From: Perkinsela sp. CCAP 1560/9
Lineage: Eukaryota > Protista > Euglenozoa: Kinetoplastea
Length of the DNA stretch: 64,000 nt
Direction of reading: 5' to 3'
NCBI GenBank assembly: GCA_965644495.1
Contig: CBFFSA010000006.1
Location: 496,001-560,000, forward strand
The position numbers and the translations under genes were made by a program. Every line of letters begins with the position of its first letter. Within the stretch, counting starts at the first letter, position 1. The notes beneath the pieces were generated by a model that saw only the letters and a program-made list of their open reading frames with translations, did not search any database and was not told the DNA's origin. Below, piece by piece: positions 1 to 64,000 of this stretch.

Positions 1-1005
1 AAGTGTTGTGGGTACTGGGGGTTGCTTAGCGACGCGGCAGCACTTTATTTGGATGTGTCTGGCACAGATCGCAAGATGGCACGGGAGACCTCTGTCTTGA
101 GTGCATATTTGGATGTTGCTCTTCAAGTTAATCACCCGCAGCATGTGCTTACTGTACTCGGCATAGTGCATGGAACAAAGACTGATAATTTTCGTTACCG
201 AGAAGTTCCTAGTACCATCAAATACGAACTAGGACGTCGAGCTTTGGTATGGATGTTGACTAAGTCTTACCCACATGCTCGCACGGTCTACAAATGGCTT
301 TACGATCAAAAACTATTGAACTACGACGTAGAAGAAGTCGCTGGAAACAAGATAGGCGAGTTACTAACCGAAGTTATGACGAGATCTGAAACCTCCGAGA
401 GCGACAATGACTCAGTTGCAGAAAGTATAACTGACCTGCTCTCCGAAAATAATTTAGTTGTACAGCAAAAGATATCTCAGAAAATTCTTTTGCTTGTCAC
501 ACAAATACACATGGAATATACATTTTGTCATGAGGGAACCTTCACTATCACATGGTTGGAGAGGGAATTCTTTCCTATCGATCTTCATGCCGTTGTTCGG
601 CTATCACGTGATGTCGCTCGCGCGCAGCGATCTAATGCAACAGATATCGCTGTACACGAAGGGGAGGAAGTTTCAGATGTAGATATTGCATATTCAGTTC
701 ACAAAATTCTACTGCTCCTCTCTCCTGATCTTCGTCGGCCTTCCCAAAGCAGTTTGCTTCCCTATCTACACAAATCGAAACCTTCTCGCCACAACCCGAA
801 TGTACGAGTGGTACCCGCAGCGGAAGAGCTGCAACACCGTGGATTATTACCTTTCCAAGCCGGTTATTCCTTTTATCATGATAAGAATGGTGCGGTGCGA
901 ACGGTAACAGAATCTTACCCAATACTTGATAGTACCAATGTGGCCCAAATGTATCACGGTCGTGACGCCGTGCAGAGATACGCGAAGCCGGAAACTTGGT
1001 TTTGA
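1..1005 (+). CDS. 3' part of a kinetoplastid mitoribosomal small-subunit protein (mS50-like), 5'-truncated by the window
   Basis: The frame is open from base 1. The C-terminal block YLHKSKPSRHNPNVRVVPAAEELQ...DKNG resembles, from recall, the C-terminus of a large T. brucei mt-SSU protein; the subunit number is uncertain. Confidence 0.5.
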   Translation, partial: KCCGYWGLLSDAAALYLDVSGTDRKMARETSVLSAYLDVALQVNHPQHVLTVLGIVHGTKTDNFRYREVPSTIKYELGRRALVWMLTKSYPHARTVYKWLYDQKLLNYDVEEVAGNKIGELLTEVMTRSETSESDNDSVAESITDLLSENNLVVQQKISQKILLLVTQIHMEYTFCHEGTFTITWLEREFFPIDLHAVVRLSRDVARAQRSNATDIAVHEGEEVSDVDIAYSVHKILLLLSPDLRRPSQSSLLPYLHKSKPSRHNPNVRVVPAAEELQHRGLLPFQAGYSFYHDKNGAVRTVTESYPILDSTNVAQMYHGRDAVQRYAKPETWF

Positions 1006-1346
1006 TTTCTTTTGAAATTTATTTGAGTGGAAAGGCATTTTCAGGGAAATACCGCTATAATATCAAACGAATACAGATTACAGGACAACGATTTTTTATT
1101 GCATTGCAGCTTATGAACGTTGTACAGAAAGCTTATGTACGTTGTACAGAAAGTGTTTTTAGGAAAAAACACAAGATTCATGTAAACATGCATAGTGGTC
1201 CGGCGACCCGCAACACATTGAACAGAAAATATACTTCGAAAGTAGTGTATACGAACCAAGTATCTTTCGCTTGTCCCGATTTTCTAGTTTCAGAGTGTGC
1301 ACATTATTGCGGACATGTATTAAGTTATGCCTAGCTTGTAAGAGAA

Positions 1347-3191
1347 ATGATTAATTATGTATTCAAAATATGGTCGCAAATAAGTGATAGTGAAGGGGCC
1401 GACCAGTTAACCGCAGACAAAGAACCTCTCACACTTGTGTTCGGCTCACAAACCGGAACTGCGGAATCTTACGTAGAAGTCTTGTGCAACGATGCAGACA
1501 CATTTGGTATTCCACATGAAAAAATTGATCCTGTACAATATGAGCCTAATCTGCTGCTGATGCGTTCCACCATAATATTTATTGTATCTACATATGGAGA
1601 AGGGCAACCTACAGATAATTTCTTCGAGTTGTTCGAACGTGTACGTATTCTAAAAGAAAAAGAATCCAACTCCCGGCTTCGTCACTTATCATATGCGATA
1701 TATGGAATTGGAGATTCAAATTATAGGCATTACAACCGAACAGCCAAAAATTTAGAATCATACCTCGAATCGTTGGGCGCGAAAGCGATTCTTCCATTGC
1801 GCCTTGGTGATACTCAGAATTCTTTAGAGGACGATTTTGAGGGCTGGAAATTTCGACTATGGGAAGTTTTATGCAACGTATACTGCGTCGTACCGCCGAA
1901 AAATTTTGAAGAAGTAAAGTTACCTAGTTTTTCTGTTGAACTTCAATACGAAGCTGCGGTTGCTGTTCGTCCTTTTCCGGCGATTCCCCGCTCGCTTGCA
2001 GCCACCCGCACGCAACCTTGTTATGCATCCGTTCGTACGATTCGTAGACTAATCGCCACTCCTCGGAGAAATACACGTCATATTGAGCTTCACGTTCAAG
2101 ATTCTAATCTCTTGTATCAAGCTGGGGACCACATCGGTATTCTGCCCCGCAATTCATCTGGCATAGTAGAGGCGTATGCAGAAAGACTTAACCTTACATC
2201 GCGAGACTTAGGCGCACCGATTTTATTACGACCTCTCGGTAGAAAATGTGTGCCGTCATTCCCTTCTCAGGTGTCCCTTCGGGACATTCTGACGTGGCAC
2301 ATAGATCTTTGCGGTGTACCGCGAAAGTCCACTTTGCGGAACTTTGCACAGTATTGCACGAATGAAAAGGAGAAGGAATACTTTATTTCTCTCCTAGGAC
2401 CAAAAAAAGATTCGCGAGAAAAATATTGCAAATTACAATCCAAGATAAAGACTACTTTCGGATTTTTGCGTAAATTCACATCATGTTCTGTTCCTTTAAA
2501 CGTGTTCTTGGAATTCATGCCCCGTCTACAGCCACGTTATTTTTCTCTTGCAAGCGATCCCTTATCGCATGAGAAAATTGTGCATATTCTTGTGAGAGAG
2601 GTATCCAACGGACTTTGCAGCAGTTGGCTTCAAACTTTATCTGTTGGAGATTCAATTCCACTATACCTTAGGGAAAGTTCTTTCCATCATTCAAATCGAT
2701 ACCACACAAGACCCATCATAATGATAGCCGCTGGCACAGGAATAGCTCCTTTTATCGGGTTTATGCACCGTAGGTTAGCTTGGGCATCATCAGGCAAGGA
2801 ACTTGGGGATGCTTACTTATTTTACGGTTGTCGGTGCCAAGAAGAGCTTCTGTACTGCGATTTTCTGTCTGAAATGCTGGAAAGACCTAAGGTACTTACT
2901 TCGCTTTGCGTTGCATATTCACGGGAGGGGCCGAAGAAGTATGTCCAAGACGAAGTGCGTGCAGCTCGAAGACTTGTGTGGAATGTGGTGACCTCGCCAG
3001 GACATATTTATATATGCGGAGATGCAAAGGGAATGGCTAGAGACGTGGATGAATGCCTGCTACAATGTGTTTTTATGGAAGCCGGTGGATTAACTAGGTT
3101 GGGTGCAGAGGAATTAATGGAAAAGATGGAGCGGACCTCACGACTACTTCGAGACGTTTGGACATCAACACCTGAGGGCACAACGACTTGA
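1347..3191 (+). CDS. CPR: NADPH-cytochrome P450 reductase-type diflavin reductase
   Basis: FMN motifs FGSQTGTAE and STYGEGQPTDN; FAD motif PRYFSLAS; NADPH motifs GTGIAPF and YICGDAKGMARDV; terminal DVW. Confidence 0.9.
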   Translation: MINYVFKIWSQISDSEGADQLTADKEPLTLVFGSQTGTAESYVEVLCNDADTFGIPHEKIDPVQYEPNLLLMRSTIIFIVSTYGEGQPTDNFFELFERVRILKEKESNSRLRHLSYAIYGIGDSNYRHYNRTAKNLESYLESLGAKAILPLRLGDTQNSLEDDFEGWKFRLWEVLCNVYCVVPPKNFEEVKLPSFSVELQYEAAVAVRPFPAIPRSLAATRTQPCYASVRTIRRLIATPRRNTRHIELHVQDSNLLYQAGDHIGILPRNSSGIVEAYAERLNLTSRDLGAPILLRPLGRKCVPSFPSQVSLRDILTWHIDLCGVPRKSTLRNFAQYCTNEKEKEYFISLLGPKKDSREKYCKLQSKIKTTFGFLRKFTSCSVPLNVFLEFMPRLQPRYFSLASDPLSHEKIVHILVREVSNGLCSSWLQTLSVGDSIPLYLRESSFHHSNRYHTRPIIMIAAGTGIAPFIGFMHRRLAWASSGKELGDAYLFYGCRCQEELLYCDFLSEMLERPKVLTSLCVAYSREGPKKYVQDEVRAARRLVWNVVTSPGHIYICGDAKGMARDVDECLLQCVFMEAGGLTRLGAEELMEKMERTSRLLRDVWTSTPEGTTT

Positions 3192-3355
3192 GCGGTACAA
3201 GAGTAGAACCACGTTGTATGCATTTGTACAGTTTTCTTTTTTCGTAATAGCAGACCGATTTTAAAAAATATGTTAACGTATTTATAACGAATACTGTACA
3301 AAGCTGATTTTTAGTGAGATCTTGACATTCTCTTTTAACTATTAACAAGGAGCCA

Positions 3356-4054
3356 ATGATTCGCTCTAAAAGCATTCGATTGAGTCAGTCGGTTACAGGA
3401 AAGAATGACTTATATTGCGGTATTTGTGTGCTACAAACTATTTTTAAGTATTGGCAAAGAGCGACCAATCCTTATAAGGAAATTAACACTTCGCAACCGG
3501 TAACTCAAAGGGAAGATACGTCGGCAAAAATTGGCGCAAATGCCCTTTATGTGTCCCTTTCGGAACCTTCACTTAAGGATCCTAGCCAGCTCCGTGAAAC
3601 TTTTCTTCGCGAATTCGAAAAACTAAGGCGGCATTGTAACCTTCACATGTATCTACGGACATCAACGGGTCCTCTGGGTTCGTTACAAAACATGCTCCGG
3701 GTTTTGGAAATTGAAACCTCGGTGCGCCACACGCTACAAGTTTTTCTTGGGCGTCTTCCGCGGGAGAACCGTCAGCGCGCGAGTATCCACGTGGGAGGTT
3801 ATTATGCCCCGAAATCGGCAGATATGGCTCGGAGGGCGGCAACAACTTTGGGGAATATTCCTTCACAGAGAGACCCAGATATCCGAACGAATCCGTATGA
3901 GTACCCCGTGCCACAGGATCTAAAGGAACGAATTGGTGCGTATCGCGCAGACACTTCCAAAGTGCGATTTTCGTCACGCTATATCCCACATTGGATCTTA
4001 GCTGACCCGGAAATTGCCCTATCAAAGACGGATCGCAAGGTTGATCCGTGGTAA
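3356..4054 (+). CDS. Kinetoplastid mitoribosomal large-subunit protein (mL81-like)
   Basis: The EFEKLRRHCNLHMY..TSTGPLG...LRVLEIETSV block resembles recalled T. brucei mL81; short basic N-terminus. Confidence 0.6.
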   Translation: MIRSKSIRLSQSVTGKNDLYCGICVLQTIFKYWQRATNPYKEINTSQPVTQREDTSAKIGANALYVSLSEPSLKDPSQLRETFLREFEKLRRHCNLHMYLRTSTGPLGSLQNMLRVLEIETSVRHTLQVFLGRLPRENRQRASIHVGGYYAPKSADMARRAATTLGNIPSQRDPDIRTNPYEYPVPQDLKERIGAYRADTSKVRFSSRYIPHWILADPEIALSKTDRKVDPW

Positions 4055-4252
4055 TGATCAATGTATGTTTTCATTGATTTGGGAAAAAGGTCTGCGTGCC
4101 ATTAAATGCTCAACACTTTATCTTTGTCCACAGAGTATCCCTACGAATGTCACAAAGACTGTTGTAGACAGACAGTTGTGACAAAAAATGTAACAACTAC
4201 AGTTTTGTTATCATACAGTATTTTTTCTTGAATCCGCTTCTTGCTCAGTAGT

Positions 4253-4270
4253 TTTTATTTTCTACCTCAG
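4253..4270 (+). promoter_or_regulatory. Putative trans-splice acceptor (polypyrimidine tract + AG) for RtcB
   Basis: tttttattttctacctcAG ends at 4270, just upstream of ATG 4285. Similar signals end at 9443 and 14236. Confidence 0.55.
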
Positions 4271-4284
4271 CATCCCTTGTACCC

Positions 4285-5655
4285 ATGTATCGCCGCTGTC
4301 TCCGACTTTTCTGCTCGTCCAGCGCACCTACCCAATCACGCGAGATTGAGCAATCTCTCCAAGGAAAGAACTACGTCTTTCTGAACGCTTCCCAAGACAC
4401 CCCACCACCCACGGAGGAGCGTCTTTCCAACCCACCCCCTCCCTTACTCCGGGCCAAGGCATGGATCCGAGGTGTACCGCTGGACGCGGAGGCAGAAAAA
4501 CAAATTGCACACATGCAGGCGCTTCAGTCTCACGGGATCCTGCGCCACCCAATCGCGGTTATGCCCGACGCCCACAGCGGGGTGGGGGCCACTGTCGGGA
4601 CGGTGATCCCGACCTACAAAGCGATCATCCCCTCCGCCGTGGGGGTGGACATTGGCTGTGGCATGGTTGCCGTAAAGACAACCCTTCGCGCCAGTGACCT
4701 CCCCGAGAGTCTCGCGACCGTCCGCTTAGCGATTGAGTGCGCCATCCCACATGGTCGCTCCCACAATGGCCGTAGTGACTCTGACGTCGGGGGGTGGCGT
4801 TCCCGACCCAGTGATGAGGCCGCGGAGGTGTGGAAAACACAACTGCTTCCGGATTTTACTAAAATTACGGCCAAATACCCAAAGCTTGAGCGCAGTAACA
4901 ATGTGAATCATCTTGGCACATTGGGTACGGGGAACCACTTTATTGAAATTTGTCTTGACCAAGGCGAGACTGTGTGGATTATGTTGCACAGTGGAAGTCG
5001 TGGTGTGGGAAATCAAATCGGCATGACCTTCATCGAACTTGCAAAAGAGGATATGCGGAAGCGGAACTGTGAACTTCCAGATGCGGAGCTTTCTTATCTC
5101 AAAGAAGATAGCTCATATTTTAAAGACTACGTCTTTGCCGTTGGATGGGCGCAAAAGTACGCCGCGTTGAATCGGAAACTTATGCTACAAAAAGTCATAC
5201 ATGCACTTGTGGCATGCCCTCAAATACCTCCATTCGAGGTAGACACACAACGGGCGATCAACTGTCATCACAACTACGTGGAGCGCGAGGAACATTACGG
5301 CACCTCACTGTATGTTACGCGAAAGGGCGCAATTAGTGCACGTAAGGGGGAGTTAGGTATTATTCCCGGGAGTATGGGGGCCTCTTCCTACATTGTACGG
5401 GGAAAAGGAAATGCCGAATCCTACTGCAGCGCTTCACACGGCGCCGGGCGTCTTCTCTCAAGAGGCGAAGCTCGAAGGAAATTTTCAGTCGAAGATCATG
5501 AGGCAGCCACAAAGGGCATAGAATGTCGAAAGGACCGCGACGTTATTGACGAAACACCTATGGCATACAAAAATATTGACGATGTTTTGGAAGCAGAAAA
5601 AGATCTCGTTGAGGTTGTGGCAACTTTGAGGCAAATAGTTTGCGTCAAAGGGTGA
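4285..5655 (+). CDS. rtcB: RtcB RNA 2',3'-cyclic phosphate/3'-P:5'-OH ligase, bacterial type, with likely mitochondrial presequence
   Basis: MPDAH, GVDIGCGM, GTLGTGNHFIE, HSGSRG, NCHHN, RKGA, IPGSMG, SHGAGR, DETPMAYK, LRQIVCVKG. N-terminus MYRRCLRLFCSSS. Confidence 0.95.
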   Translation: MYRRCLRLFCSSSAPTQSREIEQSLQGKNYVFLNASQDTPPPTEERLSNPPPPLLRAKAWIRGVPLDAEAEKQIAHMQALQSHGILRHPIAVMPDAHSGVGATVGTVIPTYKAIIPSAVGVDIGCGMVAVKTTLRASDLPESLATVRLAIECAIPHGRSHNGRSDSDVGGWRSRPSDEAAEVWKTQLLPDFTKITAKYPKLERSNNVNHLGTLGTGNHFIEICLDQGETVWIMLHSGSRGVGNQIGMTFIELAKEDMRKRNCELPDAELSYLKEDSSYFKDYVFAVGWAQKYAALNRKLMLQKVIHALVACPQIPPFEVDTQRAINCHHNYVEREEHYGTSLYVTRKGAISARKGELGIIPGSMGASSYIVRGKGNAESYCSASHGAGRLLSRGEARRKFSVEDHEAATKGIECRKDRDVIDETPMAYKNIDDVLEAEKDLVEVVATLRQIVCVKG

Positions 5656-5811
5656 TGTGCCCTGCAAAGGTAGGTGTCTCGTTGTCGTTGTTTTTTGAGT
5701 TACTATATCTTTGAAAGCCCGCTTGGTTCTATATTTCTTCATTCGATTTTACTTTCATGTAGCACTTTAGATTTTAAAAATTCCCTACACACACGTAAAA
5801 ATTTCTTAAAA

Positions 5812-6615
5812 ATGCATCGTTCCCTCACAACTGAAAAACCCCGCCCCGTTGTCATTGCGAATTGGAAAACGAACGGGACTCGACCGTCGATTCAAGACCT
5901 TCTGTCCTCGTGGAGTGCCTACACTCCTTCCCATGCCGTGGAGTGCTACCTTGCTCCCTCACTTCTACACATCCCCCACGTCCAGCACCACCTCAAAAGC
6001 ATCTTGAGCTACCTCCACGTCGCGGCTCAGAATTGTGTAGCCAAATCTGGAGCTTTTACTGGGGAGGTAAGTGTGCAGCAGCTAAAGGAAATGGGTGTTC
6101 GTACTGTCATCTTGGGCCATAGTGAGCGTCGAGCGTACTACAGCGAAACCGATCGAGTAGTTGCGGAAAAAATATCTGCAGTACTACGTGAGGGATGTAC
6201 CGTTGTGGTGTGCATTGGGGAACGCCTCACGGAACGGGAAGCGGGGGAGACCACAGACGTAATTACGCGACAGTTAAGGGCTGTGATCACCGCCGTTGGG
6301 CGAGAACTCTGGGGACAGGTTATTATTGCTTACGAGCCCGTCTGGGCAATTGGGACGGGAAGGGTGGCTACCCCCGCCCAGGCCCAGGATGCTCACCGGA
6401 CAATACGTAACATAATTGCGGAAAGTGTATCCGTTGAGGTGGCACAGAAGGTTCGTATTTTGTACGGGGGTAGTGTGGCGCCAGGTAACGCTCGGCAGCT
6501 CTATGCACAACCTGACATTAATGGTTTTCTCGTGGGTGGGGCTTCTCTACGGCCCAATTTCGTAGAAATCATACAAAGCACTTCCTCCGTGGAAGCCATC
6601 CCAAGCAAACTTTAG
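5812..6615 (+). CDS. TPI: Triosephosphate isomerase with C-terminal PTS1 (SKL), glycosomal/peroxisomal
   Basis: NWKxNG, GHSERR, AYEPVWAIGTG, YGGSV, LVGGASL; ends PSKL. First in-frame ATG is 5812. Confidence 0.97.
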   Translation: MHRSLTTEKPRPVVIANWKTNGTRPSIQDLLSSWSAYTPSHAVECYLAPSLLHIPHVQHHLKSILSYLHVAAQNCVAKSGAFTGEVSVQQLKEMGVRTVILGHSERRAYYSETDRVVAEKISAVLREGCTVVVCIGERLTEREAGETTDVITRQLRAVITAVGRELWGQVIIAYEPVWAIGTGRVATPAQAQDAHRTIRNIIAESVSVEVAQKVRILYGGSVAPGNARQLYAQPDINGFLVGGASLRPNFVEIIQSTSSVEAIPSKL

Positions 6616-7129
6616 CCACATCCACTAAAATAATGGCATTACTAAATTCGCTTTGGCTTTGCGATTAGCTGCTGTGCTCATTATCAGGCTTTCGCATCTG
6701 ATATTGTCGATAAAATTAAGCTTCATGGGCGCTATGTGCCACCATTCCCATGTTTGTGTGCTTTTACTATCTCCATAGTTGAGGAGTTGGGGAGGCATAT
6801 ACCGAAACCTCACCTCACCGAAAATACGACGTGTGCGTTGACACCTTCCTTTTTCAAAAGCGTTTTTGCTTTTAAAGACTTACTTCTAAACCTCTTAAAA
6901 TGTGGTATAATTCAGGTGACAATAATACACATCTTGTATAGCAGTATATGTCGGCGGACTACTACTGTATGACTTCGTAGCTCACAATTTAGTGTACACA
7001 ACACTCAATGTAGAATACATGCATGTAGTATCAATCCAGCCTCGGATAAAATATAACTGTATCTGTTTATGTGTATGAAAAGATTCGTAGCTCACTTCCC
7101 TATTCTCTCTCTTTTCTGTAATATCTTAA

Positions 7130-7456
7130 ATGACGCAAGACATCCAACTCGCCATGGGGTACGCCGCGCTTATGCTGCACGATTCTGAAATTGACGTCAC
7201 TGCAGACCGCCTTAACGACATTTTGAAAGCTGCAAAGATCGAGGCTCTTCCCGTGTACGCGACTTTGTATGAGAAATTTTTGCAGAAGAACTCCATTGAG
7301 AGCATGCTTACGAGCACTGCGGGCGCCGCTCAGGCAGGAGGTGCTCCAGCGGCTGCGACGAGCTCCGAAGGCGATGCAAAGAAAGAGGATAAGAAAGCGG
7401 CTCCAGTTGTGGAGGAAGAGGAGGATGAAGATATGGGACTGGGTCTCTTTGACTAG
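7130..7456 (+). CDS. RPLP1: 60S acidic ribosomal protein P1
   Basis: YAALMLHD..VTAD N-domain, Ala-rich hinge, EEEEDEDMGLGLFD tail. Confidence 0.93.
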   Translation: MTQDIQLAMGYAALMLHDSEIDVTADRLNDILKAAKIEALPVYATLYEKFLQKNSIESMLTSTAGAAQAGGAPAAATSSEGDAKKEDKKAAPVVEEEEDEDMGLGLFD

Positions 7457-7781
7457 ACGAGAAAGGAAAAGATTCTATTTTTTAAGCCCCTGAATTAAGC
7501 GTATGTGGTATTAAGCATCACATGAGCTGTCAAAGTTTTTGATTGAATCAGCATAAAATTACATTATTGAGTATACATTATTGAGTTTGTCATCGATATC
7601 ACAAGACTCTTATTATCAATTTCAATACTATTTTCAATATATTTACATGGTATTTCATTGTATTGTCTACAATTTACATTCTACGCATTTCTTATCACTT
7701 CGTTTGTTTGGTTAGTAGACTTCTTCTGTTTATCAATAGCATTTTTTTCATATTTTTCGCCTATAATTCATTCTCATTGAA

Positions 7782-8117
7782 ATGGTCGAACGAGTTACTT
7801 ACCGCCGTAAGCTTCACTACAACACGAAGCGCAATCGATTTGTTCTCGTACGCACACCTGGAGGCCGCATGTCGATGCAATATCTGAAAAAGAGGGTGCG
7901 CGGCCCATGTACCCCAAAGTATCTTGGTCACAAGAGACTCCCTGGAACTAAGTGCCTTCGACCCGTTGACGCGAAAAATCGTACTAAAAAATGGAAAACT
8001 GTGAATCGCTGCTACGGAGGTGTACTGAACCATGAGCAGGTACGTGAACGAGTTGTCCGTGCATTTCTTAAAGAGGAGCAAAAGATTGCGAAGAAAGTCA
8101 CTCAACGCAAAAAGTAG
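7782..8117 (+). CDS. RPL34: 60S ribosomal protein eL34
   Basis: RVTYRR..YNT, RTPGG, RCYGG, VRERVVRAFLKEEQKI. Confidence 0.96.
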   Translation: MVERVTYRRKLHYNTKRNRFVLVRTPGGRMSMQYLKKRVRGPCTPKYLGHKRLPGTKCLRPVDAKNRTKKWKTVNRCYGGVLNHEQVRERVVRAFLKEEQKIAKKVTQRKK

Positions 8118-8355
8118 TTACAAGTTGCTGTCCGTGAAGAATGATGTAAAGATCAAGGAAAGAGGATCCCATAGAAGCAAGTATTCTGTATTGTACTAGC
8201 AATAGATTTAATTCGAATGCTTTGTAAGTTGCGCATACGCTGCTGTTCTATTACATTGTTATCAAACCAGCATACACAAATTATGTAGGTAGACGAATTA
8301 AGTTACAAAATAACATTATCGGGCATCTTTCTTTACCTTTTTGACCGCTTCTTCC

Positions 8356-9207
8356 ATGATATTACCCCCTAGCCGACCCGTCCGCGTGGCCATCATCTCT
8401 ACCCTCGGGGTCACTGCCACCTACGTACAATATCGCCGAACGCTGTCAGCTCTCCAGCAACGCTCTCCTGCGCCCCACACCTGGGCCACCCTCGCTCCGA
8501 CACTCCGTACCGGGGACCTTCTCTTCCTCCACGGCACCGGATCTGTCTCCGCGCTGATCTGCTTTGGGTCGTTCCTTCGTACATGGTGGGATCCCCGCGC
8601 AGTGGAGTACTCCCATGTCGGGGTCCTCTATCTTGACCCGCACACCCATACGCTCTACATACTCGAGGCCGTGGATAACCACGACATTGAGGCCGCCGAC
8701 GCGGAGGGCAGTGTCCGGTTCAACGAGGTCCAACTCGTGAAGGCCGAGGCCAGGGTGTTTGGGTGTCGCGCCCACGGTGAGCCGTTGCACCAGAGGTGCT
8801 ACGACCGCTGTGGGGTACGACGTGGAGTGTGGCTGGAGGGAGAGGACACCGCGGAGGCTGTTCGGTCGCGTTGGGCCCCCGGGTTCGTACAGCGCTACCG
8901 TGGTAGGCCGATGGATGAGTCGCGGTTGCTGGGGTTTGGGTTTATTCACCCCGCGATGTATCGTCGGAAGGATACCGATCGTTCGATTACGTGTGTAGAA
9001 CTTGCGGTGGACGCGTGGAGAGAATTGAGACTTTTACGTGAGCTCCCCACGGATGCCACGTTCTTCGAAAAGGTCTCATCCATGTGGAGGTCCGTGCGGC
9101 CTGGGTGGTCATACTTGCCTGTCCACCTGGCGTTTGGGCAAGACGCAGAGCTCGGCATAGAACCCCACGCTGTACTTCAGCCCATTGAACGAATTGAAAT
9201 TGGGTGA
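8356..9207 (+). CDS. Permuted papain-like NlpC/P60 (YiiX/YebB-like) amidase/acyltransferase with N-terminal hydrophobic anchor
   Basis: Motif order LRTGDLLF ... YSHVGV ... ILEA ... TCVELAVDAW places His before Cys, as in the permuted fold. Confidence 0.75.
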   Translation: MILPPSRPVRVAIISTLGVTATYVQYRRTLSALQQRSPAPHTWATLAPTLRTGDLLFLHGTGSVSALICFGSFLRTWWDPRAVEYSHVGVLYLDPHTHTLYILEAVDNHDIEAADAEGSVRFNEVQLVKAEARVFGCRAHGEPLHQRCYDRCGVRRGVWLEGEDTAEAVRSRWAPGFVQRYRGRPMDESRLLGFGFIHPAMYRRKDTDRSITCVELAVDAWRELRLLRELPTDATFFEKVSSMWRSVRPGWSYLPVHLAFGQDAELGIEPHAVLQPIERIEIG

Positions 9208-9445
9208 ACAGTTCCTCACTTCGCCTCGGCGGAATATGCACTTAGTTTTAAAAAGAAATGGGGAAAATGGAAATTCTACTTAAATGCGCTGCGTATCTTA
9301 ACTCTGTTCTGCGACAGTAAATTTTCTTTTATCGTATGTTGAGACTTCTTTGCATTTATTGTATTTCTTTGCATTTTTATTGTAGAATACATACATGTAT
9401 GATCAGTGCATACTTTTATTTTCCTTTTTTGTCTTCGTCATAGGG

Positions 9446-11008
9446 ATGTTTCAACATTGTCCGAACGTTCTTTATTTGCCCCTGCACGGTCTTACAGGGA
9501 AACCTTTTCCCGAAGCAACACGTTTTTGGCTTTTAGAAGGGAAGAAAAAAAAATACTGCAATCCGTACTGGATAACTAGAGAACATCTCGACTGGATTGG
9601 CGGTGGGCATGCCTCCATACGACCTGGGCAAGAGCCAACCGTACTTCCGACGGAAGGAAATTCCTTCTTTTATGCCTCAAGTACTTCTAAAAATCGTAAA
9701 ATAATGTTGAACGCACCTAATGTCCCTACTGGAATTGCATGGTACAATGCAGAACAAACCACAAACGCCCCTATAATTAATGAATATGTAAAATTATTTT
9801 CTCCCATATGGCACAGCGAATCTTACCAACCAGTAGATGCCTTTACCGGAGGAATTTTCCTCGGGCCTTCACGCGAACGATTACAAGTTGCAGCTGCGAG
9901 ATTTCAGGTAACGAATGAACAGTGGATAAGCAAAAAAGATCTTCCTCTAGTAGACGATGGATCTGTGAAGCCTCTTGACGATGTTCGGGGCGTATCAGTG
10001 CGCCTATGTGATACATACAAGTCATTTCCTGTTGCCGAAACCGGAACAGAAATTGGTAAAAGTGCCGATGCACTATTCTACAATGCACTGCACACGACAC
10101 AACCACACAAGTTGTATCAACACCTTAAAAAGCGACTTGCTCGTACTGTTTTATATAGGAGAATATACGGCGCGGAGATTCAACGCATTCTACAGCATTA
10201 CGCTCATCAGAAAAACTTCAAATCCCGTGATTGGATTACTTCTAAAAAGCTATATGCCGCGTACGGCGAAAGAGTTAAACTTTTACCCGGCGCTACAGGT
10301 GTTCGTCTTCCCTTGTGCTGTAATGAAGCTTTTACTGAAACAGTGGGGAAGTATTTTACTCTTTACAATGCACAGGAGACCACGGACCCCGCTTTGCTAA
10401 TCAGATGCTCGAATAGAGGCCCTATGGTTCGTCTCTCTGACGGTATGTCATTTTCTTCCGGACTTCAACTTGCATTGCACACAGAAGCGGAAAAGAGAGG
10501 GTACAAAAGTCCTGTATGGACAGATGATGAAGGTTTGGAACGAACCTTTAAGGGCCATGTCAAAATTCATTGCGGGGAGCAACCTTTCTTAGCGAGAGAA
10601 ATATTACCGTGTAGCGAAGGGCGGGGTTGTACTCAAGTCCTCTTTAACGCAGACCAAACAACAGATGCAGAAACGGTTCAAACGTTTGTGGCAAACACTA
10701 GAAAACGACATGCCACAGAGAGATCTCCAATGCGTAGTGCGTATAGAGGTACAACTTTCCCACATGCTCTACAAAGGCAATTGTACAGTTTTGCAGCCCG
10801 CCATCATCTACAATCTCGATTTTGGTTGCATCAGCATCATTTAGAACATTTCTCTCCCAAATTAGTCTTGTCAAGAAAAAATGGACCTCCTGTCGTGTTC
10901 ATTCTTCCAGGTAACAACTTCTCTAGAAACGAAAATTCGTTGATTAACGTTGATCAAATTGAGAATCGTAACGTATTGGACGAACATATTGCAAGGCTTC
11001 GTTTGTGA
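9446..11008 (+). CDS. Tc38/p38-family kinetoplast ssDNA-binding protein with ~5 repeats
   Basis: Repeated units (W[IT]..., G..V, ending WYNAEQT, FYNALHT, LYNAQET, LFNADQT, LINVDQI). ATG 9446 follows a pyrimidine tract + AG. Confidence 0.8.
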   Translation: MFQHCPNVLYLPLHGLTGKPFPEATRFWLLEGKKKKYCNPYWITREHLDWIGGGHASIRPGQEPTVLPTEGNSFFYASSTSKNRKIMLNAPNVPTGIAWYNAEQTTNAPIINEYVKLFSPIWHSESYQPVDAFTGGIFLGPSRERLQVAAARFQVTNEQWISKKDLPLVDDGSVKPLDDVRGVSVRLCDTYKSFPVAETGTEIGKSADALFYNALHTTQPHKLYQHLKKRLARTVLYRRIYGAEIQRILQHYAHQKNFKSRDWITSKKLYAAYGERVKLLPGATGVRLPLCCNEAFTETVGKYFTLYNAQETTDPALLIRCSNRGPMVRLSDGMSFSSGLQLALHTEAEKRGYKSPVWTDDEGLERTFKGHVKIHCGEQPFLAREILPCSEGRGCTQVLFNADQTTDAETVQTFVANTRKRHATERSPMRSAYRGTTFPHALQRQLYSFAARHHLQSRFWLHQHHLEHFSPKLVLSRKNGPPVVFILPGNNFSRNENSLINVDQIENRNVLDEHIARLRL

Positions 11009-11583
11009 TATTTCGTATGGAGCAATACTTCCCAAGGAAGACAAGGTGTTGTTACTGTATCCGTTATGCCCAAAATTTATCTGCTTGTTTTGTAAAGCAG
11101 AAGATTAGGTGAGCGATTCTTATCTTAAACATGTGCACCCCCGCGACGTATCTGATTTTCTTATACAGTTATAAGGAGATCAAAGTGATCTTTTTTTTTC
11201 CAGGGTGCTTCCTCATCGTTTGCTTGCGTTTCTTTCATTGGGAATAAGTTCTTCTCTTCTGATGCGCTATACTATGTGTATATTTACACTGCTGATAAAA
11301 AAATTGCTCTCTTGCAAATCCTTACCGAAATCAAGAAATACGCAAATATATACTTTGCACATGTCTCGCATATTACTTGCCTTCTACATTTTGCCCTATT
11401 TTCTCGCTATAAACAAAGTTCAACTGAAATTGTACAACTAAAAGTCCAAAATTGAATATCTTCATTGCCGATTTTTTTAACCGAAGCCTTCGCAATTGGG
11501 AAAATGATATTGTGGAACATCTAGAATTCCTCTATTCTTAAAAGTTAAATAGGATTTCTAGCACTTTTGATAGAGAGATTATT

Positions 11584-12295
11584 GCGGTGGTTGTATAACT
11601 ACCGCTCTACCCTCGATTAATGAAAAAAAGGCGAACAAAAACAGTGAAAATATTAAGAGAAACACAGTAATATAATAGAAGACAAAATATAAAAGGCGGC
11701 TCCGGTGGTCCAAAACTGAAAAATATGGGCCCCCCCCGGGGGGGGGGATCCAGGGGGGAGGGGCATACGTCGAGATAATTTTTTTCAATTTTTTTGCTTT
11801 TCAAAATCGAGCGTCGGGAAGTGGTAGAGTATGCCGCGGCGATGATTTTCCACCCCCCCCCACCTGGGGGTAACCCCCCCTGGTACGCGCAGGAGGGGTC
11901 CAACGTCAAAATTTCCGAAATTTTTGGGAAGACCAAAAAGACGTTTTTTTGGTCCAAAATAGGTAAAAATATTGCCTTTCCAAAATCGACTCCTAAAAGA
12001 GATTTTCTCCTAAAAGAGATTTTAAGAGTTTTGCATCTCATCTACCGTTCTACGACGTTTTTTTTGCAGATTCGCCTCCTACCCCTACTGGTAAGGCATC
12101 CAAAACGGCCTAGTTCGGCTTAAAATTTCGCAATTTTCGCCGAAAAATCGAGCTTCTACTGCCAAAAGAATGAATTATTCATGATCTTTTGGTGATTTTT
12201 CTTTTTGATGCTTTTCGTTAAATGCGGTGGTAGTTTTCAACGTGAAGCGCGCAGCATGAGTGACTCCTAAGTTGAAAACAACTACCGCGTTAGAG
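11584..12295. mobile_element. Probable truncated non-autonomous DNA transposon (MITE-like)
   Basis: Related hairpins at both ends (GCGGTGGTTGTATAACTACCGC; GCGGTGGTAGTTTTCAAC...GTTGAAAACAACTACCGC), poly-C/G and poly-A/T tracts, right end followed by TA. No clean left terminus. Confidence 0.5.
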
Positions 12296-12479
12296 TATAT
12301 AACTGTATGTAAGTGTAAGAATAATTCTTCTGTACACAGTGTTTTTCTTTTATTTTTCGCTACTGTTCACGTACAACGAATGGACAGGGACTAAGTTCTC
12401 TAAAGCTATAAATCTAATTGTCGTGTCTACCTCTGAAATATTCTATGTTGCCATATTGCAGCACATTCTCATAATCTCT

Positions 12480-12728
12480 ATGGTGCAAATAAAGAGTGGG
12501 GGAGAAGTTTTCTCTTTGAACTCTGGACGGCAGGTGGCATGGAGTGAGGTTCCATCTTGGTTCAAACGTATTATGAGGAGCGAAGAACAAATGCCAACGC
12601 CATGTTATAAAGAAAGAGATGAAGCGCAAAAATGTTTTGAAACAGACGGCTTCTGGAGCGAAATATGTGTCATGCCTTTGGAAAATTTTGATACGTGCCA
12701 GACAAGGCACACCCCAACCCATGACTAA
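12480..12728 (+). CDS. Small twin CX9C mitochondrial intermembrane-space protein
   Basis: C-YKERDEAQK-C-x10-C-VMPLENFDT-C; 82 aa from ATG 12480. Confidence 0.7.
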   Translation: MVQIKSGGEVFSLNSGRQVAWSEVPSWFKRIMRSEEQMPTPCYKERDEAQKCFETDGFWSEICVMPLENFDTCQTRHTPTHD

Positions 12729-13018
12729 CGGAACTCTTTTCCTAAATGAAGGAGTTCGCATTTGCATAAACAAAACATTGTTCGAGACTTTATGATCGTA
12801 GTGCACACGTGTACAGGATACGCTGTATGTACATGTGTATGTATAGTATATACGCTGTACGTATACATGCAGAATATTTTATTCATGCGCTCTCAACTTT
12901 TTGTCAGTCATATAGTACGGCATTCTACAGCATTGTACGGCATACATTACAATGCATGATATACATGCTGAATGCATGACAGACAAATACTAACACTGAA
13001 AAACAACAGTACTTAGTA

Positions 13019-13164
13019 CTGTCCCCTCCCCTTAGGCGCACCCGGTTAGCCCCCCCCCGCCCCCCGCGAAGTGGCGCCAATTTATTTTTTGTGTACTGAT
13101 TCAGACCCCCCCGTTTAGCGTACGTTTTACGGAAAACGAGGTGTACTTAAAAGGGGGCGGACAG
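13019..13164. mobile_element. 146-bp mini-element of the CTGTCCCC-TIR family
   Basis: TA|CTGTCCCCTCCCTTA ... TAAAAGGGGGCGGACAG|TG; shares TIR and a CGCGAAG motif with 28276-29867 and 30800-32787. Confidence 0.6.
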
Positions 13165-13371
13165 TGCTACTAAACAAATACCCTATTTATGATAGCTAGT
13201 TATTATGCCCATAGCCACGTATTGTGCCCATAGCTACAGTAGTAGTTAATGTGCCTGGGGGCACTACTGTATAACCCGGAACACGGTTTAAGGACCTACA
13301 TGCATAGTTCGGAGTGCATTTTTCGTATACAGCACTTTTCGCGTACGCAGCAGTATAAAGCAATGTACCTA

Positions 13372-14136
13372 CAGTGGTGATCAGCGTCTTTTACCCCCCC
13401 CCTACAGGGGTAAAAAACTTCTTGTATTTTGTCCAAGTTTGGAAATATTTGGTATACCACCGTTTTTCTACCCAATCGTTCCGAATCCGAGGTCCTTCTC
13501 ACTCGAGCAACCCCCTACCCCCCTAGCCAGGTAGGGGTCAAAAAAGCTAATTACAATTTTTCTGGGTATACTTTTTCGAATGTTTCGGATGAAAAACAGT
13601 AGTAAATTAAGTCAGAAGACGCGGAAAAGGAGTGTAAAGTATTCCCTAGTATTTAGTAATATGCCCTTTGGCCTCCTTGACCAAGAGTAAACGCTTACGA
13701 TCGTCCGGGAAGATATTCTGAAATAATAAAATTCTTTAGCTACGGGAAGCCTTCCTGTTGATCTTCAGAAAAATGAAACGTTTCAATGATGGACCCAGGG
13801 TTAAGTTTATAAAGTTTTGAGACTGCCTTATAGGACTTAAGTCACTCGTATTCGATCTCGGAGCGCACGCGAGAGAAAGGTGAACACAGGGGGCGGTGCT
13901 TCGTCATGAATCACCAAAAAATGTATCAATTTTGAAAAACAATTTCTAATTTTGAAAAAAGAATCGAGTTTTTTGCAGTCGTTTTTCCAGTTTAGGAATG
14001 ATACAGGTGTCCACGAGTAAAAAGGACCTCGGATTCGGAACAATTGGGTCGAAAAACAGTCCCATAGAAAACATCTCCAAAAGCGATGAAAATACAAGAC
14101 CTGTAGTGGGGGGGTAAAAGACGCTGATCACCACTG
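13372..14136 (+). mobile_element. Tc1/mariner-type MITE, copy 1 (765 bp)
   Basis: TA-flanked; TIR CAGTGGTGATCAGCGTCTTTTACCCCCC extends imperfectly ~130 bp; an inverted sister copy lies at 22425-23183. Confidence 0.93.
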
Positions 14137-14241
14137 TACATGCAGCAATGTACATGTATGTGTATTGTGCACACACAACCTGCATACACTTTTAAGTTGT
14201 TTTTGGATCCTTCACTTTACTATCCTCTATTTTCAGGTGTT

Positions 14242-15990
14242 ATGGGTCGGAGATGGTTACTTATCTCAGCGCTCACGACTGGTCTTACTGGTGCCACGTA
14301 TTGGTTGCTTCGTCATAGTAGAGCTCCTCTGGGACAGCCTTTTCTTTGTCTGATCTCATTTTTAAAGCGACGTACGTTCGTTGAGGTCAATCACCCAAAA
14401 TTGGGTTTAGCATTTCGGTATTCAGCGTCCACTTGTGTACTTCGGGGTGAAATACGAATGGCCCCAGTCAGGGTTTTTGAATTTTATTTAACGCATCATG
14501 AAACTTCGCGTATTCTTATTACAGTCGAGCAATGTGGGGCCCCTCTTAGCCTTCAAGAGTACAAGACACATTCACTCAACGCAATTACTGCACAGCTGGG
14601 AAATATTGCTGTTGAGCATGAAAAAACCACCGTTTCTCTCGGTGGCCAACCAGCCATTGAATTTGAATACACACACATATCCTCACAGGGTACACCACGA
14701 AAAGTATGGTGTATCTTGGCCACTCTGGGTCACCGTGCCTATTCAGTGCACTTTAATAGTCATGGGAACGTGTATGATAAAGGTCTGACATATGCACAAG
14801 AGATGGCTCGGTCTATGTCAATATCACATGTATCGACAAGTGAAAGTTTTCAGTATTTCACAAGTGCATCTCACGGGTTAGGCATGCGAGTAGCCACGGA
14901 GTACAGCTTAGACGATACCGCCGCTGAAGAGGATACCCTTCTAGCGCGGTTTGTTACAACACGTGCTCCAGTTTCTTCCGTACAACTCATCGAGCAATCA
15001 TTTATTGAGGTCAGGTGCCATCGTGAGTCCTTCGTTGGCTCTGATGATAGCAGCATGTGGAATCATTATAGCTCAATGCTTCGCACACATGTAGAGCACA
15101 GTCTGTCCTCTTCTGAAAATTTAGAGTGGGTGACTCATGGTCCAGAAATAACGGTAGAGTATCTCTGTGACCGCGTTACACATAAAAAGTTGCAGCCTAC
15201 CTTTGCGATACACACTCTAGTGACTGAAAAGACACACATACCGGTTCAATATTTTTTCTACGATATACTTTCAACGAATCATGTGGAAGACAACGAAGAC
15301 ACGCAACCCATCAAAGTGTCACACGTCACGTTTTTCGCTGTACGGGGCAATGAATGTATGAGTTTGACGGCATGGGGACTTCGCGAACATTTTTCGTATG
15401 TATGGAATGACGCTTTGGCATGTATTCACTCTCTCACATTTACGCACTTGTTCTCTCTTCAATCTTGCATGCTTTCGTACTGTAATCCTACGTACCAGTT
15501 TGGCTTGCGAATTCCCTCGCAATTGCAAATAGTAGAGAGCGTTATCGGTGATCCTTTATTGTCACTATTGTTCAGAGAAAAATCTGACGAAGCTGGATGG
15601 AGAGGGCGATCCTTGGAGAGCAGTGGCTTTGCCGAATCATCAGCAAATTCATCTTTTGCTATGCACATTCGCGTACAAGACTTGTTTCCGACCTACGCAC
15701 AGCTTCACGAAACAGCTTCCCAATTTATAAATGAGCTACGACAAACAGAAGGTGTTGAAATAGAATCTGAAAAGCCAACGGCGCTACATGGACACATGGC
15801 CCATGAAGTATTGTACATTCAAGATGACGGTGAGGGACAAGTTCATAAAAATTGGGCAATACTTGCTATATACTGTGGACGTCAGTACATACTTCATGTA
15901 GTTGGCACCAGTACACGCTTTCGATGGTGGAAGAAAATGTGCCGTTCAGTAATACATGGGTTCCACTTCTATAATTGTGAATTATACTGA
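14242..15990 (+). CDS. Membrane-anchored protein with tandem PsbP/DcrB/Mog1-like domains
   Basis: N-terminal hydrophobic segment; repeated units (NHPKLGLAFRY / SASHGLGMRV / CNPTYQFGLRIP; SLGGQPAIEFEY / ALHGHMAHEVLY; MARSMSI / VIHGFHF). Confidence 0.6.
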   Translation: MGRRWLLISALTTGLTGATYWLLRHSRAPLGQPFLCLISFLKRRTFVEVNHPKLGLAFRYSASTCVLRGEIRMAPVRVFEFYLTHHETSRILITVEQCGAPLSLQEYKTHSLNAITAQLGNIAVEHEKTTVSLGGQPAIEFEYTHISSQGTPRKVWCILATLGHRAYSVHFNSHGNVYDKGLTYAQEMARSMSISHVSTSESFQYFTSASHGLGMRVATEYSLDDTAAEEDTLLARFVTTRAPVSSVQLIEQSFIEVRCHRESFVGSDDSSMWNHYSSMLRTHVEHSLSSSENLEWVTHGPEITVEYLCDRVTHKKLQPTFAIHTLVTEKTHIPVQYFFYDILSTNHVEDNEDTQPIKVSHVTFFAVRGNECMSLTAWGLREHFSYVWNDALACIHSLTFTHLFSLQSCMLSYCNPTYQFGLRIPSQLQIVESVIGDPLLSLLFREKSDEAGWRGRSLESSGFAESSANSSFAMHIRVQDLFPTYAQLHETASQFINELRQTEGVEIESEKPTALHGHMAHEVLYIQDDGEGQVHKNWAILAIYCGRQYILHVVGTSTRFRWWKKMCRSVIHGFHFYNCELY

Positions 15991-16446
15991 TTATACCTTT
16001 AAATTATAACTGTACACGTATGATAGAAACTTCAGTACGGAATATCCAGTCATGATGTATTCCGTTGCTGTTCTTAAAGAGTTTCTTTTGAAATATTTGT
16101 TGGTGCTTTCAATGTTTTGATTAACTGGAGTTCTGAATTACTTATGCGCTTAAGTTTCATTTGATTAGCAATTACTAGCAATGCTAGCACAGAATAGCGG
16201 ATATACGAGAGTTTTGCAGTGAAGTCTGGTTATTTTGATGAGCTAAATACACGGATACATTACAGTGAATATACAATGAAGTGATAAATATACGCTAAAG
16301 GTTATTTGCAAGCTCTTTATTCTTGTCTAACTAATAAGTCTTAATTCCTACACGCACTTCGCTTCTGCTTTTTCATGTCCTTCACAACTTAAAGAGGATT
16401 TCACGTCATACTATTTGATTGTGCCATCTTTAAAAGCGGGTTACGA

Positions 16447-17412
16447 ATGCTTGACAATCGTGAAAGGGTGGGTCGTACAAGTTTCGATTTTAGTTGCGCA
16501 TCTTTAGCCCGCAAATTTTCTCGTCGTTCATTTCGAATTACAACGGATGACGAAATCTTTATTCGAGAAATGAACATACTTCAAGGCGCACTTGGTTGCG
16601 CTGTTTGGGATGGCGCCGTAATATGCTCCCGCTGGATAGCAGCCAAAGCGCAAAATATACTTGACGGACGCGCCGTACTAGAATTGGGATGCGGCGCAGG
16701 TCTTGTCGGTATTGTAGCTTCACGTTTCGCGAACAAGACGTATTTGACAGATTATATTAGCGACGTGGTCGAAAATGCGGCCTACAATGCCAAAGTTAAT
16801 GTACCTGAAGAAACGTTATCGTCGGTTCACCTGGGTATACTGGACTGGTTTCAATATTTGAAATCTTCTTCTAAAATATTACCACACCGTTGCACAAAGG
16901 AAAAACAGCACGGTAAGTTTACGATACAGCCATACTACACCTGTGGTGCATGTTTTGGGGATGATGATTCACGTGGGGTTTGCGAACTGTGTTATGAGGC
17001 AGAGCATAAGACACATGATGGGTCTAGTTACGCCGGGATAACGTCCTTTGATTGTGACTGCCAAGAACTTCATCGATCAACTTATCTTTCAATTGAGCCT
17101 CATTCCGTAGACGTTATGCTTGGTAGTGAGCTCACCTATTCAACATTAGCCTGCGAAGCTCTAGCCGATACGGTTGAAATACTGCTCAAAGAAGAAGGCG
17201 TTTTCTACGAGGTACTTTCTTCTGATCGTGACGGGGTATCCGTCTTTTCTGACCTAATGAGGCAAAGAGGCTTTGAATGTTATAGAAAACAAGTTCCTAA
17301 CTCACTTACGGTGGATTTGGGAACGCGCAAGTGGTGCCACCAGGATAAAGAAATGTTCTACTTTTACACCTGGAAAAAGCCAAAGAGTGATTACCCCATT
17401 ATGGAAGTGTAG
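16447..17412 (+). CDS. Family-16 (METTL21/EEF2KMT-like) protein methyltransferase with inserted UBR-box zinc finger
   Basis: GCAVWDGA, VLELGCGAGLVG, YLTDY, LDW, DVMLGSELTY; Cys/His insert at 16891-17061. Confidence 0.85.
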   Translation: MLDNRERVGRTSFDFSCASLARKFSRRSFRITTDDEIFIREMNILQGALGCAVWDGAVICSRWIAAKAQNILDGRAVLELGCGAGLVGIVASRFANKTYLTDYISDVVENAAYNAKVNVPEETLSSVHLGILDWFQYLKSSSKILPHRCTKEKQHGKFTIQPYYTCGACFGDDDSRGVCELCYEAEHKTHDGSSYAGITSFDCDCQELHRSTYLSIEPHSVDVMLGSELTYSTLACEALADTVEILLKEEGVFYEVLSSDRDGVSVFSDLMRQRGFECYRKQVPNSLTVDLGTRKWCHQDKEMFYFYTWKKPKSDYPIMEV

Positions 17413-17754
17413 AATGTGTTATATACCGCTATACTGCCGCTTACTTTAAGTAGGGAAGATTACGAACTCTTAAGTAACTTAAGAGTGTATGCAATTTTTG
17501 TCGTAATGATTTGTGCTCGGGCGCGCGTAGTATTAAAATGCTGGATGCAATAAATTTTTTTTTTTGAATGAAGTCGATATTACTAAATCAAAATTTCTAT
17601 TTAATAATTTCTATTTAGTATTTAATAGAGATTTTTCAGTACTGTTATATTAATGTTAATGTAACGTTTTTGCGCATTACCTTTTTTGTACAGTAGTATG
17701 GAGTAGTATACTTGCATAGATGTGCTGCACAAGGAGTGAACTACATGTATATTA

Positions 17755-19452
17755 ATGGAAGAGGGTTCGACAGACGCCTCGACCTATCCCTTACTTAGCC
17801 CTCTGTCTCATGAGGCATTACTGGAGCACTCGAACAGCAACCTTGGTGAGGAGGACGATGAGGGATCAATAGAATATAAGTTGAAATTAACGAAAATTAC
17901 ACCCACAAGACTAAAACATTTAGTGACTCAGATGCAATATCGAGTCGCGGAAGGCCGTGGAGAATGTCTCTATGAAGTAGGTGTCGCTAACGATGGTTCT
18001 GCGATAGGGGTTTCCGAGCAAGATTACAACGAAACTTTAAAGACCTTACAACAAATGTCCCGAATATTGAATTACTCGCTGACTGTGTTGCACAAGAAAG
18101 TTATTTCTGCGCGTCCTCGCCGCGTCTGTGGTGAGATGCTGGTATGTCGTCCCAGTATTCAAACAAGCCTTACGACACTTCGCGTAGCTTTTTGCGGCGC
18201 TGTTGATGCAGGGAAGAGTACATTAATCAGTGTGCTTGTTGAGGGCGAACCTGACGATGGATGCGGGACCGCTCGCCAATCTGTATTTCGCCACAAACAT
18301 GAGCTTCAAACAGGAAGAACTTCTTGTTTGTCGGTGCATTTGCTTGGATTTTCTTTATCTGGACGCGTAATACATCAACATGAAATGACGAGTGATATTC
18401 GCAAGCAATTCGATTCATCAGGAATGCGAATTGTTGCACTATATGACTTAGCAGGAAGTGAAAAATATTTATCTACATGTACAGTGCCGGCACTTAGTGC
18501 GTGGGAACCAGACATTGGATGCGTCACAATCGACGTTGTGCGGGGAGTGCAATCAATGACGAAAGAGCAGACTAGGCTTTGCGTTAATTTGGGGTTTCCT
18601 TGGTTTGTTGTTCTCACAAAAATTGATTTAGTGGAACCTTACAAAGTTCTAACTGTATTGGATGAAATTAAAGAATTCGTACGATTGCAGGGATCTGATT
18701 TTGACTCTTTCATCGTCGAGCGCGTAGATCAGCTTTCGTCAATAATCAGTCACGAGTCGTCTTCGGGTTGGTCTAGGAATATTATTCCCATTATACCTAC
18801 TTCAAGTGTAACTTGTGAAAGATTTGACATATTGCACAGCTTGCTATACCGCTCACCTCTACTCCACAATTGGGAATTAGCTAGAAAAATGCCTCTTCAT
18901 GTCACCTTGACAAAGCATAGCTTCTTTCCCGATCTTGGATCGGTGTATCACGGCTTGGTAAATCAAGGAACAATAAAAATACGTGATCGAGTCATGTTCG
19001 GTCCATCGAAAAATGCAGAATTCGTACATGCATACGTTCGTTCGTTACACGTTCAGAGCGTTCCAGTTCACGAAACTCACGCTGGAGCAGAAGTTACGAT
19101 GATTTTAGACGTCGAGTACGATTGTCACGCAAAGGGATACATCCCTTTTCGTCCTGGCATGGTCTTGGCTTTTAGAGCACCATCCGCTGTATACTCGTTT
19201 GCTGCCCAAATGATCATTTTAAGGTCAAATTTTCGCATCGGGGCTGAACCTATTATTCAGTGCAGAAGTATACGACAATGTGCTTTGATTCAGACCATTG
19301 ACTGGGACACACAGTCGGCACCAGAGCTTTCTGAGCAAGCACTCGTAAAGTTACGATGGCTATATCGACCGGAATACATTGCTCCCGGTTTTCGCATGAC
19401 CGCAATACTTTGTGGAGTTGCAGCTGTGGGTACAGTGGTTGATACAGAATAG
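17755..19452 (+). CDS. GTPBP1/GTPBP2-family translational GTPase
   Basis: EGSIEYKLKL, GAVDAGKST, FRHKHELQTGRTS, DLAG, TKID, YRPEYI. Confidence 0.9.
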   Translation: MEEGSTDASTYPLLSPLSHEALLEHSNSNLGEEDDEGSIEYKLKLTKITPTRLKHLVTQMQYRVAEGRGECLYEVGVANDGSAIGVSEQDYNETLKTLQQMSRILNYSLTVLHKKVISARPRRVCGEMLVCRPSIQTSLTTLRVAFCGAVDAGKSTLISVLVEGEPDDGCGTARQSVFRHKHELQTGRTSCLSVHLLGFSLSGRVIHQHEMTSDIRKQFDSSGMRIVALYDLAGSEKYLSTCTVPALSAWEPDIGCVTIDVVRGVQSMTKEQTRLCVNLGFPWFVVLTKIDLVEPYKVLTVLDEIKEFVRLQGSDFDSFIVERVDQLSSIISHESSSGWSRNIIPIIPTSSVTCERFDILHSLLYRSPLLHNWELARKMPLHVTLTKHSFFPDLGSVYHGLVNQGTIKIRDRVMFGPSKNAEFVHAYVRSLHVQSVPVHETHAGAEVTMILDVEYDCHAKGYIPFRPGMVLAFRAPSAVYSFAAQMIILRSNFRIGAEPIIQCRSIRQCALIQTIDWDTQSAPELSEQALVKLRWLYRPEYIAPGFRMTAILCGVAAVGTVVDTE

Positions 19453-19610
19453 TCTCGCGGAACACTTTTCATGGAACTCCAAAAGATTGATAACGAATGC
19501 TTTTCTATCCATAATCTTTTCATTACTACTTTTATTCTTCTCCTCTATCACGATATGCTAATACATAAATTTGTTGTCAGTTTTCCAAAGCCCATATTTT
19601 TTTAAAAACG

Positions 19611-21266
19611 ATGTTGCGTTCCGCAGTTAAGGATGAAGAAATAGAGCACAACTTACTTCTTCAACTACAGGCCGAAGGCAAAATTATTGATTCGAAAGCG
19701 TTTGCAGACTTTAATAAAATCGATCATCAACGTGTGATCGGAATTGTTAAATCACTTCAATCCTCAGACGCGGTCCTAGGAACACTACATTCACGATCTC
19801 AATGGAAACTTACATCCGAAGGTATTCGTATCAGCCTCGAAGGATCTCCGGAGTACCAGGTTTACCGTATTGTTAAAGAAAACGGGGGAATACTTCCAAG
19901 AAACGGCATACTTCATGAATTGTCCGAAGCTCGTCATAAGGACTTGTCAATAGAAAATCAGTTCTCTAGTAAGACCCTAATAGAACGATCGACTCCGCAG
20001 GTCACTGCTTCTAAAACTCCATTAGAGCAAAAACTAAGAAGTAAAAGTGCTGGCGAAATCACACTCGATCTTGCTATGTGCAACGGAGCTCGTAGCGGCA
20101 TGCTAAAAATTGCTAAACAAGGCGGTATCGCTTATATCTGCGTTGGAGGAGATTTTCCGGTGGATGCTGTCCAGCAACAATGTTGTTCTGTGAAGGAAGG
20201 TGTAGAATTAGATGATGGGCAGTATAATTTGCTGAAAAAGCGCCAGTTGGCCATTCTTGAAAAGGAAAAATACTTTTCTCTGGAAAAAGGTCCAAATTTT
20301 TCGCTCGTGAGGACAAAGGAGGAAACTGATCTTACGCGTGCCATGCTTCAGTCGGGTTCTTGGAAATCAAGTGTGTTCAAATCGTATAATTTTGAAGCTG
20401 ACGGCATACGGCCGGCTACAGGAGCTCTGCACCCACTGATGAAGATACGCCAAGAGTATCGAGAACTTTTCTTGGAACTAGGATTTCAAGAAATGAAAAC
20501 GGACGACTTTGTCGAATCTAGTTTCTGGAATTTTGATGCTCTCTTCGTTCCTCAACGACACCCAGCGAGAGATATGCAAGACACCTTTTTCTTATCTGAA
20601 CCGGAGTCTTGTCCAGAACAGTTTCCTCCGGATTACGTGCAATCCGTGCGTGATGCTCACGAAAGTGGCAAGGGCTGCGACAGCACTGGGTACAGCTATC
20701 AATGGTCCGAGAAAGAAACACGGAAAAATGTCCTTCGTACACACACAACAGCTGTGACGGCGCGAAAGTTATATGAAATTGCACAACGTGCGCTTCGAAC
20801 ATGCCAAGACCCGATGCCTGGGAAGTACTTCTCTATCGATCGTGTCTTTCGCAACGAGGAAATGGATAAGACGCACTTGTGTGAGTTTCATCAAGTGGAA
20901 GGGTTTATCATTGATCGAAACCTGTCGCTCGCCCACATGATGAGTGTACTGAAGCAATTTTTCCTGAAGATCGGAATCGGGGAGCTTCGATTTAAACCTG
21001 CTTATAATCCATACACAGAACCATCCATGGAGATTTTTGGATATCATAGGACGCATCAAAAATGGGTTGAGGTGGGAAACAGCGGCGTCTTCCGTCCTGA
21101 AATGCTCCGTCCCATGGGATTCGGTCCTGATGTTACGGCCATTGCTTGGGGTTTATCTCTTGAACGACCTACGATGATCAAGTACGGCATACATAACATA
21201 CACGATTTGGTCGGTCTGAAGGTTGACCTTGGATTTATCAAGCGCTCACCGTTGTGTAGAATGTGA
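19611..21266 (+). CDS. FARSA: Cytosolic phenylalanyl-tRNA synthetase alpha subunit
   Basis: GALHPL, FWNFDALFVPQRHPARDMQDTF, LRTHTTAV, FRNE, EFHQVEG, YNPYTEPS, AWGLSLERPTM. Confidence 0.97.
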   Translation: MLRSAVKDEEIEHNLLLQLQAEGKIIDSKAFADFNKIDHQRVIGIVKSLQSSDAVLGTLHSRSQWKLTSEGIRISLEGSPEYQVYRIVKENGGILPRNGILHELSEARHKDLSIENQFSSKTLIERSTPQVTASKTPLEQKLRSKSAGEITLDLAMCNGARSGMLKIAKQGGIAYICVGGDFPVDAVQQQCCSVKEGVELDDGQYNLLKKRQLAILEKEKYFSLEKGPNFSLVRTKEETDLTRAMLQSGSWKSSVFKSYNFEADGIRPATGALHPLMKIRQEYRELFLELGFQEMKTDDFVESSFWNFDALFVPQRHPARDMQDTFFLSEPESCPEQFPPDYVQSVRDAHESGKGCDSTGYSYQWSEKETRKNVLRTHTTAVTARKLYEIAQRALRTCQDPMPGKYFSIDRVFRNEEMDKTHLCEFHQVEGFIIDRNLSLAHMMSVLKQFFLKIGIGELRFKPAYNPYTEPSMEIFGYHRTHQKWVEVGNSGVFRPEMLRPMGFGPDVTAIAWGLSLERPTMIKYGIHNIHDLVGLKVDLGFIKRSPLCRM

Positions 21267-21618
21267 GCTATTTGTCCCTTCGAGTTTAATATTAGTGTCG
21301 TTAGTTATTCGGCGAGGGAAATAATCTAGCGTACCTGTTATAGAGTGTTATACAGTGCTATACAGTGTATGTTCTTACTTACATGTACATCGTATGTCAC
21401 AATCCGAATATCCGAGCTGGGCGGCGAAATACCGAAAACTAAGAAAACGTATATTTTGATCAGGAATGAAGTTTTATCTTTATCGCAAAATAGTGTGCCA
21501 CAAAAACTAGGATAGAATTGCATAAAAATGATCATTGCATCTAAATCACAATCCTCTTTAACGTTTCCATAAGCTGTCATAAGCACAGTATGCAGGTGTA
21601 TATAATTCATTTCAATAC

Positions 21619-22392
21619 ATGCGTCTTAAAATGAACATTCTTCCCGTTCCGCTACTTAAGGACAACTATGCCTATATCTTACGATGTTCCACTACCCAAA
21701 CAACGGCCATAGTAGATGCCCCGCATGGGGATCTGTCCCCACTCTACGCCTCCTTATCCACCACCCCGAGTCATGTTCTCACGACTCACAAACATCTCGA
21801 CCACTGCGGGGGTAATTTGGAGCTCAGTCGCCGGTACCCCGGAATTGAAATCGTCGGAGGGGCGACCGAGGAGATTCCAGCGGTCACAAAAAAGGTAAAT
21901 CATGGGGAGGAGTTCGCCTTGGGTGCGCTGAGCATTCGTGTACTACACACCCCTTGTCACACTACCGGACATGTGTGTTATTACGTATCTTCCAGACGCG
22001 AAGGCCCGGGTTGTGTTTTCACGGGAGATACACTGTTTACTGCGGGAATCGGGGCATTTTTTGAAGGCACGGCAAGCGATATGGTGGGTAGTTTGAAGAC
22101 GCTGTTAAGACTCCCTTTGTCCACTCAGGTTTATTGCGGGCATGAATATACGGAGAGTTTTCTTGAGCGTGCGAGAAATGTGGAGAGTGATAACATGGAT
22201 GCTTTGCAGATGGCGGCGGAAGTGCGAAAGAAGCGAGAAGACGGACACCCCACAGTGGGAACAACTTTGGCTGAAGAACTCAAGTATAATGTTTTTCTTC
22301 GATGTCTGTACCCGGAACTGCAAAAGTCGTTTGGCATATACGATGAAATATGTCTATTAGAGAAAGTGTACTCAATGACTCGGAGGAAATGA
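21619..22392 (+). CDS. GLO2: Glyoxalase II (hydroxyacylglutathione/trypanothione hydrolase)
   Basis: DNYAY, THKHLDH, TPCHT.GH, FTGDTLF, CGHEYT; alternative ATG at 21631. Confidence 0.93.
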   Translation: MRLKMNILPVPLLKDNYAYILRCSTTQTTAIVDAPHGDLSPLYASLSTTPSHVLTTHKHLDHCGGNLELSRRYPGIEIVGGATEEIPAVTKKVNHGEEFALGALSIRVLHTPCHTTGHVCYYVSSRREGPGCVFTGDTLFTAGIGAFFEGTASDMVGSLKTLLRLPLSTQVYCGHEYTESFLERARNVESDNMDALQMAAEVRKKREDGHPTVGTTLAEELKYNVFLRCLYPELQKSFGIYDEICLLEKVYSMTRRK

Positions 22393-22424
22393 TTTTTCTT
22401 CTACTATGCATCTACTACACTGTA

Positions 22425-23183
22425 CAGTGGTGTCTTTTACTCCCCCCTACAGGTCATTTATTTTGTTCGATTTTAGAAATATTTTGTATGGGACTGTTTT
22501 TCGACCCAATCGTTCCGAATCTGAAGTCCTTTTCACTCGTGGACACCTACTTACATGTATATCATTCCTAAATTGAAAACAAACTGCCAAAAACTCGCTA
22601 ATTTTTTTCAAAATTAGAAATTGTTTTTCAAAATTGATACATTTTTTGGTGATTCATGACGAAGAAGCAAGGCCCCCTGTGTTTACCTTCCTCTCGCGTG
22701 CGCCCCGAGATGCGCACGGCACTCGTGATCGAATACGAGTAACTTGAGTCCCATAAGGCAGTCGCAAAACTTCAGAAATTTAACCCCGGGTCCATCATTG
22801 TAACTTTTCGTTTTTTTTCCGAAGATCAACCGGAAACGTTTAAGAATATCTTCTGGAACTATCGTAAGCGTTTACTCTTGGTCAAGGAGGCCAAAGGGCA
22901 TATTACTAAATACTAGAAAATACTTTACACTCCTTTTCCGCGTCTTCTGACTTAATTTACTACTGTTTTTCATCCGAAACATTCGAAAAAGTACACCCAA
23001 AAAGTTGTAATTAGCTTTTTTGACCCCTACCTGGCTAGGAGGTAGGGGGTCGCTCGAGTGAAAAGGACCCCGAATTCGGAAGGGTTGGGTCGAAAAACGG
23101 TGGTATACCAAATATTTCCAAAATCGGACGAAATACAAGACCTGTAGGGGGGGGGGGGGGGTAAAAGAGGCTGATCACCACTG
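22425..23183 (-). mobile_element. Tc1/mariner-type MITE, copy 2 (759 bp), inverted relative to copy 1
   Basis: TA|CAGTGGTG...TCTTTTAC ... GTAAAAGAGGCTGATCACCACTG|TA; the interior is the reverse complement of 13372-14136 with scattered differences. Confidence 0.93.
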
Positions 23184-23285
23184 TATCTAGTGTGGTAAAA
23201 CAGCAGAGAACGTATGGGCTGTGTCGGTTCTTTTCTATTCTTATTGACCTTGAAACATTTGACATCTTGTAACAATATATATACA

Positions 23286-25052
23286 ATGCGCGGGCACCCT
23301 CTGCCTGGTGGTTACAGTCCGCTCCACCATTTTTCAATGGAATCTAGGTACGTAGCACGAAATTTCGAAGAATTTAAGACCATTGTGAGCAATCCGGGCC
23401 CCTTTTCCGTGAAATACTCTAGAGATTATCTAGAGTGGTACTGGAAAGCCTACCAAACAAAGGTAAAGAATCATGAAAAGAAAAGCGAATTTGAGAATAA
23501 AGACTGCAATGAAATGTTAGATAGCCACACGCCTCGTCATTTATATACCATGCCTCCTACCTCTGCTCGACGCAAAGAGCATGAAAGAGCCAAAGCAGGT
23601 GCTCAATTGGTCATAGATCGGTGTGCCCGTCGGCACGCCTTACTAGATGTTTGGGAAAGGAAACCGCAGTATCCCCATATTGATCTTTTCAATTCGGTGA
23701 CTTCTTCGCATATTCACGAATTAGTCCGCAAGTTTCTTGATTTGTCGGTTAGTGTTGCTTCTTTTTGGATTCGCATAGTTATGTTCGCAACCCTAATTAT
23801 TCACAAGTATCCTGAAACATTTTCTAAAGTGGCCCCACAACTTAAGGAAGTTATTGAGAAAGTTTCATGGGATCGCTCGTCAAAAGCTGCCGGAAATTCA
23901 CCCACCAAAAGATTACATGATATGATGAATAATCTGCTGCGAAGATACGACATTCATAATGCAGTCGAAGCTTCCCTTGTTCTATCTTGCTTAGAAAGAG
24001 ACTCACTTTCGGCATTAAATGTCCAAACGGATTCCCCCAAAATCAATCTTCAGGAATACCACTTTGTTTCTCTGCATACGCACGTTCCACAATCCACAGA
24101 TGCTCTGTTTAAAGAAGAAAATCTGGCATTATTGAGATGCTATTTGTATGCTGAGATGAATTCATGGGTCCCTAGTCCCGTTTTCCGAGCCCATCCAGCC
24201 GCTAAAGAAGTCGTTACGTTACCAAGCTCTGACCTTTCGCGCATACCATCTCCAGAGAGCGTACAATTTTTCTTTGCTGCGAGCGTTCCTCAGATTCGAA
24301 GGCTCGAAACGCGTTTAAAGGAAGCTACGATGATACATCGGCAGATCGCCCTACAAGATGACAAATATATTAATCCTCGAACACTGTACAACCCCAAAAC
24401 GTTTCGTGCAGAAATACGAGATGAAATCAGTATAAAAATGGAGCGTGCATTGCTAAAGTATGAAGGAGCTTCAAGGCGCTTGAAGCCACGCAGTCCAGAA
24501 GAAGAAGCTGAAGAATTGGCTAGTCAAGGCAGTACTCAAGTGAAACCATCCCTTTATTTTTTTGCGAGACGTCTTAAAGCAGAGCCAACTGTTTCCCTTG
24601 CGCTTTCCATGGATAGTGGAGGAGAAGTTCGCCGCAGACTATTTGATGCAGCGAAGGAGATGTATCTTGAGCGGTTGCACTATTTTGATGATCGTTTGCG
24701 TTACTTGCACAATCAACAAAGTAAGGTAGCGCTGACTCTGTTGGATAAAGCCATAGAAGATACGATTCGCCATCATGAAAAATTATTCGGTTCGAGGTTA
24801 CATCTCGGGGCTGGTGCAGCACTTTTTTTGAATGGTTCTCATGTCCCCTTAGCGGAACGACACTTCGACGAATATGGTGCTCATAGTCGACAGACTAGAG
24901 AGAATTACGCACGGCGTTATATTTCTCCTATGGACCGACCGAGTGCAGAACAGTCTTTCAGCACTACAACATCGTCGGAGGGGACTGAATCGTCTGTTCA
25001 CGGAGATACTCAAAATTTGGAAGACATGCCTACCTCTCCAGAAAGCCCATAG
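23286..25052 (+). CDS. Kinetoplastid mitoribosomal small-subunit protein (mS52-like)
   Basis: YLEWYWKAY, ARRHALLDVWERKPQYP, ELVRKFL and KEENLALLR resemble recalled T. brucei mS52 blocks. Confidence 0.65.
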   Translation: MRGHPLPGGYSPLHHFSMESRYVARNFEEFKTIVSNPGPFSVKYSRDYLEWYWKAYQTKVKNHEKKSEFENKDCNEMLDSHTPRHLYTMPPTSARRKEHERAKAGAQLVIDRCARRHALLDVWERKPQYPHIDLFNSVTSSHIHELVRKFLDLSVSVASFWIRIVMFATLIIHKYPETFSKVAPQLKEVIEKVSWDRSSKAAGNSPTKRLHDMMNNLLRRYDIHNAVEASLVLSCLERDSLSALNVQTDSPKINLQEYHFVSLHTHVPQSTDALFKEENLALLRCYLYAEMNSWVPSPVFRAHPAAKEVVTLPSSDLSRIPSPESVQFFFAASVPQIRRLETRLKEATMIHRQIALQDDKYINPRTLYNPKTFRAEIRDEISIKMERALLKYEGASRRLKPRSPEEEAEELASQGSTQVKPSLYFFARRLKAEPTVSLALSMDSGGEVRRRLFDAAKEMYLERLHYFDDRLRYLHNQQSKVALTLLDKAIEDTIRHHEKLFGSRLHLGAGAALFLNGSHVPLAERHFDEYGAHSRQTRENYARRYISPMDRPSAEQSFSTTTSSEGTESSVHGDTQNLEDMPTSPESP

Positions 25053-25634
25053 CTCATACCAAATTTGTAAGAACTCATTAATATATCGATTTTTGTATGT
25101 TCATGATTCGTTAAGAAGACTTTGCATCCAAGGATGCAGAGCGATACTGCACATCTTGTACAATCTGAAACAAAGTTCTCTTCACTTTGCTCTAGTTGCT
25201 TATTCCTTCAGTGAAACGTGCACAATAGTAATGTACAACTGTATATTCAACCTATTACGAAAAGAAAAAAAGCGAGAGTGTCGAGTTACGAGGTTTAATG
25301 TCTTTGCGGCGACGTCAGGCCTGCCGTGTAATATGTTATTTGAATCTGCATAAAGCCTACAAGCCACAGCTTCAGTCTCCAAAACTTCTTTTGCGGTAAA
25401 CAATGTACTTGTTCCTTTCTGCATACTGATAGATGATCTACATCTGTGTACCTAAGATCTGTATATTATGGTATGTGAATGGAAGAATGATTATTCCAAC
25501 AATCCAGTGCACTTCATTGTCTATTAGTGTGGTCATTGGGGCTTTAAAATGCTACGAATTACAACATACCACTGCCAAAATGAAATGATCCTTCTAGAAA
25601 TATTTTTATTAAACTTACATATGCTTTGGTCAGC

Positions 25635-27194
25635 ATGCAAATGGAAACGGAAAAGAATTTGAAAACAGTCAAGGTACGTCGAAAATGGAAGGGTCCTATA
25701 TCAGTTCAACGAGACCCTGAAGAAGCTACTGTGGTAAAGGACATAGGAAAAGATCCAGAAGAAGAGAAGTCTGATAGCGAACCAGAATTCGTGCTAGACA
25801 TTGACCCTTCCGAAACAAATCCCGTAGTTGAGCCTGAAAGGAAAGTTTTATTAACCGGAGAGCAATCTGCCACGCAAAAGAATAAACCGCAAGCTCGTAT
25901 ATTTGACCCCGCTCTACGTCATATAAAGAAACCTCGTCATACGCACCGTGAACTTGCGCTTTTTCTAAAATCGAATTTAGATACTGCAGAAAAGCAAAAA
26001 CTGGAAAACGTATCGACTGAAACGACATCCTATTCCCAGAGTACAATCACACCTATTGAATTTCTACAACGCATTCGAAAACCGAAGATAGCTGGTAAAC
26101 GGAAGCAGTTTAGCAGAGAATATGCAACCGACTCGGCAACACCCACGTTACACAGAACAAATACTTCCACCAATGATATTGTGTCAGAATCTCGTGTCGA
26201 GCGAAGGCACGAATACAATTCAATAGGATTTCCATGGGTAACGGGCATTGTCGACAACAGTGATCTCCGGCCTCCTCCGAACGTCGAATGGTGGGATGCG
26301 GATTGGATGGAACCTCTGGACTTCTCCACGTTGGACCCCGCTAATCTAGAAAATCTGTCCGCCACAATGAAAAAGTCCACTCCTTTAGTAATGTACGGTC
26401 ATTCAGCTATTCAAGATTCCACGAGAAATGGAAATCTTAATCCTTTAAGTATCCAACCCATTGCCGAACGTGCAGAAGTTTTACCAAAAACAAAATCTGA
26501 AAGGAAAAAAGAACGACGCATTCGGAGGAAAGAAAAGGCTGAAAAAGGTCGGCAGGCTATACGTCGCGGGGAAGTCGAGCCTCCAGCTCCCAAACTTACC
26601 TTGAAAAACGTACAAAAAATTCTTCAAAATCGAAAGGTGGCACAAATGGATCCCACTGCTCAAGAAATGCTTGTTTTGGAAGATCAAGCACGTCGTATTG
26701 AGGCTCACGAACAGCGTAACGCTGTTCGCAAGCTCAGTTCAAAAGAACGGGGAGAAAAAGTACGGCTCAAGCGGGAGGCAGACGCCAAAATTAATCCCAT
26801 AAGGTCCGTTTTTCGAATTGATTTTAAAAATGGGGAAACAGGGAAATCGTTGTACAAAATCTACACCAACGGAACGCAACTCCATGCGTGTGGGCTCGTC
26901 TTGAGTGTAGGTACAATGGGTATCGTTATTTTGGAGACAGGTCGCAAGCCCACAGGAAAACTATACACCCTTCTGACGCGACGAATGCGAAATGAGGTTG
27001 ATGCCATACTAGTGTTTCAAGGTCCACTATCTGCATCTCAATTTAGAGCATTTGAGCGGAGAGAATTTTCACATGAGGTAACAGCTAGAATTTATTTGAG
27101 GGATCGGCAGTATGAATTAGCATGGGATTCGGTGCTAAACACGACGCAAGCTTCAACGCCGGTGAACAGCGGGAATATTCAGGAAGATCAATAA
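25635..27194 (+). CDS. PRP3: U4/U6 snRNP protein Prp3
   Basis: PNVEWWD, TKSERKKERR, PPAPKLTLKN, DPT, HEQRNAVRKLS..ER.EK; C-terminal ferredoxin-like domain. Confidence 0.88.
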   Translation: MQMETEKNLKTVKVRRKWKGPISVQRDPEEATVVKDIGKDPEEEKSDSEPEFVLDIDPSETNPVVEPERKVLLTGEQSATQKNKPQARIFDPALRHIKKPRHTHRELALFLKSNLDTAEKQKLENVSTETTSYSQSTITPIEFLQRIRKPKIAGKRKQFSREYATDSATPTLHRTNTSTNDIVSESRVERRHEYNSIGFPWVTGIVDNSDLRPPPNVEWWDADWMEPLDFSTLDPANLENLSATMKKSTPLVMYGHSAIQDSTRNGNLNPLSIQPIAERAEVLPKTKSERKKERRIRRKEKAEKGRQAIRRGEVEPPAPKLTLKNVQKILQNRKVAQMDPTAQEMLVLEDQARRIEAHEQRNAVRKLSSKERGEKVRLKREADAKINPIRSVFRIDFKNGETGKSLYKIYTNGTQLHACGLVLSVGTMGIVILETGRKPTGKLYTLLTRRMRNEVDAILVFQGPLSASQFRAFERREFSHEVTARIYLRDRQYELAWDSVLNTTQASTPVNSGNIQEDQ

Positions 27195-27608
27195 TGTTTT
27201 GATGTTATGCCCTAGCTATAGTAGTTGGACCACATTTTTAACATACTCTCCTGAGCAGCAGCTCCAGAAAATATGAAGCAGTGCTGTGAAGCAGTTGCTG
27301 TGTGTTTATCGTCATAGTTCTATAAGTTCATGCCTGGAATCCTTCAATGAGCAATGGAGCGTCTACAAAGAATCTAGCGTCCAGAAACTATTAAGGGTAG
27401 ATAAAAACGAAATCTTATTAGTATTACTATTTGTATTTAGTGGTGAAACGGTTTACTACCAAAGGAAAATTCAAGAATCCGAAATCAAAATTTAGACTAA
27501 ACTACAGTGAGGTATAGAAGCATCGTATATTTTATTTTGAGTTGTTTTCTTTGAATTGTTTCCCACACTCATGTATCGGGTGTACAGGATAGCTGCGATA
27601 GAAATCTA

Positions 27609-28118
27609 ATGCGCCAAACCAAGCGTTTGTTGGCTCAGAGGACTGTAATATTTTTGCATCGCCTCACATTACGTCCGAAGCAAGTCCTGAACTCTACGCG
27701 AGTGTTCACGTCGGAGGATATTGCAGCATATTCTGCTCTTACCGGTGATAATAACCCCTTGCACGAAATAGCTGAGATTCCTCGGAGCCTCGGACTTGCA
27801 CGTGCCTCTGATAAGCGGCTTGTCCCCGGTTGGCTCACTGCATCACATTTCAGCGCCCTTATGGCCAATGTTCTCCCTGGACCCTATTGTATATATCGTT
27901 CGCAAGCCCTACAATTTCGTGCTCCTGTCTACGAAGGGGATGTTGTGCGGTATGAAATTCGTGTTTTGCGACACTGCTCTCGATCTGGGATGGTTTCACT
28001 ACTCACCATGGCCTACGTCGGTGAGTCTTGTGTTCTTGAAGGTAGGGCAGAAGGAAAGCATGTCCCTCCATCTAAAGCGTTGTCCCAAGCACAGCAGGAA
28101 ATCAACAAGTCAGAGTAA
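27609..28118 (+). CDS. MaoC-like (R)-hydratase / 3-hydroxyacyl dehydratase, probably mitochondrial
   Basis: YSALTGDNNPLH, LVPGWL, LPGP..IYRSQALQFRAPVYEGD; basic N-terminal presequence. Confidence 0.85.
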   Translation: MRQTKRLLAQRTVIFLHRLTLRPKQVLNSTRVFTSEDIAAYSALTGDNNPLHEIAEIPRSLGLARASDKRLVPGWLTASHFSALMANVLPGPYCIYRSQALQFRAPVYEGDVVRYEIRVLRHCSRSGMVSLLTMAYVGESCVLEGRAEGKHVPPSKALSQAQQEINKSE

Positions 28119-28275
28119 AGTTCGGACCTTTTAACCTTATCCGGTGCAGTCAAGACGCGGATTTTTTTAAGTCGAATCTAACATAAAATTTATTTTTAAT
28201 TGAAATTTGGTATTGGATCTATGTCTCCCAGCACAAGCATCTCCTGAATAGTTGAATTATTTTTCAAGACAATTA

Positions 28276-29867
28276 CTTCCCCCCCTACTTATGCGCAACC
28301 GTTTGACCCGGCCACTTAAGCGCAATTTTGACACATCGTTCAGAAGAACAGCGCCGCAAAGCGGCGCGATTTTTTTTTTGTGGTACGAATTTTTGTACCA
28401 ATTTTCGCCGCTGTTGAAATGGAGAGTCTGCAGGTAGTCCCGTTGGGCGTTCAAAAATGATCTCCAGCGATCTCCTCTGATCCACACTGACCTCCACCGA
28501 TCTGTACGGCGAGTCTTTGCATGCTATACTGTACTGTACATCAGAGGAACTCTCCTGCCACGTACTGTACGCTTTTGAAATGATCAGTGCACCAGCGTGC
28601 GGCACCGCCTAGATGTGGGGCGGGTAAAGATAACGTCGGTAACTGCACTACAAATGCATGATAAACTAAACTTTAATTTATACACTATTTCGGACCCATG
28701 CTGTTAAAAGTCCATTCTTTTCCTACAATTGATCGGGTGCTCGCAAAAAAGGCGCTTACTCCGTGATGTGGTCATTTGAGGGCATAAGTAACCATACAAG
28801 CGAAGTACTGTACCTCCTCCCTAGTTATCTCTCACACGTCACCCCCTGTCCGACTGATCTTCCAATGAATCGGTAAACCCTTCGAACTTCGAAAAATTAC
28901 CTACAGCGTTCGCAACCGGTCGCCATTGGTTGCCACCGTTCGACAGCGAGCTACAGGTACCGTCTGCACCCCCTCCGCTGATGGTACTGACGCCTACCAA
29001 CTACCATTTTCTTTCATTATTTTTTATAACTATAATTATACACTGCCGACTAATATTATTGAGTTTTTAATTATTGGCGAAGCTACGCAACTTTTAATTA
29101 AAAAATCAATAATTTTTGTGCCAATAATTTTTGCAGAAATTTGTACACATCGACAAACAACAGGGGCGGAAAAAACCCAAAATTAGGTCAAAAGGGTTTT
29201 TTGTGCTCACAAAAAGATTCAAGATTTTTTACGGGGAAGAAAATTGCTTTTCACCAAAAAATTATTATACCTAGGAGGTACAATAAGTGTCCCTTGGTAT
29301 AACCAGGAAGGTGGTTTACATCTCTCTAATTTTGTTAAATGCGTTGCGAAGGGCAGGTTATTAAGTGGTCATTAAGTGAGGGGCTGCGGGTGTGTGATCT
29401 CACATGATTTCACGGCCGGGTGTTGAGATAAAGCCAATCCTGCTCCTACGTCAAATCCTCTCATGAAATTTGAGTTTTTGTGCAAAATCTATGACACTCT
29501 TCTCTAAAAAGTGACTGCCAAGATCAGACCTCATGAGAAATTCAAAAATAAAACAAAAAAAAATGTTTCTCGCCCAACATTGACAGCTTTTAATTAAAAA
29601 AACAATATTTTTTGTGTCATGAAATTTAGCGATAATAATTTTTGGCTTGGGTGTATTTCATTTTTAGTTATAAAATATAATTCATAAAAATTAATGAAAG
29701 GGGGAGTATGTAAAAAGCAGCCCCCCAGGGTACCCCGCGTACATAACTCATGATTGAAACACGCGCCGCGAAGCGACGCGAAATTTTTTTTCACCCCTTT
29801 TTTTGACCCGGCTACTTATGCGCAATTTTAGGCCAAAACCTGGTTGCGCTTAAGTGGGGGGGGACAG
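28276..29867. mobile_element. 1.6-kb non-autonomous TIR element (CTGTCCCC family), TA-flanked
   Basis: TA|CTTCCCCCCCTACTTATGCGCAACC ... GGTTGCGCTTAAGTGGGGGGGGACAG|TA; subterminal repeat TTGACCCGGCYACTTAWGCGCAATTTT near both ends. Confidence 0.8.
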
Positions 29868-29934
29868 TAGCACCTAAATTGCGCAAAAAATCTAATTATT
29901 CTTAAATTCTTCATGCTTCTCGTTACACATGCTT

Positions 29935-30759
29935 TCATCTATCTTCAAATCCTAGTCTGTTTGCCCGACAGTTTAGTTCAATCTTTAGTTGGTTGTTCTG
30001 GATTTCTACGATGTTATTAGAAACACCTTCGCTGGTAACCCACTCTATTCGGTGGTTTACAACCGGTACAACCTGGTTTACAACAAGGTAACTAAGTGCC
30101 AAGCTTGCACGCCATCCGTCAACTGCACGCCACCGTGCGCGTCCCAGCGCATGGGGCAAATGCAGCACATGGGGCGTCATTGTAGACTCTGATCGATTCA
30201 CTAGGCTTTTTACAAAGACTTTATGTGTCTTATCGGTCACATTACCACCAAGGTGTGGAAACATTGTTGGTCCTGCTTGGCTCCGATTACATCTCCCCCC
30301 TCTTCACCTTACTCGTACAAGTCTCATCTTTTTGCATAAAATTAACGGTTCCTCCTTAAGCCAACGAATATCGTGAGCTTGAAACACTAAGAATATTGCT
30401 TTCTTGAGAAAAACGAGTAATGGTCTTGACATTCACCTTTGATGCATAACAACAAACTTATATTACGATGCTTCCGCTATACCGTAGAGCATAATCAAGG
30501 TTTCCTTCGCCGTACTGCGCCGCCGTTTGTTGAACAAGGGTCCATCCTTCCAGAACTTCGCTCGACAAGCGTGTCTATCACAACAAAACCAGTAGTTTTC
30601 TTTCAGTTTGTATGCGACTTCCTCTGTATGACAGGATTTCCGACAAGAAACGTTCTGAAAAAATAGGTGGTGCCTACAAAACCACGTTACTATTTGGTCT
30701 TCGCTTAAATGAGATGCATACGTACGACGTTCAGAGACTGATACGCACGTTTTTCGCAC
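29935..30759 (-). pseudogene. Decayed Merlin / IS1595 (ISXO2-like) DDE transposase
   Basis: Minus-strand fragments in order: Zn-ribbon (CRKSC...WFCCDRHAC), QKDET near 30326, LVNRSESTMTP, AVDGWRA, VNHRIEWVTSEGVSNNIVE; broken by stops and frameshifts. Confidence 0.82.
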
Positions 30760-31090
30760 CCGTGGCAGTCCATTTTAAATATTATGTTCTTCATTGTTAC
30801 TGTCCCCCCCCCTACTTAAGAGTCCGCGGGGTACCCCCCTACTTAAGAATCCTTTTTGAGAGAGCCTCGGGCTGCCTGCGGCGCGAAGCGCCGCCAGATT
30901 TTTTTTTTGATTTTTTCTCTGTTTTCTTTGATTTTTTTGTTGTCTGCCCATTGCGTTTAGCTGTGTTTTTAATATTTCCAAGCTATTTATACTTGATGGT
31001 ACTCCGAGGAAGGGGCAGACTACGGGCAGGCATGGTACACAACCATCCTCCTCAACCCCCTTCAACTCTCTCGCGAACTGATCGAAGTTC

Positions 31091-32348
31091 CAGAGGTCCG
31101 TAAAATTACAAAAACTATTTTATAGTACTATTACAGTACTATAAACTTTGAAACACTATATATAAAAACTATATTTTTTTACTATTTTTCTTAGTAAGTT
31201 TTTTCAGAAAGTATTGTTTGAAATGCCGACTCGACGCAATTTATTTTTATCACTCTCGTTTTCTTGAAAGATTTCTCACTATTTTTCTCATCATTATGCC
31301 CAACAAGCGTCGTGGTCAAGCTCAAATCGTTTTTTTACACTTCGTTGAAGTCGATGGGGAAATCGACCTACTTTAATTTCAGATGTGTTCCAGCCCAGAC
31401 GCCTTGTCTTCTTAGGTCACTTTTCCTGTCGAAGTACAATGTGTAAATGTGAAATAGGGGGTAAGTGATTCGTCAAATTTCTTCAAAAGATTATGAATTT
31501 TGCAGGTATTGAATCTTGCAGGCTGTGCGAGGTGTTTTTATGTTTACCTTGCCATTGAATACGCCACGTCTAGGATCCAACGAGTGATCTAACGGGAACT
31601 CGTTGGACAACTGTAATGCGGTTTGCACGCTACAAGGAAAGAGCATTATGGGAAGAACTTGTTGTGAGCTATAGGATCCCGTCTTTTTCCACTTCTGGAC
31701 AAAAACTACAACTCTTTTCACTTTTTTCTACGCGTCAGCGTATCCACACCACTTGCTCCACCTGACATCTCGTGACCCCTCTAAGCCTCTACACCTCCAT
31801 CGGCTCTCTCCAGCGAAATTCCTCCAGGTCCATCGCCCGATCTGTCTACCGAGCGCCTTCCTGGACATGAAACACTGATAAACACCACATACAGTGTGGG
31901 GCTTTATCACGGGACGGGTTAATTAAGGGACACCCCCCATCAAGGCCAAAGTGTCCCGTAATTAACCGTCCCTTAATTCTCCTTTTTTTTCAAGGCTTTA
32001 CTATACCTTTTTTTTTCCATTATCTTCCTTTACTTGTCTCCTTTTTCGTTCCCTTGTCTTACAAAAACATTTTTATGTGTGCCTGTTAACTTGCGCGCTC
32101 TGTGATTTGAGCGCTACACTTGTAGTTCGTTTGTCCCATTCCAAATATATGACTCCACCCCCATATTGTCCCTTAAATACCCGTCCCGTAATTAAACTGT
32201 CCCGTAATTAAACCGTCCCGTAATAACACCACGCACTGTAGTTTTTATAGTACTATATAGTGTTTATAGTACTATAAACGAGGTTTATAGTACTATAAAT
32301 TTTCTTGAAACACTATAAACTATCTATAAATAGTTTTAGGGACCTCTG
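31091..32348. mobile_element. hAT-like non-autonomous element with 8-bp TSD
   Basis: CGAAGTTC|CAGAGGTCCGTAAAA ... TTTTAGGGACCTCTG|CGAAGTTC (TSD at 31083-31090 and 32349-32356); subterminal TATAGTACTATA-type palindromes at both ends. Confidence 0.88.
31892..32238. mobile_element. 347-bp Tc1/mariner-type MITE nested in the hAT-like element
   Basis: TA|CAGTGTGGGGCTTTATCACGGGACGG ... CCGTCCCGTAATAACACCACGCACTG|TA; repeated GTCCCGTAATTAA motifs. Confidence 0.85.
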
Positions 32349-33067
32349 CGAAGTTCTTCTCCCCTCCGATCACCCTCCTCACACGAGAACGGCAAATCTG
32401 CCGACCAACCCCCTTCATCTATCTCCTCACCTAGCCACGGTAACGTTCCGCTACCCCATTCCGGGAGCCAACCCCGTTCTCTTTTATCCCAAGTGTACGC
32501 AGTATTGCTTTACGAATATCATTATATTCTCCTGCATATCAAGGGCCATATTCTGAATATTTATGACAGTTTTCTTGAACATGCCTCAGTAGCACGTGGG
32601 GCTTAACAGTAGCACGTCGGGTACAGACGCCGACTTTCATTAGACAAAAATAGAGGAAAAAAGATAGAGATAAAAAACATAAACAAAAAGGGAACCGGGA
32701 ATATTAAATTTTTATGAAAGAATGATGACCCCCCACTTCAGAGTCCAAATGCCCAAAATCGGCGGTCTCTTAAGTAGGGGGGGACAGTATATCCTTTAGT
32801 GTTATGTCCTTTAATGTTATGTAGACGTGAGCAAGTGTTAAAAGTGAAAGAATATGACCCAAGGTGCTTATGAATGTATTTAGAAGAACCTCAAAAGTCA
32901 CTTTTGAAATATACACTTTTGAAAAGTGTATATAAAAAATGGTTTTTTGCGTAATTAAAGTACTACTCCATATTCTCTTTTCAACTCTACCTTAACGGTT
33001 ACACATGCAATGAAGTGAATTTGTTCCACCTATCGCTATTGCGCCATCTATTATACTTCTAGCTGTC

Positions 33068-33808
33068 ATGCACTCCGTCCGAATATCTCTTGATCCCGGC
33101 ATACGCAACTGGGTTCTATTTCCCCTTGTAGTAATAGTTTTTTGCTTTCTTTTGATTCGACATTATGTGACTGCATTAGTATCGCCTAACAAAGTTGAAG
33201 ATGTTCGACAGAAGGAGCTGGTCAAGCCATTGCAGCACGCGAAACTCTTGGAAAACTCTTTCGTTCTACCTCCCGATTCGTTTCAAAAACACTATGATGA
33301 GTTGACAAATACAGAGAACGGTCTGTTGCACGCACCAGTGAAGAACACTGAGATAGAAGCCATGATGAATCCCGTACAAATGAATAAGGTGATGCTTCAA
33401 CAACTTTCAGGAATGCTACCTAACTTACTGATGATGTCCATCGTATCCTATTTCTTCTCCGGGGTTATCATCGCACGAGTTCCTTTCACCCTGCCGGAGA
33501 GTTTTCGCCCGATGTTGCAAAGGGGGGTTAACCTACCTGCCTTAGACGTATCATATGTGACATCACTTTCTATGTATTTTTTGCTTCTGTTTGGTTTGCG
33601 TGGGGTTGTGAATCTAGTATTGGGGGAGACACCTCAAAGTGAGGGTGTGATAATGCCTCCTGTGTTCCCAGGATCTGCACATGGCGTTGACTATGAAAAG
33701 CTATACAAACAAGCTCTAGAGGATTTGAAAGTCGTAAAAGCGCACTATAAGTGTAAACTTGACGTTTTTTCTTGCATCTTAGATGACGCATCCAGCATAG
33801 AGACATGA
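33068..33808 (+). CDS. EMC3: ER membrane complex subunit 3
   Basis: LDPGIRNWVLFP, FFSGVIIARVPFTL..FRPMLQRGV, LDVSYVTSLSMYFL. Confidence 0.93.
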   Translation: MHSVRISLDPGIRNWVLFPLVVIVFCFLLIRHYVTALVSPNKVEDVRQKELVKPLQHAKLLENSFVLPPDSFQKHYDELTNTENGLLHAPVKNTEIEAMMNPVQMNKVMLQQLSGMLPNLLMMSIVSYFFSGVIIARVPFTLPESFRPMLQRGVNLPALDVSYVTSLSMYFLLLFGLRGVVNLVLGETPQSEGVIMPPVFPGSAHGVDYEKLYKQALEDLKVVKAHYKCKLDVFSCILDDASSIET

Positions 33809-34013
33809 TATGGCGTTCATCTTTTGTACTTCGAATCGGAGTTGCGAAGCGTTTGAAACAAATAGGATACGAATCTATCTAAAATGATTGCATGAAATAG
33901 TGCTTCAGTTTTGCTGTGCTTTGAATATTTAGCTTTCCGGAGGACTTCATTCTAAAAAAAATGGTTTTTCTCCAGAAGATATTGTCACTTTATTCTAATC
34001 AATTGTAGTTTCC

Positions 34014-35411
34014 ATGTCGGAAGCTGTTCTCCACATTTTACCTCCGAGAGGCGGGTTCATGTCCTTACCCGTGAATCCATTGTATGATCCCAAGCCACCA
34101 CGATTGAGCGATGTTGGCGAACATTCTTCCTCGGATTTTGAGGAGGACGTGCCGCAAAAATCTGACTATCCATATTATTGCGACTCATGTCGCAGTGGTT
34201 TCGAAACAGAGGAGACGTATCGCTCGCATCTTACCAAACATATTTGGTGCGATGCCCCTGGATGTCGTTTCACTTGTCTAAAGGCAAAGGAGTGGAAACT
34301 TGAATTACACAAATCTGCCCTACACGACCGTCCTGATGCGCCTGATCTTACCAATACGCATCAATATCTTGAAACGCGCCGAGATAAATTTCCAACACGT
34401 GATAAAGTATTGACCAAAGTCGAGGAATTGGAAATGAAAGCGGCACGAGGTGCAATACTAGATTCCGAACAGCGTCGCTGGCTACGAATGCAGGGAGTAC
34501 GATTCGAACGATCCGGAGTCTCAAAAAGGGTTTCGTCCTCGGAGAAACAGACCGTGGAGCAAGGTAGGGATACGCAGCGAGGTTCCAGAGGCTCGGGAAT
34601 CACTTTGGGGAATATTCGGCAGCTGCGGGGACGCGCTCGTACCTCCGCCATGGTGGAGGTGATGAAAGAAAAATACCAAGGTTTGCAACGAGCTCCATCC
34701 TATTATGTGTGTCACCGCTGTGGAGAAAAGGGACAACATTGGTCCCACGAGTGTCCCACGCAAGGTGACAAGACGTATGACCGCAATTTTAGACCAGCCG
34801 TTCAAAGTCGAAACCAAACTTCTCATGCAGCATCTGTTGAAACTGCACATGATCATATGGAGTGCAATAGTAAAAGAAGAGTCCTTGAATCCAGTGATGC
34901 ATCTAGTTCGGGTTCGGAAAGTGATAAATCGAGGAACTCCATTGATAAAAGACACAAGACCAAAAAATCCAGCCATACTGAAAATTTCGGTGTACAGTCG
35001 CTACCGTGTAGTAAATCAGAACAAGGTGACGAACCAATTCAGATTGATAGTTCTGTTGATCCTTTGGCTTCTAAAGGGGAAAATACCGAGCATGCGGTCC
35101 TTCAAGATACTCCTCACCAAGCACGTGAAGCAGTACAGCTGAACTCGGAAGTACAAATACAACATCACTTGCAAAATGCAACAAACTCTTCTGATCTTCA
35201 AAAGAGCACTCCCCATTCAAGAGCACACCAAAACGCGTCTTCAGTCGTCAGGAATACAGCAACGAAGAGGAGAAGAGTTCCTCCTCTCACATTGTACAAC
35301 AGACTTACCGAGGATGAAAGGCTCACGGAGAGAGGTCTAATTTTACAGGCTATTCGTTATTTTGTAGCAACAGATTTTTTAACGAATTACCCAGCGTGGG
35401 AGCATGACTAG
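34014..35411 (+). CDS. NUFIP1: NUFIP1/Rsa1-like snoRNP assembly factor with C2H2 fingers and a zinc knuckle
   Basis: Two C2H2 fingers, PEP-like YLETRRDKFPT, CHRCGEKGQHWSHEC, C-terminal LYNRL...ERGLILQAIRYFVATDFL. Confidence 0.75.
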   Translation: MSEAVLHILPPRGGFMSLPVNPLYDPKPPRLSDVGEHSSSDFEEDVPQKSDYPYYCDSCRSGFETEETYRSHLTKHIWCDAPGCRFTCLKAKEWKLELHKSALHDRPDAPDLTNTHQYLETRRDKFPTRDKVLTKVEELEMKAARGAILDSEQRRWLRMQGVRFERSGVSKRVSSSEKQTVEQGRDTQRGSRGSGITLGNIRQLRGRARTSAMVEVMKEKYQGLQRAPSYYVCHRCGEKGQHWSHECPTQGDKTYDRNFRPAVQSRNQTSHAASVETAHDHMECNSKRRVLESSDASSSGSESDKSRNSIDKRHKTKKSSHTENFGVQSLPCSKSEQGDEPIQIDSSVDPLASKGENTEHAVLQDTPHQAREAVQLNSEVQIQHHLQNATNSSDLQKSTPHSRAHQNASSVVRNTATKRRRVPPLTLYNRLTEDERLTERGLILQAIRYFVATDFLTNYPAWEHD

Positions 35412-35758
35412 GATTCCTAGTCAATCGTACTAGCTATTGGTGTCACGAAGCAAGCAACTACTCTCAAGAGAAGAAAACAAACCGTCAAGAGTTCAACGAG
35501 CAAATACTGTCAGCCTAAACTAGAGGGAGGTGGACAACCTGCTACTGTTCCAAGTGAGATTTAAGGACTTTATATTATAAGGAAGTTAATTATAGATTTT
35601 ATATTAAACTTCTGAATATTGACATTTCCCAGGCCTCTCGTAGCGTCTTGTTACCATGTTAGTACGTTGTTACCTTGTTCAATGCATTGTATTCCCATTT
35701 CGTCCTGTAAATTACACAGTATCTTAACTACAGTAGGTGCCCTATTGTGTAGGAACTG

Positions 35759-38113
35759 ATGAATATTTCTAAATACTTCATCGCATTTGGTTACTTCATC
35801 GTAAATGGTTCTCTTATGAATCACATTCCCACTACTGTTCTTGGTGGTGACTCGTCGCGGCATAAACGTCAACGAACAGAAAATAAAAGCATCTCGGCTG
35901 TTAGTAAAACCAAAGATAATGCTAAATACTGTGTCGAAGGGTGGACACTTCCATATTCACCGTATACATCACAAGTACAAATAATAGAAACATTAAGCAC
36001 TGCGCTTCACGAGGGTTCTCATTGCATTGTCGAAAGTCCTACCGGGACCGGTAAAACACTAGCGCTATTGTGTGCAACTTTACATTATCATAGCGAACTA
36101 CGAAAGAAATCACCGATGATGCTTAAACAGGTTATTAGATCTCGCGTAGAGAACAGGGAATCCGAACACCAACTTCCAATAACAATTCGAGGTGCGAATC
36201 GGTTGAAGAAGGCGATATCTGCACCACGTAATCCTTCACTACTCAATACTGAATTAGAAGTCTTTTGCGGAGAGGAAGAGAATGGTGACAGCCTACTAGA
36301 GAGTGGAAACATAGTACCTCCCATTTTTTATGCTTCACGAACACATTCTCAATTAGCACAAGCTGTTTCCGAGTTGCGGAAGATGAGTAGGGGGAGCGTC
36401 CATATGAATCTTCTGGCCGGGCGAAATCAGTATTGTGTCAATGAGAGGGTTCGCACTTCGCTTCCTCATGAGCGAAATAACTTAGGGGAAATGTGTGACA
36501 AAGCCGTCTTATTGAACCAATGTTCTTCTTGGGAAGGTTACGATGCGCTTGCAGAGCTAGTGTCTTCGAAACCTCATGAGTGGAACATTGAAGATTTAAT
36601 TCAGGAAGGAAAGAGCCAGGACGGGTGCCCCTACTACGCTTCTAGAGAATTGGTCAACACAGCTTATATTACATTTTGTCCTTACAACTATTTGTTAAAT
36701 CCATTGATTCGACATGAAACGAAAATTGAAGGCAGGATACGACACTCAGTTGTAGTATTTGACGAAGCTCACAATATAGAAGAAGTGAGTCGGTCATCGC
36801 TTGACTGCTTATTATTTTGTGAAGAGCTCTCAGTAGCAATAGATGAGATTGAGCCGTTTATTGGAGGGAGACCATTACATTACACTAAAAGCTTTGGGTT
36901 TGGAAAGTATCTTCTTGCTGATGCATGTGGACTAGTCGTACGAATCATGCGCTCGATTCTTGAGGTTGTACAAACTTGGTCTATTGGGAATCACGCAGTT
37001 AAAAAACTGATAGAAAAGTTTAGCTTCTTAGGTGATATTGCAACTAAAAAGGAGGAAACGCAGCTGTTTCATGCAACACTAAAAGCTTTTTTGAAGCTTG
37101 GGGTTACATTTAATCCATTTGACGCCGCCGTTTCATCGATTCACACTTCTAAAAATGTGCTTGTTTTCCTCCACCTTGCTATTTATCGTCCACGTGCGTT
37201 TACCGTCTTGGTTCGGAAGAACCGGGAAAAGTTTGAAGCATTTTGCTCTGATTCTTCTTTAGCATTTCAACTTCTGGCTCAAGACGTTGGCGTTATTTGT
37301 TTAGCGTCCGGTACATTGGCACCGAAATCTTATATTTCTTCTGAGCTAGGCGTTTCCTTTAGGCATGAAGTGCGCGCTCAACACACAGTAGACCTAGAAA
37401 AGGCAGTACGCATGTTAGTGATTCCTTTTTTGGGTCGGTGTACTTACAGTACCATGTACAGCGACAACTTTGCCGACCGAGTTGGGGAAACTGTATACTC
37501 AGCTGTGAAGGCAAGCTTCAACGGTCGACTTGTATTCGTTCCGAGCTATAAATTTTTGCGGCACCTTCAAGAACGTTGGACAGGTACTGGTTTTATATCT
37601 CCGTTTCGTTCCCTAGGTTTGCGTGTTGTTTTCGAACCGCCAGACAGTAGGTTATTTCGTCAAGATTTAGATACCTTTCGCGCTGCGTCTCGTTCATCTC
37701 GGGGTGCCGCGTTGTTCGCCGTTTATCGTGGCAAGGCTGCTGAAGGTATCGACTTTACTGATCACATGGCACGTCTTGTAATATGCGTAGGTATTCCGTA
37801 TCGTGCTCTTAACGATGAGCGTACTGTTGCGAAAAAGGAATTCAATGACCAATATGGAGTATGTAGTGGAGATGAATGGTATCTTACGGATGCTATTATT
37901 GCCGTTAATCAAGCGCTCGGTCGATGTATTCGACATAAGGACGTCTATGGTGCCTTAATGTTAATAGATGAACGTTGGGAGGCAGAATCTTTTCGAAGTC
38001 GACTTCCAAGATGGCTTTCCTCGTCCTTTCGGTCTATGTCAAACTCAAACGAGGTAACAGCAGCACTGGTAAGCTTTTTCGCTCCCTATTATTCAAGCAT
38101 AAAGCAATCGTAG
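35759..38113 (+). CDS. FANCJ/RTEL1-like Fe-S cluster 5'-3' DNA helicase (XPD family)
   Basis: ESPTGTGKTLALLC, YASRTHSQL, four Fe-S Cys including CPYY, FDEAHN, SGTL, RGKAAEGIDF, AVNQALGRCIRH. The start could be ATG 35816. Confidence 0.92.
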   Translation: MNISKYFIAFGYFIVNGSLMNHIPTTVLGGDSSRHKRQRTENKSISAVSKTKDNAKYCVEGWTLPYSPYTSQVQIIETLSTALHEGSHCIVESPTGTGKTLALLCATLHYHSELRKKSPMMLKQVIRSRVENRESEHQLPITIRGANRLKKAISAPRNPSLLNTELEVFCGEEENGDSLLESGNIVPPIFYASRTHSQLAQAVSELRKMSRGSVHMNLLAGRNQYCVNERVRTSLPHERNNLGEMCDKAVLLNQCSSWEGYDALAELVSSKPHEWNIEDLIQEGKSQDGCPYYASRELVNTAYITFCPYNYLLNPLIRHETKIEGRIRHSVVVFDEAHNIEEVSRSSLDCLLFCEELSVAIDEIEPFIGGRPLHYTKSFGFGKYLLADACGLVVRIMRSILEVVQTWSIGNHAVKKLIEKFSFLGDIATKKEETQLFHATLKAFLKLGVTFNPFDAAVSSIHTSKNVLVFLHLAIYRPRAFTVLVRKNREKFEAFCSDSSLAFQLLAQDVGVICLASGTLAPKSYISSELGVSFRHEVRAQHTVDLEKAVRMLVIPFLGRCTYSTMYSDNFADRVGETVYSAVKASFNGRLVFVPSYKFLRHLQERWTGTGFISPFRSLGLRVVFEPPDSRLFRQDLDTFRAASRSSRGAALFAVYRGKAAEGIDFTDHMARLVICVGIPYRALNDERTVAKKEFNDQYGVCSGDEWYLTDAIIAVNQALGRCIRHKDVYGALMLIDERWEAESFRSRLPRWLSSSFRSMSNSNEVTAALVSFFAPYYSSIKQS

Positions 38114-38437
38114 CAAGAAATTACGTGTCACAGAACCGTACGTTTTTGGCCATACCTCTCTTTCAGAGTTGTCTATCACAATTCTCTTATACATACATAC
38201 AGTATGCATTACCGTATGTATTGCCGTTAATGCCCCCTGGCTTTCCAACGACGAAAGCAGCGAAAATTCAGGATTTAGTGTAAAGTGAGGGGGTGCGCAA
38301 AGTGAGGGGGTGTGCAAAGTCATGATGGTGGGTTGAAGGGATGAAAAAAAAATGTTGCGAACATTTTACTTTACTTCATTAACTTTCCTTTACGGGTAAT
38401 TTACAGCCGTAATCTTATTTCCTGTTAGTTTATTTCC

Positions 38438-41395
38438 ATGTCACATGATCTTTATGATTCTTTCGCACGAGCTATCAGCATAGCTTATGGAACGAGCCAC
38501 AGCTCTTCGGAAAGAAGAGATGCCGAAATGCGGTTGAACGAGCTTCAACAGTCGCCAGAGGCTTGGAATTTGCTTCAAAGTGTGTTATTCGCTAGGAAAT
38601 CCAATACATATGAGTGTTTCTGGATTTTTCAGCTTGTTGTCGAAGAGCTCAGTAATTTCAGGAAACGGTTTGGTGAGGCTGATCTTCAAAGTGTGTATTT
38701 TGCTATGCAAACATGGATAAAAGATCAGGTACCAGATTCGCAATTTCCAAGATTTCTTATTAAAAAATGCGTTCAAGCACAATGCGCGTGCCTTTTTTGC
38801 TCTGATTCAAACGAATTTTACAAAATTTTCTTTCGCGAATTATTTTCATACCTAGAGAGTCCAGTCCCCTCTGTTAAAAATCTTTTTTTCCTTCTTTGGC
38901 CTGCTTTGAATGAGTACATTGCAGCTGAAGAAATGCATTCGCTTGAAAATATTAATAGGAATGTCAAGGAATACATGCGAGCAGAAGTTCTTGTCCGATT
39001 GATAGAAACTGTTTATCGATGGATTGGCGAATTAACGAAAGGCGAAGAGCCTAATGCATCAATGTTTCTTGACCTCCTAGAACCATACATTACGTGGGTA
39101 GATGTTTCACTGGTGTCGTCAAAAGAATGGCTGTGTCTTCACTTCGAGCTTTTTAAGGACAATGAAGCGTGCACAAAAGCATCTGACTTATTGCGTCTCG
39201 TTGTTGATCGAAAGATGGCTTTTGACAGGAAATATATAATACTTGAATCAGTGTACGAGAAGCAATTATTTTCTTCTATGAGTGATAGAGAGCACTTGTC
39301 AATAGTTCAGTGCAACCCAGATACATCCAGCACCACACATGAAAGTTTCTCCCTTCTTCGCTTGAGCGTGGGGCTACAAGCATGTGAACTGTCCGAAATT
39401 GGGGAGATTTCGTGGGTGGCGGATTTTTGCGACTGCATACTATCCGCCCTACTAACAAATAGAGCAGTTTTCTTGAATAACACTAAACAATTAACTGAAT
39501 TTTGTCAAAAATTTCTTCTTTTACTCCAGAAGCGCGGTGAGGATTCTCTTGCAGCACGAAACGTGGATACTTTGCTCCACTATTACTTTGTTGAATTTAT
39601 GTTACCGACTCAGCAAGTCAATCAAACTGAGCAGGAAGAGTTCATGGCAAAAAGGCCTCATGTTGCATCTTTTTTGCGCTTTCTTTTTAAGAATTTCCCT
39701 GTTAAAGTCTTGCAGTTTTTCCTAGTTGGAGTTGAGCAACTGATGACAGCTTCTATTACACAAGCGCCATTGCACATTACGGAAGGAATCTTGCGCGGTT
39801 TATACGAGATTTGTTCCGGTATGAAACCTGAGGTCGTACATTCAGATGCTCTTTGTCTTCTAGTTCAAAAACTTTTTTGCATTAATTTTTTTGAGCATTC
39901 GTCGCCAATCATACATTTGAGCTTTTCTGAATTAATACACCGCCTTGCACCCACTTTGGAAGGAACGGAAGAGTCTACACGTGTTGTTTTCGTTGCGCTT
40001 TTGAATAGTTCAAACGGAATAAGACACGCAATACCGACGGTACGTCAACGTATAAATCAAATTTTCGCTCAATTATGCTTTTCACTACACAGACAGCTCT
40101 GTCCATACTTCCAAGAGCTTGTGTGCACTTGCCACGAAATAGTAGATTGGCGCATTTCAGAAAATATATCACCGGAGGAAACTCATGCCACGTATGCTCA
40201 TCGACGTATTCTTTCGCCTACTCTACCCCCATCCGATACTCAGAGAAATATTCAGGATATCATAAATCGGGTGGATGCCACACATTGGTATTCTCCATTC
40301 CCAGCGACTAAATTTGATCTACATGAGGACATTACGTATCTATTCCAAGCGCTTGGTGGATTGGCACGAGACTTTTCTGATTTAACAGAAAGATTGGAAA
40401 ATATTCTTGAATCTCTGCTTAGCACAATGAAAAAAAATACTAGTAATTACAACGCTATGGTGGTGACCCTCCGCGCAGTTTCGGGATTGCTCAAAGGGAT
40501 ATCACCTACGCAGAAAAGAGTTATGAAATATTTTCTAAACACATCAAACGAAATTACGTCGCTTTTAAAAGAACGATGGCTGACTAGTCAGAAAGGATGG
40601 ATTTTGCGTGAGGGGCTTTTGAAATACTTGCAAGTTCTTGTTAGGTTTGATTGTTCAGATGTCTACTGTTTTGCCTTGGCGTTAATCAAAGAGGTCCTTC
40701 CTGTAATCGACATCAATGAGCTGCGCAAAATTTTTCGACTATGCATACAGATAATACATTTGAATAAAGAGAATTATTACGCCTCTGTTCTCTTACCAGA
40801 CTTGACAAAGAAACTAGAACAACTGGTACCTTGCAGTTGTGTAGAATTGGAGAATGTAAGCTGTGCGAGCGATAACGCAATCTCTCTACAAACAGTTCAA
40901 CTGTATTATCAATTACTGCTTTCGTGTATTAGTTTGTCTTTTATACTTCCTGAAGCCGCACAAAAAATTCTTTTGATTGGAATAACAACTCACCCCGATC
41001 TTAATCTCTGCTCTTCAGCAATTCAAGTCTTTAAACATATTTTTGAATTACCAGAAGGAAGGAAGTGCTTGATTGAGGCAAGTGATTCAATCTGGAGTGA
41101 TCTTTGCATCGCATTGTGTACTCAAATGGTTTCTTCGTACATGAAAATTAATAATGAAAGAACAAAGAAAATGACGTCAGATGTTATCACACTTTTGATT
41201 TCCATAATTAGATCCGAATTGCAAATCACAGCAAGCGGGAAAACGCAATCACCTGTTCTAAATACTTTACACGGTACATTTTCGAATGACGAGCTAGTTG
41301 GTCATCTTTTCTCTTTGTGTCAAAGTGCGAGTAGCACTGCACAAGTAGTTGAGAAAATCGCTCAACACATTGCTACCCAATCTATTGAACAGTAG
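38438..41395 (+). CDS. Exportin-T (Los1/Xpo-t)-like importin-beta protein
   Basis: HEAT-like 985 aa; VKEYMR, YITWVDVSLV, VVDRKM....K, NGIRH...VRQR....F resemble Xpo-t motifs. Confidence 0.7.
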   Translation: MSHDLYDSFARAISIAYGTSHSSSERRDAEMRLNELQQSPEAWNLLQSVLFARKSNTYECFWIFQLVVEELSNFRKRFGEADLQSVYFAMQTWIKDQVPDSQFPRFLIKKCVQAQCACLFCSDSNEFYKIFFRELFSYLESPVPSVKNLFFLLWPALNEYIAAEEMHSLENINRNVKEYMRAEVLVRLIETVYRWIGELTKGEEPNASMFLDLLEPYITWVDVSLVSSKEWLCLHFELFKDNEACTKASDLLRLVVDRKMAFDRKYIILESVYEKQLFSSMSDREHLSIVQCNPDTSSTTHESFSLLRLSVGLQACELSEIGEISWVADFCDCILSALLTNRAVFLNNTKQLTEFCQKFLLLLQKRGEDSLAARNVDTLLHYYFVEFMLPTQQVNQTEQEEFMAKRPHVASFLRFLFKNFPVKVLQFFLVGVEQLMTASITQAPLHITEGILRGLYEICSGMKPEVVHSDALCLLVQKLFCINFFEHSSPIIHLSFSELIHRLAPTLEGTEESTRVVFVALLNSSNGIRHAIPTVRQRINQIFAQLCFSLHRQLCPYFQELVCTCHEIVDWRISENISPEETHATYAHRRILSPTLPPSDTQRNIQDIINRVDATHWYSPFPATKFDLHEDITYLFQALGGLARDFSDLTERLENILESLLSTMKKNTSNYNAMVVTLRAVSGLLKGISPTQKRVMKYFLNTSNEITSLLKERWLTSQKGWILREGLLKYLQVLVRFDCSDVYCFALALIKEVLPVIDINELRKIFRLCIQIIHLNKENYYASVLLPDLTKKLEQLVPCSCVELENVSCASDNAISLQTVQLYYQLLLSCISLSFILPEAAQKILLIGITTHPDLNLCSSAIQVFKHIFELPEGRKCLIEASDSIWSDLCIALCTQMVSSYMKINNERTKKMTSDVITLLISIIRSELQITASGKTQSPVLNTLHGTFSNDELVGHLFSLCQSASSTAQVVEKIAQHIATQSIEQ

Positions 41396-41615
41396 ATCAT
41401 TTCAGGGTGCAATTAATTCTTTTGCTACTTAAAAGTGGCTATTATTTCCCGTTAGAGTATTACAAGGGTAATGTTTCAAATTGGTGTAATTCATGTTTAA
41501 TGCTGTAATATTTAGTTCTCTGGATACAATATTGAATGCAATACAATTATTATAGTAAATTTTAGTTTTTTTCATTTACAAACGTTTTCAGCATCGAAAA
41601 GTATTTTGCACGAAG

Positions 41616-44600
41616 ATGAACGAAGCAATAGGTAGCATAGAAGCGAAATGTGTTGCCGTTTTTACGAATTCAGGGAGCAAAGAAGAACTCAACGTTATAC
41701 GGTCTGAGCTAAATAGTCTTTGCACGCCATCCTCCCTCTCACAGCTGCGTAGTCTGTGTGACTCTAGCGAAAATACCTACGCACATTTTTTTGCTGCTCA
41801 AAGTTTAGGAACACTCGTTGAACAGCGCTGGAGCGAAATTACGAAAAATGAGAAGGTAAAACTCTCGGACTGGCTGAGCGAGCAGCTCCTTTCGAAGTAT
41901 ACAAAATATCAGCCTTATGTAGTAAGCACTTTATCTCAATGCATGTCACGCTTTGTAAAATTTGGTTGGAACGAGCATAATTCGTGGAGGTTATGGTCGA
42001 GTTCAATTACAGCGCAACTAATTCGCGGGAATACGAATCCTTCTAGGAAAATACATGGCTTAAAATTGCTTTTGAGTCTAATTACTGAAATTTGTTTGTG
42101 GCACTCCAGACGGCCTACTACTTTGCACCGTAAGACGGTTGCAAGTTTTCGAGATATTCAGTTATTGTCTATCTTCCAAGTTGCTTTACAGGCACTAGAC
42201 GAGAAGCAATATGCGACCGTCGATATTCTCCATGCAGCAGCTGCACTTTGCCTTGGCACTCTTAATTACGATTTTACGGGATTGCTTTTCGAGGAATGTG
42301 GTGACGACATCGGGCAAACTCAGATTCCTACTTCCTGGCGGGAAACAATATTTGAGATGAACGCCCTGCCAATGTTATGGTCGATATATGCGAAAACCGA
42401 ACTTATTGATGCATTACGTTGCATCACCGCCTTAGCGAATATAAGACGAGCTTTCTTTACTTCAGAGGAGCAGCGCGGCCGATGGATATCATCAGTGTTA
42501 TCAGGATTGATGGATTTGCTTCGACGACGTCGAACTTTGGGGTCGGAAGCGCTGTGCGAAATCTTTAAAATGCACGCAAGGATAAAATCTACGTATCAAA
42601 TGGTTGATCTCTCTACTTCTCCGTTTTTTGAAACTTGGATACAACTGTATGTTGAAACTACTCGTGATACGCTAGGCAACAGAGCATTTAGTCGAAGTGC
42701 GATCCCAAATCTTATGTTATTTTGGTCGCGAGTGGCGACTTCCCAGCCATACTACTCGGGATCTGCCGTCAATTTAACTTCCGTGGTTAATAAAAGCTTG
42801 GTTGATGTATTCCAAGTATTCGTCGCGTCTTGTTTGGAAACTACAGAATCAGACTGCGAGAAATTGTCCGAAGAGTTTCCACTAGCAGATTCCGACTCAG
42901 TTATGCTGTACCTAGAATCTATTCCGCAGTTATTCCGCGTGCAACCATCACTTCTTGGAAGCTTTCTACTTGATCTCTTTTCTCAGACTAACAATCTGCA
43001 ACAAATCGTAACGGAACAAACTACATATCTTTCGAAATGTGCTTGGCTACTTTATATATTTTCGATGGTAATACGCTCGTCGACCTCTAGTGGTCCTTCG
43101 GCTCATGACGGTGACACCACAGATGCTGAGTTGATATCTTGCGTTTTACGGTTCGTCTACACCAATTCAAATATAGGATCACCAACAGTTGCTCGAGTCA
43201 GACTTGAACAGGCAGTAATACATTGTATGAAATCTTTTCAGCTTTCTTACATTGGTGATAGCTCTACACCACACTCGAGAATATACCGTCGTATAACTTC
43301 AGCGCTGCACGACTGCGGTAAAGAATTCGAAGATTTCTCATGTGTGCTTGAATTCATAGTTAAAAAAATACTAATGAATTTACGTCACTGGTGGAAGGAA
43401 TCGACTCTTCTAAGTGACACATTATCTCTTTTTGTGGACCTTGCAAATGGTTTTCATTCAAGCAAGCAGTTGTTTGATTCACCAAGTATTCAGCAACTCT
43501 GTGAGGCTCACATACAGCAAAGTACTGGATTTGCTTTTCTAGAACATAAAGAGATTACATCTCATCGCACAAAGTATTATCAGGCACTCACAACTGTATT
43601 TTTTCTAGAGCGCTTCAACGAGACCTCTTTTCTGTCCTTTTTGCGGCCGATGGATTCAGACATGCAATTAGTAGCTCAAGATATTAAAAATTGTACGGAG
43701 AGTTCTTCCCTAACAGTTTCGTCTTCATCTTGCCTAAGAGATTTACGCGGCATTTGCATAGCATGCACGAACAAACGCATGTATGCGATATTCTTTTCTT
43801 GGTTATACGAAAACTACAGAGGCTTATTATTAGAGCTCGCGAAGTTATGTAATCGTGAGCTCGAACTGGGGAAATTACTTTTAAAGTTTTTCCGTCATTT
43901 AGTACTAAATCAGCAGCAAAGAATCGCGTTCGATAGCAACTCACCGAGTGGCATACGATTATTTAAATGGGCAGCACAAGTGGTGCAAATAATGGGGACA
44001 CATTTCGTAAACTCGTGGCCACGTATACAGTCTTTGGAACAGCTTCTTCTAATGAATTCACTATTAACTGCATCACTGACCATTTGGCATCGTTCTCTAT
44101 CCGGAGGATTTTGCAACTTGGGCACTTTTGAAGTTTACGATGATCCAATACTTGAACAAACAAACGAAGCGGTGTTTCAGATGATTGAATGTGGTGTTTC
44201 CACTGATTTATTTCAACATATCAAGTTATATCAGGCATATTTCGCCTTCCTAGATGCAATCTCATCTGTGCGTCCAAACTACGTATGTGCTCAAAGTACT
44301 TCGCGATTCATACGTCTTCTACAATCCATAGAGGCAGCGATGGAACAACCTGGAGTTAGTAAAACTGCCATGTCTAGCGCGTGTGCTTCACTGCATCATA
44401 TTTGTTCTCATATGTACGTTCAAGTCACCACGCAAGGGCAACAGTTGAGTCTCCTAAGTGAACATCTTCAAGCAGACCCTGAATTACTGCGTCGTATCAT
44501 GGAATCACTCTTTCACTTACTGCTCTTTGATGAGAGAATGAACACATGGAGCATTTCACGGCCCCTACTGCCTCTGATACTGCTGTGCCCGGAAAAGTAC

Positions 44601-44774
44601 CACAGTTTTCGTACGAAAACCATTGAAGAACATCCAAAAGAGCGCAGCGAAGTTATTTCTCGTGCTTTTGAAGAACTTATGACTGATTTAGAAAAGAATT
44701 TAGAACCTAGAACACGTGAAAAATTTGCACAAAACGTCAGTACATTCAGAAACACTATGAAAACTGCAAAATAA
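41616..44774 (+). CDS. XPO7: Exportin-7 / RanBP16
   Basis: KFGW, HRKTVASFRD, YDFTG....E, QIPTSWR, HRTKYY, RDLRGI, NQQQRIAFDSNSPSGIRLF, WSISRPLL, REKFAQN. Confidence 0.92.
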   Translation: MNEAIGSIEAKCVAVFTNSGSKEELNVIRSELNSLCTPSSLSQLRSLCDSSENTYAHFFAAQSLGTLVEQRWSEITKNEKVKLSDWLSEQLLSKYTKYQPYVVSTLSQCMSRFVKFGWNEHNSWRLWSSSITAQLIRGNTNPSRKIHGLKLLLSLITEICLWHSRRPTTLHRKTVASFRDIQLLSIFQVALQALDEKQYATVDILHAAAALCLGTLNYDFTGLLFEECGDDIGQTQIPTSWRETIFEMNALPMLWSIYAKTELIDALRCITALANIRRAFFTSEEQRGRWISSVLSGLMDLLRRRRTLGSEALCEIFKMHARIKSTYQMVDLSTSPFFETWIQLYVETTRDTLGNRAFSRSAIPNLMLFWSRVATSQPYYSGSAVNLTSVVNKSLVDVFQVFVASCLETTESDCEKLSEEFPLADSDSVMLYLESIPQLFRVQPSLLGSFLLDLFSQTNNLQQIVTEQTTYLSKCAWLLYIFSMVIRSSTSSGPSAHDGDTTDAELISCVLRFVYTNSNIGSPTVARVRLEQAVIHCMKSFQLSYIGDSSTPHSRIYRRITSALHDCGKEFEDFSCVLEFIVKKILMNLRHWWKESTLLSDTLSLFVDLANGFHSSKQLFDSPSIQQLCEAHIQQSTGFAFLEHKEITSHRTKYYQALTTVFFLERFNETSFLSFLRPMDSDMQLVAQDIKNCTESSSLTVSSSSCLRDLRGICIACTNKRMYAIFFSWLYENYRGLLLELAKLCNRELELGKLLLKFFRHLVLNQQQRIAFDSNSPSGIRLFKWAAQVVQIMGTHFVNSWPRIQSLEQLLLMNSLLTASLTIWHRSLSGGFCNLGTFEVYDDPILEQTNEAVFQMIECGVSTDLFQHIKLYQAYFAFLDAISSVRPNYVCAQSTSRFIRLLQSIEAAMEQPGVSKTAMSSACASLHHICSHMYVQVTTQGQQLSLLSEHLQADPELLRRIMESLFHLLLFDERMNTWSISRPLLPLILLCPEKYHSFRTKTIEEHPKERSEVISRAFEELMTDLEKNLEPRTREKFAQNVSTFRNTMKTAK

Positions 44775-45082
44775 GTTCCGATGAAAAGTTATTTTTATTG
44801 GAATCTACTTGTAACTTTATTAATCGAACTGTATTTTTTTAAGAAACTAAGCGTAAACTGGTGACAAAGGTCGAGCCCTGTTGGTCAATTACGTCTGCAT
44901 ACTCATACTGTACCTCTGATTTAGGCTTGAAATATTTTATTTAAATGTATCTCCCCTATTACATATCTCCCTTACATGTGAAGCCTATTCTTTTTCTCAC
45001 CATCTCTTACTTCTACCTGTGACCCTAAAACTTTCATCTTTCATTACGTTCCTAAGAAATAGTGCATTTAGTATTTTTTCCA

Positions 45083-45538
45083 ATGTTTTTCTGCACCCTT
45101 CGAAATTTAGCAAAGCCGGGATCCAAGACATTAGAGCACCGCGGCCGTCTTCTAGGTCCCTCTCCAAAGGCGAGGTATTACATTGGAAGACGTAGCTGCT
45201 ACAAGGCTCGATTCCTTGACACTGGTCCGGGTTGGTCCCGCGTGTGGCTTGCTGTGAAGCCAGGCACGCGACACCGCCGTCACCCAAAGCCAAAAAACCA
45301 CGTTGGAGAAAGATTGTTGTGGCGACCGATTCAGCGCGGCTATCAACGTCTCTACGAGAAGGACATTATGCGAAATCATGTGAACAAATGGGTACCGGAA
45401 AAGCGTCTTCGAGCTGCTAATACGGAAATTGGGAGAGTTCGACACGCTGCTGATGGATATCATTTCAAGGGTCACGAACGATTCGGTCCGGGACCATACT
45501 ATCCGCTAGGATACAACGGAGAGTATAGAATGTTTTAA
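45083..45538 (+). CDS. Kinetoplastid mitoribosomal protein bL35m
   Basis: RF..GP.WSRVW, WRPIQRGYQRLY, RLRAANTEIG and terminal EYRMF resemble recalled T. brucei bL35m. ATG 45083. Confidence 0.75.
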   Translation: MFFCTLRNLAKPGSKTLEHRGRLLGPSPKARYYIGRRSCYKARFLDTGPGWSRVWLAVKPGTRHRRHPKPKNHVGERLLWRPIQRGYQRLYEKDIMRNHVNKWVPEKRLRAANTEIGRVRHAADGYHFKGHERFGPGPYYPLGYNGEYRMF

Positions 45539-45680
45539 GTCATTAAAATTATTTTTGACACGATGTAAAGAGAAACGATATATCCTACACACGTTCCACA
45601 TCAGGAATTTAATCTAATCAAAGTGGAGTGGCTTTTGTCTTGCTCAATAAATCTTTCTTTGCTTTAGACTTGTTAAAAAA

Positions 45681-47375
45681 ATGTCTGAGGGGAATCCTGA
45701 ACATGATAAAACGGAGCCAAGCACGCAAGACGTCTACAATCCGAAGTTGCGTGTGGAATTACTTAATTTTCTTTGGTCATTGCATGAGAAACATGGACTC
45801 CGTTCAGAAAACTATACTGAATATCGGCGATATCTCACTCATCGGCTTGCCCGTCTGTACAAAGAACACGGACTGAAGCATGGAAAAGGCCGTTACGTCA
45901 AAAAACCTCTGAATAAAGAAAATGCCACACTGTCCGCGCATGTTCTGATCATTCTACTAACTGCTGAACGCTCTTGGGCCTTGGCAGAAGATCGCAATCA
46001 AGATGTCATGAAGCGTCCGGACATTGCTCATCGCGCATCTCGTCACATCCGCTCTCGCATGCGAAAATGTGTTCGTATTTGCAGCACACTTGAGGAAGTG
46101 TGTACTTGCGTTACTGATGAAGTTACGCTTCTCGAATGCCGTGTATACAAAGCCGAGATGAAAGCTCGTGGAGCAATGATGGCGGACAAATTATGTGAAG
46201 CTAGAGTTTCATTTCAACGTTGCCATGATTTATATACTAAACTTAAGTCATTGTACGACGAAGACAGCTGGATCATTGCTTTAGATCGCATGCGTCCAAT
46301 CGAGGAACTTTTTCGACATTGCCTTTATGTAGAAGGTAAGGAAGTCGACAGTACTTTATTTCATACGCTGCGAACATGTGCAGGACAAGGAGCATTGCAA
46401 TGGGCTCATCAAACTTTGATTATACATCACCGACAACTACAGCGCATGGTGGAAAGGCTCGCAGATTGTGAGGAAAAGGCTAAGGAATTAACCACCATTG
46501 TCGGCATACCGAATGAAAGCACAATAAGACGCAACGCCGAAGTTTATGATCGCTTAATCGCCGTGGCAAACGAATTTATCAACAAGATTGAGGTTGAAAT
46601 AAGAACTGAATCGGATGATCGAAGGCAGCTATATTTAATGCTACACTGCGTAAAATTTCGGCTGTGCCGTGCCCAATATCGACGAACTCTTATGCATATT
46701 CGATTTTATGAATTCAAAAATATTCCAAAAGATTTTAAGACATGTTTGGATCTACCTTCTTCGATTTGCTCTGATCTCGTTCGATTGTATCGTTCGTTAA
46801 TTGACGAATGTAGCGAAATATGCGAAATTCCGGGAATGGATCTTTCCGATCAGGAGTACTTTGAGGCATTACATGCCTACGGTCGTGGTGCCGCCTTGTA
46901 TTATCGCGCGTTGGTGTGGTTTTCTGTTCAAGAATCTATCAAAGGTGTGGCATGCATAAGGGAAGCAGAGACGCTTCTTGCGAGTTGTTTGAAAGTGGAA
47001 GCAGTTTCCGAAATCGCGAATTCTTTGTGCACACGTGTACGCGGGTGCAAGGCAAAGTTGCAGGCAGAAGCTGTGTTAAGCAAAGCTAATGAAAAGAAAC
47101 TGGCAAATTGCCCCACGGAACAATCTGTATGGGTATTACCTCACAAAGAGCTTTCCGGGGAACAGGAAGTCAATGCAATAGAAAGAATGCGTGCATCGAA
47201 GGAAGTGTGTCTTACAGATGAAATGCCCCAGCTGCTAACTATGTTCCCGAAGCCTACTTTTTACGATATTGCAGGTTCTTTCGTTATGAATCCCGAACCC
47301 GAAAACGGCTATTCTGAAGATGTGAAAGAAGAACACTCTAGTTCGCCTCGTAGTTGGCTTTCAAGTTGGCTATGA
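45681..47375 (+). CDS. SRP68: Signal recognition particle subunit SRP68
   Basis: HGLRSENYTEYRRYLTHRLARL, LLTAERSWALA, PKPTFYDIA. Confidence 0.9.
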   Translation: MSEGNPEHDKTEPSTQDVYNPKLRVELLNFLWSLHEKHGLRSENYTEYRRYLTHRLARLYKEHGLKHGKGRYVKKPLNKENATLSAHVLIILLTAERSWALAEDRNQDVMKRPDIAHRASRHIRSRMRKCVRICSTLEEVCTCVTDEVTLLECRVYKAEMKARGAMMADKLCEARVSFQRCHDLYTKLKSLYDEDSWIIALDRMRPIEELFRHCLYVEGKEVDSTLFHTLRTCAGQGALQWAHQTLIIHHRQLQRMVERLADCEEKAKELTTIVGIPNESTIRRNAEVYDRLIAVANEFINKIEVEIRTESDDRRQLYLMLHCVKFRLCRAQYRRTLMHIRFYEFKNIPKDFKTCLDLPSSICSDLVRLYRSLIDECSEICEIPGMDLSDQEYFEALHAYGRGAALYYRALVWFSVQESIKGVACIREAETLLASCLKVEAVSEIANSLCTRVRGCKAKLQAEAVLSKANEKKLANCPTEQSVWVLPHKELSGEQEVNAIERMRASKEVCLTDEMPQLLTMFPKPTFYDIAGSFVMNPEPENGYSEDVKEEHSSSPRSWLSSWL

Positions 47376-47964
47376 AAGTATGGAGTCTATTTTTGAACGA
47401 GTTTCTTTCATTGAGAAATAAAGCTCCATGAACACAAAAGTTATTAGTACTATTTTAATCCTTTTTCTCAGTACAGGAGGAATAATTTTCATCACAAATA
47501 ATCAAGCACGGCGTCTTATGAACGACGAGAACCACTGAAAATCTAATGTCACCGGCACGCGTGATGCTCTGCTAAATATTTTGTACAGTATTCAGTGCTA
47601 TTCATTGTTATCATCTTTCGATATCTGTGTATGTTCCTTTTGTGCTGTCATTTTTCGTCCTGGTACAATATTTAAGTATTTGGTCTTAATGTTTTATTTG
47701 TTATAAAATTCAAAACATACGAAATCTACACTTTGCTAGTGCTGAATAAAATGCGCAATATCAAATTAAAAGATCTGTCCTAAGAAAAGTTAACTGAGAC
47801 TTCAATTTTGAACGAGTATTGAGAAATAAATATTCGATGTACATGTAACGTAAAATTGGTATTTTTTTGCGCAATCTATGATCATAGTAGTCTATGTACA
47901 TGTATAATCTTGATTTTTTTCGTAACCACTTTTATGCATTTGATTTTAACCAACTTCATCTTTC

Positions 47965-48645
47965 ATGGAAGACGTGTGGGTGCCTCCGGATGAGATCGCA
48001 GGGCAAAAAGAGTCGGCGAGGGATACAGCTCGGATTCCATCCTTAATGGAACGACTGAATTTGCTTTGGACTAATGAACGGTTGTGTATGGATTTGTTGC
48101 ACTACGATGAAGGTATCGTAAATGCAGTTCTTTCTGAACTCTCATCCAGGGAGGAGGCAGCCTCCACGGCGAAATCCCCCAGCACTACACTTGCCTTTGA
48201 CCCCTTTGATTTAATTCGCACCGAGCTGACCCGATGCAAATATATACTCTCGGACTATTTACGCATTAGACTAGAAAAGATAGCAGAGATATCACACTCC
48301 CTGCCGCTTGATGAGGTGAGGCAGCGAAAGCTTTCTCCGCAAGAAAAGTCATGGGCTACAACGTATGCGCGAATGGAGCACAGCGCCATGTTAGATGGTG
48401 GGCTTGGGATGTTGCCTGAAGAGCTGCACTCCCTCACCCCGGGTCCTCCTCCCGCGGATGGAGAAGAAATTCTTTGTGAGGCTCCTCTGCATCACTACGT
48501 ATTTACCCGAGTTTTGGTGGACGTGGGGTCATGGGATCTTGGTGGCGAAGCGAATTCGTACGATCTAAAAAAAGGAGACCTGTATGCGTTAAAATATGGA
48601 GCTGTCGCGGACTTGATCAAAAAAGGAAAAGCTGCTCTGGTATGA
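47965..48645 (+). CDS. SLD5: GINS complex subunit Sld5 (GINS4)
   Basis: WTNER...LL.Y, ELTRCKYILSDYLRIRLEKI, LSPQE, YVFTRV, C-terminal beta domain. Confidence 0.9.
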   Translation: MEDVWVPPDEIAGQKESARDTARIPSLMERLNLLWTNERLCMDLLHYDEGIVNAVLSELSSREEAASTAKSPSTTLAFDPFDLIRTELTRCKYILSDYLRIRLEKIAEISHSLPLDEVRQRKLSPQEKSWATTYARMEHSAMLDGGLGMLPEELHSLTPGPPPADGEEILCEAPLHHYVFTRVLVDVGSWDLGGEANSYDLKKGDLYALKYGAVADLIKKGKAALV

Positions 48646-48884
48646 AGTATGTCCTGTTTGTGCTTTTTGTCGTTTGTTCCACTGCATTATTTTTACGCGT
48701 ATTTTAATATGCAATGCTTCACAAGAAGACAAATAAGACAGGTCTTTTCGGTGAAAGTAAAGGAAAATTCGCTTTTCTTATGACTTTTTAGCTTGGCATT
48801 TTTCCTTTCGACAAAAGGACATTATCTACGTACATAATATTGTATATGACTATTGTATACCCTTTTTCCGTTATTTTCTATGGT

Positions 48885-49058
48885 ATGCCAGGGGTGTCGG
48901 GGGTTCGCTTGTCGAAGAAAGTTCACCCTCAGCCGTATATCACGCCGGACGGAAGCATAGTGCGAGCAGTGGCTTCAAAGCCACGGGCTTGTCACGAGAA
49001 GGGTTTTCTGTGGAAAAAGGACACACTCATCACCAAAAGAAATGGAATTAGAGGATAG
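48885..49058 (+). CDS. 57-aa basic protein, possibly mitoribosomal bL31m-like
   Basis: HPQPYITPDGSIVRAVASKPR has the P-x6-DGS-x8-PR spacing of recalled bL31m/MRPL55; preceded by a pyrimidine tract. Confidence 0.45.
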   Translation: MPGVSGVRLSKKVHPQPYITPDGSIVRAVASKPRACHEKGFLWKKDTLITKRNGIRG

Positions 49059-49187
49059 AGTGTGGCACTGTACTAAGAAATGCAAGGGTAGATTTCTAGA
49101 TAGGGTGTAAAGCAATTTTTTTTCAAAAAAGGCGAATTTTGCTTTACTTTAACCCTCTTTTCAATATTGTCTACGTAACATTTGCTT

Positions 49188-50225
49188 ATGAATTTTTGGG
49201 GTGCAAAGACGGAATCTCCAGCACTTGAAGAATCACGGGAAGCTGATGATACCTCGCACATACCAGACACTACGCCTGAATCCAAAGCGCGAGAGGACGC
49301 CGTTAACATCCGGAATAAACTTAGAGAAGAGCTTCGTCACAAACCGAAACCTGGTCAACACTTTTCATATGAAAAATTTTTCCGTCCCGCAGCTCGCGTT
49401 CTAATGGAACAAGCTATGGGTGAGGGAGGGGAAGGTCTGTCCCTCGTCTCCACGAATCAAACGATGAATCTCAGCACAACCACCAAGTACGTCCTTAATA
49501 ATCGCCAGACCAGCGCATGGGAAATCACCCTCCAATCTCACGGTTTCTCCGACTTCGTCAGCGCAACCTACAGCACCCTGAATCGTTACCAGCTCATGTA
49601 CCAACGCATCTTCAAAACCGGAGCCATGGGGGTCGCCCAATGGATGGTCCAACCCAGTCCCCTGGCCCCCGGTCCCGTCCCCCCGGGCAACTTCTTCGGT
49701 CTCCTCGAGTACCCCTGGCGCCCCCACGGCTGCACCGCGCTCTCCTACCTCAAAGGCCAGCACCTCGCCCTCAGCCACACCGAGCGCCCCCTCCGCGGCC
49801 TCTACCTCGGCTCCACCCTCACCTACGACCTCACCACCCACGACACCACCGCCGCCTACGCCCTCCAGTCCACCTCCCCCGACCGCAGGCACACTCTCGC
49901 CGCCGAGTACAAGTCCAACGGCGACCTGCGCCTCGCGCTGCTCCACCGCCACTGGCCCACCGACACCGAGGCCGTGCTCGAGGTCGACCTCGCGCGGCGC
50001 AAGAGCGGCGCCCGCACCTCCGGCCTCACCGCGGGCCTCCGACGAAACCTGCTCGGGGGCGGGGTGCTCAACCTCGTGGTGAGCCCTCTCGCCAAGGTCC
50101 GCGGGATGCTGGAGCTGCCGTTCGGGCAGCTGGAGCGCGGGGGGGGCCCGGTGAAGGTGGCGTATAACGTGAGTTATGACCTCCCCTCGAGCACGGTGAA
50201 ACATGGGGTGACGATTCAGATGTGA
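49188..50225 (+). CDS. ATOM40: ATOM40, kinetoplastid mitochondrial outer-membrane import pore (Tom40 family)
   Basis: KFFRP, QTSAWEITLQSHGFS, QRIFKTGAMGV, YPW..GC..LSYLKGQH.LSH, LPFG..., KHGV match recalled T. brucei ATOM40. Confidence 0.88.
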   Translation: MNFWGAKTESPALEESREADDTSHIPDTTPESKAREDAVNIRNKLREELRHKPKPGQHFSYEKFFRPAARVLMEQAMGEGGEGLSLVSTNQTMNLSTTTKYVLNNRQTSAWEITLQSHGFSDFVSATYSTLNRYQLMYQRIFKTGAMGVAQWMVQPSPLAPGPVPPGNFFGLLEYPWRPHGCTALSYLKGQHLALSHTERPLRGLYLGSTLTYDLTTHDTTAAYALQSTSPDRRHTLAAEYKSNGDLRLALLHRHWPTDTEAVLEVDLARRKSGARTSGLTAGLRRNLLGGGVLNLVVSPLAKVRGMLELPFGQLERGGGPVKVAYNVSYDLPSSTVKHGVTIQM

Positions 50226-50611
50226 GGATCGGGGGTGGGGCGGGGGAGAGGGGGGGGGTTTGGGGTGTGGGCGATGGATTGTGCCTTGGAGGTTTTTTTT
50301 GCGTTTGAGGGGTATGTTACTGGGTGGTGCTGATTGTGATTAGGGTTGAATCGGACGGCTCTGTGAAGGAGGCTCTTTTTTTATGGAGAAGGGTGTAAGA
50401 TTTAGGGATGTTCCTGAAGTTTTGTGTTCTACTAACTTTTATTATCCTAATCTTTTCGATAGCAGGCGTTCTCTCGAAACTTTGTATTCTAGTGCACAAA
50501 TGCTGGTTTTTATTTTCTGCAATGTTTTTTTGACAAAGACAGGTATAGATGACATGTATACGTATACTTTAATTAGTGTAGAATAATACGCGCTGTACGT
50601 ATCCGTTTATT

Positions 50612-51481
50612 ATGACCGAAATTGCCAAGGATTTGTGTGCAGGCACTATGGCTGGCATGATGTGCAAGGTTGTGGAATACCCTATGGACACTGTGAAGGT
50701 TCGTCTACAGGATATGCACTGCACCTACCGGGGTACTCTAGACTGCATAGTCCGCATGTTTCGAGAGGAGGGACCACTTGGGTTTTATCGAGGTCTTCCC
50801 GCCCCGCTCTACGGGTGCATGATTGACACTGCGACCATCTTTGTCGTCTACAACGGTCTCTCCAACACATACCGCAATTGGAAGGGCAGTGCGTTGAATT
50901 CTGATCTCCCATTAGCGGGGACGGCGGCCGCGGGGTTTGGCGCCGGTCTTGCCGTCTCTGTCGTGCTCACTCCGATAGAGTTGGTCAAGTGCCGCATGCA
51001 GGTGCAGGACACACTGCCTCCGGAGAAGCAAGTCTACAAGGGGGTGTGGCATTGCGCTTGCCGGACGGTGTCCCAGGAGGGGGTACGGGGACTATTCCGG
51101 GGGTACACCTCATTTGCCGCGCGCGAGGCTCCTGGGAGTGCATTATGGTACGCAGTGTATGAGGGACTGCGTTCGTATCTTGCCCCGCACGGGGGTTCAC
51201 GCTCAGATGTACCGCTACTTGGCACTGCCATGGCCGGGGCCGCAGCGGGATTCTCGTACTGGACCGCAACCTTTCCTACAGATGTGGTAAAAACGCGAAT
51301 CCAAGTGGATCCAGAGTATGCGAATCACACCTTGAAACAAGGACTTAAGGATGTGTACCGTGAAGGGGGAGTTCGATCTCTCTACAAAGGCTGGGGTGTG
51401 ACGGTGGCTCGGGCCATGCCCTCGCACGCGTTGCTCTTTGTGACGTATGAATACTGCAAGAGGTATTTGGACACTTTGTAG
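50612..51481 (+). CDS. Mitochondrial carrier (SLC25; ornithine/carnitine-carrier clade)
   Basis: Three Px[DE]xx[KR] repeats: PMDTVKVRLQ, PIELVKCRMQ, PTDVVKTRIQ; REAPG and RAMP contact motifs. Confidence 0.92.
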   Translation: MTEIAKDLCAGTMAGMMCKVVEYPMDTVKVRLQDMHCTYRGTLDCIVRMFREEGPLGFYRGLPAPLYGCMIDTATIFVVYNGLSNTYRNWKGSALNSDLPLAGTAAAGFGAGLAVSVVLTPIELVKCRMQVQDTLPPEKQVYKGVWHCACRTVSQEGVRGLFRGYTSFAAREAPGSALWYAVYEGLRSYLAPHGGSRSDVPLLGTAMAGAAAGFSYWTATFPTDVVKTRIQVDPEYANHTLKQGLKDVYREGGVRSLYKGWGVTVARAMPSHALLFVTYEYCKRYLDTL

Positions 51482-52028
51482 CGCGCTCGAGTAGTCCTTG
51501 GGGGAATCACATGATGTGGAACGCGCAGTATTGCATCGAAAGTTTGTGGCATCACACATGAATCTTTTCCTGCAAATTGTTGTTTGCTCTATCCTCTGAT
51601 TTCCTTGTTTCGTCTGATTCTTTTTTTAATTTTGTACCTTTTTTGGCTTAAATTTTTCATGGTGTTATTCATAGTGGCTGTTAAGTTCATGTTCTAGTTT
51701 GAGATAAATGGGCGGCATTGATTCTACACTACAATTCCTAGTAAAGGGTTACTAAGACTCGATATCCTTCTAATTATGTAGTAGCTTAATTATGTAATGA
51801 TTTATTACGCTAATTATGTAATAGCAAAAGGAATAACATTTACTGTACTGAATAACAATCTAAAATAATACAACGTAACAACGGACACGCTACTGTTGTA
51901 TGTTGTCCAAAATCGTACCATCAAGGGCAATGATCTTGATTTTAAATACATGTATAAATCATAGATGTATAAATTAGAGTAGGTTCTAGAGTATGGAGAT
52001 TTCCAGCCATTAAAAGCGCGGTACGAAG

Positions 52029-53066
52029 ATGCAGATACTTTCATCTACCAATGAAGACAATTCGAAGGATACACCGTTTTCCTCTTTGCGAATATTAGCG
52101 GAGTTTACGGATGGGTCATCTAAAAACGTGGAGGTAGAATCACACACGAATTTTTCTGGTGTTATTATCGATTTGATTTCCGGAACGATGGCTGGCACAA
52201 CCGCACATCTTCTCGAACACCCCTTCGACACCGTGAAAGTGCGCCTGCAAGATGAACGATGCCTCTACCGCGGACCTCTGGATGCTGTGTTCCGCATGTC
52301 ACGTCAGGAAGGCTTGTTTAGTTTTTACAGTGGTGTGCAAGCTCCACTAGTTTCCAGCTGTGTCGAGACTTCTCTTCTTTTTGCAGTATACGGCCTGCTG
52401 ACACGTACTATGCGGGATTGTTACGGATACTCAGATGTCACTGAATTGTCTCCTGTACAATTTTCACTTGCAGGGGGCGTCGCCGGTGGAGTGGTTGGGT
52501 TTGTGCTCGCCCCGCTGGATCTTGTAAAGTGTCGTCTACAAGTTCAGGACGCTCATAACCACCCTAGCCATGCGCGAACCGTCCCACACCAATACGGCGT
52601 CACGAATCCACGCTACCGGGGATTACTGCACTGCACGTTTCATGTCGCACGCAAGGAGGGTATTCGCTCGCTTTTTCGGGGCGCCACTCCAGCATTGCTA
52701 CAGCAAGCTGTAGGGACTACATTCTGGTACGGTAGCTATGAGGCGACCCGTGGAGTGCTCGCTCAACGTGAAGGCATCACACCTAGTGAACTCTCGATGA
52801 GTAAAGTCGCGTTCGCGGGTGCCGTCGCGGGGGTGTTGGATTGGGCTGTTCTGTACCCCGCTGACGTGGTTGCTACACGCATGCGAGTAAATCCGCAATA
52901 CTCTACACACTCCGTCCGTGGTGTGTTTCAGGCAGTATATCGCGAAGGAGGTGTGCGAGCACTCTACAAAGGGTGTGGAATTACCATTGTTCGCGCAATT
53001 CCTGCCCATGCGCTGTTATTCGTGACATATGAGTGGTCTCGTAAACACTTGGAGAGAATTCTTTGA
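52029..53066 (+). CDS. Mitochondrial carrier, diverged tandem paralog
   Basis: PFDTVKVRLQ, PLDLVKCRLQ, PADVVATRM; RAIPAHALLFVTYE is nearly shared with the upstream gene. Confidence 0.9.
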   Translation: MQILSSTNEDNSKDTPFSSLRILAEFTDGSSKNVEVESHTNFSGVIIDLISGTMAGTTAHLLEHPFDTVKVRLQDERCLYRGPLDAVFRMSRQEGLFSFYSGVQAPLVSSCVETSLLFAVYGLLTRTMRDCYGYSDVTELSPVQFSLAGGVAGGVVGFVLAPLDLVKCRLQVQDAHNHPSHARTVPHQYGVTNPRYRGLLHCTFHVARKEGIRSLFRGATPALLQQAVGTTFWYGSYEATRGVLAQREGITPSELSMSKVAFAGAVAGVLDWAVLYPADVVATRMRVNPQYSTHSVRGVFQAVYREGGVRALYKGCGITIVRAIPAHALLFVTYEWSRKHLERIL

Positions 53067-53115
53067 TTTATCACTAGTCCATCCAACAAAAGTAGACGCA
53101 TTTCTTAGAAATGGG

Positions 53116-53170
53116 TCTACTAGTAGAAATTACTAGTAGAAAGATTACTAGTAGAAAGATTCTACTAGAT
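53116..53170. repeat. Short tandem repeat with palindromic core TACTAGTA
   Basis: tctactagtagaaat tactagtagaaagat tactagtagaaagat tctactagat. Confidence 0.8.
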
Positions 53171-53323
53171 TCTAATAAATCTAACAGGTTCAAATAGGAG
53201 CTAATAAACTGAAAGTCGGTATTGTACTTAATAATGGATATCCATGGGGATATTAAAGGAAGAAACACAATGAAACACTAAATTTTAGTTAGTTTTTATT
53301 TATACAATTTTGTCGACACAATC

Positions 53324-53779
53324 ATGACAATAGAGTTTGAGCCCTGCGTAGAAGACTTCTATTCTTTTGAAGAGATACCTGAAGGTTCTCTTCTTATTCT
53401 TCTTCAAGTTGGTTTCGCCGGTTGCTTATCTATCGCTCTTCTCCTTGGCATGATTTCATTGATTCGACACCAATGTTTTTGTCGCGCATGGAGGAATGTA
53501 CTATGTGTAGTGGCTGGAGTGCCTATTTTCTTTACAATACTAGATAGATTGCGACAGTACCTCATAACAATGGCCAATTCTACAATTTTGATGCTTTCAA
53601 TTTCTCAAATGGAACAGAAATGGCGCGAGAGCATAACACTTCAGAATTCTTTACTACTAGGGATTATGTTTTCCGTTGCAGGCTTCTTTGCGAGTTTGGA
53701 ATGTCATTTAAAATACGTATCACTGCATCTAGAGAAACCCCCTGTTAAGACTTCATCGAAAACAACAGGTTCTTTATAA
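53324..53779 (+). CDS. Small 3-TM membrane protein (BAP31/Yet-like topology possible)
   Basis: 151-aa ORF on the coding strand with three hydrophobic segments; family not established. Confidence 0.55.
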   Translation: MTIEFEPCVEDFYSFEEIPEGSLLILLQVGFAGCLSIALLLGMISLIRHQCFCRAWRNVLCVVAGVPIFFTILDRLRQYLITMANSTILMLSISQMEQKWRESITLQNSLLLGIMFSVAGFFASLECHLKYVSLHLEKPPVKTSSKTTGSL

Positions 53780-53831
53780 GCAGTAAAATCCATTATGCTG
53801 AAAATATCATTGTTGTCTACAATGCTGTATA

Positions 53832-54550
53832 CAGGGGGGATCACCAATATCGGGACACCTCCCATTTTTGTACCATGTGTCCGTTTCACCTGATTTTTGT
53901 TGCAAAAGAGATATCTCGACGCGAATATGATCCGAACGACATTTGGCGCCTATTTAAACACACTTGTAAAAAATGGTATAAAAAAAATAAAAAACAATCT
54001 CCAAAAAATATGCAAATTTATGTAAAAATTGTGCAAATCCCGTTAAAATTGTCTATTAAAGGATACAATTCTATCCCCCGAGCATACATCCTACTTTAAG
54101 TCACCTGACTTAAACTTGATAGAAAACTTGTGGTCAATCATGCATGACTACATTCATAGTTCTTTGCGTCCGAAAAATAGGCATGAATTTCGAGAGGCCA
54201 TACCCAAGGCTATTGAATATCTCCTAACCGAAAAGCGGGATATCCTAGAGAAGACTCTGAAGAGCCTCCCAAAACGGTTAGAAGAGTTACGAAAGTGTAA
54301 CGGAGGGATTATTTCATACTAAATAACTTTTTCAATGCTTTTTAAGACATTTTTATCCACATTTTCAAATGTGCAAATTTTGAAAAAAATCGTTTTTGTC
54401 ATACACACCCTACTTTTTAGGTGTTTAAATAGGCGCAAAATGTCGTTCCGATCATATTCGCGTCGAGATCTCTCTTTTGCAACAAAAATCAGGTGAAACG
54501 GACACATGGCACAAAAATGGCGGGTGTCCCGATATTGGTGATCCCCCCTG
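53832..54550 (+). mobile_element. Internally deleted Tc1/IS630-family transposon (719 bp) with ~130-bp TIRs
   Basis: TA|CAGGGGGGATCACCAATATCGGGACACC ... GGTGTCCCGATATTGGTGATCCCCCCTG|TA; retains the transposase 3' end. Confidence 0.95.
54101..54322 (+). pseudogene. Tc1-like transposase C-terminal remnant
   Basis: In-frame SPDLNLIENLW ... SLPKRLEELRKCNGGIISY*, matching the Tc1 DDE signature and typical C-terminus. Confidence 0.92.
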
Positions 54551-54932
54551 TATATTGCAGTACAGTGCTGAAAATGCTGTGTTAGTATAATTTATACTAA
54601 CAATCTTTATAATAAGATTCTTGTGGTGCACTATATCATTTTGTTCTTGCATAAGAATTCTCATACACTTGTATGAGATATACTCGTATAAAACTCTTCC
54701 CAGAAATTTATTCCTTACGCTTCTTTAAAGACAGACAATAGGGAAAGGTACAGGAAGTTGAATTTTTGATACATTAATAATTTATTTTATATGTTTTTGA
54801 GTTGTTCACACAGTTAAAAGTGACTACATTTCTAAAACGGAGTACGACTTTCGTTACATGGTTCCCAATTCGTGTATATGAATAAAGCCTACATTTTTCT
54901 GCATTACTTTTCATTGGTATTGATTTAGATCA

Positions 54933-55973
54933 ATGTACCTTCGGCCGCTATGGCGCCCCGCGGTACACATCCGTGTCCCCATCGTACTTCGCGGTAACCT
55001 TGATTCGAAGTTCGATCTTTCCGACTTTGGCAACAGTTGTCATGCACCTACTCATTGCTTGACTTCTTATTCTGCAAAGTCCTCTCTCACTACTCCTTTC
55101 AGCGCACCAGTAGAAGTTGTCCCACTCGGGACATATCATGAGAAACCTCTCACTGATGAAGATATGCCCGATACGTTTTCTCTTGCGGAGAGCCAATCAG
55201 AACTTAGTCATCCACTAGAGAATGGAATGTTGGACTTTGACGGCGAATTTCTTGATGTAGCGGAGGAGGAAATGTTGCCTGAAGAGGTTGTAGGATATCC
55301 CACAACAATCGAGAGTCACGAAGACGACGACCGTGGTGTGTCTTCCGTATTCCCAACTTTCGTTGGGAATAAAGATACAACACTTCTTATCGACACGCTT
55401 TCGTCCTCTTCAGTAGATATTTTGCAGCCCTTTGACGACTCCTCCAGGAAATCAAATTCGAAATGTGTTGATAACACGACGAATTATACTTTGCTCTCAC
55501 CTAGCACGCCATACCGCGAAAATTATCCAGCGGAATTCTCCTTTGAAATTTCTTCTTCGTGCGGCATACACAACATTCAGAAGCTCTCTCTAAACGATAG
55601 ATGCGTCACATTCTCGGAGTCATCATCGCCCTGTGACTCTCTGGTTCCTGGATTTTTCTTTCCTCGTTCATTTCCACGCACCAAAGTGAAGAAATGGTGG
55701 ATGGACAATGATAGTTCACCCTACTTGGAACACATAACGGGATTCATTACTTTGCTTTCATTGAGAGCACTTTTATTGGATCTTACCCGCGAGCAGTGTC
55801 TGATGGGTTCGCAAATAGATGCACTGTCAAAAGCTAGTAGTGAAAAGCCAACAGATCGGCGTTACTTTTCTAACATGCTAAGATTACAGAGTACAGCATT
55901 AATTCTTAAGGAAACGATAAACATCGTGAAAAAACGCTTAGAAATTATAAACCGGCGTATTCTCAATCAATAG
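54933..55973 (+). CDS. Hypothetical acidic, Ser-rich protein with C-terminal coiled coil
   Basis: 346-aa ORF on the coding strand; no motif recognised. Confidence 0.6.
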   Translation: MYLRPLWRPAVHIRVPIVLRGNLDSKFDLSDFGNSCHAPTHCLTSYSAKSSLTTPFSAPVEVVPLGTYHEKPLTDEDMPDTFSLAESQSELSHPLENGMLDFDGEFLDVAEEEMLPEEVVGYPTTIESHEDDDRGVSSVFPTFVGNKDTTLLIDTLSSSSVDILQPFDDSSRKSNSKCVDNTTNYTLLSPSTPYRENYPAEFSFEISSSCGIHNIQKLSLNDRCVTFSESSSPCDSLVPGFFFPRSFPRTKVKKWWMDNDSSPYLEHITGFITLLSLRALLLDLTREQCLMGSQIDALSKASSEKPTDRRYFSNMLRLQSTALILKETINIVKKRLEIINRRILNQ

Positions 55974-56494
55974 CGCCGATTATTGATAGCTTAGAGTTTC
56001 TGAATGAGTTATGAATGTCATACAGTAATTCGTCTTGCTATGCATTTTTGTAAACGGAATAAGTATCATATTTTTGTGCATACAGATACCCATTTTTCTT
56101 GTTTTGCTTTTATCATATCTTTTGTGGTTTATCTTTGTGGAGAAGTGTTTCATGTTTTACCTGGCTTTTCATCAATGTCGAATAATTTAAGCTGGAGATA
56201 CCGTGTGTGTGGAGATATACTACTGTAGTGTATGTGCACTGCTTAAAAATCATATTTTTTAATCAATTTAACAAAAATATGAACGAAAAGATACCTACAA
56301 GCACTCCCACCAAAGAATCTGGTCGGAATAATATCGTTTGAATATTTGTTTATAAACCTGCGCATTTTGTGTAGTCTATTTCGTTTTATCTAGTCTATAT
56401 TTTTTTATCTTTAAATATGCACTGTGCTAATGACAGTAAATGTGATACGAACCACAGTAGGCCTACTGTTTAGGAAGGACTATTTGAACAACCA

Positions 56495-57424
56495 ATGCAA
56501 AGCATATTGGCTCTGCTCAAGGAAAATCAATGGCAACTGGCCCTTAATTCGATGGGACAAATAAAAATAGCCCCAACTATTCGGACGAACGCCGAACTTA
56601 TCGCGTTGGATCAGGCTTCCCCTCTTGAATCGTCAGTGATATCAGTTTTCTTGGAAAAATTTCTCCCTTTAAAGCGTCAGGCCTTTATTTGGGGACGTAG
56701 TCCAGGGTCACCCTCCCAACCCTGTCTTAGCTTTCAAAAAAGTTTCCATCCATCAAACTGTGACGATGCACCCAAGAAAATTACCACATGGTATGATCCC
56801 GAACTACAAAACAGCTTAATGACCTCAGGCATGAAAAACACCTTGACCAATCATTTTGCTACCGTAATAAAACGGTTAGAAAAGGCCGGGATTCGCTACT
56901 GGATTACAGGTGGGACCCTTCTAGGTGCAGTAAGACATAATGGCTTCATACCATGGGATGATGACGTCGACGTATGCGTTGATGCAAATTATGAAGCCCA
57001 ACTCTGGCAAGCATTTGAGTTTCCTCGCTATCTCGAATACAACCCCTTTGTTGGATACAAAATTTATAGTGATATCGCACCTCCAGAAGTTATATCACAG
57101 ACTTGCTATGGTGTTTTTGTTGATATTTTCCTGATGAGTGCTCACAATGGATTGTCTTACATACAGACAAGAAAGAGTGCTCGGGAGACGTGGCCGAAAG
57201 AAATATGGAGTCCTTCGGAGCTGTTTCCTTTACGTCGTTATCGCTTTGAGAATTTGAATCCATGGGGTCCTGCACAACCGGAGACGTACTTGCGAAACAT
57301 GTATGGCTCCGAAGTAATGAATCTCGGCGTAGTACCGAGGGAACAACACGGTCGTTTCCTCTCAAAAAACATTTTACATATCCCTCTCTCCATATTTCCG
57401 AACCGAAAATGCAACAACGATTGA
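56495..57424 (+). CDS. LicD/fukutin-family nucleotidyltransferase-fold protein
   Basis: [34 protein letters not shown]...F.N....[11 protein letters not shown]. Confidence 0.9.
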
Positions 57425-57735
57425 TCTTTTTGACCTTTTTAAAACTATTTCTTTAAAATCTAAAAATATTCCTTCGGGAGGAAGGATATTCTTTCTGTTT
57501 TAAAAGTATATTTTTTTGAAATTGAATAATGTCAATCATGTGAAGTGTGCCAAATAAATTTTCTATACTGTAACGAGCGACGTGAAAGTTAATACCTCAT
57601 TCTAATAAACAGTAGTGTATGAGTAAGATCATCTATTGGTTTTAGATAACGAACGAAAGATTGAATGGTCAGTCTTTTTATCTCGTAGCTTCTGAATCTT
57701 TTTTACGTCGTGCAACAATATCCTGCCTTTAAATT

Positions 57736-60612
57736 ATGAACGTCTCCCACTCAAACATGCTACGGTCCTTATTTGAGGGTTCTATGGAGATCGAACGAGA
57801 GAAGCGCGAAGCGTCGGAAAAGGCGTTACGATCGCTAGCGGATCAAGTTTCGTCAAGGACAGGGCTACCTGAGGCTCTTCTTCAATTGATCTCCGAAAAG
57901 AATACTCCTGGAGAAACGTGCCAATGTGCTGCAGTATTCCTGAAAAACTTGATAAAAACTCATTGGGATGAGTCCAAAGCGGATTTTCCTCTCCAGCACG
58001 AAGACAAGGTATACATTCGAAAAAATATTCTTGAAACAATGCTTCAGTCTCCTCGACATGCGCGTAAGCTTCTTAGTCAAGCCATATACCTAATTTGTGA
58101 AACCGACTTCCCTGCAATGTGGTCTGAATTAGTTCCATATTTGGCCGACAAGCTACAGGATACGGAAAATGTGGATGTCATACAAGCCACACTCGAAATA
58201 CTGCATAGCATCCTTACTCGGTACAGAAATCAACATTGTCTCAGTGAGTCAATAATTCCTGAACTCCTAGAGATAAATCGGCGAATCGCGATACCGTTGT
58301 TGAAAAACCTTGAGCAATCCCATCTAAAATGCCGTGTGTCCATCTCCATAATATGTACCGATGTATTTTATGATCTGTGCTTCCTAGATTTCGGAAACGA
58401 AGTAGAATCCACATTATCCAGATGGATGGATTGCTTTTTGAAGCTTTTAAATCTTGAAGGTACACATGAGCATGATCTTTACTGCACCTTACGAAAAAGT
58501 ATCATTGCCACGCTCGCTCTTTTTTTGACCAAATATGACGAAGAATTTAGTCCATACTTACAGCCCTTTGTTGAGATTGTGTGGAAAATGCTTCAAGGTA
58601 AAGTCAGCGAGACGGATGACGAAACTCTCATTTCAGCCATGGATTTCTTAACTGCAGCTATGAAAGGTATGCATTGGCGTCTCTTTACGGAAATCAGCAT
58701 GCGTCGCGCAATCTGTGAACATGTAGTACTTAGCAATGTTATGCTACGTCCTGCCGATGTAGAATTATTTGAAAATGAGCCAAAAGAGTACGTGCAACGA
58801 GACATTGAAGGTAGTGATGCTCACACACGAAGGCGGTCGGCATGTGATCTTGCACGTGCCTTACTATCTGATCGCTTCCAACCAACAACAATAACTATTC
58901 TTCAAGAATTAATACAATTTAATTTACAAGAAGCAAGCCCTTCGAATGTACCTCGTTGGATAAAAGTTGACGCCGCTTTATATTTGATAGCTACCTTGAG
59001 CTCTGGTCAGAAAGCGTCCAGTCGTGCTTCCGTCACATTATGCGACGTCACTCAGATTTACGAAACATACGTGGTGGATGAGATCAAAAATATAGTTATT
59101 CAAGAAGGGGTGTCACATCCAGTGTTGAAAGCGGCGTGCCTTAAATATGTTTGTTGCTTTCGTCACCTTATTGGCAAGCAACGGCTTTTGAATATATTCC
59201 CATTTCTCTTAAAATGGGTATCTCATCCGCACGAAGTGCTTGTGACTTATTCTGCGCATTGTGTAGTGCAGGTGCTCAATCGGAAGGAATCCATATTACG
59301 TTTTTCAGACATAGCGCCATACTCGCTGTCCTGCACGGAAAATCTTATGCAGAGCATGGCAACGCATGAGATCCACAATGAGAAAGTTGCTAAAGCATTG
59401 TTATGCGTTATTTCGATTTCTGAGGGCGGACTTGAGAAGGTTGTGGAACCCCTATGTTACGCCTTACAAAAACAAATAGTAATTTTCGTAAAAACCCCAA
59501 GCAATCCGCTTTACAATCACTACATATTCGAAATTCTATCGAGGCTTATGGATAGCTACAATAAAACTCATTTAAATACTCTGGATACCGTTTTGTGGGA
59601 AACATTGATGGGCATCTTAACCAACGACGAACACATTTTTATGCCGTACGTTTTTCAGATCATTGCTCAGTTCGTACACTTCACACCTTCGTTACCTGCC
59701 AAGTACGGACAACTATTAGGTCCGCTCTTGGATGCCAAACTATATACTCAGAAGCGACTTGTTCCGTCTCTCGTAAGACTTCTCGAGGCCTATCTTGAGC
59801 GTCACGCTACAGCTTTGTACGAAGCTGGGCACGCGCCTTCTGTTTTGAACATATTTCGTATGTTGGCTCTTTCAAAATTGACAGATCACGAAGGCTTTAA
59901 CCTTTTGGCTGCTTTTTCCCGTTATTCGTCGGCTGATTTAACCATTCAATACCTTCCTGAGATATTTCGCGTTATTTTCGAGCGCCTATCGAGCGCAAAA
60001 ACTACGAAACTAATTCGTTGCGTCATTCTCTATTTAAGCCTACTTGTGGTTCATCTAGAAAAGGGCCCGCATATACTCTTTTCTACCATGGAAGGCATTC
60101 AACAAGGAATTTTTTCCAATCTTGTGATGAACATTTGGCTACCAAATGCAGGAAAAATTATCGGTGGATCTGAGCGTAAGCTTGTTATTGCTGCGCTTGG
60201 GCTAATCGTTACCGATTGCGCAGAAATACAAGCTCCGACGAACCAGTTCGTTGACCTTTGGCAGCACTGCGTCTATACCCTCTGTCGCGTGCATCATTGC
60301 GGACACGACCCCACTGAAACGCAGGGAGTAATTGATACTCCAGAAAGCGTATTGACATCTGCACCTGTTGATGTCGGTCAAAATCCTGAAGAACAAGACG
60401 AATTGGCTTTGGGTACCGGAACACTACTTTCTTTTCACAGTACGCCGCATGACATTTTGCCTCTTGTGACTGATCCGTGGTCGGACTTCATAAGAAACCT
60501 TAGCCGTTTTCTGACTCCTGACTGTCCACATAGGCAATGGTATCTAGACTCTCTTCGCCGTTTACCTCTTGAAGCATGTAAAATTTTTAAGAATATTTTT
60601 CCCGAATTATAG
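57736..60612 (+). CDS. CSE1: Exportin-2 / Cse1 (CAS)
   Basis: AVFLKN.IK.HW, DFPAMW, KYDEEF, ELFENEPKEYVQRDIEGSDAHTRRRSACDL, NPLYNHYIFE, FMPYVFQI. Confidence 0.94.
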   Translation: MNVSHSNMLRSLFEGSMEIEREKREASEKALRSLADQVSSRTGLPEALLQLISEKNTPGETCQCAAVFLKNLIKTHWDESKADFPLQHEDKVYIRKNILETMLQSPRHARKLLSQAIYLICETDFPAMWSELVPYLADKLQDTENVDVIQATLEILHSILTRYRNQHCLSESIIPELLEINRRIAIPLLKNLEQSHLKCRVSISIICTDVFYDLCFLDFGNEVESTLSRWMDCFLKLLNLEGTHEHDLYCTLRKSIIATLALFLTKYDEEFSPYLQPFVEIVWKMLQGKVSETDDETLISAMDFLTAAMKGMHWRLFTEISMRRAICEHVVLSNVMLRPADVELFENEPKEYVQRDIEGSDAHTRRRSACDLARALLSDRFQPTTITILQELIQFNLQEASPSNVPRWIKVDAALYLIATLSSGQKASSRASVTLCDVTQIYETYVVDEIKNIVIQEGVSHPVLKAACLKYVCCFRHLIGKQRLLNIFPFLLKWVSHPHEVLVTYSAHCVVQVLNRKESILRFSDIAPYSLSCTENLMQSMATHEIHNEKVAKALLCVISISEGGLEKVVEPLCYALQKQIVIFVKTPSNPLYNHYIFEILSRLMDSYNKTHLNTLDTVLWETLMGILTNDEHIFMPYVFQIIAQFVHFTPSLPAKYGQLLGPLLDAKLYTQKRLVPSLVRLLEAYLERHATALYEAGHAPSVLNIFRMLALSKLTDHEGFNLLAAFSRYSSADLTIQYLPEIFRVIFERLSSAKTTKLIRCVILYLSLLVVHLEKGPHILFSTMEGIQQGIFSNLVMNIWLPNAGKIIGGSERKLVIAALGLIVTDCAEIQAPTNQFVDLWQHCVYTLCRVHHCGHDPTETQGVIDTPESVLTSAPVDVGQNPEEQDELALGTGTLLSFHSTPHDILPLVTDPWSDFIRNLSRFLTPDCPHRQWYLDSLRRLPLEACKIFKNIFPEL

Positions 60613-61814
60613 CATATACATGCTGTACATCATGCGGATAACGTGCAGAATACGCACCGAACCTTTTACATTTTCTATGAGTTTTACATTTTCTATGAAT
60701 TCGAATAAAACGTTTTTTGCCAAGCTCGTACAAAAACAAGACATTCGGATTAGTAATGTCATGGGCTCAACTCACAAAGTAACTATTTTGCGTTGAAGAT
60801 AACGAAATTTTCTTATAGGCCACGAACCTTGGAGTGACTTTTCAAATGTTTTTTTGAAAATGTTTTTGGGTGGTGAATCCTCTATTGCGAATCTGTCGTT
60901 CATCTCTCTTATTCGTAGTGTTTCTCATATACATGGATGTAGAAACGTTCATAAAAATTTGTGGCTATATGACGCGTTCATTATTCAGTATCACAGGATA
61001 GCAATGTTACTAGTAATGCAGTATTCGTATCACAATTGCTCTGGTTATTGCTCAGGTTATAGTACTACAGTTATACAACCTATACCTATTGTTTTAGAAT
61101 TTTTAATTTCTGTAAATTCGAAAAATTTTTAATTTACTGCATTCTAAAAATGTAAGCATTTGATACCTTAACCTGCACTTTTCATCTGAAAACTATGTAT
61201 CAATCCGTCTTAGAGTGTTTTCACGAGAAACTTCGCGCCTTGGAAAATCGAATCCAACGAATTAACAATCAAAAAGATGAACTTGAAATGTCTCCGCGAT
61301 CTCTGCAAATCAGAAGCGATACGTCTCCTCTCAGCGCTGCGGAAACTCACAATGCATAATAAAGCGTGTTCAATTCTCTTCTATTAGCTTGGACAGATCG
61401 AGTATTATTGGATGTGGGAGGACGACGTACCGCTCATGATGTGCAAATAACCAAATGGAGAATAACCAATGGAGCTACAAAACAACAAGGGAGTCAGAAT
61501 CAATTAAAGAGCGTTTGCTTCTTTTTACTTTTAAAATGCGCCTCCTCGCCGTAGTTCTTTTCCACAAGATACGCAAGACCTTAAAAATAGTCTATATGAC
61601 TCTTGCAGGGTTTCAGTGCTCTCGAAGTTTTATGAGTTCCTCAAGTTAGTGAGTTATCTTACGAATAAGTTTTGCTTCATTAAGGCGTCACTCTTTTAAA
61701 AAAGGAATTTAAAGAACGCTCTTTTAAAAAAACGTTAGTGCTCAAGTATTGTGTAACTAAACGTGGCATGCGCAAAGAGAAGGACGTCTATGTATTACAT
61801 CATTTTTCCCTTAC

Positions 61815-64000
61815 ATGAATGTTTCATCTGTCGATGAATGTAACGAAAAAATATCTTTTGAAGGCATATCGTTACGTGAAGCTATCGCCAGATACTCGTT
61901 GATATTTAGGCAGGCTTTAGAGGCTCAAGACTCTGACTCGCTATACGAATTATTTTATCAACACGACGAAAGTGTGAGAGCAGCTTTAACGCATTTTCCT
62001 CATTCATATCGACTCTGGAAACTATACCTTTCATTACGAGTACAGCTTCAACGATTATCTACAGCAAGGGTCGGCGGATTTATCGAAAGGACCGCAGAAG
62101 ACTTTGAGCAATGCCTTTCGAGCACAAAGTTACGAAGATTTCCGTGGCTCTGGGTTATGTACGTGAAGATGTACATGGATTCTCTTTGTTTCACGAGCGC
62201 TCGCCACGTGTTCGGCAGAGCATTAGAATCACTTCCATGGACTCAGCACGCTTTCCTTTGGCGATGCTACGTTGGCTTTCTTTTAGAGGAGTCATTAGAC
62301 TCGGACTATATGGTTATTTCAACGCTTAAACGAGCAGTCGAATTCGATCACAAATATGTCACTCCTCTGTACGATGACTATATCGCACGCAAGCGATATG
62401 TCGATGCTTTTGTTCTTCTTGTTTCTTACCCGGATTACTTCGAATTTGGTCCTCTTGACTTTCTGTCAAAGTATCGCGCTACTGCTTTTCAGAGTATTGT
62501 GAAAGATTATTTTACCACGGCAGTCGACGTTGTTCCTGGTAAGTGTTCTACTATCCTGGCACTTGGCAATACAATTACCGAGTATTTTTCCTATCACAAA
62601 GAATTTAATGAAGCCCGAAGGCTGTACGAAACGTTGTTCCAGAGGGCTGACTATGTTTTCTTTGCTGCGGTTTATGAAAATTGTACTCTTCTCTTAGTTA
62701 ACGCCGCCCATTGGCATAAATATTCAATTGACAGTGTCCGAAATTTAGAGGCCTTACTGCAGCAGCGAGAAGACTATGATATAGCTGCCGCACTACGTAA
62801 ATATCCCACCCTAACTTTTTTATGGATTCGAAAAGCAGCAAAAATGGGGGAGGATGTGGGGGGGAAGGAATCAGTTTTCTTAGAAGCAGTGAAACAATGT
62901 GCACACAATAGTGATGTTCACAAAATTTGGTACGAGTTTTCTCTTTGGTACGAAGCCACGAAGGACTATTCTTCTGCTGAACATGTTTTGATAACAGCTT
63001 TAAGGCAAAAATTTGTAAATGCGGAAAGCTATGCATACTTAACTTGCGCATACGCTGAACTGCTTATACGTTGTTGCAAGCATGCAAAGGTTATTAAACT
63101 TCTTCGCTTCGCGACGGCGACTAATGATGCATCCATCGCAACATCCTTTAGCAGTGATACTGCGCTCTCCAAAGTAACGTGGAAGTCGAATCGGGTATGG
63201 AATTTGTATCTCGATCTTGTCGAACAATACGGCGACCGTGAAGCTATAAAATCATCCTATGGTCGCATGTTTTCGTTAGGTATCGGCGGATCTAAACATT
63301 TCATCAATTATGCCAATATTCTGAAGGAAAATAAAGAAGACGTGAGTTCCATAGTACGTGTCCTCGAAGACGCTAGACAAAAGTTTTCAAGTGATCCGTC
63401 CATATGGAAAATGTATCTTAGAGCAATTGCGGATACATGCGGTTTTGAAATCGAGTTTTCTAGGCACTATTTCCGTCACTTCGCAGCACGGTTTGTTCGA
63501 GGTCACGATTATTGGCAACTTAGTTCAAATCAGTCGCCAGGGAAATCCATCTTATTTCTGTTTAATCTTTGCGCCTGTTTTTGCGCCATTAAAGAGGATG
63601 AGTACAAGAAAGGCAATCGCTTAATTAGTTTTGAAATGCAACGTAACGAATTGTTTTGTTCAATACGCTTGTACATCGCTACGCGAACTTGTATTACTGG
63701 TATAGCAGAGTCTGGGAAAACTCTATTACCGGGTGAAGACCCAGTCAAACGTGATGCAATCATCTACACAACGCTTTCTAATGTGATGGGACGCGTGGTT
63801 GACTACATTAAAGAAGGGGACAAAATCTTTGGATGCAATTCCGGGCGCACTGCCTTTCACAGCATTATTCAATACGTAGAAGCAGCCGTTGAAAAAGAAC
63901 ACTCCTTTGTCATCATTCCTTTTATTTTGAATATCACCATGTGGTTGATTGATTATGAACTGATAGGTATTCATATCAAAGAAGCACGAAACGCGTTTAA
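61815..64000 (+). CDS. SYF1: Pre-mRNA splicing factor SYF1/XAB2 (HAT repeats), 3'-truncated by the window; absent from the ORF track
   Basis: Manual translation from ATG 61815 is open to the window end: FPHSYRLWKLYL, ARHVFGRALESLPWTQHAFLW, KSNRVWNLYLDLVEQYG, FINYANIL. Confidence 0.85.
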   Translation, partial: MNVSSVDECNEKISFEGISLREAIARYSLIFRQALEAQDSDSLYELFYQHDESVRAALTHFPHSYRLWKLYLSLRVQLQRLSTARVGGFIERTAEDFEQCLSSTKLRRFPWLWVMYVKMYMDSLCFTSARHVFGRALESLPWTQHAFLWRCYVGFLLEESLDSDYMVISTLKRAVEFDHKYVTPLYDDYIARKRYVDAFVLLVSYPDYFEFGPLDFLSKYRATAFQSIVKDYFTTAVDVVPGKCSTILALGNTITEYFSYHKEFNEARRLYETLFQRADYVFFAAVYENCTLLLVNAAHWHKYSIDSVRNLEALLQQREDYDIAAALRKYPTLTFLWIRKAAKMGEDVGGKESVFLEAVKQCAHNSDVHKIWYEFSLWYEATKDYSSAEHVLITALRQKFVNAESYAYLTCAYAELLIRCCKHAKVIKLLRFATATNDASIATSFSSDTALSKVTWKSNRVWNLYLDLVEQYGDREAIKSSYGRMFSLGIGGSKHFINYANILKENKEDVSSIVRVLEDARQKFSSDPSIWKMYLRAIADTCGFEIEFSRHYFRHFAARFVRGHDYWQLSSNQSPGKSILFLFNLCACFCAIKEDEYKKGNRLISFEMQRNELFCSIRLYIATRTCITGIAESGKTLLPGEDPVKRDAIIYTTLSNVMGRVVDYIKEGDKIFGCNSGRTAFHSIIQYVEAAVEKEHSFVIIPFILNITMWLIDYELIGIHIKEARNAF

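What the first reader, a model, noticed from the sequence alone, without database searches (positions are those of the whole stretch)
11584..54550. Diverse class II DNA transposons (Tc1/mariner, hAT-like, Merlin) in a kinetoplastid polycistronic unit
Seen: at least nine elements or remnants of about seven families with TIRs and TA or 8-bp TSDs, plus two transposase relics, interspersed between clearly kinetoplastid genes. Known: trypanosomatid genomes carry essentially only retroelements (ingi/L1Tc, SLACS/CZAR, VIPER, TATE). To my recollection Merlin is the only DNA transposon reported in kinetoplastids (Bodo, Perkinsela). Inference: Tc1-type and hAT-type families with MITE derivatives at this density would be new for the group and imply cut-and-paste activity, possibly acquired horizontally.
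Basis: partly seen in the sequence, partly recalled or inferred. Interest (0 to 1): 0.85.

Follow-up and report, generated by a model that had tools for sequence, protein, structure and literature searches.

The report
DNA transposons in a prokinetoplastid genome
The gaps between ordinary kinetoplastid genes in this window hold real cut-and-paste DNA transposons of the Tc1/mariner, hAT and Merlin kinds, which matters because published work knows kinetoplastids almost only for retroelements.

Summary
The window is one plus-strand gene array of a kinetoplastid. A PheRS tree places the host in Prokinetoplastina, next to the Perkinsela clade. The assembly is 21 Mb.

The enlarged intergenic gaps hold 11 elements or remnants:
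- Six TA-flanked Tc1/mariner-type elements from five families.
- One hAT-type element with an 8-bp duplication.
- A nearly full-length Merlin transposase pseudogene and a second Merlin fragment.
- A Tc1 deletion derivative that keeps 74 C-terminal codons of its transposase.
- One very abundant repeat whose class I could not settle.

All families are multicopy and dispersed over many contigs. Transposition is shown directly:
- Seven paralogous copies of the outer element keep the empty site of the hAT-type insert.
- Five sister copies keep the empty TA site of the innermost MITE.
- Six hAT-type copies carry six different perfect 8-bp duplications.

Elsewhere the genome holds many uninterrupted transposase frames: Tc1 (at least 125 matches), Merlin (about 100), hAT (16) and also PIF/Harbinger (60).

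The papers I could search report only TIR-less Merlin relics in Bodo and Perkinsela, and no class II elements in trypanosomatids. Horizontal origin is unsupported. First readers of this scan noted similar MITEs on other pieces of this genome, and one follow-up agent described a Tc1 family there, so this window is a further example.

The parts
11582..12300 (.). E8: very abundant interspersed repeat of about 0.7 kb; class unresolved (SINE-like retroposon or MITE)
   Evidence: 866 first-look candidates in the genome, with copies about 80% identical. The left end TTGCGGTGG is conserved in 9 copies, and flanks are mostly TTA or TAA. In other copies the right end runs on 15 nt to ...GAAGAGCCTA, followed by an A-rich stretch. 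No verified TIR or TSD.
13019..13164 (.). B: 146-bp MITE-like remnant with CTGTCCCC...GGACAG ends, flanked by TA on the left and TG on the right
   Evidence: Read. It has 82% matches in three loci. The end type matches E3 and E4.
13372..14136 (+). A: 765-bp Tc1/mariner-type MITE, TA|CAGTGGTGATCAGCG...CACCACTG|TA
   Evidence: At least 20 full-length copies at 77-82% identity on many contigs. TA flanks nearly all ends of about 9 copies, with different outer flanks. Longer relatives with the same ends enclose a Tc1 frame at C4:239334-240896 (coordinates).
22425..23183 (-). A': second copy of family A in the opposite orientation, TA-flanked, with a 7-nt deletion in one TIR
   Evidence: 82% identity to A. 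Sequence read. The orthologous spacer in a relative is about 345 bp, against 888 bp here.
28276..29867 (.). E3: 1.6-kb TA-flanked non-autonomous element with CT(G)TCCCCCCC...GGGGGGGGACAG ends. Its inner segment 29039-29657 is a separate dispersed repeat (D).
   Evidence: At least 20 copies, the nearest 97-98% identical. D occurs alone at 9 or more places. TA flanks in 6 or more copies. D replaces about 41 bp of the sister copies. Short-read contigs of runs X2 and X4 bridge from the MaoC gene into E3.
29941..30705 (-). Merlin (IS1595-type) transposase pseudogene, nearly full length, broken by stops and frameshifts
   Evidence: tblastn: 27% identity over 264-269 aa to 328-355 aa frames (E 1e-13 to 3e-19) and 51% to the copy on C15. 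The 109-aa piece finds 45 loci, many of which coincide with PF12762 hits. Pfam on the separate pieces gave nothing.
30800..32787 (.). E4: TA-flanked element with CTGTCCCCCCCCC...GGGGGGGACAG ends, host of the nested E5 and E6
   Evidence: Five full and many partial copies. TA flanks in 5 copies. Seven paralogues lack E5. A 16-kb contig of run X1 bridges from its right arm into the EMC3 gene.
31091..32348 (.). E5: hAT-type non-autonomous element with TIR CAGAGGTCC and 8-bp duplication CGAAGTTC (31083-31090 and 32349-32356)
   Evidence: Eight copies at 87-94% identity. Six copies carry six different perfect 8-bp duplications. The empty site is kept in 7 E4 paralogues. Its subterminal ATAGTACTAT repeats recur around a 685-aa hAT frame.
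31892..32238 (.). E6: 347-bp Tc1/mariner-type MITE, TA|CAGTGTGGGG...CACGCACTG|TA, nested in E5
   Evidence: At least 15 copies at up to 95% identity. Five of six E5 sister copies show a single TA at the uninterrupted site.
48871..49095 (+). Second Merlin fragment: the N-terminal 75 codons of a transposase
   Evidence: 49% identity to the N-terminus of the L065 frame, E 9e-23. That frame passes PF12762.
53830..54552 (+). E1: Tc1 internal-deletion derivative, TA|TACAGGGGGGATCACC with 139-nt TIRs, keeping the last 74 transposase codons (54098-54319)
   Evidence: TIR arms 94% complementary. At least 15 loci. The 2.2-kb parents carry 324-334 aa frames. TA flanks in 11 of 13 flanks. The C-terminus is 58-61% identical to intact frames. 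DDE_3 match E 4e-4.

Best explanation
The enlarged spacers of this kinetoplastid polycistronic unit are filled with resident class II (DDE transposase, cut-and-paste) transposons of at least three superfamilies.

- Tc1/mariner-type elements inserted at TA dinucleotides.
- A hAT-type element inserted with an 8-bp duplication.
- Merlin left two decayed transposase remnants.

The window's copies are non-autonomous (MITEs and deletion derivatives) or dead. The inference is that transposases encoded by intact sister elements elsewhere in the 21-Mb genome moved them in trans. They pile up in intergenic DNA and inside one another, as in the three-level nest E6 in E5 in E4, presumably because insertions there do not break genes of the polycistron.

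Shown: host identity, multicopy families, TIRs, target duplications, empty sites, and uninterrupted transposase frames with the right domains.

Inferred: mobilisation in trans, which transposase moves which MITE, and present-day activity.
For: Host:
- Tc-38, RtcB, PheRS, PRP3 and other genes all lie on the plus strand.
- The PheRS tree places the host with Perkinsela, PhM-4 and PhF-6.

Families and copy numbers.

Target duplications and empty sites:
- TA duplications in many independent copies.
- Six different perfect 8-bp duplications for E5.
- Empty sites for E5 in 7 paralogues and for E6 in 5.

Transposases in the genome:
- Tc1: 125 matches, many open frames of about 375-397 aa.
- PF05699 (hAT): 16 loci.
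- PF12762 (Merlin): about 100 loci over the cut-off.
- Domains confirmed on intact frames.
- Match to the Sleeping Beauty catalytic domain 5CR4 across the DNxPxH and SPDLNxIENLW motifs.

Reads: short-read contigs of public runs bridge the gene-element junctions. Element depth is 3-20 times the unique depth in the same runs.

Relative: the syntenic contig has the same genes and none of these elements.
Against: - No copy in the window encodes a complete transposase.
- Family A is old, with copies about 80% identical.
- Activity today is not shown. The joined forms seen in reads are explained by paralogues.
- The tie between E5 and a specific hAT transposase rests on subterminal similarity of 80-85% over 34-78 nt, and the TIR tip differs.
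- The sequencing runs come from one study and may include the sample that was assembled, so they are not independent.
- E8 and segment D are not classified.
- The host placement rests on one protein tree.
Confidence: 0.9

Rival explanations
1. The elements are long-dead fossils. The superfamilies invaded an ancestor and nothing moves any more, so the window shows only decay products.
For: The window's copies are all defective. Family A copies are only 77-82% alike. The Merlin copy is riddled with stops.
Against: The nearest sister copies are 95-98% identical for E3, E1 and E6. Dozens of transposase frames of full length have no stops, including sets with equal scores and 397-aa frames at 7 or more loci. 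Complete elements with long TIRs exist.
Confidence: 0.25
2. The elements come from another organism in the sample, such as a host animal, an amoeba or prey, and were joined to kinetoplastid genes by misassembly.
For: The organism appears to be known only from unnamed ENA assemblies. The runs come from a single study.
Against: Each element sits between kinetoplastid genes with a clean target duplication. Short-read contigs cross gene-element junctions with few or no differences. The same families occur on more than 20 contigs. The elements are nested with preserved empty sites in paralogues.
Confidence: 0.03
3. The superfamilies arrived recently by horizontal transfer from an animal, amoeba or bacterial donor.
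For: Patchy distribution: none in trypanosomatids (PMC12278014), and none in the 21.6-kb syntenic contig of a relative.
Against: Within the genome the Tc1 transposases differ by up to about 70%, which implies long residence. Outside unnamed ENA contigs the best matches are 24-29% identical. Word searches with the Tc1 and hAT frames found no named relative.
Confidence: 0.1

Closest known systems
Tc1/mariner (ITm) superfamily, e.g. Tc1 and Sleeping Beauty, with their Stowaway-like MITEs
   Same: TA target duplication, TIRs beginning CAGT or CTGT, an HTH plus DDE_3 transposase of about 340-390 aa, a match to the Sleeping Beauty catalytic domain, and MITEs made by internal deletion.
   Different: The host lineage is a kinetoplastid. 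The sequences are very divergent, at most about 36% identical to anything outside unnamed contigs. In the E1 clade the second D and the E are 32 residues apart by motif, against 34 in Tc1 and Sleeping Beauty. Some families have TIRs of 140-150 nt.
hAT superfamily (hobo, Ac, Tol2) and its MITEs
   Same: 8-bp target duplication, short TIR starting CAGAG (YARNG), subterminal short repeats, and transposases with the hAT dimerisation domain in the same genome.
   Different: The autonomous partner with exactly this TIR was not found. I found no paper reporting hAT in Kinetoplastea.
[quoted passage not shown] 2021, PMC8101967)
   Same: An IS1595-type DDE transposase in a non-trypanosomatid kinetoplastid. 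The window's copies likewise lack recognisable TIRs and TSDs.
   Different: This genome holds about 100 loci over the Pfam cut-off, many with open 300-450 aa frames, rather than a few divergent copies.
Trypanosomatid mobilome (ingi/L1Tc, CRE/SLACS, VIPER, TATE)
   Same: Elements accumulate between genes of polycistronic units.
   Different: Those are all retroelements. The elements here carry TIRs and fixed-length target duplications typical of DDE cut-and-paste transposition.

Membership tests
Tc1/mariner superfamily | TA target-site duplication | tested here: met
   Families A, E1, E3 and E4 have TA on both sides in most of 5-13 independent copies each. For E6, TA is duplicated in the window and single in five of six sister copies.
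Tc1/mariner superfamily | Terminal inverted repeats | tested here: met
   39-139 nt arms, 94-97% complementary. The tips are conserved across copies.
Tc1/mariner superfamily | DD(E/D) transposase with N-terminal HTH domains | tested here: met
   Intact 375-386 aa frames carry DDE_3 plus HTH_29/HTH_23/HTH_Tnp_Tc3_2. Match to 5CR4 at E 3e-9. The D, D and E motifs are found. The window holds only the last 74 codons.
Tc1/mariner superfamily | MITEs share their ends with an autonomous element | tested here: met
   E1 ends flank 324-334 aa frames in L005, L013 and L006. Family A ends enclose a Tc1 frame at C4:239334-240896, by coordinates only. For E3, E4 and E6 no partner was identified.
hAT superfamily | 8-bp target-site duplication | tested here: met
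   Six copies carry six different perfect 8-mers. The single 8-mer is present at seven empty paralogous sites.
hAT superfamily | Short TIR with a 5' YARNG tip | tested here: met
   CAGAGGTCC(G/C)TAAAA at both ends.
hAT superfamily | Transposase with the hAT dimerisation domain, linked to the element | tested here: inconclusive
   PF05699 passes the cut-off at 16 loci, with frames up to 898 aa. The 685-aa frame in L050 is flanked by E5-like subterminal repeats (80-85% identity), but its TIR tip is CAGAAACTATAA. Merlin loci lack these motifs.
Merlin superfamily | DDE_Tnp_IS1595 transposase domain | tested here: met
   Not detected by Pfam on the separate pieces. The relic does align over about 265 aa to frames of this genome that pass PF12762.
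Merlin superfamily | TIRs with an 8-9 bp target duplication | not tested
   No ends were recognised around 29941-30705. Neighbouring elements abut the relic.
PIF/Harbinger (considered for E8) | 3-bp TWA duplication, TIRs, DDE_Tnp_4 partner | tested here: inconclusive
   Left flanks are TTA or TAA in 6 of 9 copies. The true right end lies further out and is followed by an A-rich stretch. PF13359 is present at 60 loci, but no link to E8 was found.
Kinetoplastea (host) | Kinetoplastid-specific genes, unidirectional gene arrays, phylogenetic placement | tested here: met
   Tc-38 domain. All long ORFs lie on the plus strand. PheRS falls inside the kinetoplastid clade (100/100) and beside the Perkinsela clade (99/95). 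This is a single gene.

The most novel reading that the evidence does not exclude
A prokinetoplastid carries a rich, still active class II mobilome with hundreds of copies. It includes Tc1/mariner with an unusual 32-residue spacing between the second D and the E, plus hAT, Merlin and PIF/Harbinger. If so, the ancestral kinetoplastid mobilome was diverse and trypanosomatids lost it. Native cut-and-paste transposons that work under polycistronic transcription would also be at hand.
Probability: 0.5. Interest if true: 0.65.

Novelty: new member of a known kind. Interest (0 to 1): 0.55.

Why it matters
Published surveys describe kinetoplastid mobilomes as retroelement-only. The sole exception is a few TIR-less Merlin relics, and the surveys infer an ancestor with a poor mobilome. 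A kinetoplastid genome with several class II superfamilies changes that picture, because it shows clean target duplications, nested insertions and intact transposases.

It gives a test case for how cut-and-paste elements persist where genes are transcribed as long polycistrons. It also offers candidate native transposases for genetic tools in kinetoplastids.

It is not a new kind of element. The same conclusion can be reached from other windows of this genome.

Tried and rejected
- Pfam on the separate open pieces of the Merlin relic found nothing. The identity was settled by homology to genomic copies instead.
- I first read E8 as a Harbinger-type MITE because of its TTA/TAA flanks. I withdrew this after other copies showed a 15-nt longer right end followed by an A-rich stretch. 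In the one filled-versus-empty comparison I read at most a 4-nt AATT duplication.
- Segment D does not behave as a clean insertion. It replaces about 41 bp of the sister copies, and no TIR or TSD was found.
- I tested whether transposase frames point the same way as flanking ORFs, as polycistronic expression might favour. The count was 18 same to 24 opposite, so there is no bias at this crude level.
- Word-based homologue searches with a Tc1 frame and a hAT frame gave no named relatives. The exhaustive search gave only distant Tc1-type proteins outside unnamed ENA contigs. There is therefore no donor to name.
- The ORF at 30612-31103 has no family and overlaps the Merlin relic and the E4 arm, so I take it as spurious.
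Independent copies of E6, E8 and D could not be fetched.
The reads call used 5,801 letters.
Full report
**Setting**

All long ORFs of the window lie on the plus strand. They encode ordinary housekeeping proteins:
- RtcB, PheRS alpha, a glyoxalase II-like hydrolase, PRP3, EMC3, an XPD-type helicase, SRP68, SLD5 and two mitochondrial carriers.
- One protein with the trypanosome Tc-38 domain.

PheRS finds its best named relatives in the free-living prokinetoplastids PhM-4 (54%) and PhF-6 (52%), and in Perkinsela sp. CCAP 1560/4 (53%). In a maximum-likelihood tree it falls inside the kinetoplastid clade (100/100). Within that clade it sits in a group with an unnamed ENA sequence, sister to the Perkinsela clade (99/95). 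This is one gene, so the placement is provisional.

The assembly has 21.0 Mb in 110 contigs, and the window is C6:496001-560000. A 32-kb contig of a related organism (ENA ERZ25072283) carries the same gene order at 39-85% protein identity: RtcB, TIM, ribosomal proteins, a small CHCH-like gene, a GTPase, PheRS, the hydrolase, an unnamed gene, PRP3, EMC3, a zinc-knuckle protein and XPD.

**Anatomy**

Most spacers are 150-450 bp, but a few are 0.8-5 kb. Repeat searches and reading of the sequence, checked against sister copies, give these pieces:
- E8, 11582 to about 12300.
- B, 13019-13164. Ends CTGTCCCC...GGACAG, flanked by TA and TG.
- A, 13372-14136. TA|CAGTGGTGATCAGCG...|TA.
- A', 22425-23183. 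Same family in the opposite orientation.
- E3, 28276-29867. TA-flanked, with CT(G)TCCCCCCC ends and an inner segment D at 29039-29657.
- A Merlin pseudogene at 29941-30705 on the minus strand.
- E4, 30800-32787. TA|CTGTCCCCCCCCC...GGGGGGGACAG|TA.
- E5, 31091-32348, inside E4. TIR CAGAGGTCC, 8-bp duplication CGAAGTTC.
- E6, 31892-32238, inside E5. TA|CAGTGTGGGG...CACTG|TA.
- A second Merlin fragment at 48871-49095.
- E1, 53830-54552. TA|TACAGGGGGGATCACC, with 139-nt arms 94% complementary.

A BLAST of the whole window against about 275 kb of loci fetched from elsewhere in the genome found shared sequence almost only in these stretches. The exceptions are 89 bp just beyond E4's right end (32810-32898) and 40 bp at 49116-49155 beside the second Merlin fragment. 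E6 found no match in the fetched loci, but its copies are listed.

**They are repeat families, not chance inverted repeats**

| Family | Copies found in the genome | Identity to the window copy |
|---|---|---|
| A | at least 20 full-length, on many contigs | 77-82% |
| E1 | at least 15 loci | up to 98% |
| E5 | 8 near full-length | 87-94% |
| E3 | at least 20 | nearest 97-98% |
| D | at least 9, standing alone | about 77-88% |
| E4 | 5 full, many partial | 78-85% (full copies) |
| E6 | at least 15 | up to 95% |
| E8 | 866 first-look candidates | about 80% |

In public short-read contigs the unique genes have depth of about 90, while element stretches reach 300-2000 in the same run.

**Proof of transposition**

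- For families A, E1, E3 and E4, independent copies with unrelated outer flanks nearly always have TA on both sides.
- For E5, six copies carry six different perfect 8-bp duplications: CGAAGTTC, CTCAGAAT, TTTTTTTA, GTTCAAAA, ATATTTTC and ATTTATAG.
- Seven paralogous E4 copies read straight through ...ACTGAT[CGAAGTTC]TCCTCCCC..., with the 8-mer present once. That is the empty site of E5.
- Five E5 sister copies read ...CACCATA[TA]GTTTTTATAG... with one TA. That is the empty site of E6.
- The order of events is therefore E4, then E5 into E4, then E6 into E5.

**Superfamily assignment**

*Tc1/mariner*
- E1 keeps 74 C-terminal codons (...SPDLNLIENLW...) that are 58-61% identical to intact 375-386 aa frames elsewhere.
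- Its 2.2-kb parents carry 324-334 aa frames.
- Such frames have DDE_3 and HTH domains. They match the Sleeping Beauty catalytic domain (5CR4, E 3e-9) across the second aspartate and the glutamate, with a 2-residue shorter spacing. By motif the pattern is D-94-D-32-E.
- One Tc1 query found 125 matches from 401 candidates, ranging from 27% to 100% identity. Many are uninterrupted frames of 375-397 aa.
- Family A ends enclose such a frame at C4:239334-240896 (coordinates).
- A complete element with about 150-nt TIRs and a 382-aa frame is seen in an ENA contig.

*hAT*
- PF05699 passes its cut-off at 16 loci, with frames up to 898 aa.
- The ATAGTACTAT subterminal repeats of E5 recur on both sides of a 685-aa hAT frame. 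Among the loci fetched through a transposase match, they occur only around the hAT loci L047 and L050, and in none of the Merlin loci.
- The TIR tip differs, so the exact partner is not identified.

*Merlin*
- PF12762 passes its cut-off at about 100 loci.
- The window's relic aligns over about 265 aa to such frames (E down to 3e-19), and at 51% to one copy.

*PIF/Harbinger*

**What is not settled**

- E8 begins at a conserved TTGCGGTGG, with mostly TTA or TAA before it. In other copies its right end extends 15 nt further and is followed by an A-rich stretch. It may be a SINE-like retroposon rather than a class II element.
- D replaces about 41 bp of the sister E3 copies rather than inserting cleanly.
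- Present activity is inferred from intact frames and 95-98% identical copies. It is not observed.

**Assembly check**

Contigs built from public runs of one study cover the stretch 27600-33400:
- Records of X2 and X4 run from the MaoC gene 35 nt into E3.
- A 16-kb record of X1 runs from 272 nt inside E4's right arm into the EMC3 gene without a difference.
- Joined forms that skip E5 with 8 shared letters match the paralogous empty sites.

The runs may include the assembled sample, so this rules out a long-read chimera but is not independent biology.

**Comparison with a relative**

The syntenic contig of the relative contains none of the window's families and no transposase of the three kinds tested (Tc1, hAT, Merlin).

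| Spacer | Relative | This window |
|---|---|---|
| Hydrolase to next gene | about 345 bp | 888 bp, of which 761 is A' |
| PRP3 to EMC3 | 736 bp | 5.9 kb, of which about 4.6 kb is elements and 0.5 kb is the MaoC gene |

**Literature**

- Lopes et al. 2021 (PMC8101967) call Merlin in Bodo saltans and Perkinsela the first DNA transposon in kinetoplastids. They found no TIRs or TSDs.
- A 2025 survey of 57 trypanosomatids found no class II elements (PMC12278014).
- Searches for prokinetoplastid or Ichthyobodo genomes with transposons, and for kinetoplastids with mariner, hAT or Harbinger, found nothing further.
- Subscription-only papers are not covered.

**Origin**

- The Tc1 frame has only unnamed ENA relatives above 33% identity. 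Named hits (an arachnid, a powdery mildew) are 24-29% identical.
- The hAT frame found nothing in the word-based search.
- Together with the deep divergence inside the genome, this argues for long residence. It gives no support to recent horizontal transfer.

**Earlier notes of this scan**

Notes on other pieces of this genome already describe TA-flanked MITEs, a Tc1 family and IS30-type elements. Notes on this window name the nest, the hAT-type element, the Merlin relic and the Tc1 derivative. I tested the window-level claims myself. I did not examine IS30.

**Verdict**

This is a genuine, well-supported case of known transposon superfamilies in a lineage where the literature I could search does not report them. 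The category is a new member of a known kind. Interest is moderate to fairly high for kinetoplastid and transposon specialists.

Noticed in passing
G000:C2:618440-637295 (outside the window): Twelve PF12762 (Merlin DDE) hits spaced about 1692 bp apart, eleven with a 241-aa and one with a 200-aa open frame. This is a tandem array of a Merlin-derived ORF, possibly a domesticated or amplified gene.
   Followed up: no
window 12480-12728 (+): A small twin Cx9C (CHCH-like) protein gene lies inside the 3.1-kb 'gap', with an orthologue in the related contig at L085:5989-6204. E8 lies upstream of it, and B and A lie downstream.
   Followed up: partly
window 28556-28627 (-), inside E3: A stretch of 24 codons is 71% identical to residues about 315-342 of two 622-aa hAT frames (L045, L046), E 8e-7. 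It may be a captured or overwritten hAT fragment inside a TA-flanked element.
   Followed up: no
whole genome G000: PIF/Harbinger-type DDE_Tnp_4 (PF13359) passes its cut-off at 60 loci, many with open frames of 347-431 aa.
   Followed up: partly
window 14137-14142: Element A ends 3 nt before the first ATG of the ORF at 14140-15990. The real start is probably the later MGRRWLL, so the MITE would sit in the 5' untranslated or splice-acceptor region of that gene.
   Followed up: no
L034 (G000:C15:158248-162041), L039 (G000:C1:252975-256780) and L069 (G000:C4:351921-355684): Sister copies are themselves nested. E1-family elements sit inside E5 copies in L034 and L039. An E8-family copy sits inside an E3 copy in L069. 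Nesting is common in this genome.
   Followed up: partly
window 30612-31103 (+): A 163-aa ORF without any family match spans the Merlin relic (opposite strand) and the left arm of E4. It is probably not a gene.
   Followed up: partly
L086 (ENA ERZ24900291 ctg3877l) 3260-5030: A complete Tc1 element, TA|CAGTGGTTTCAGTTGATC..., with about 150-nt TIRs and a 382-aa frame, lies directly beside an E4-like element in a minus-strand gene array. I did not establish whether this assembly is the same organism.
   Followed up: partly
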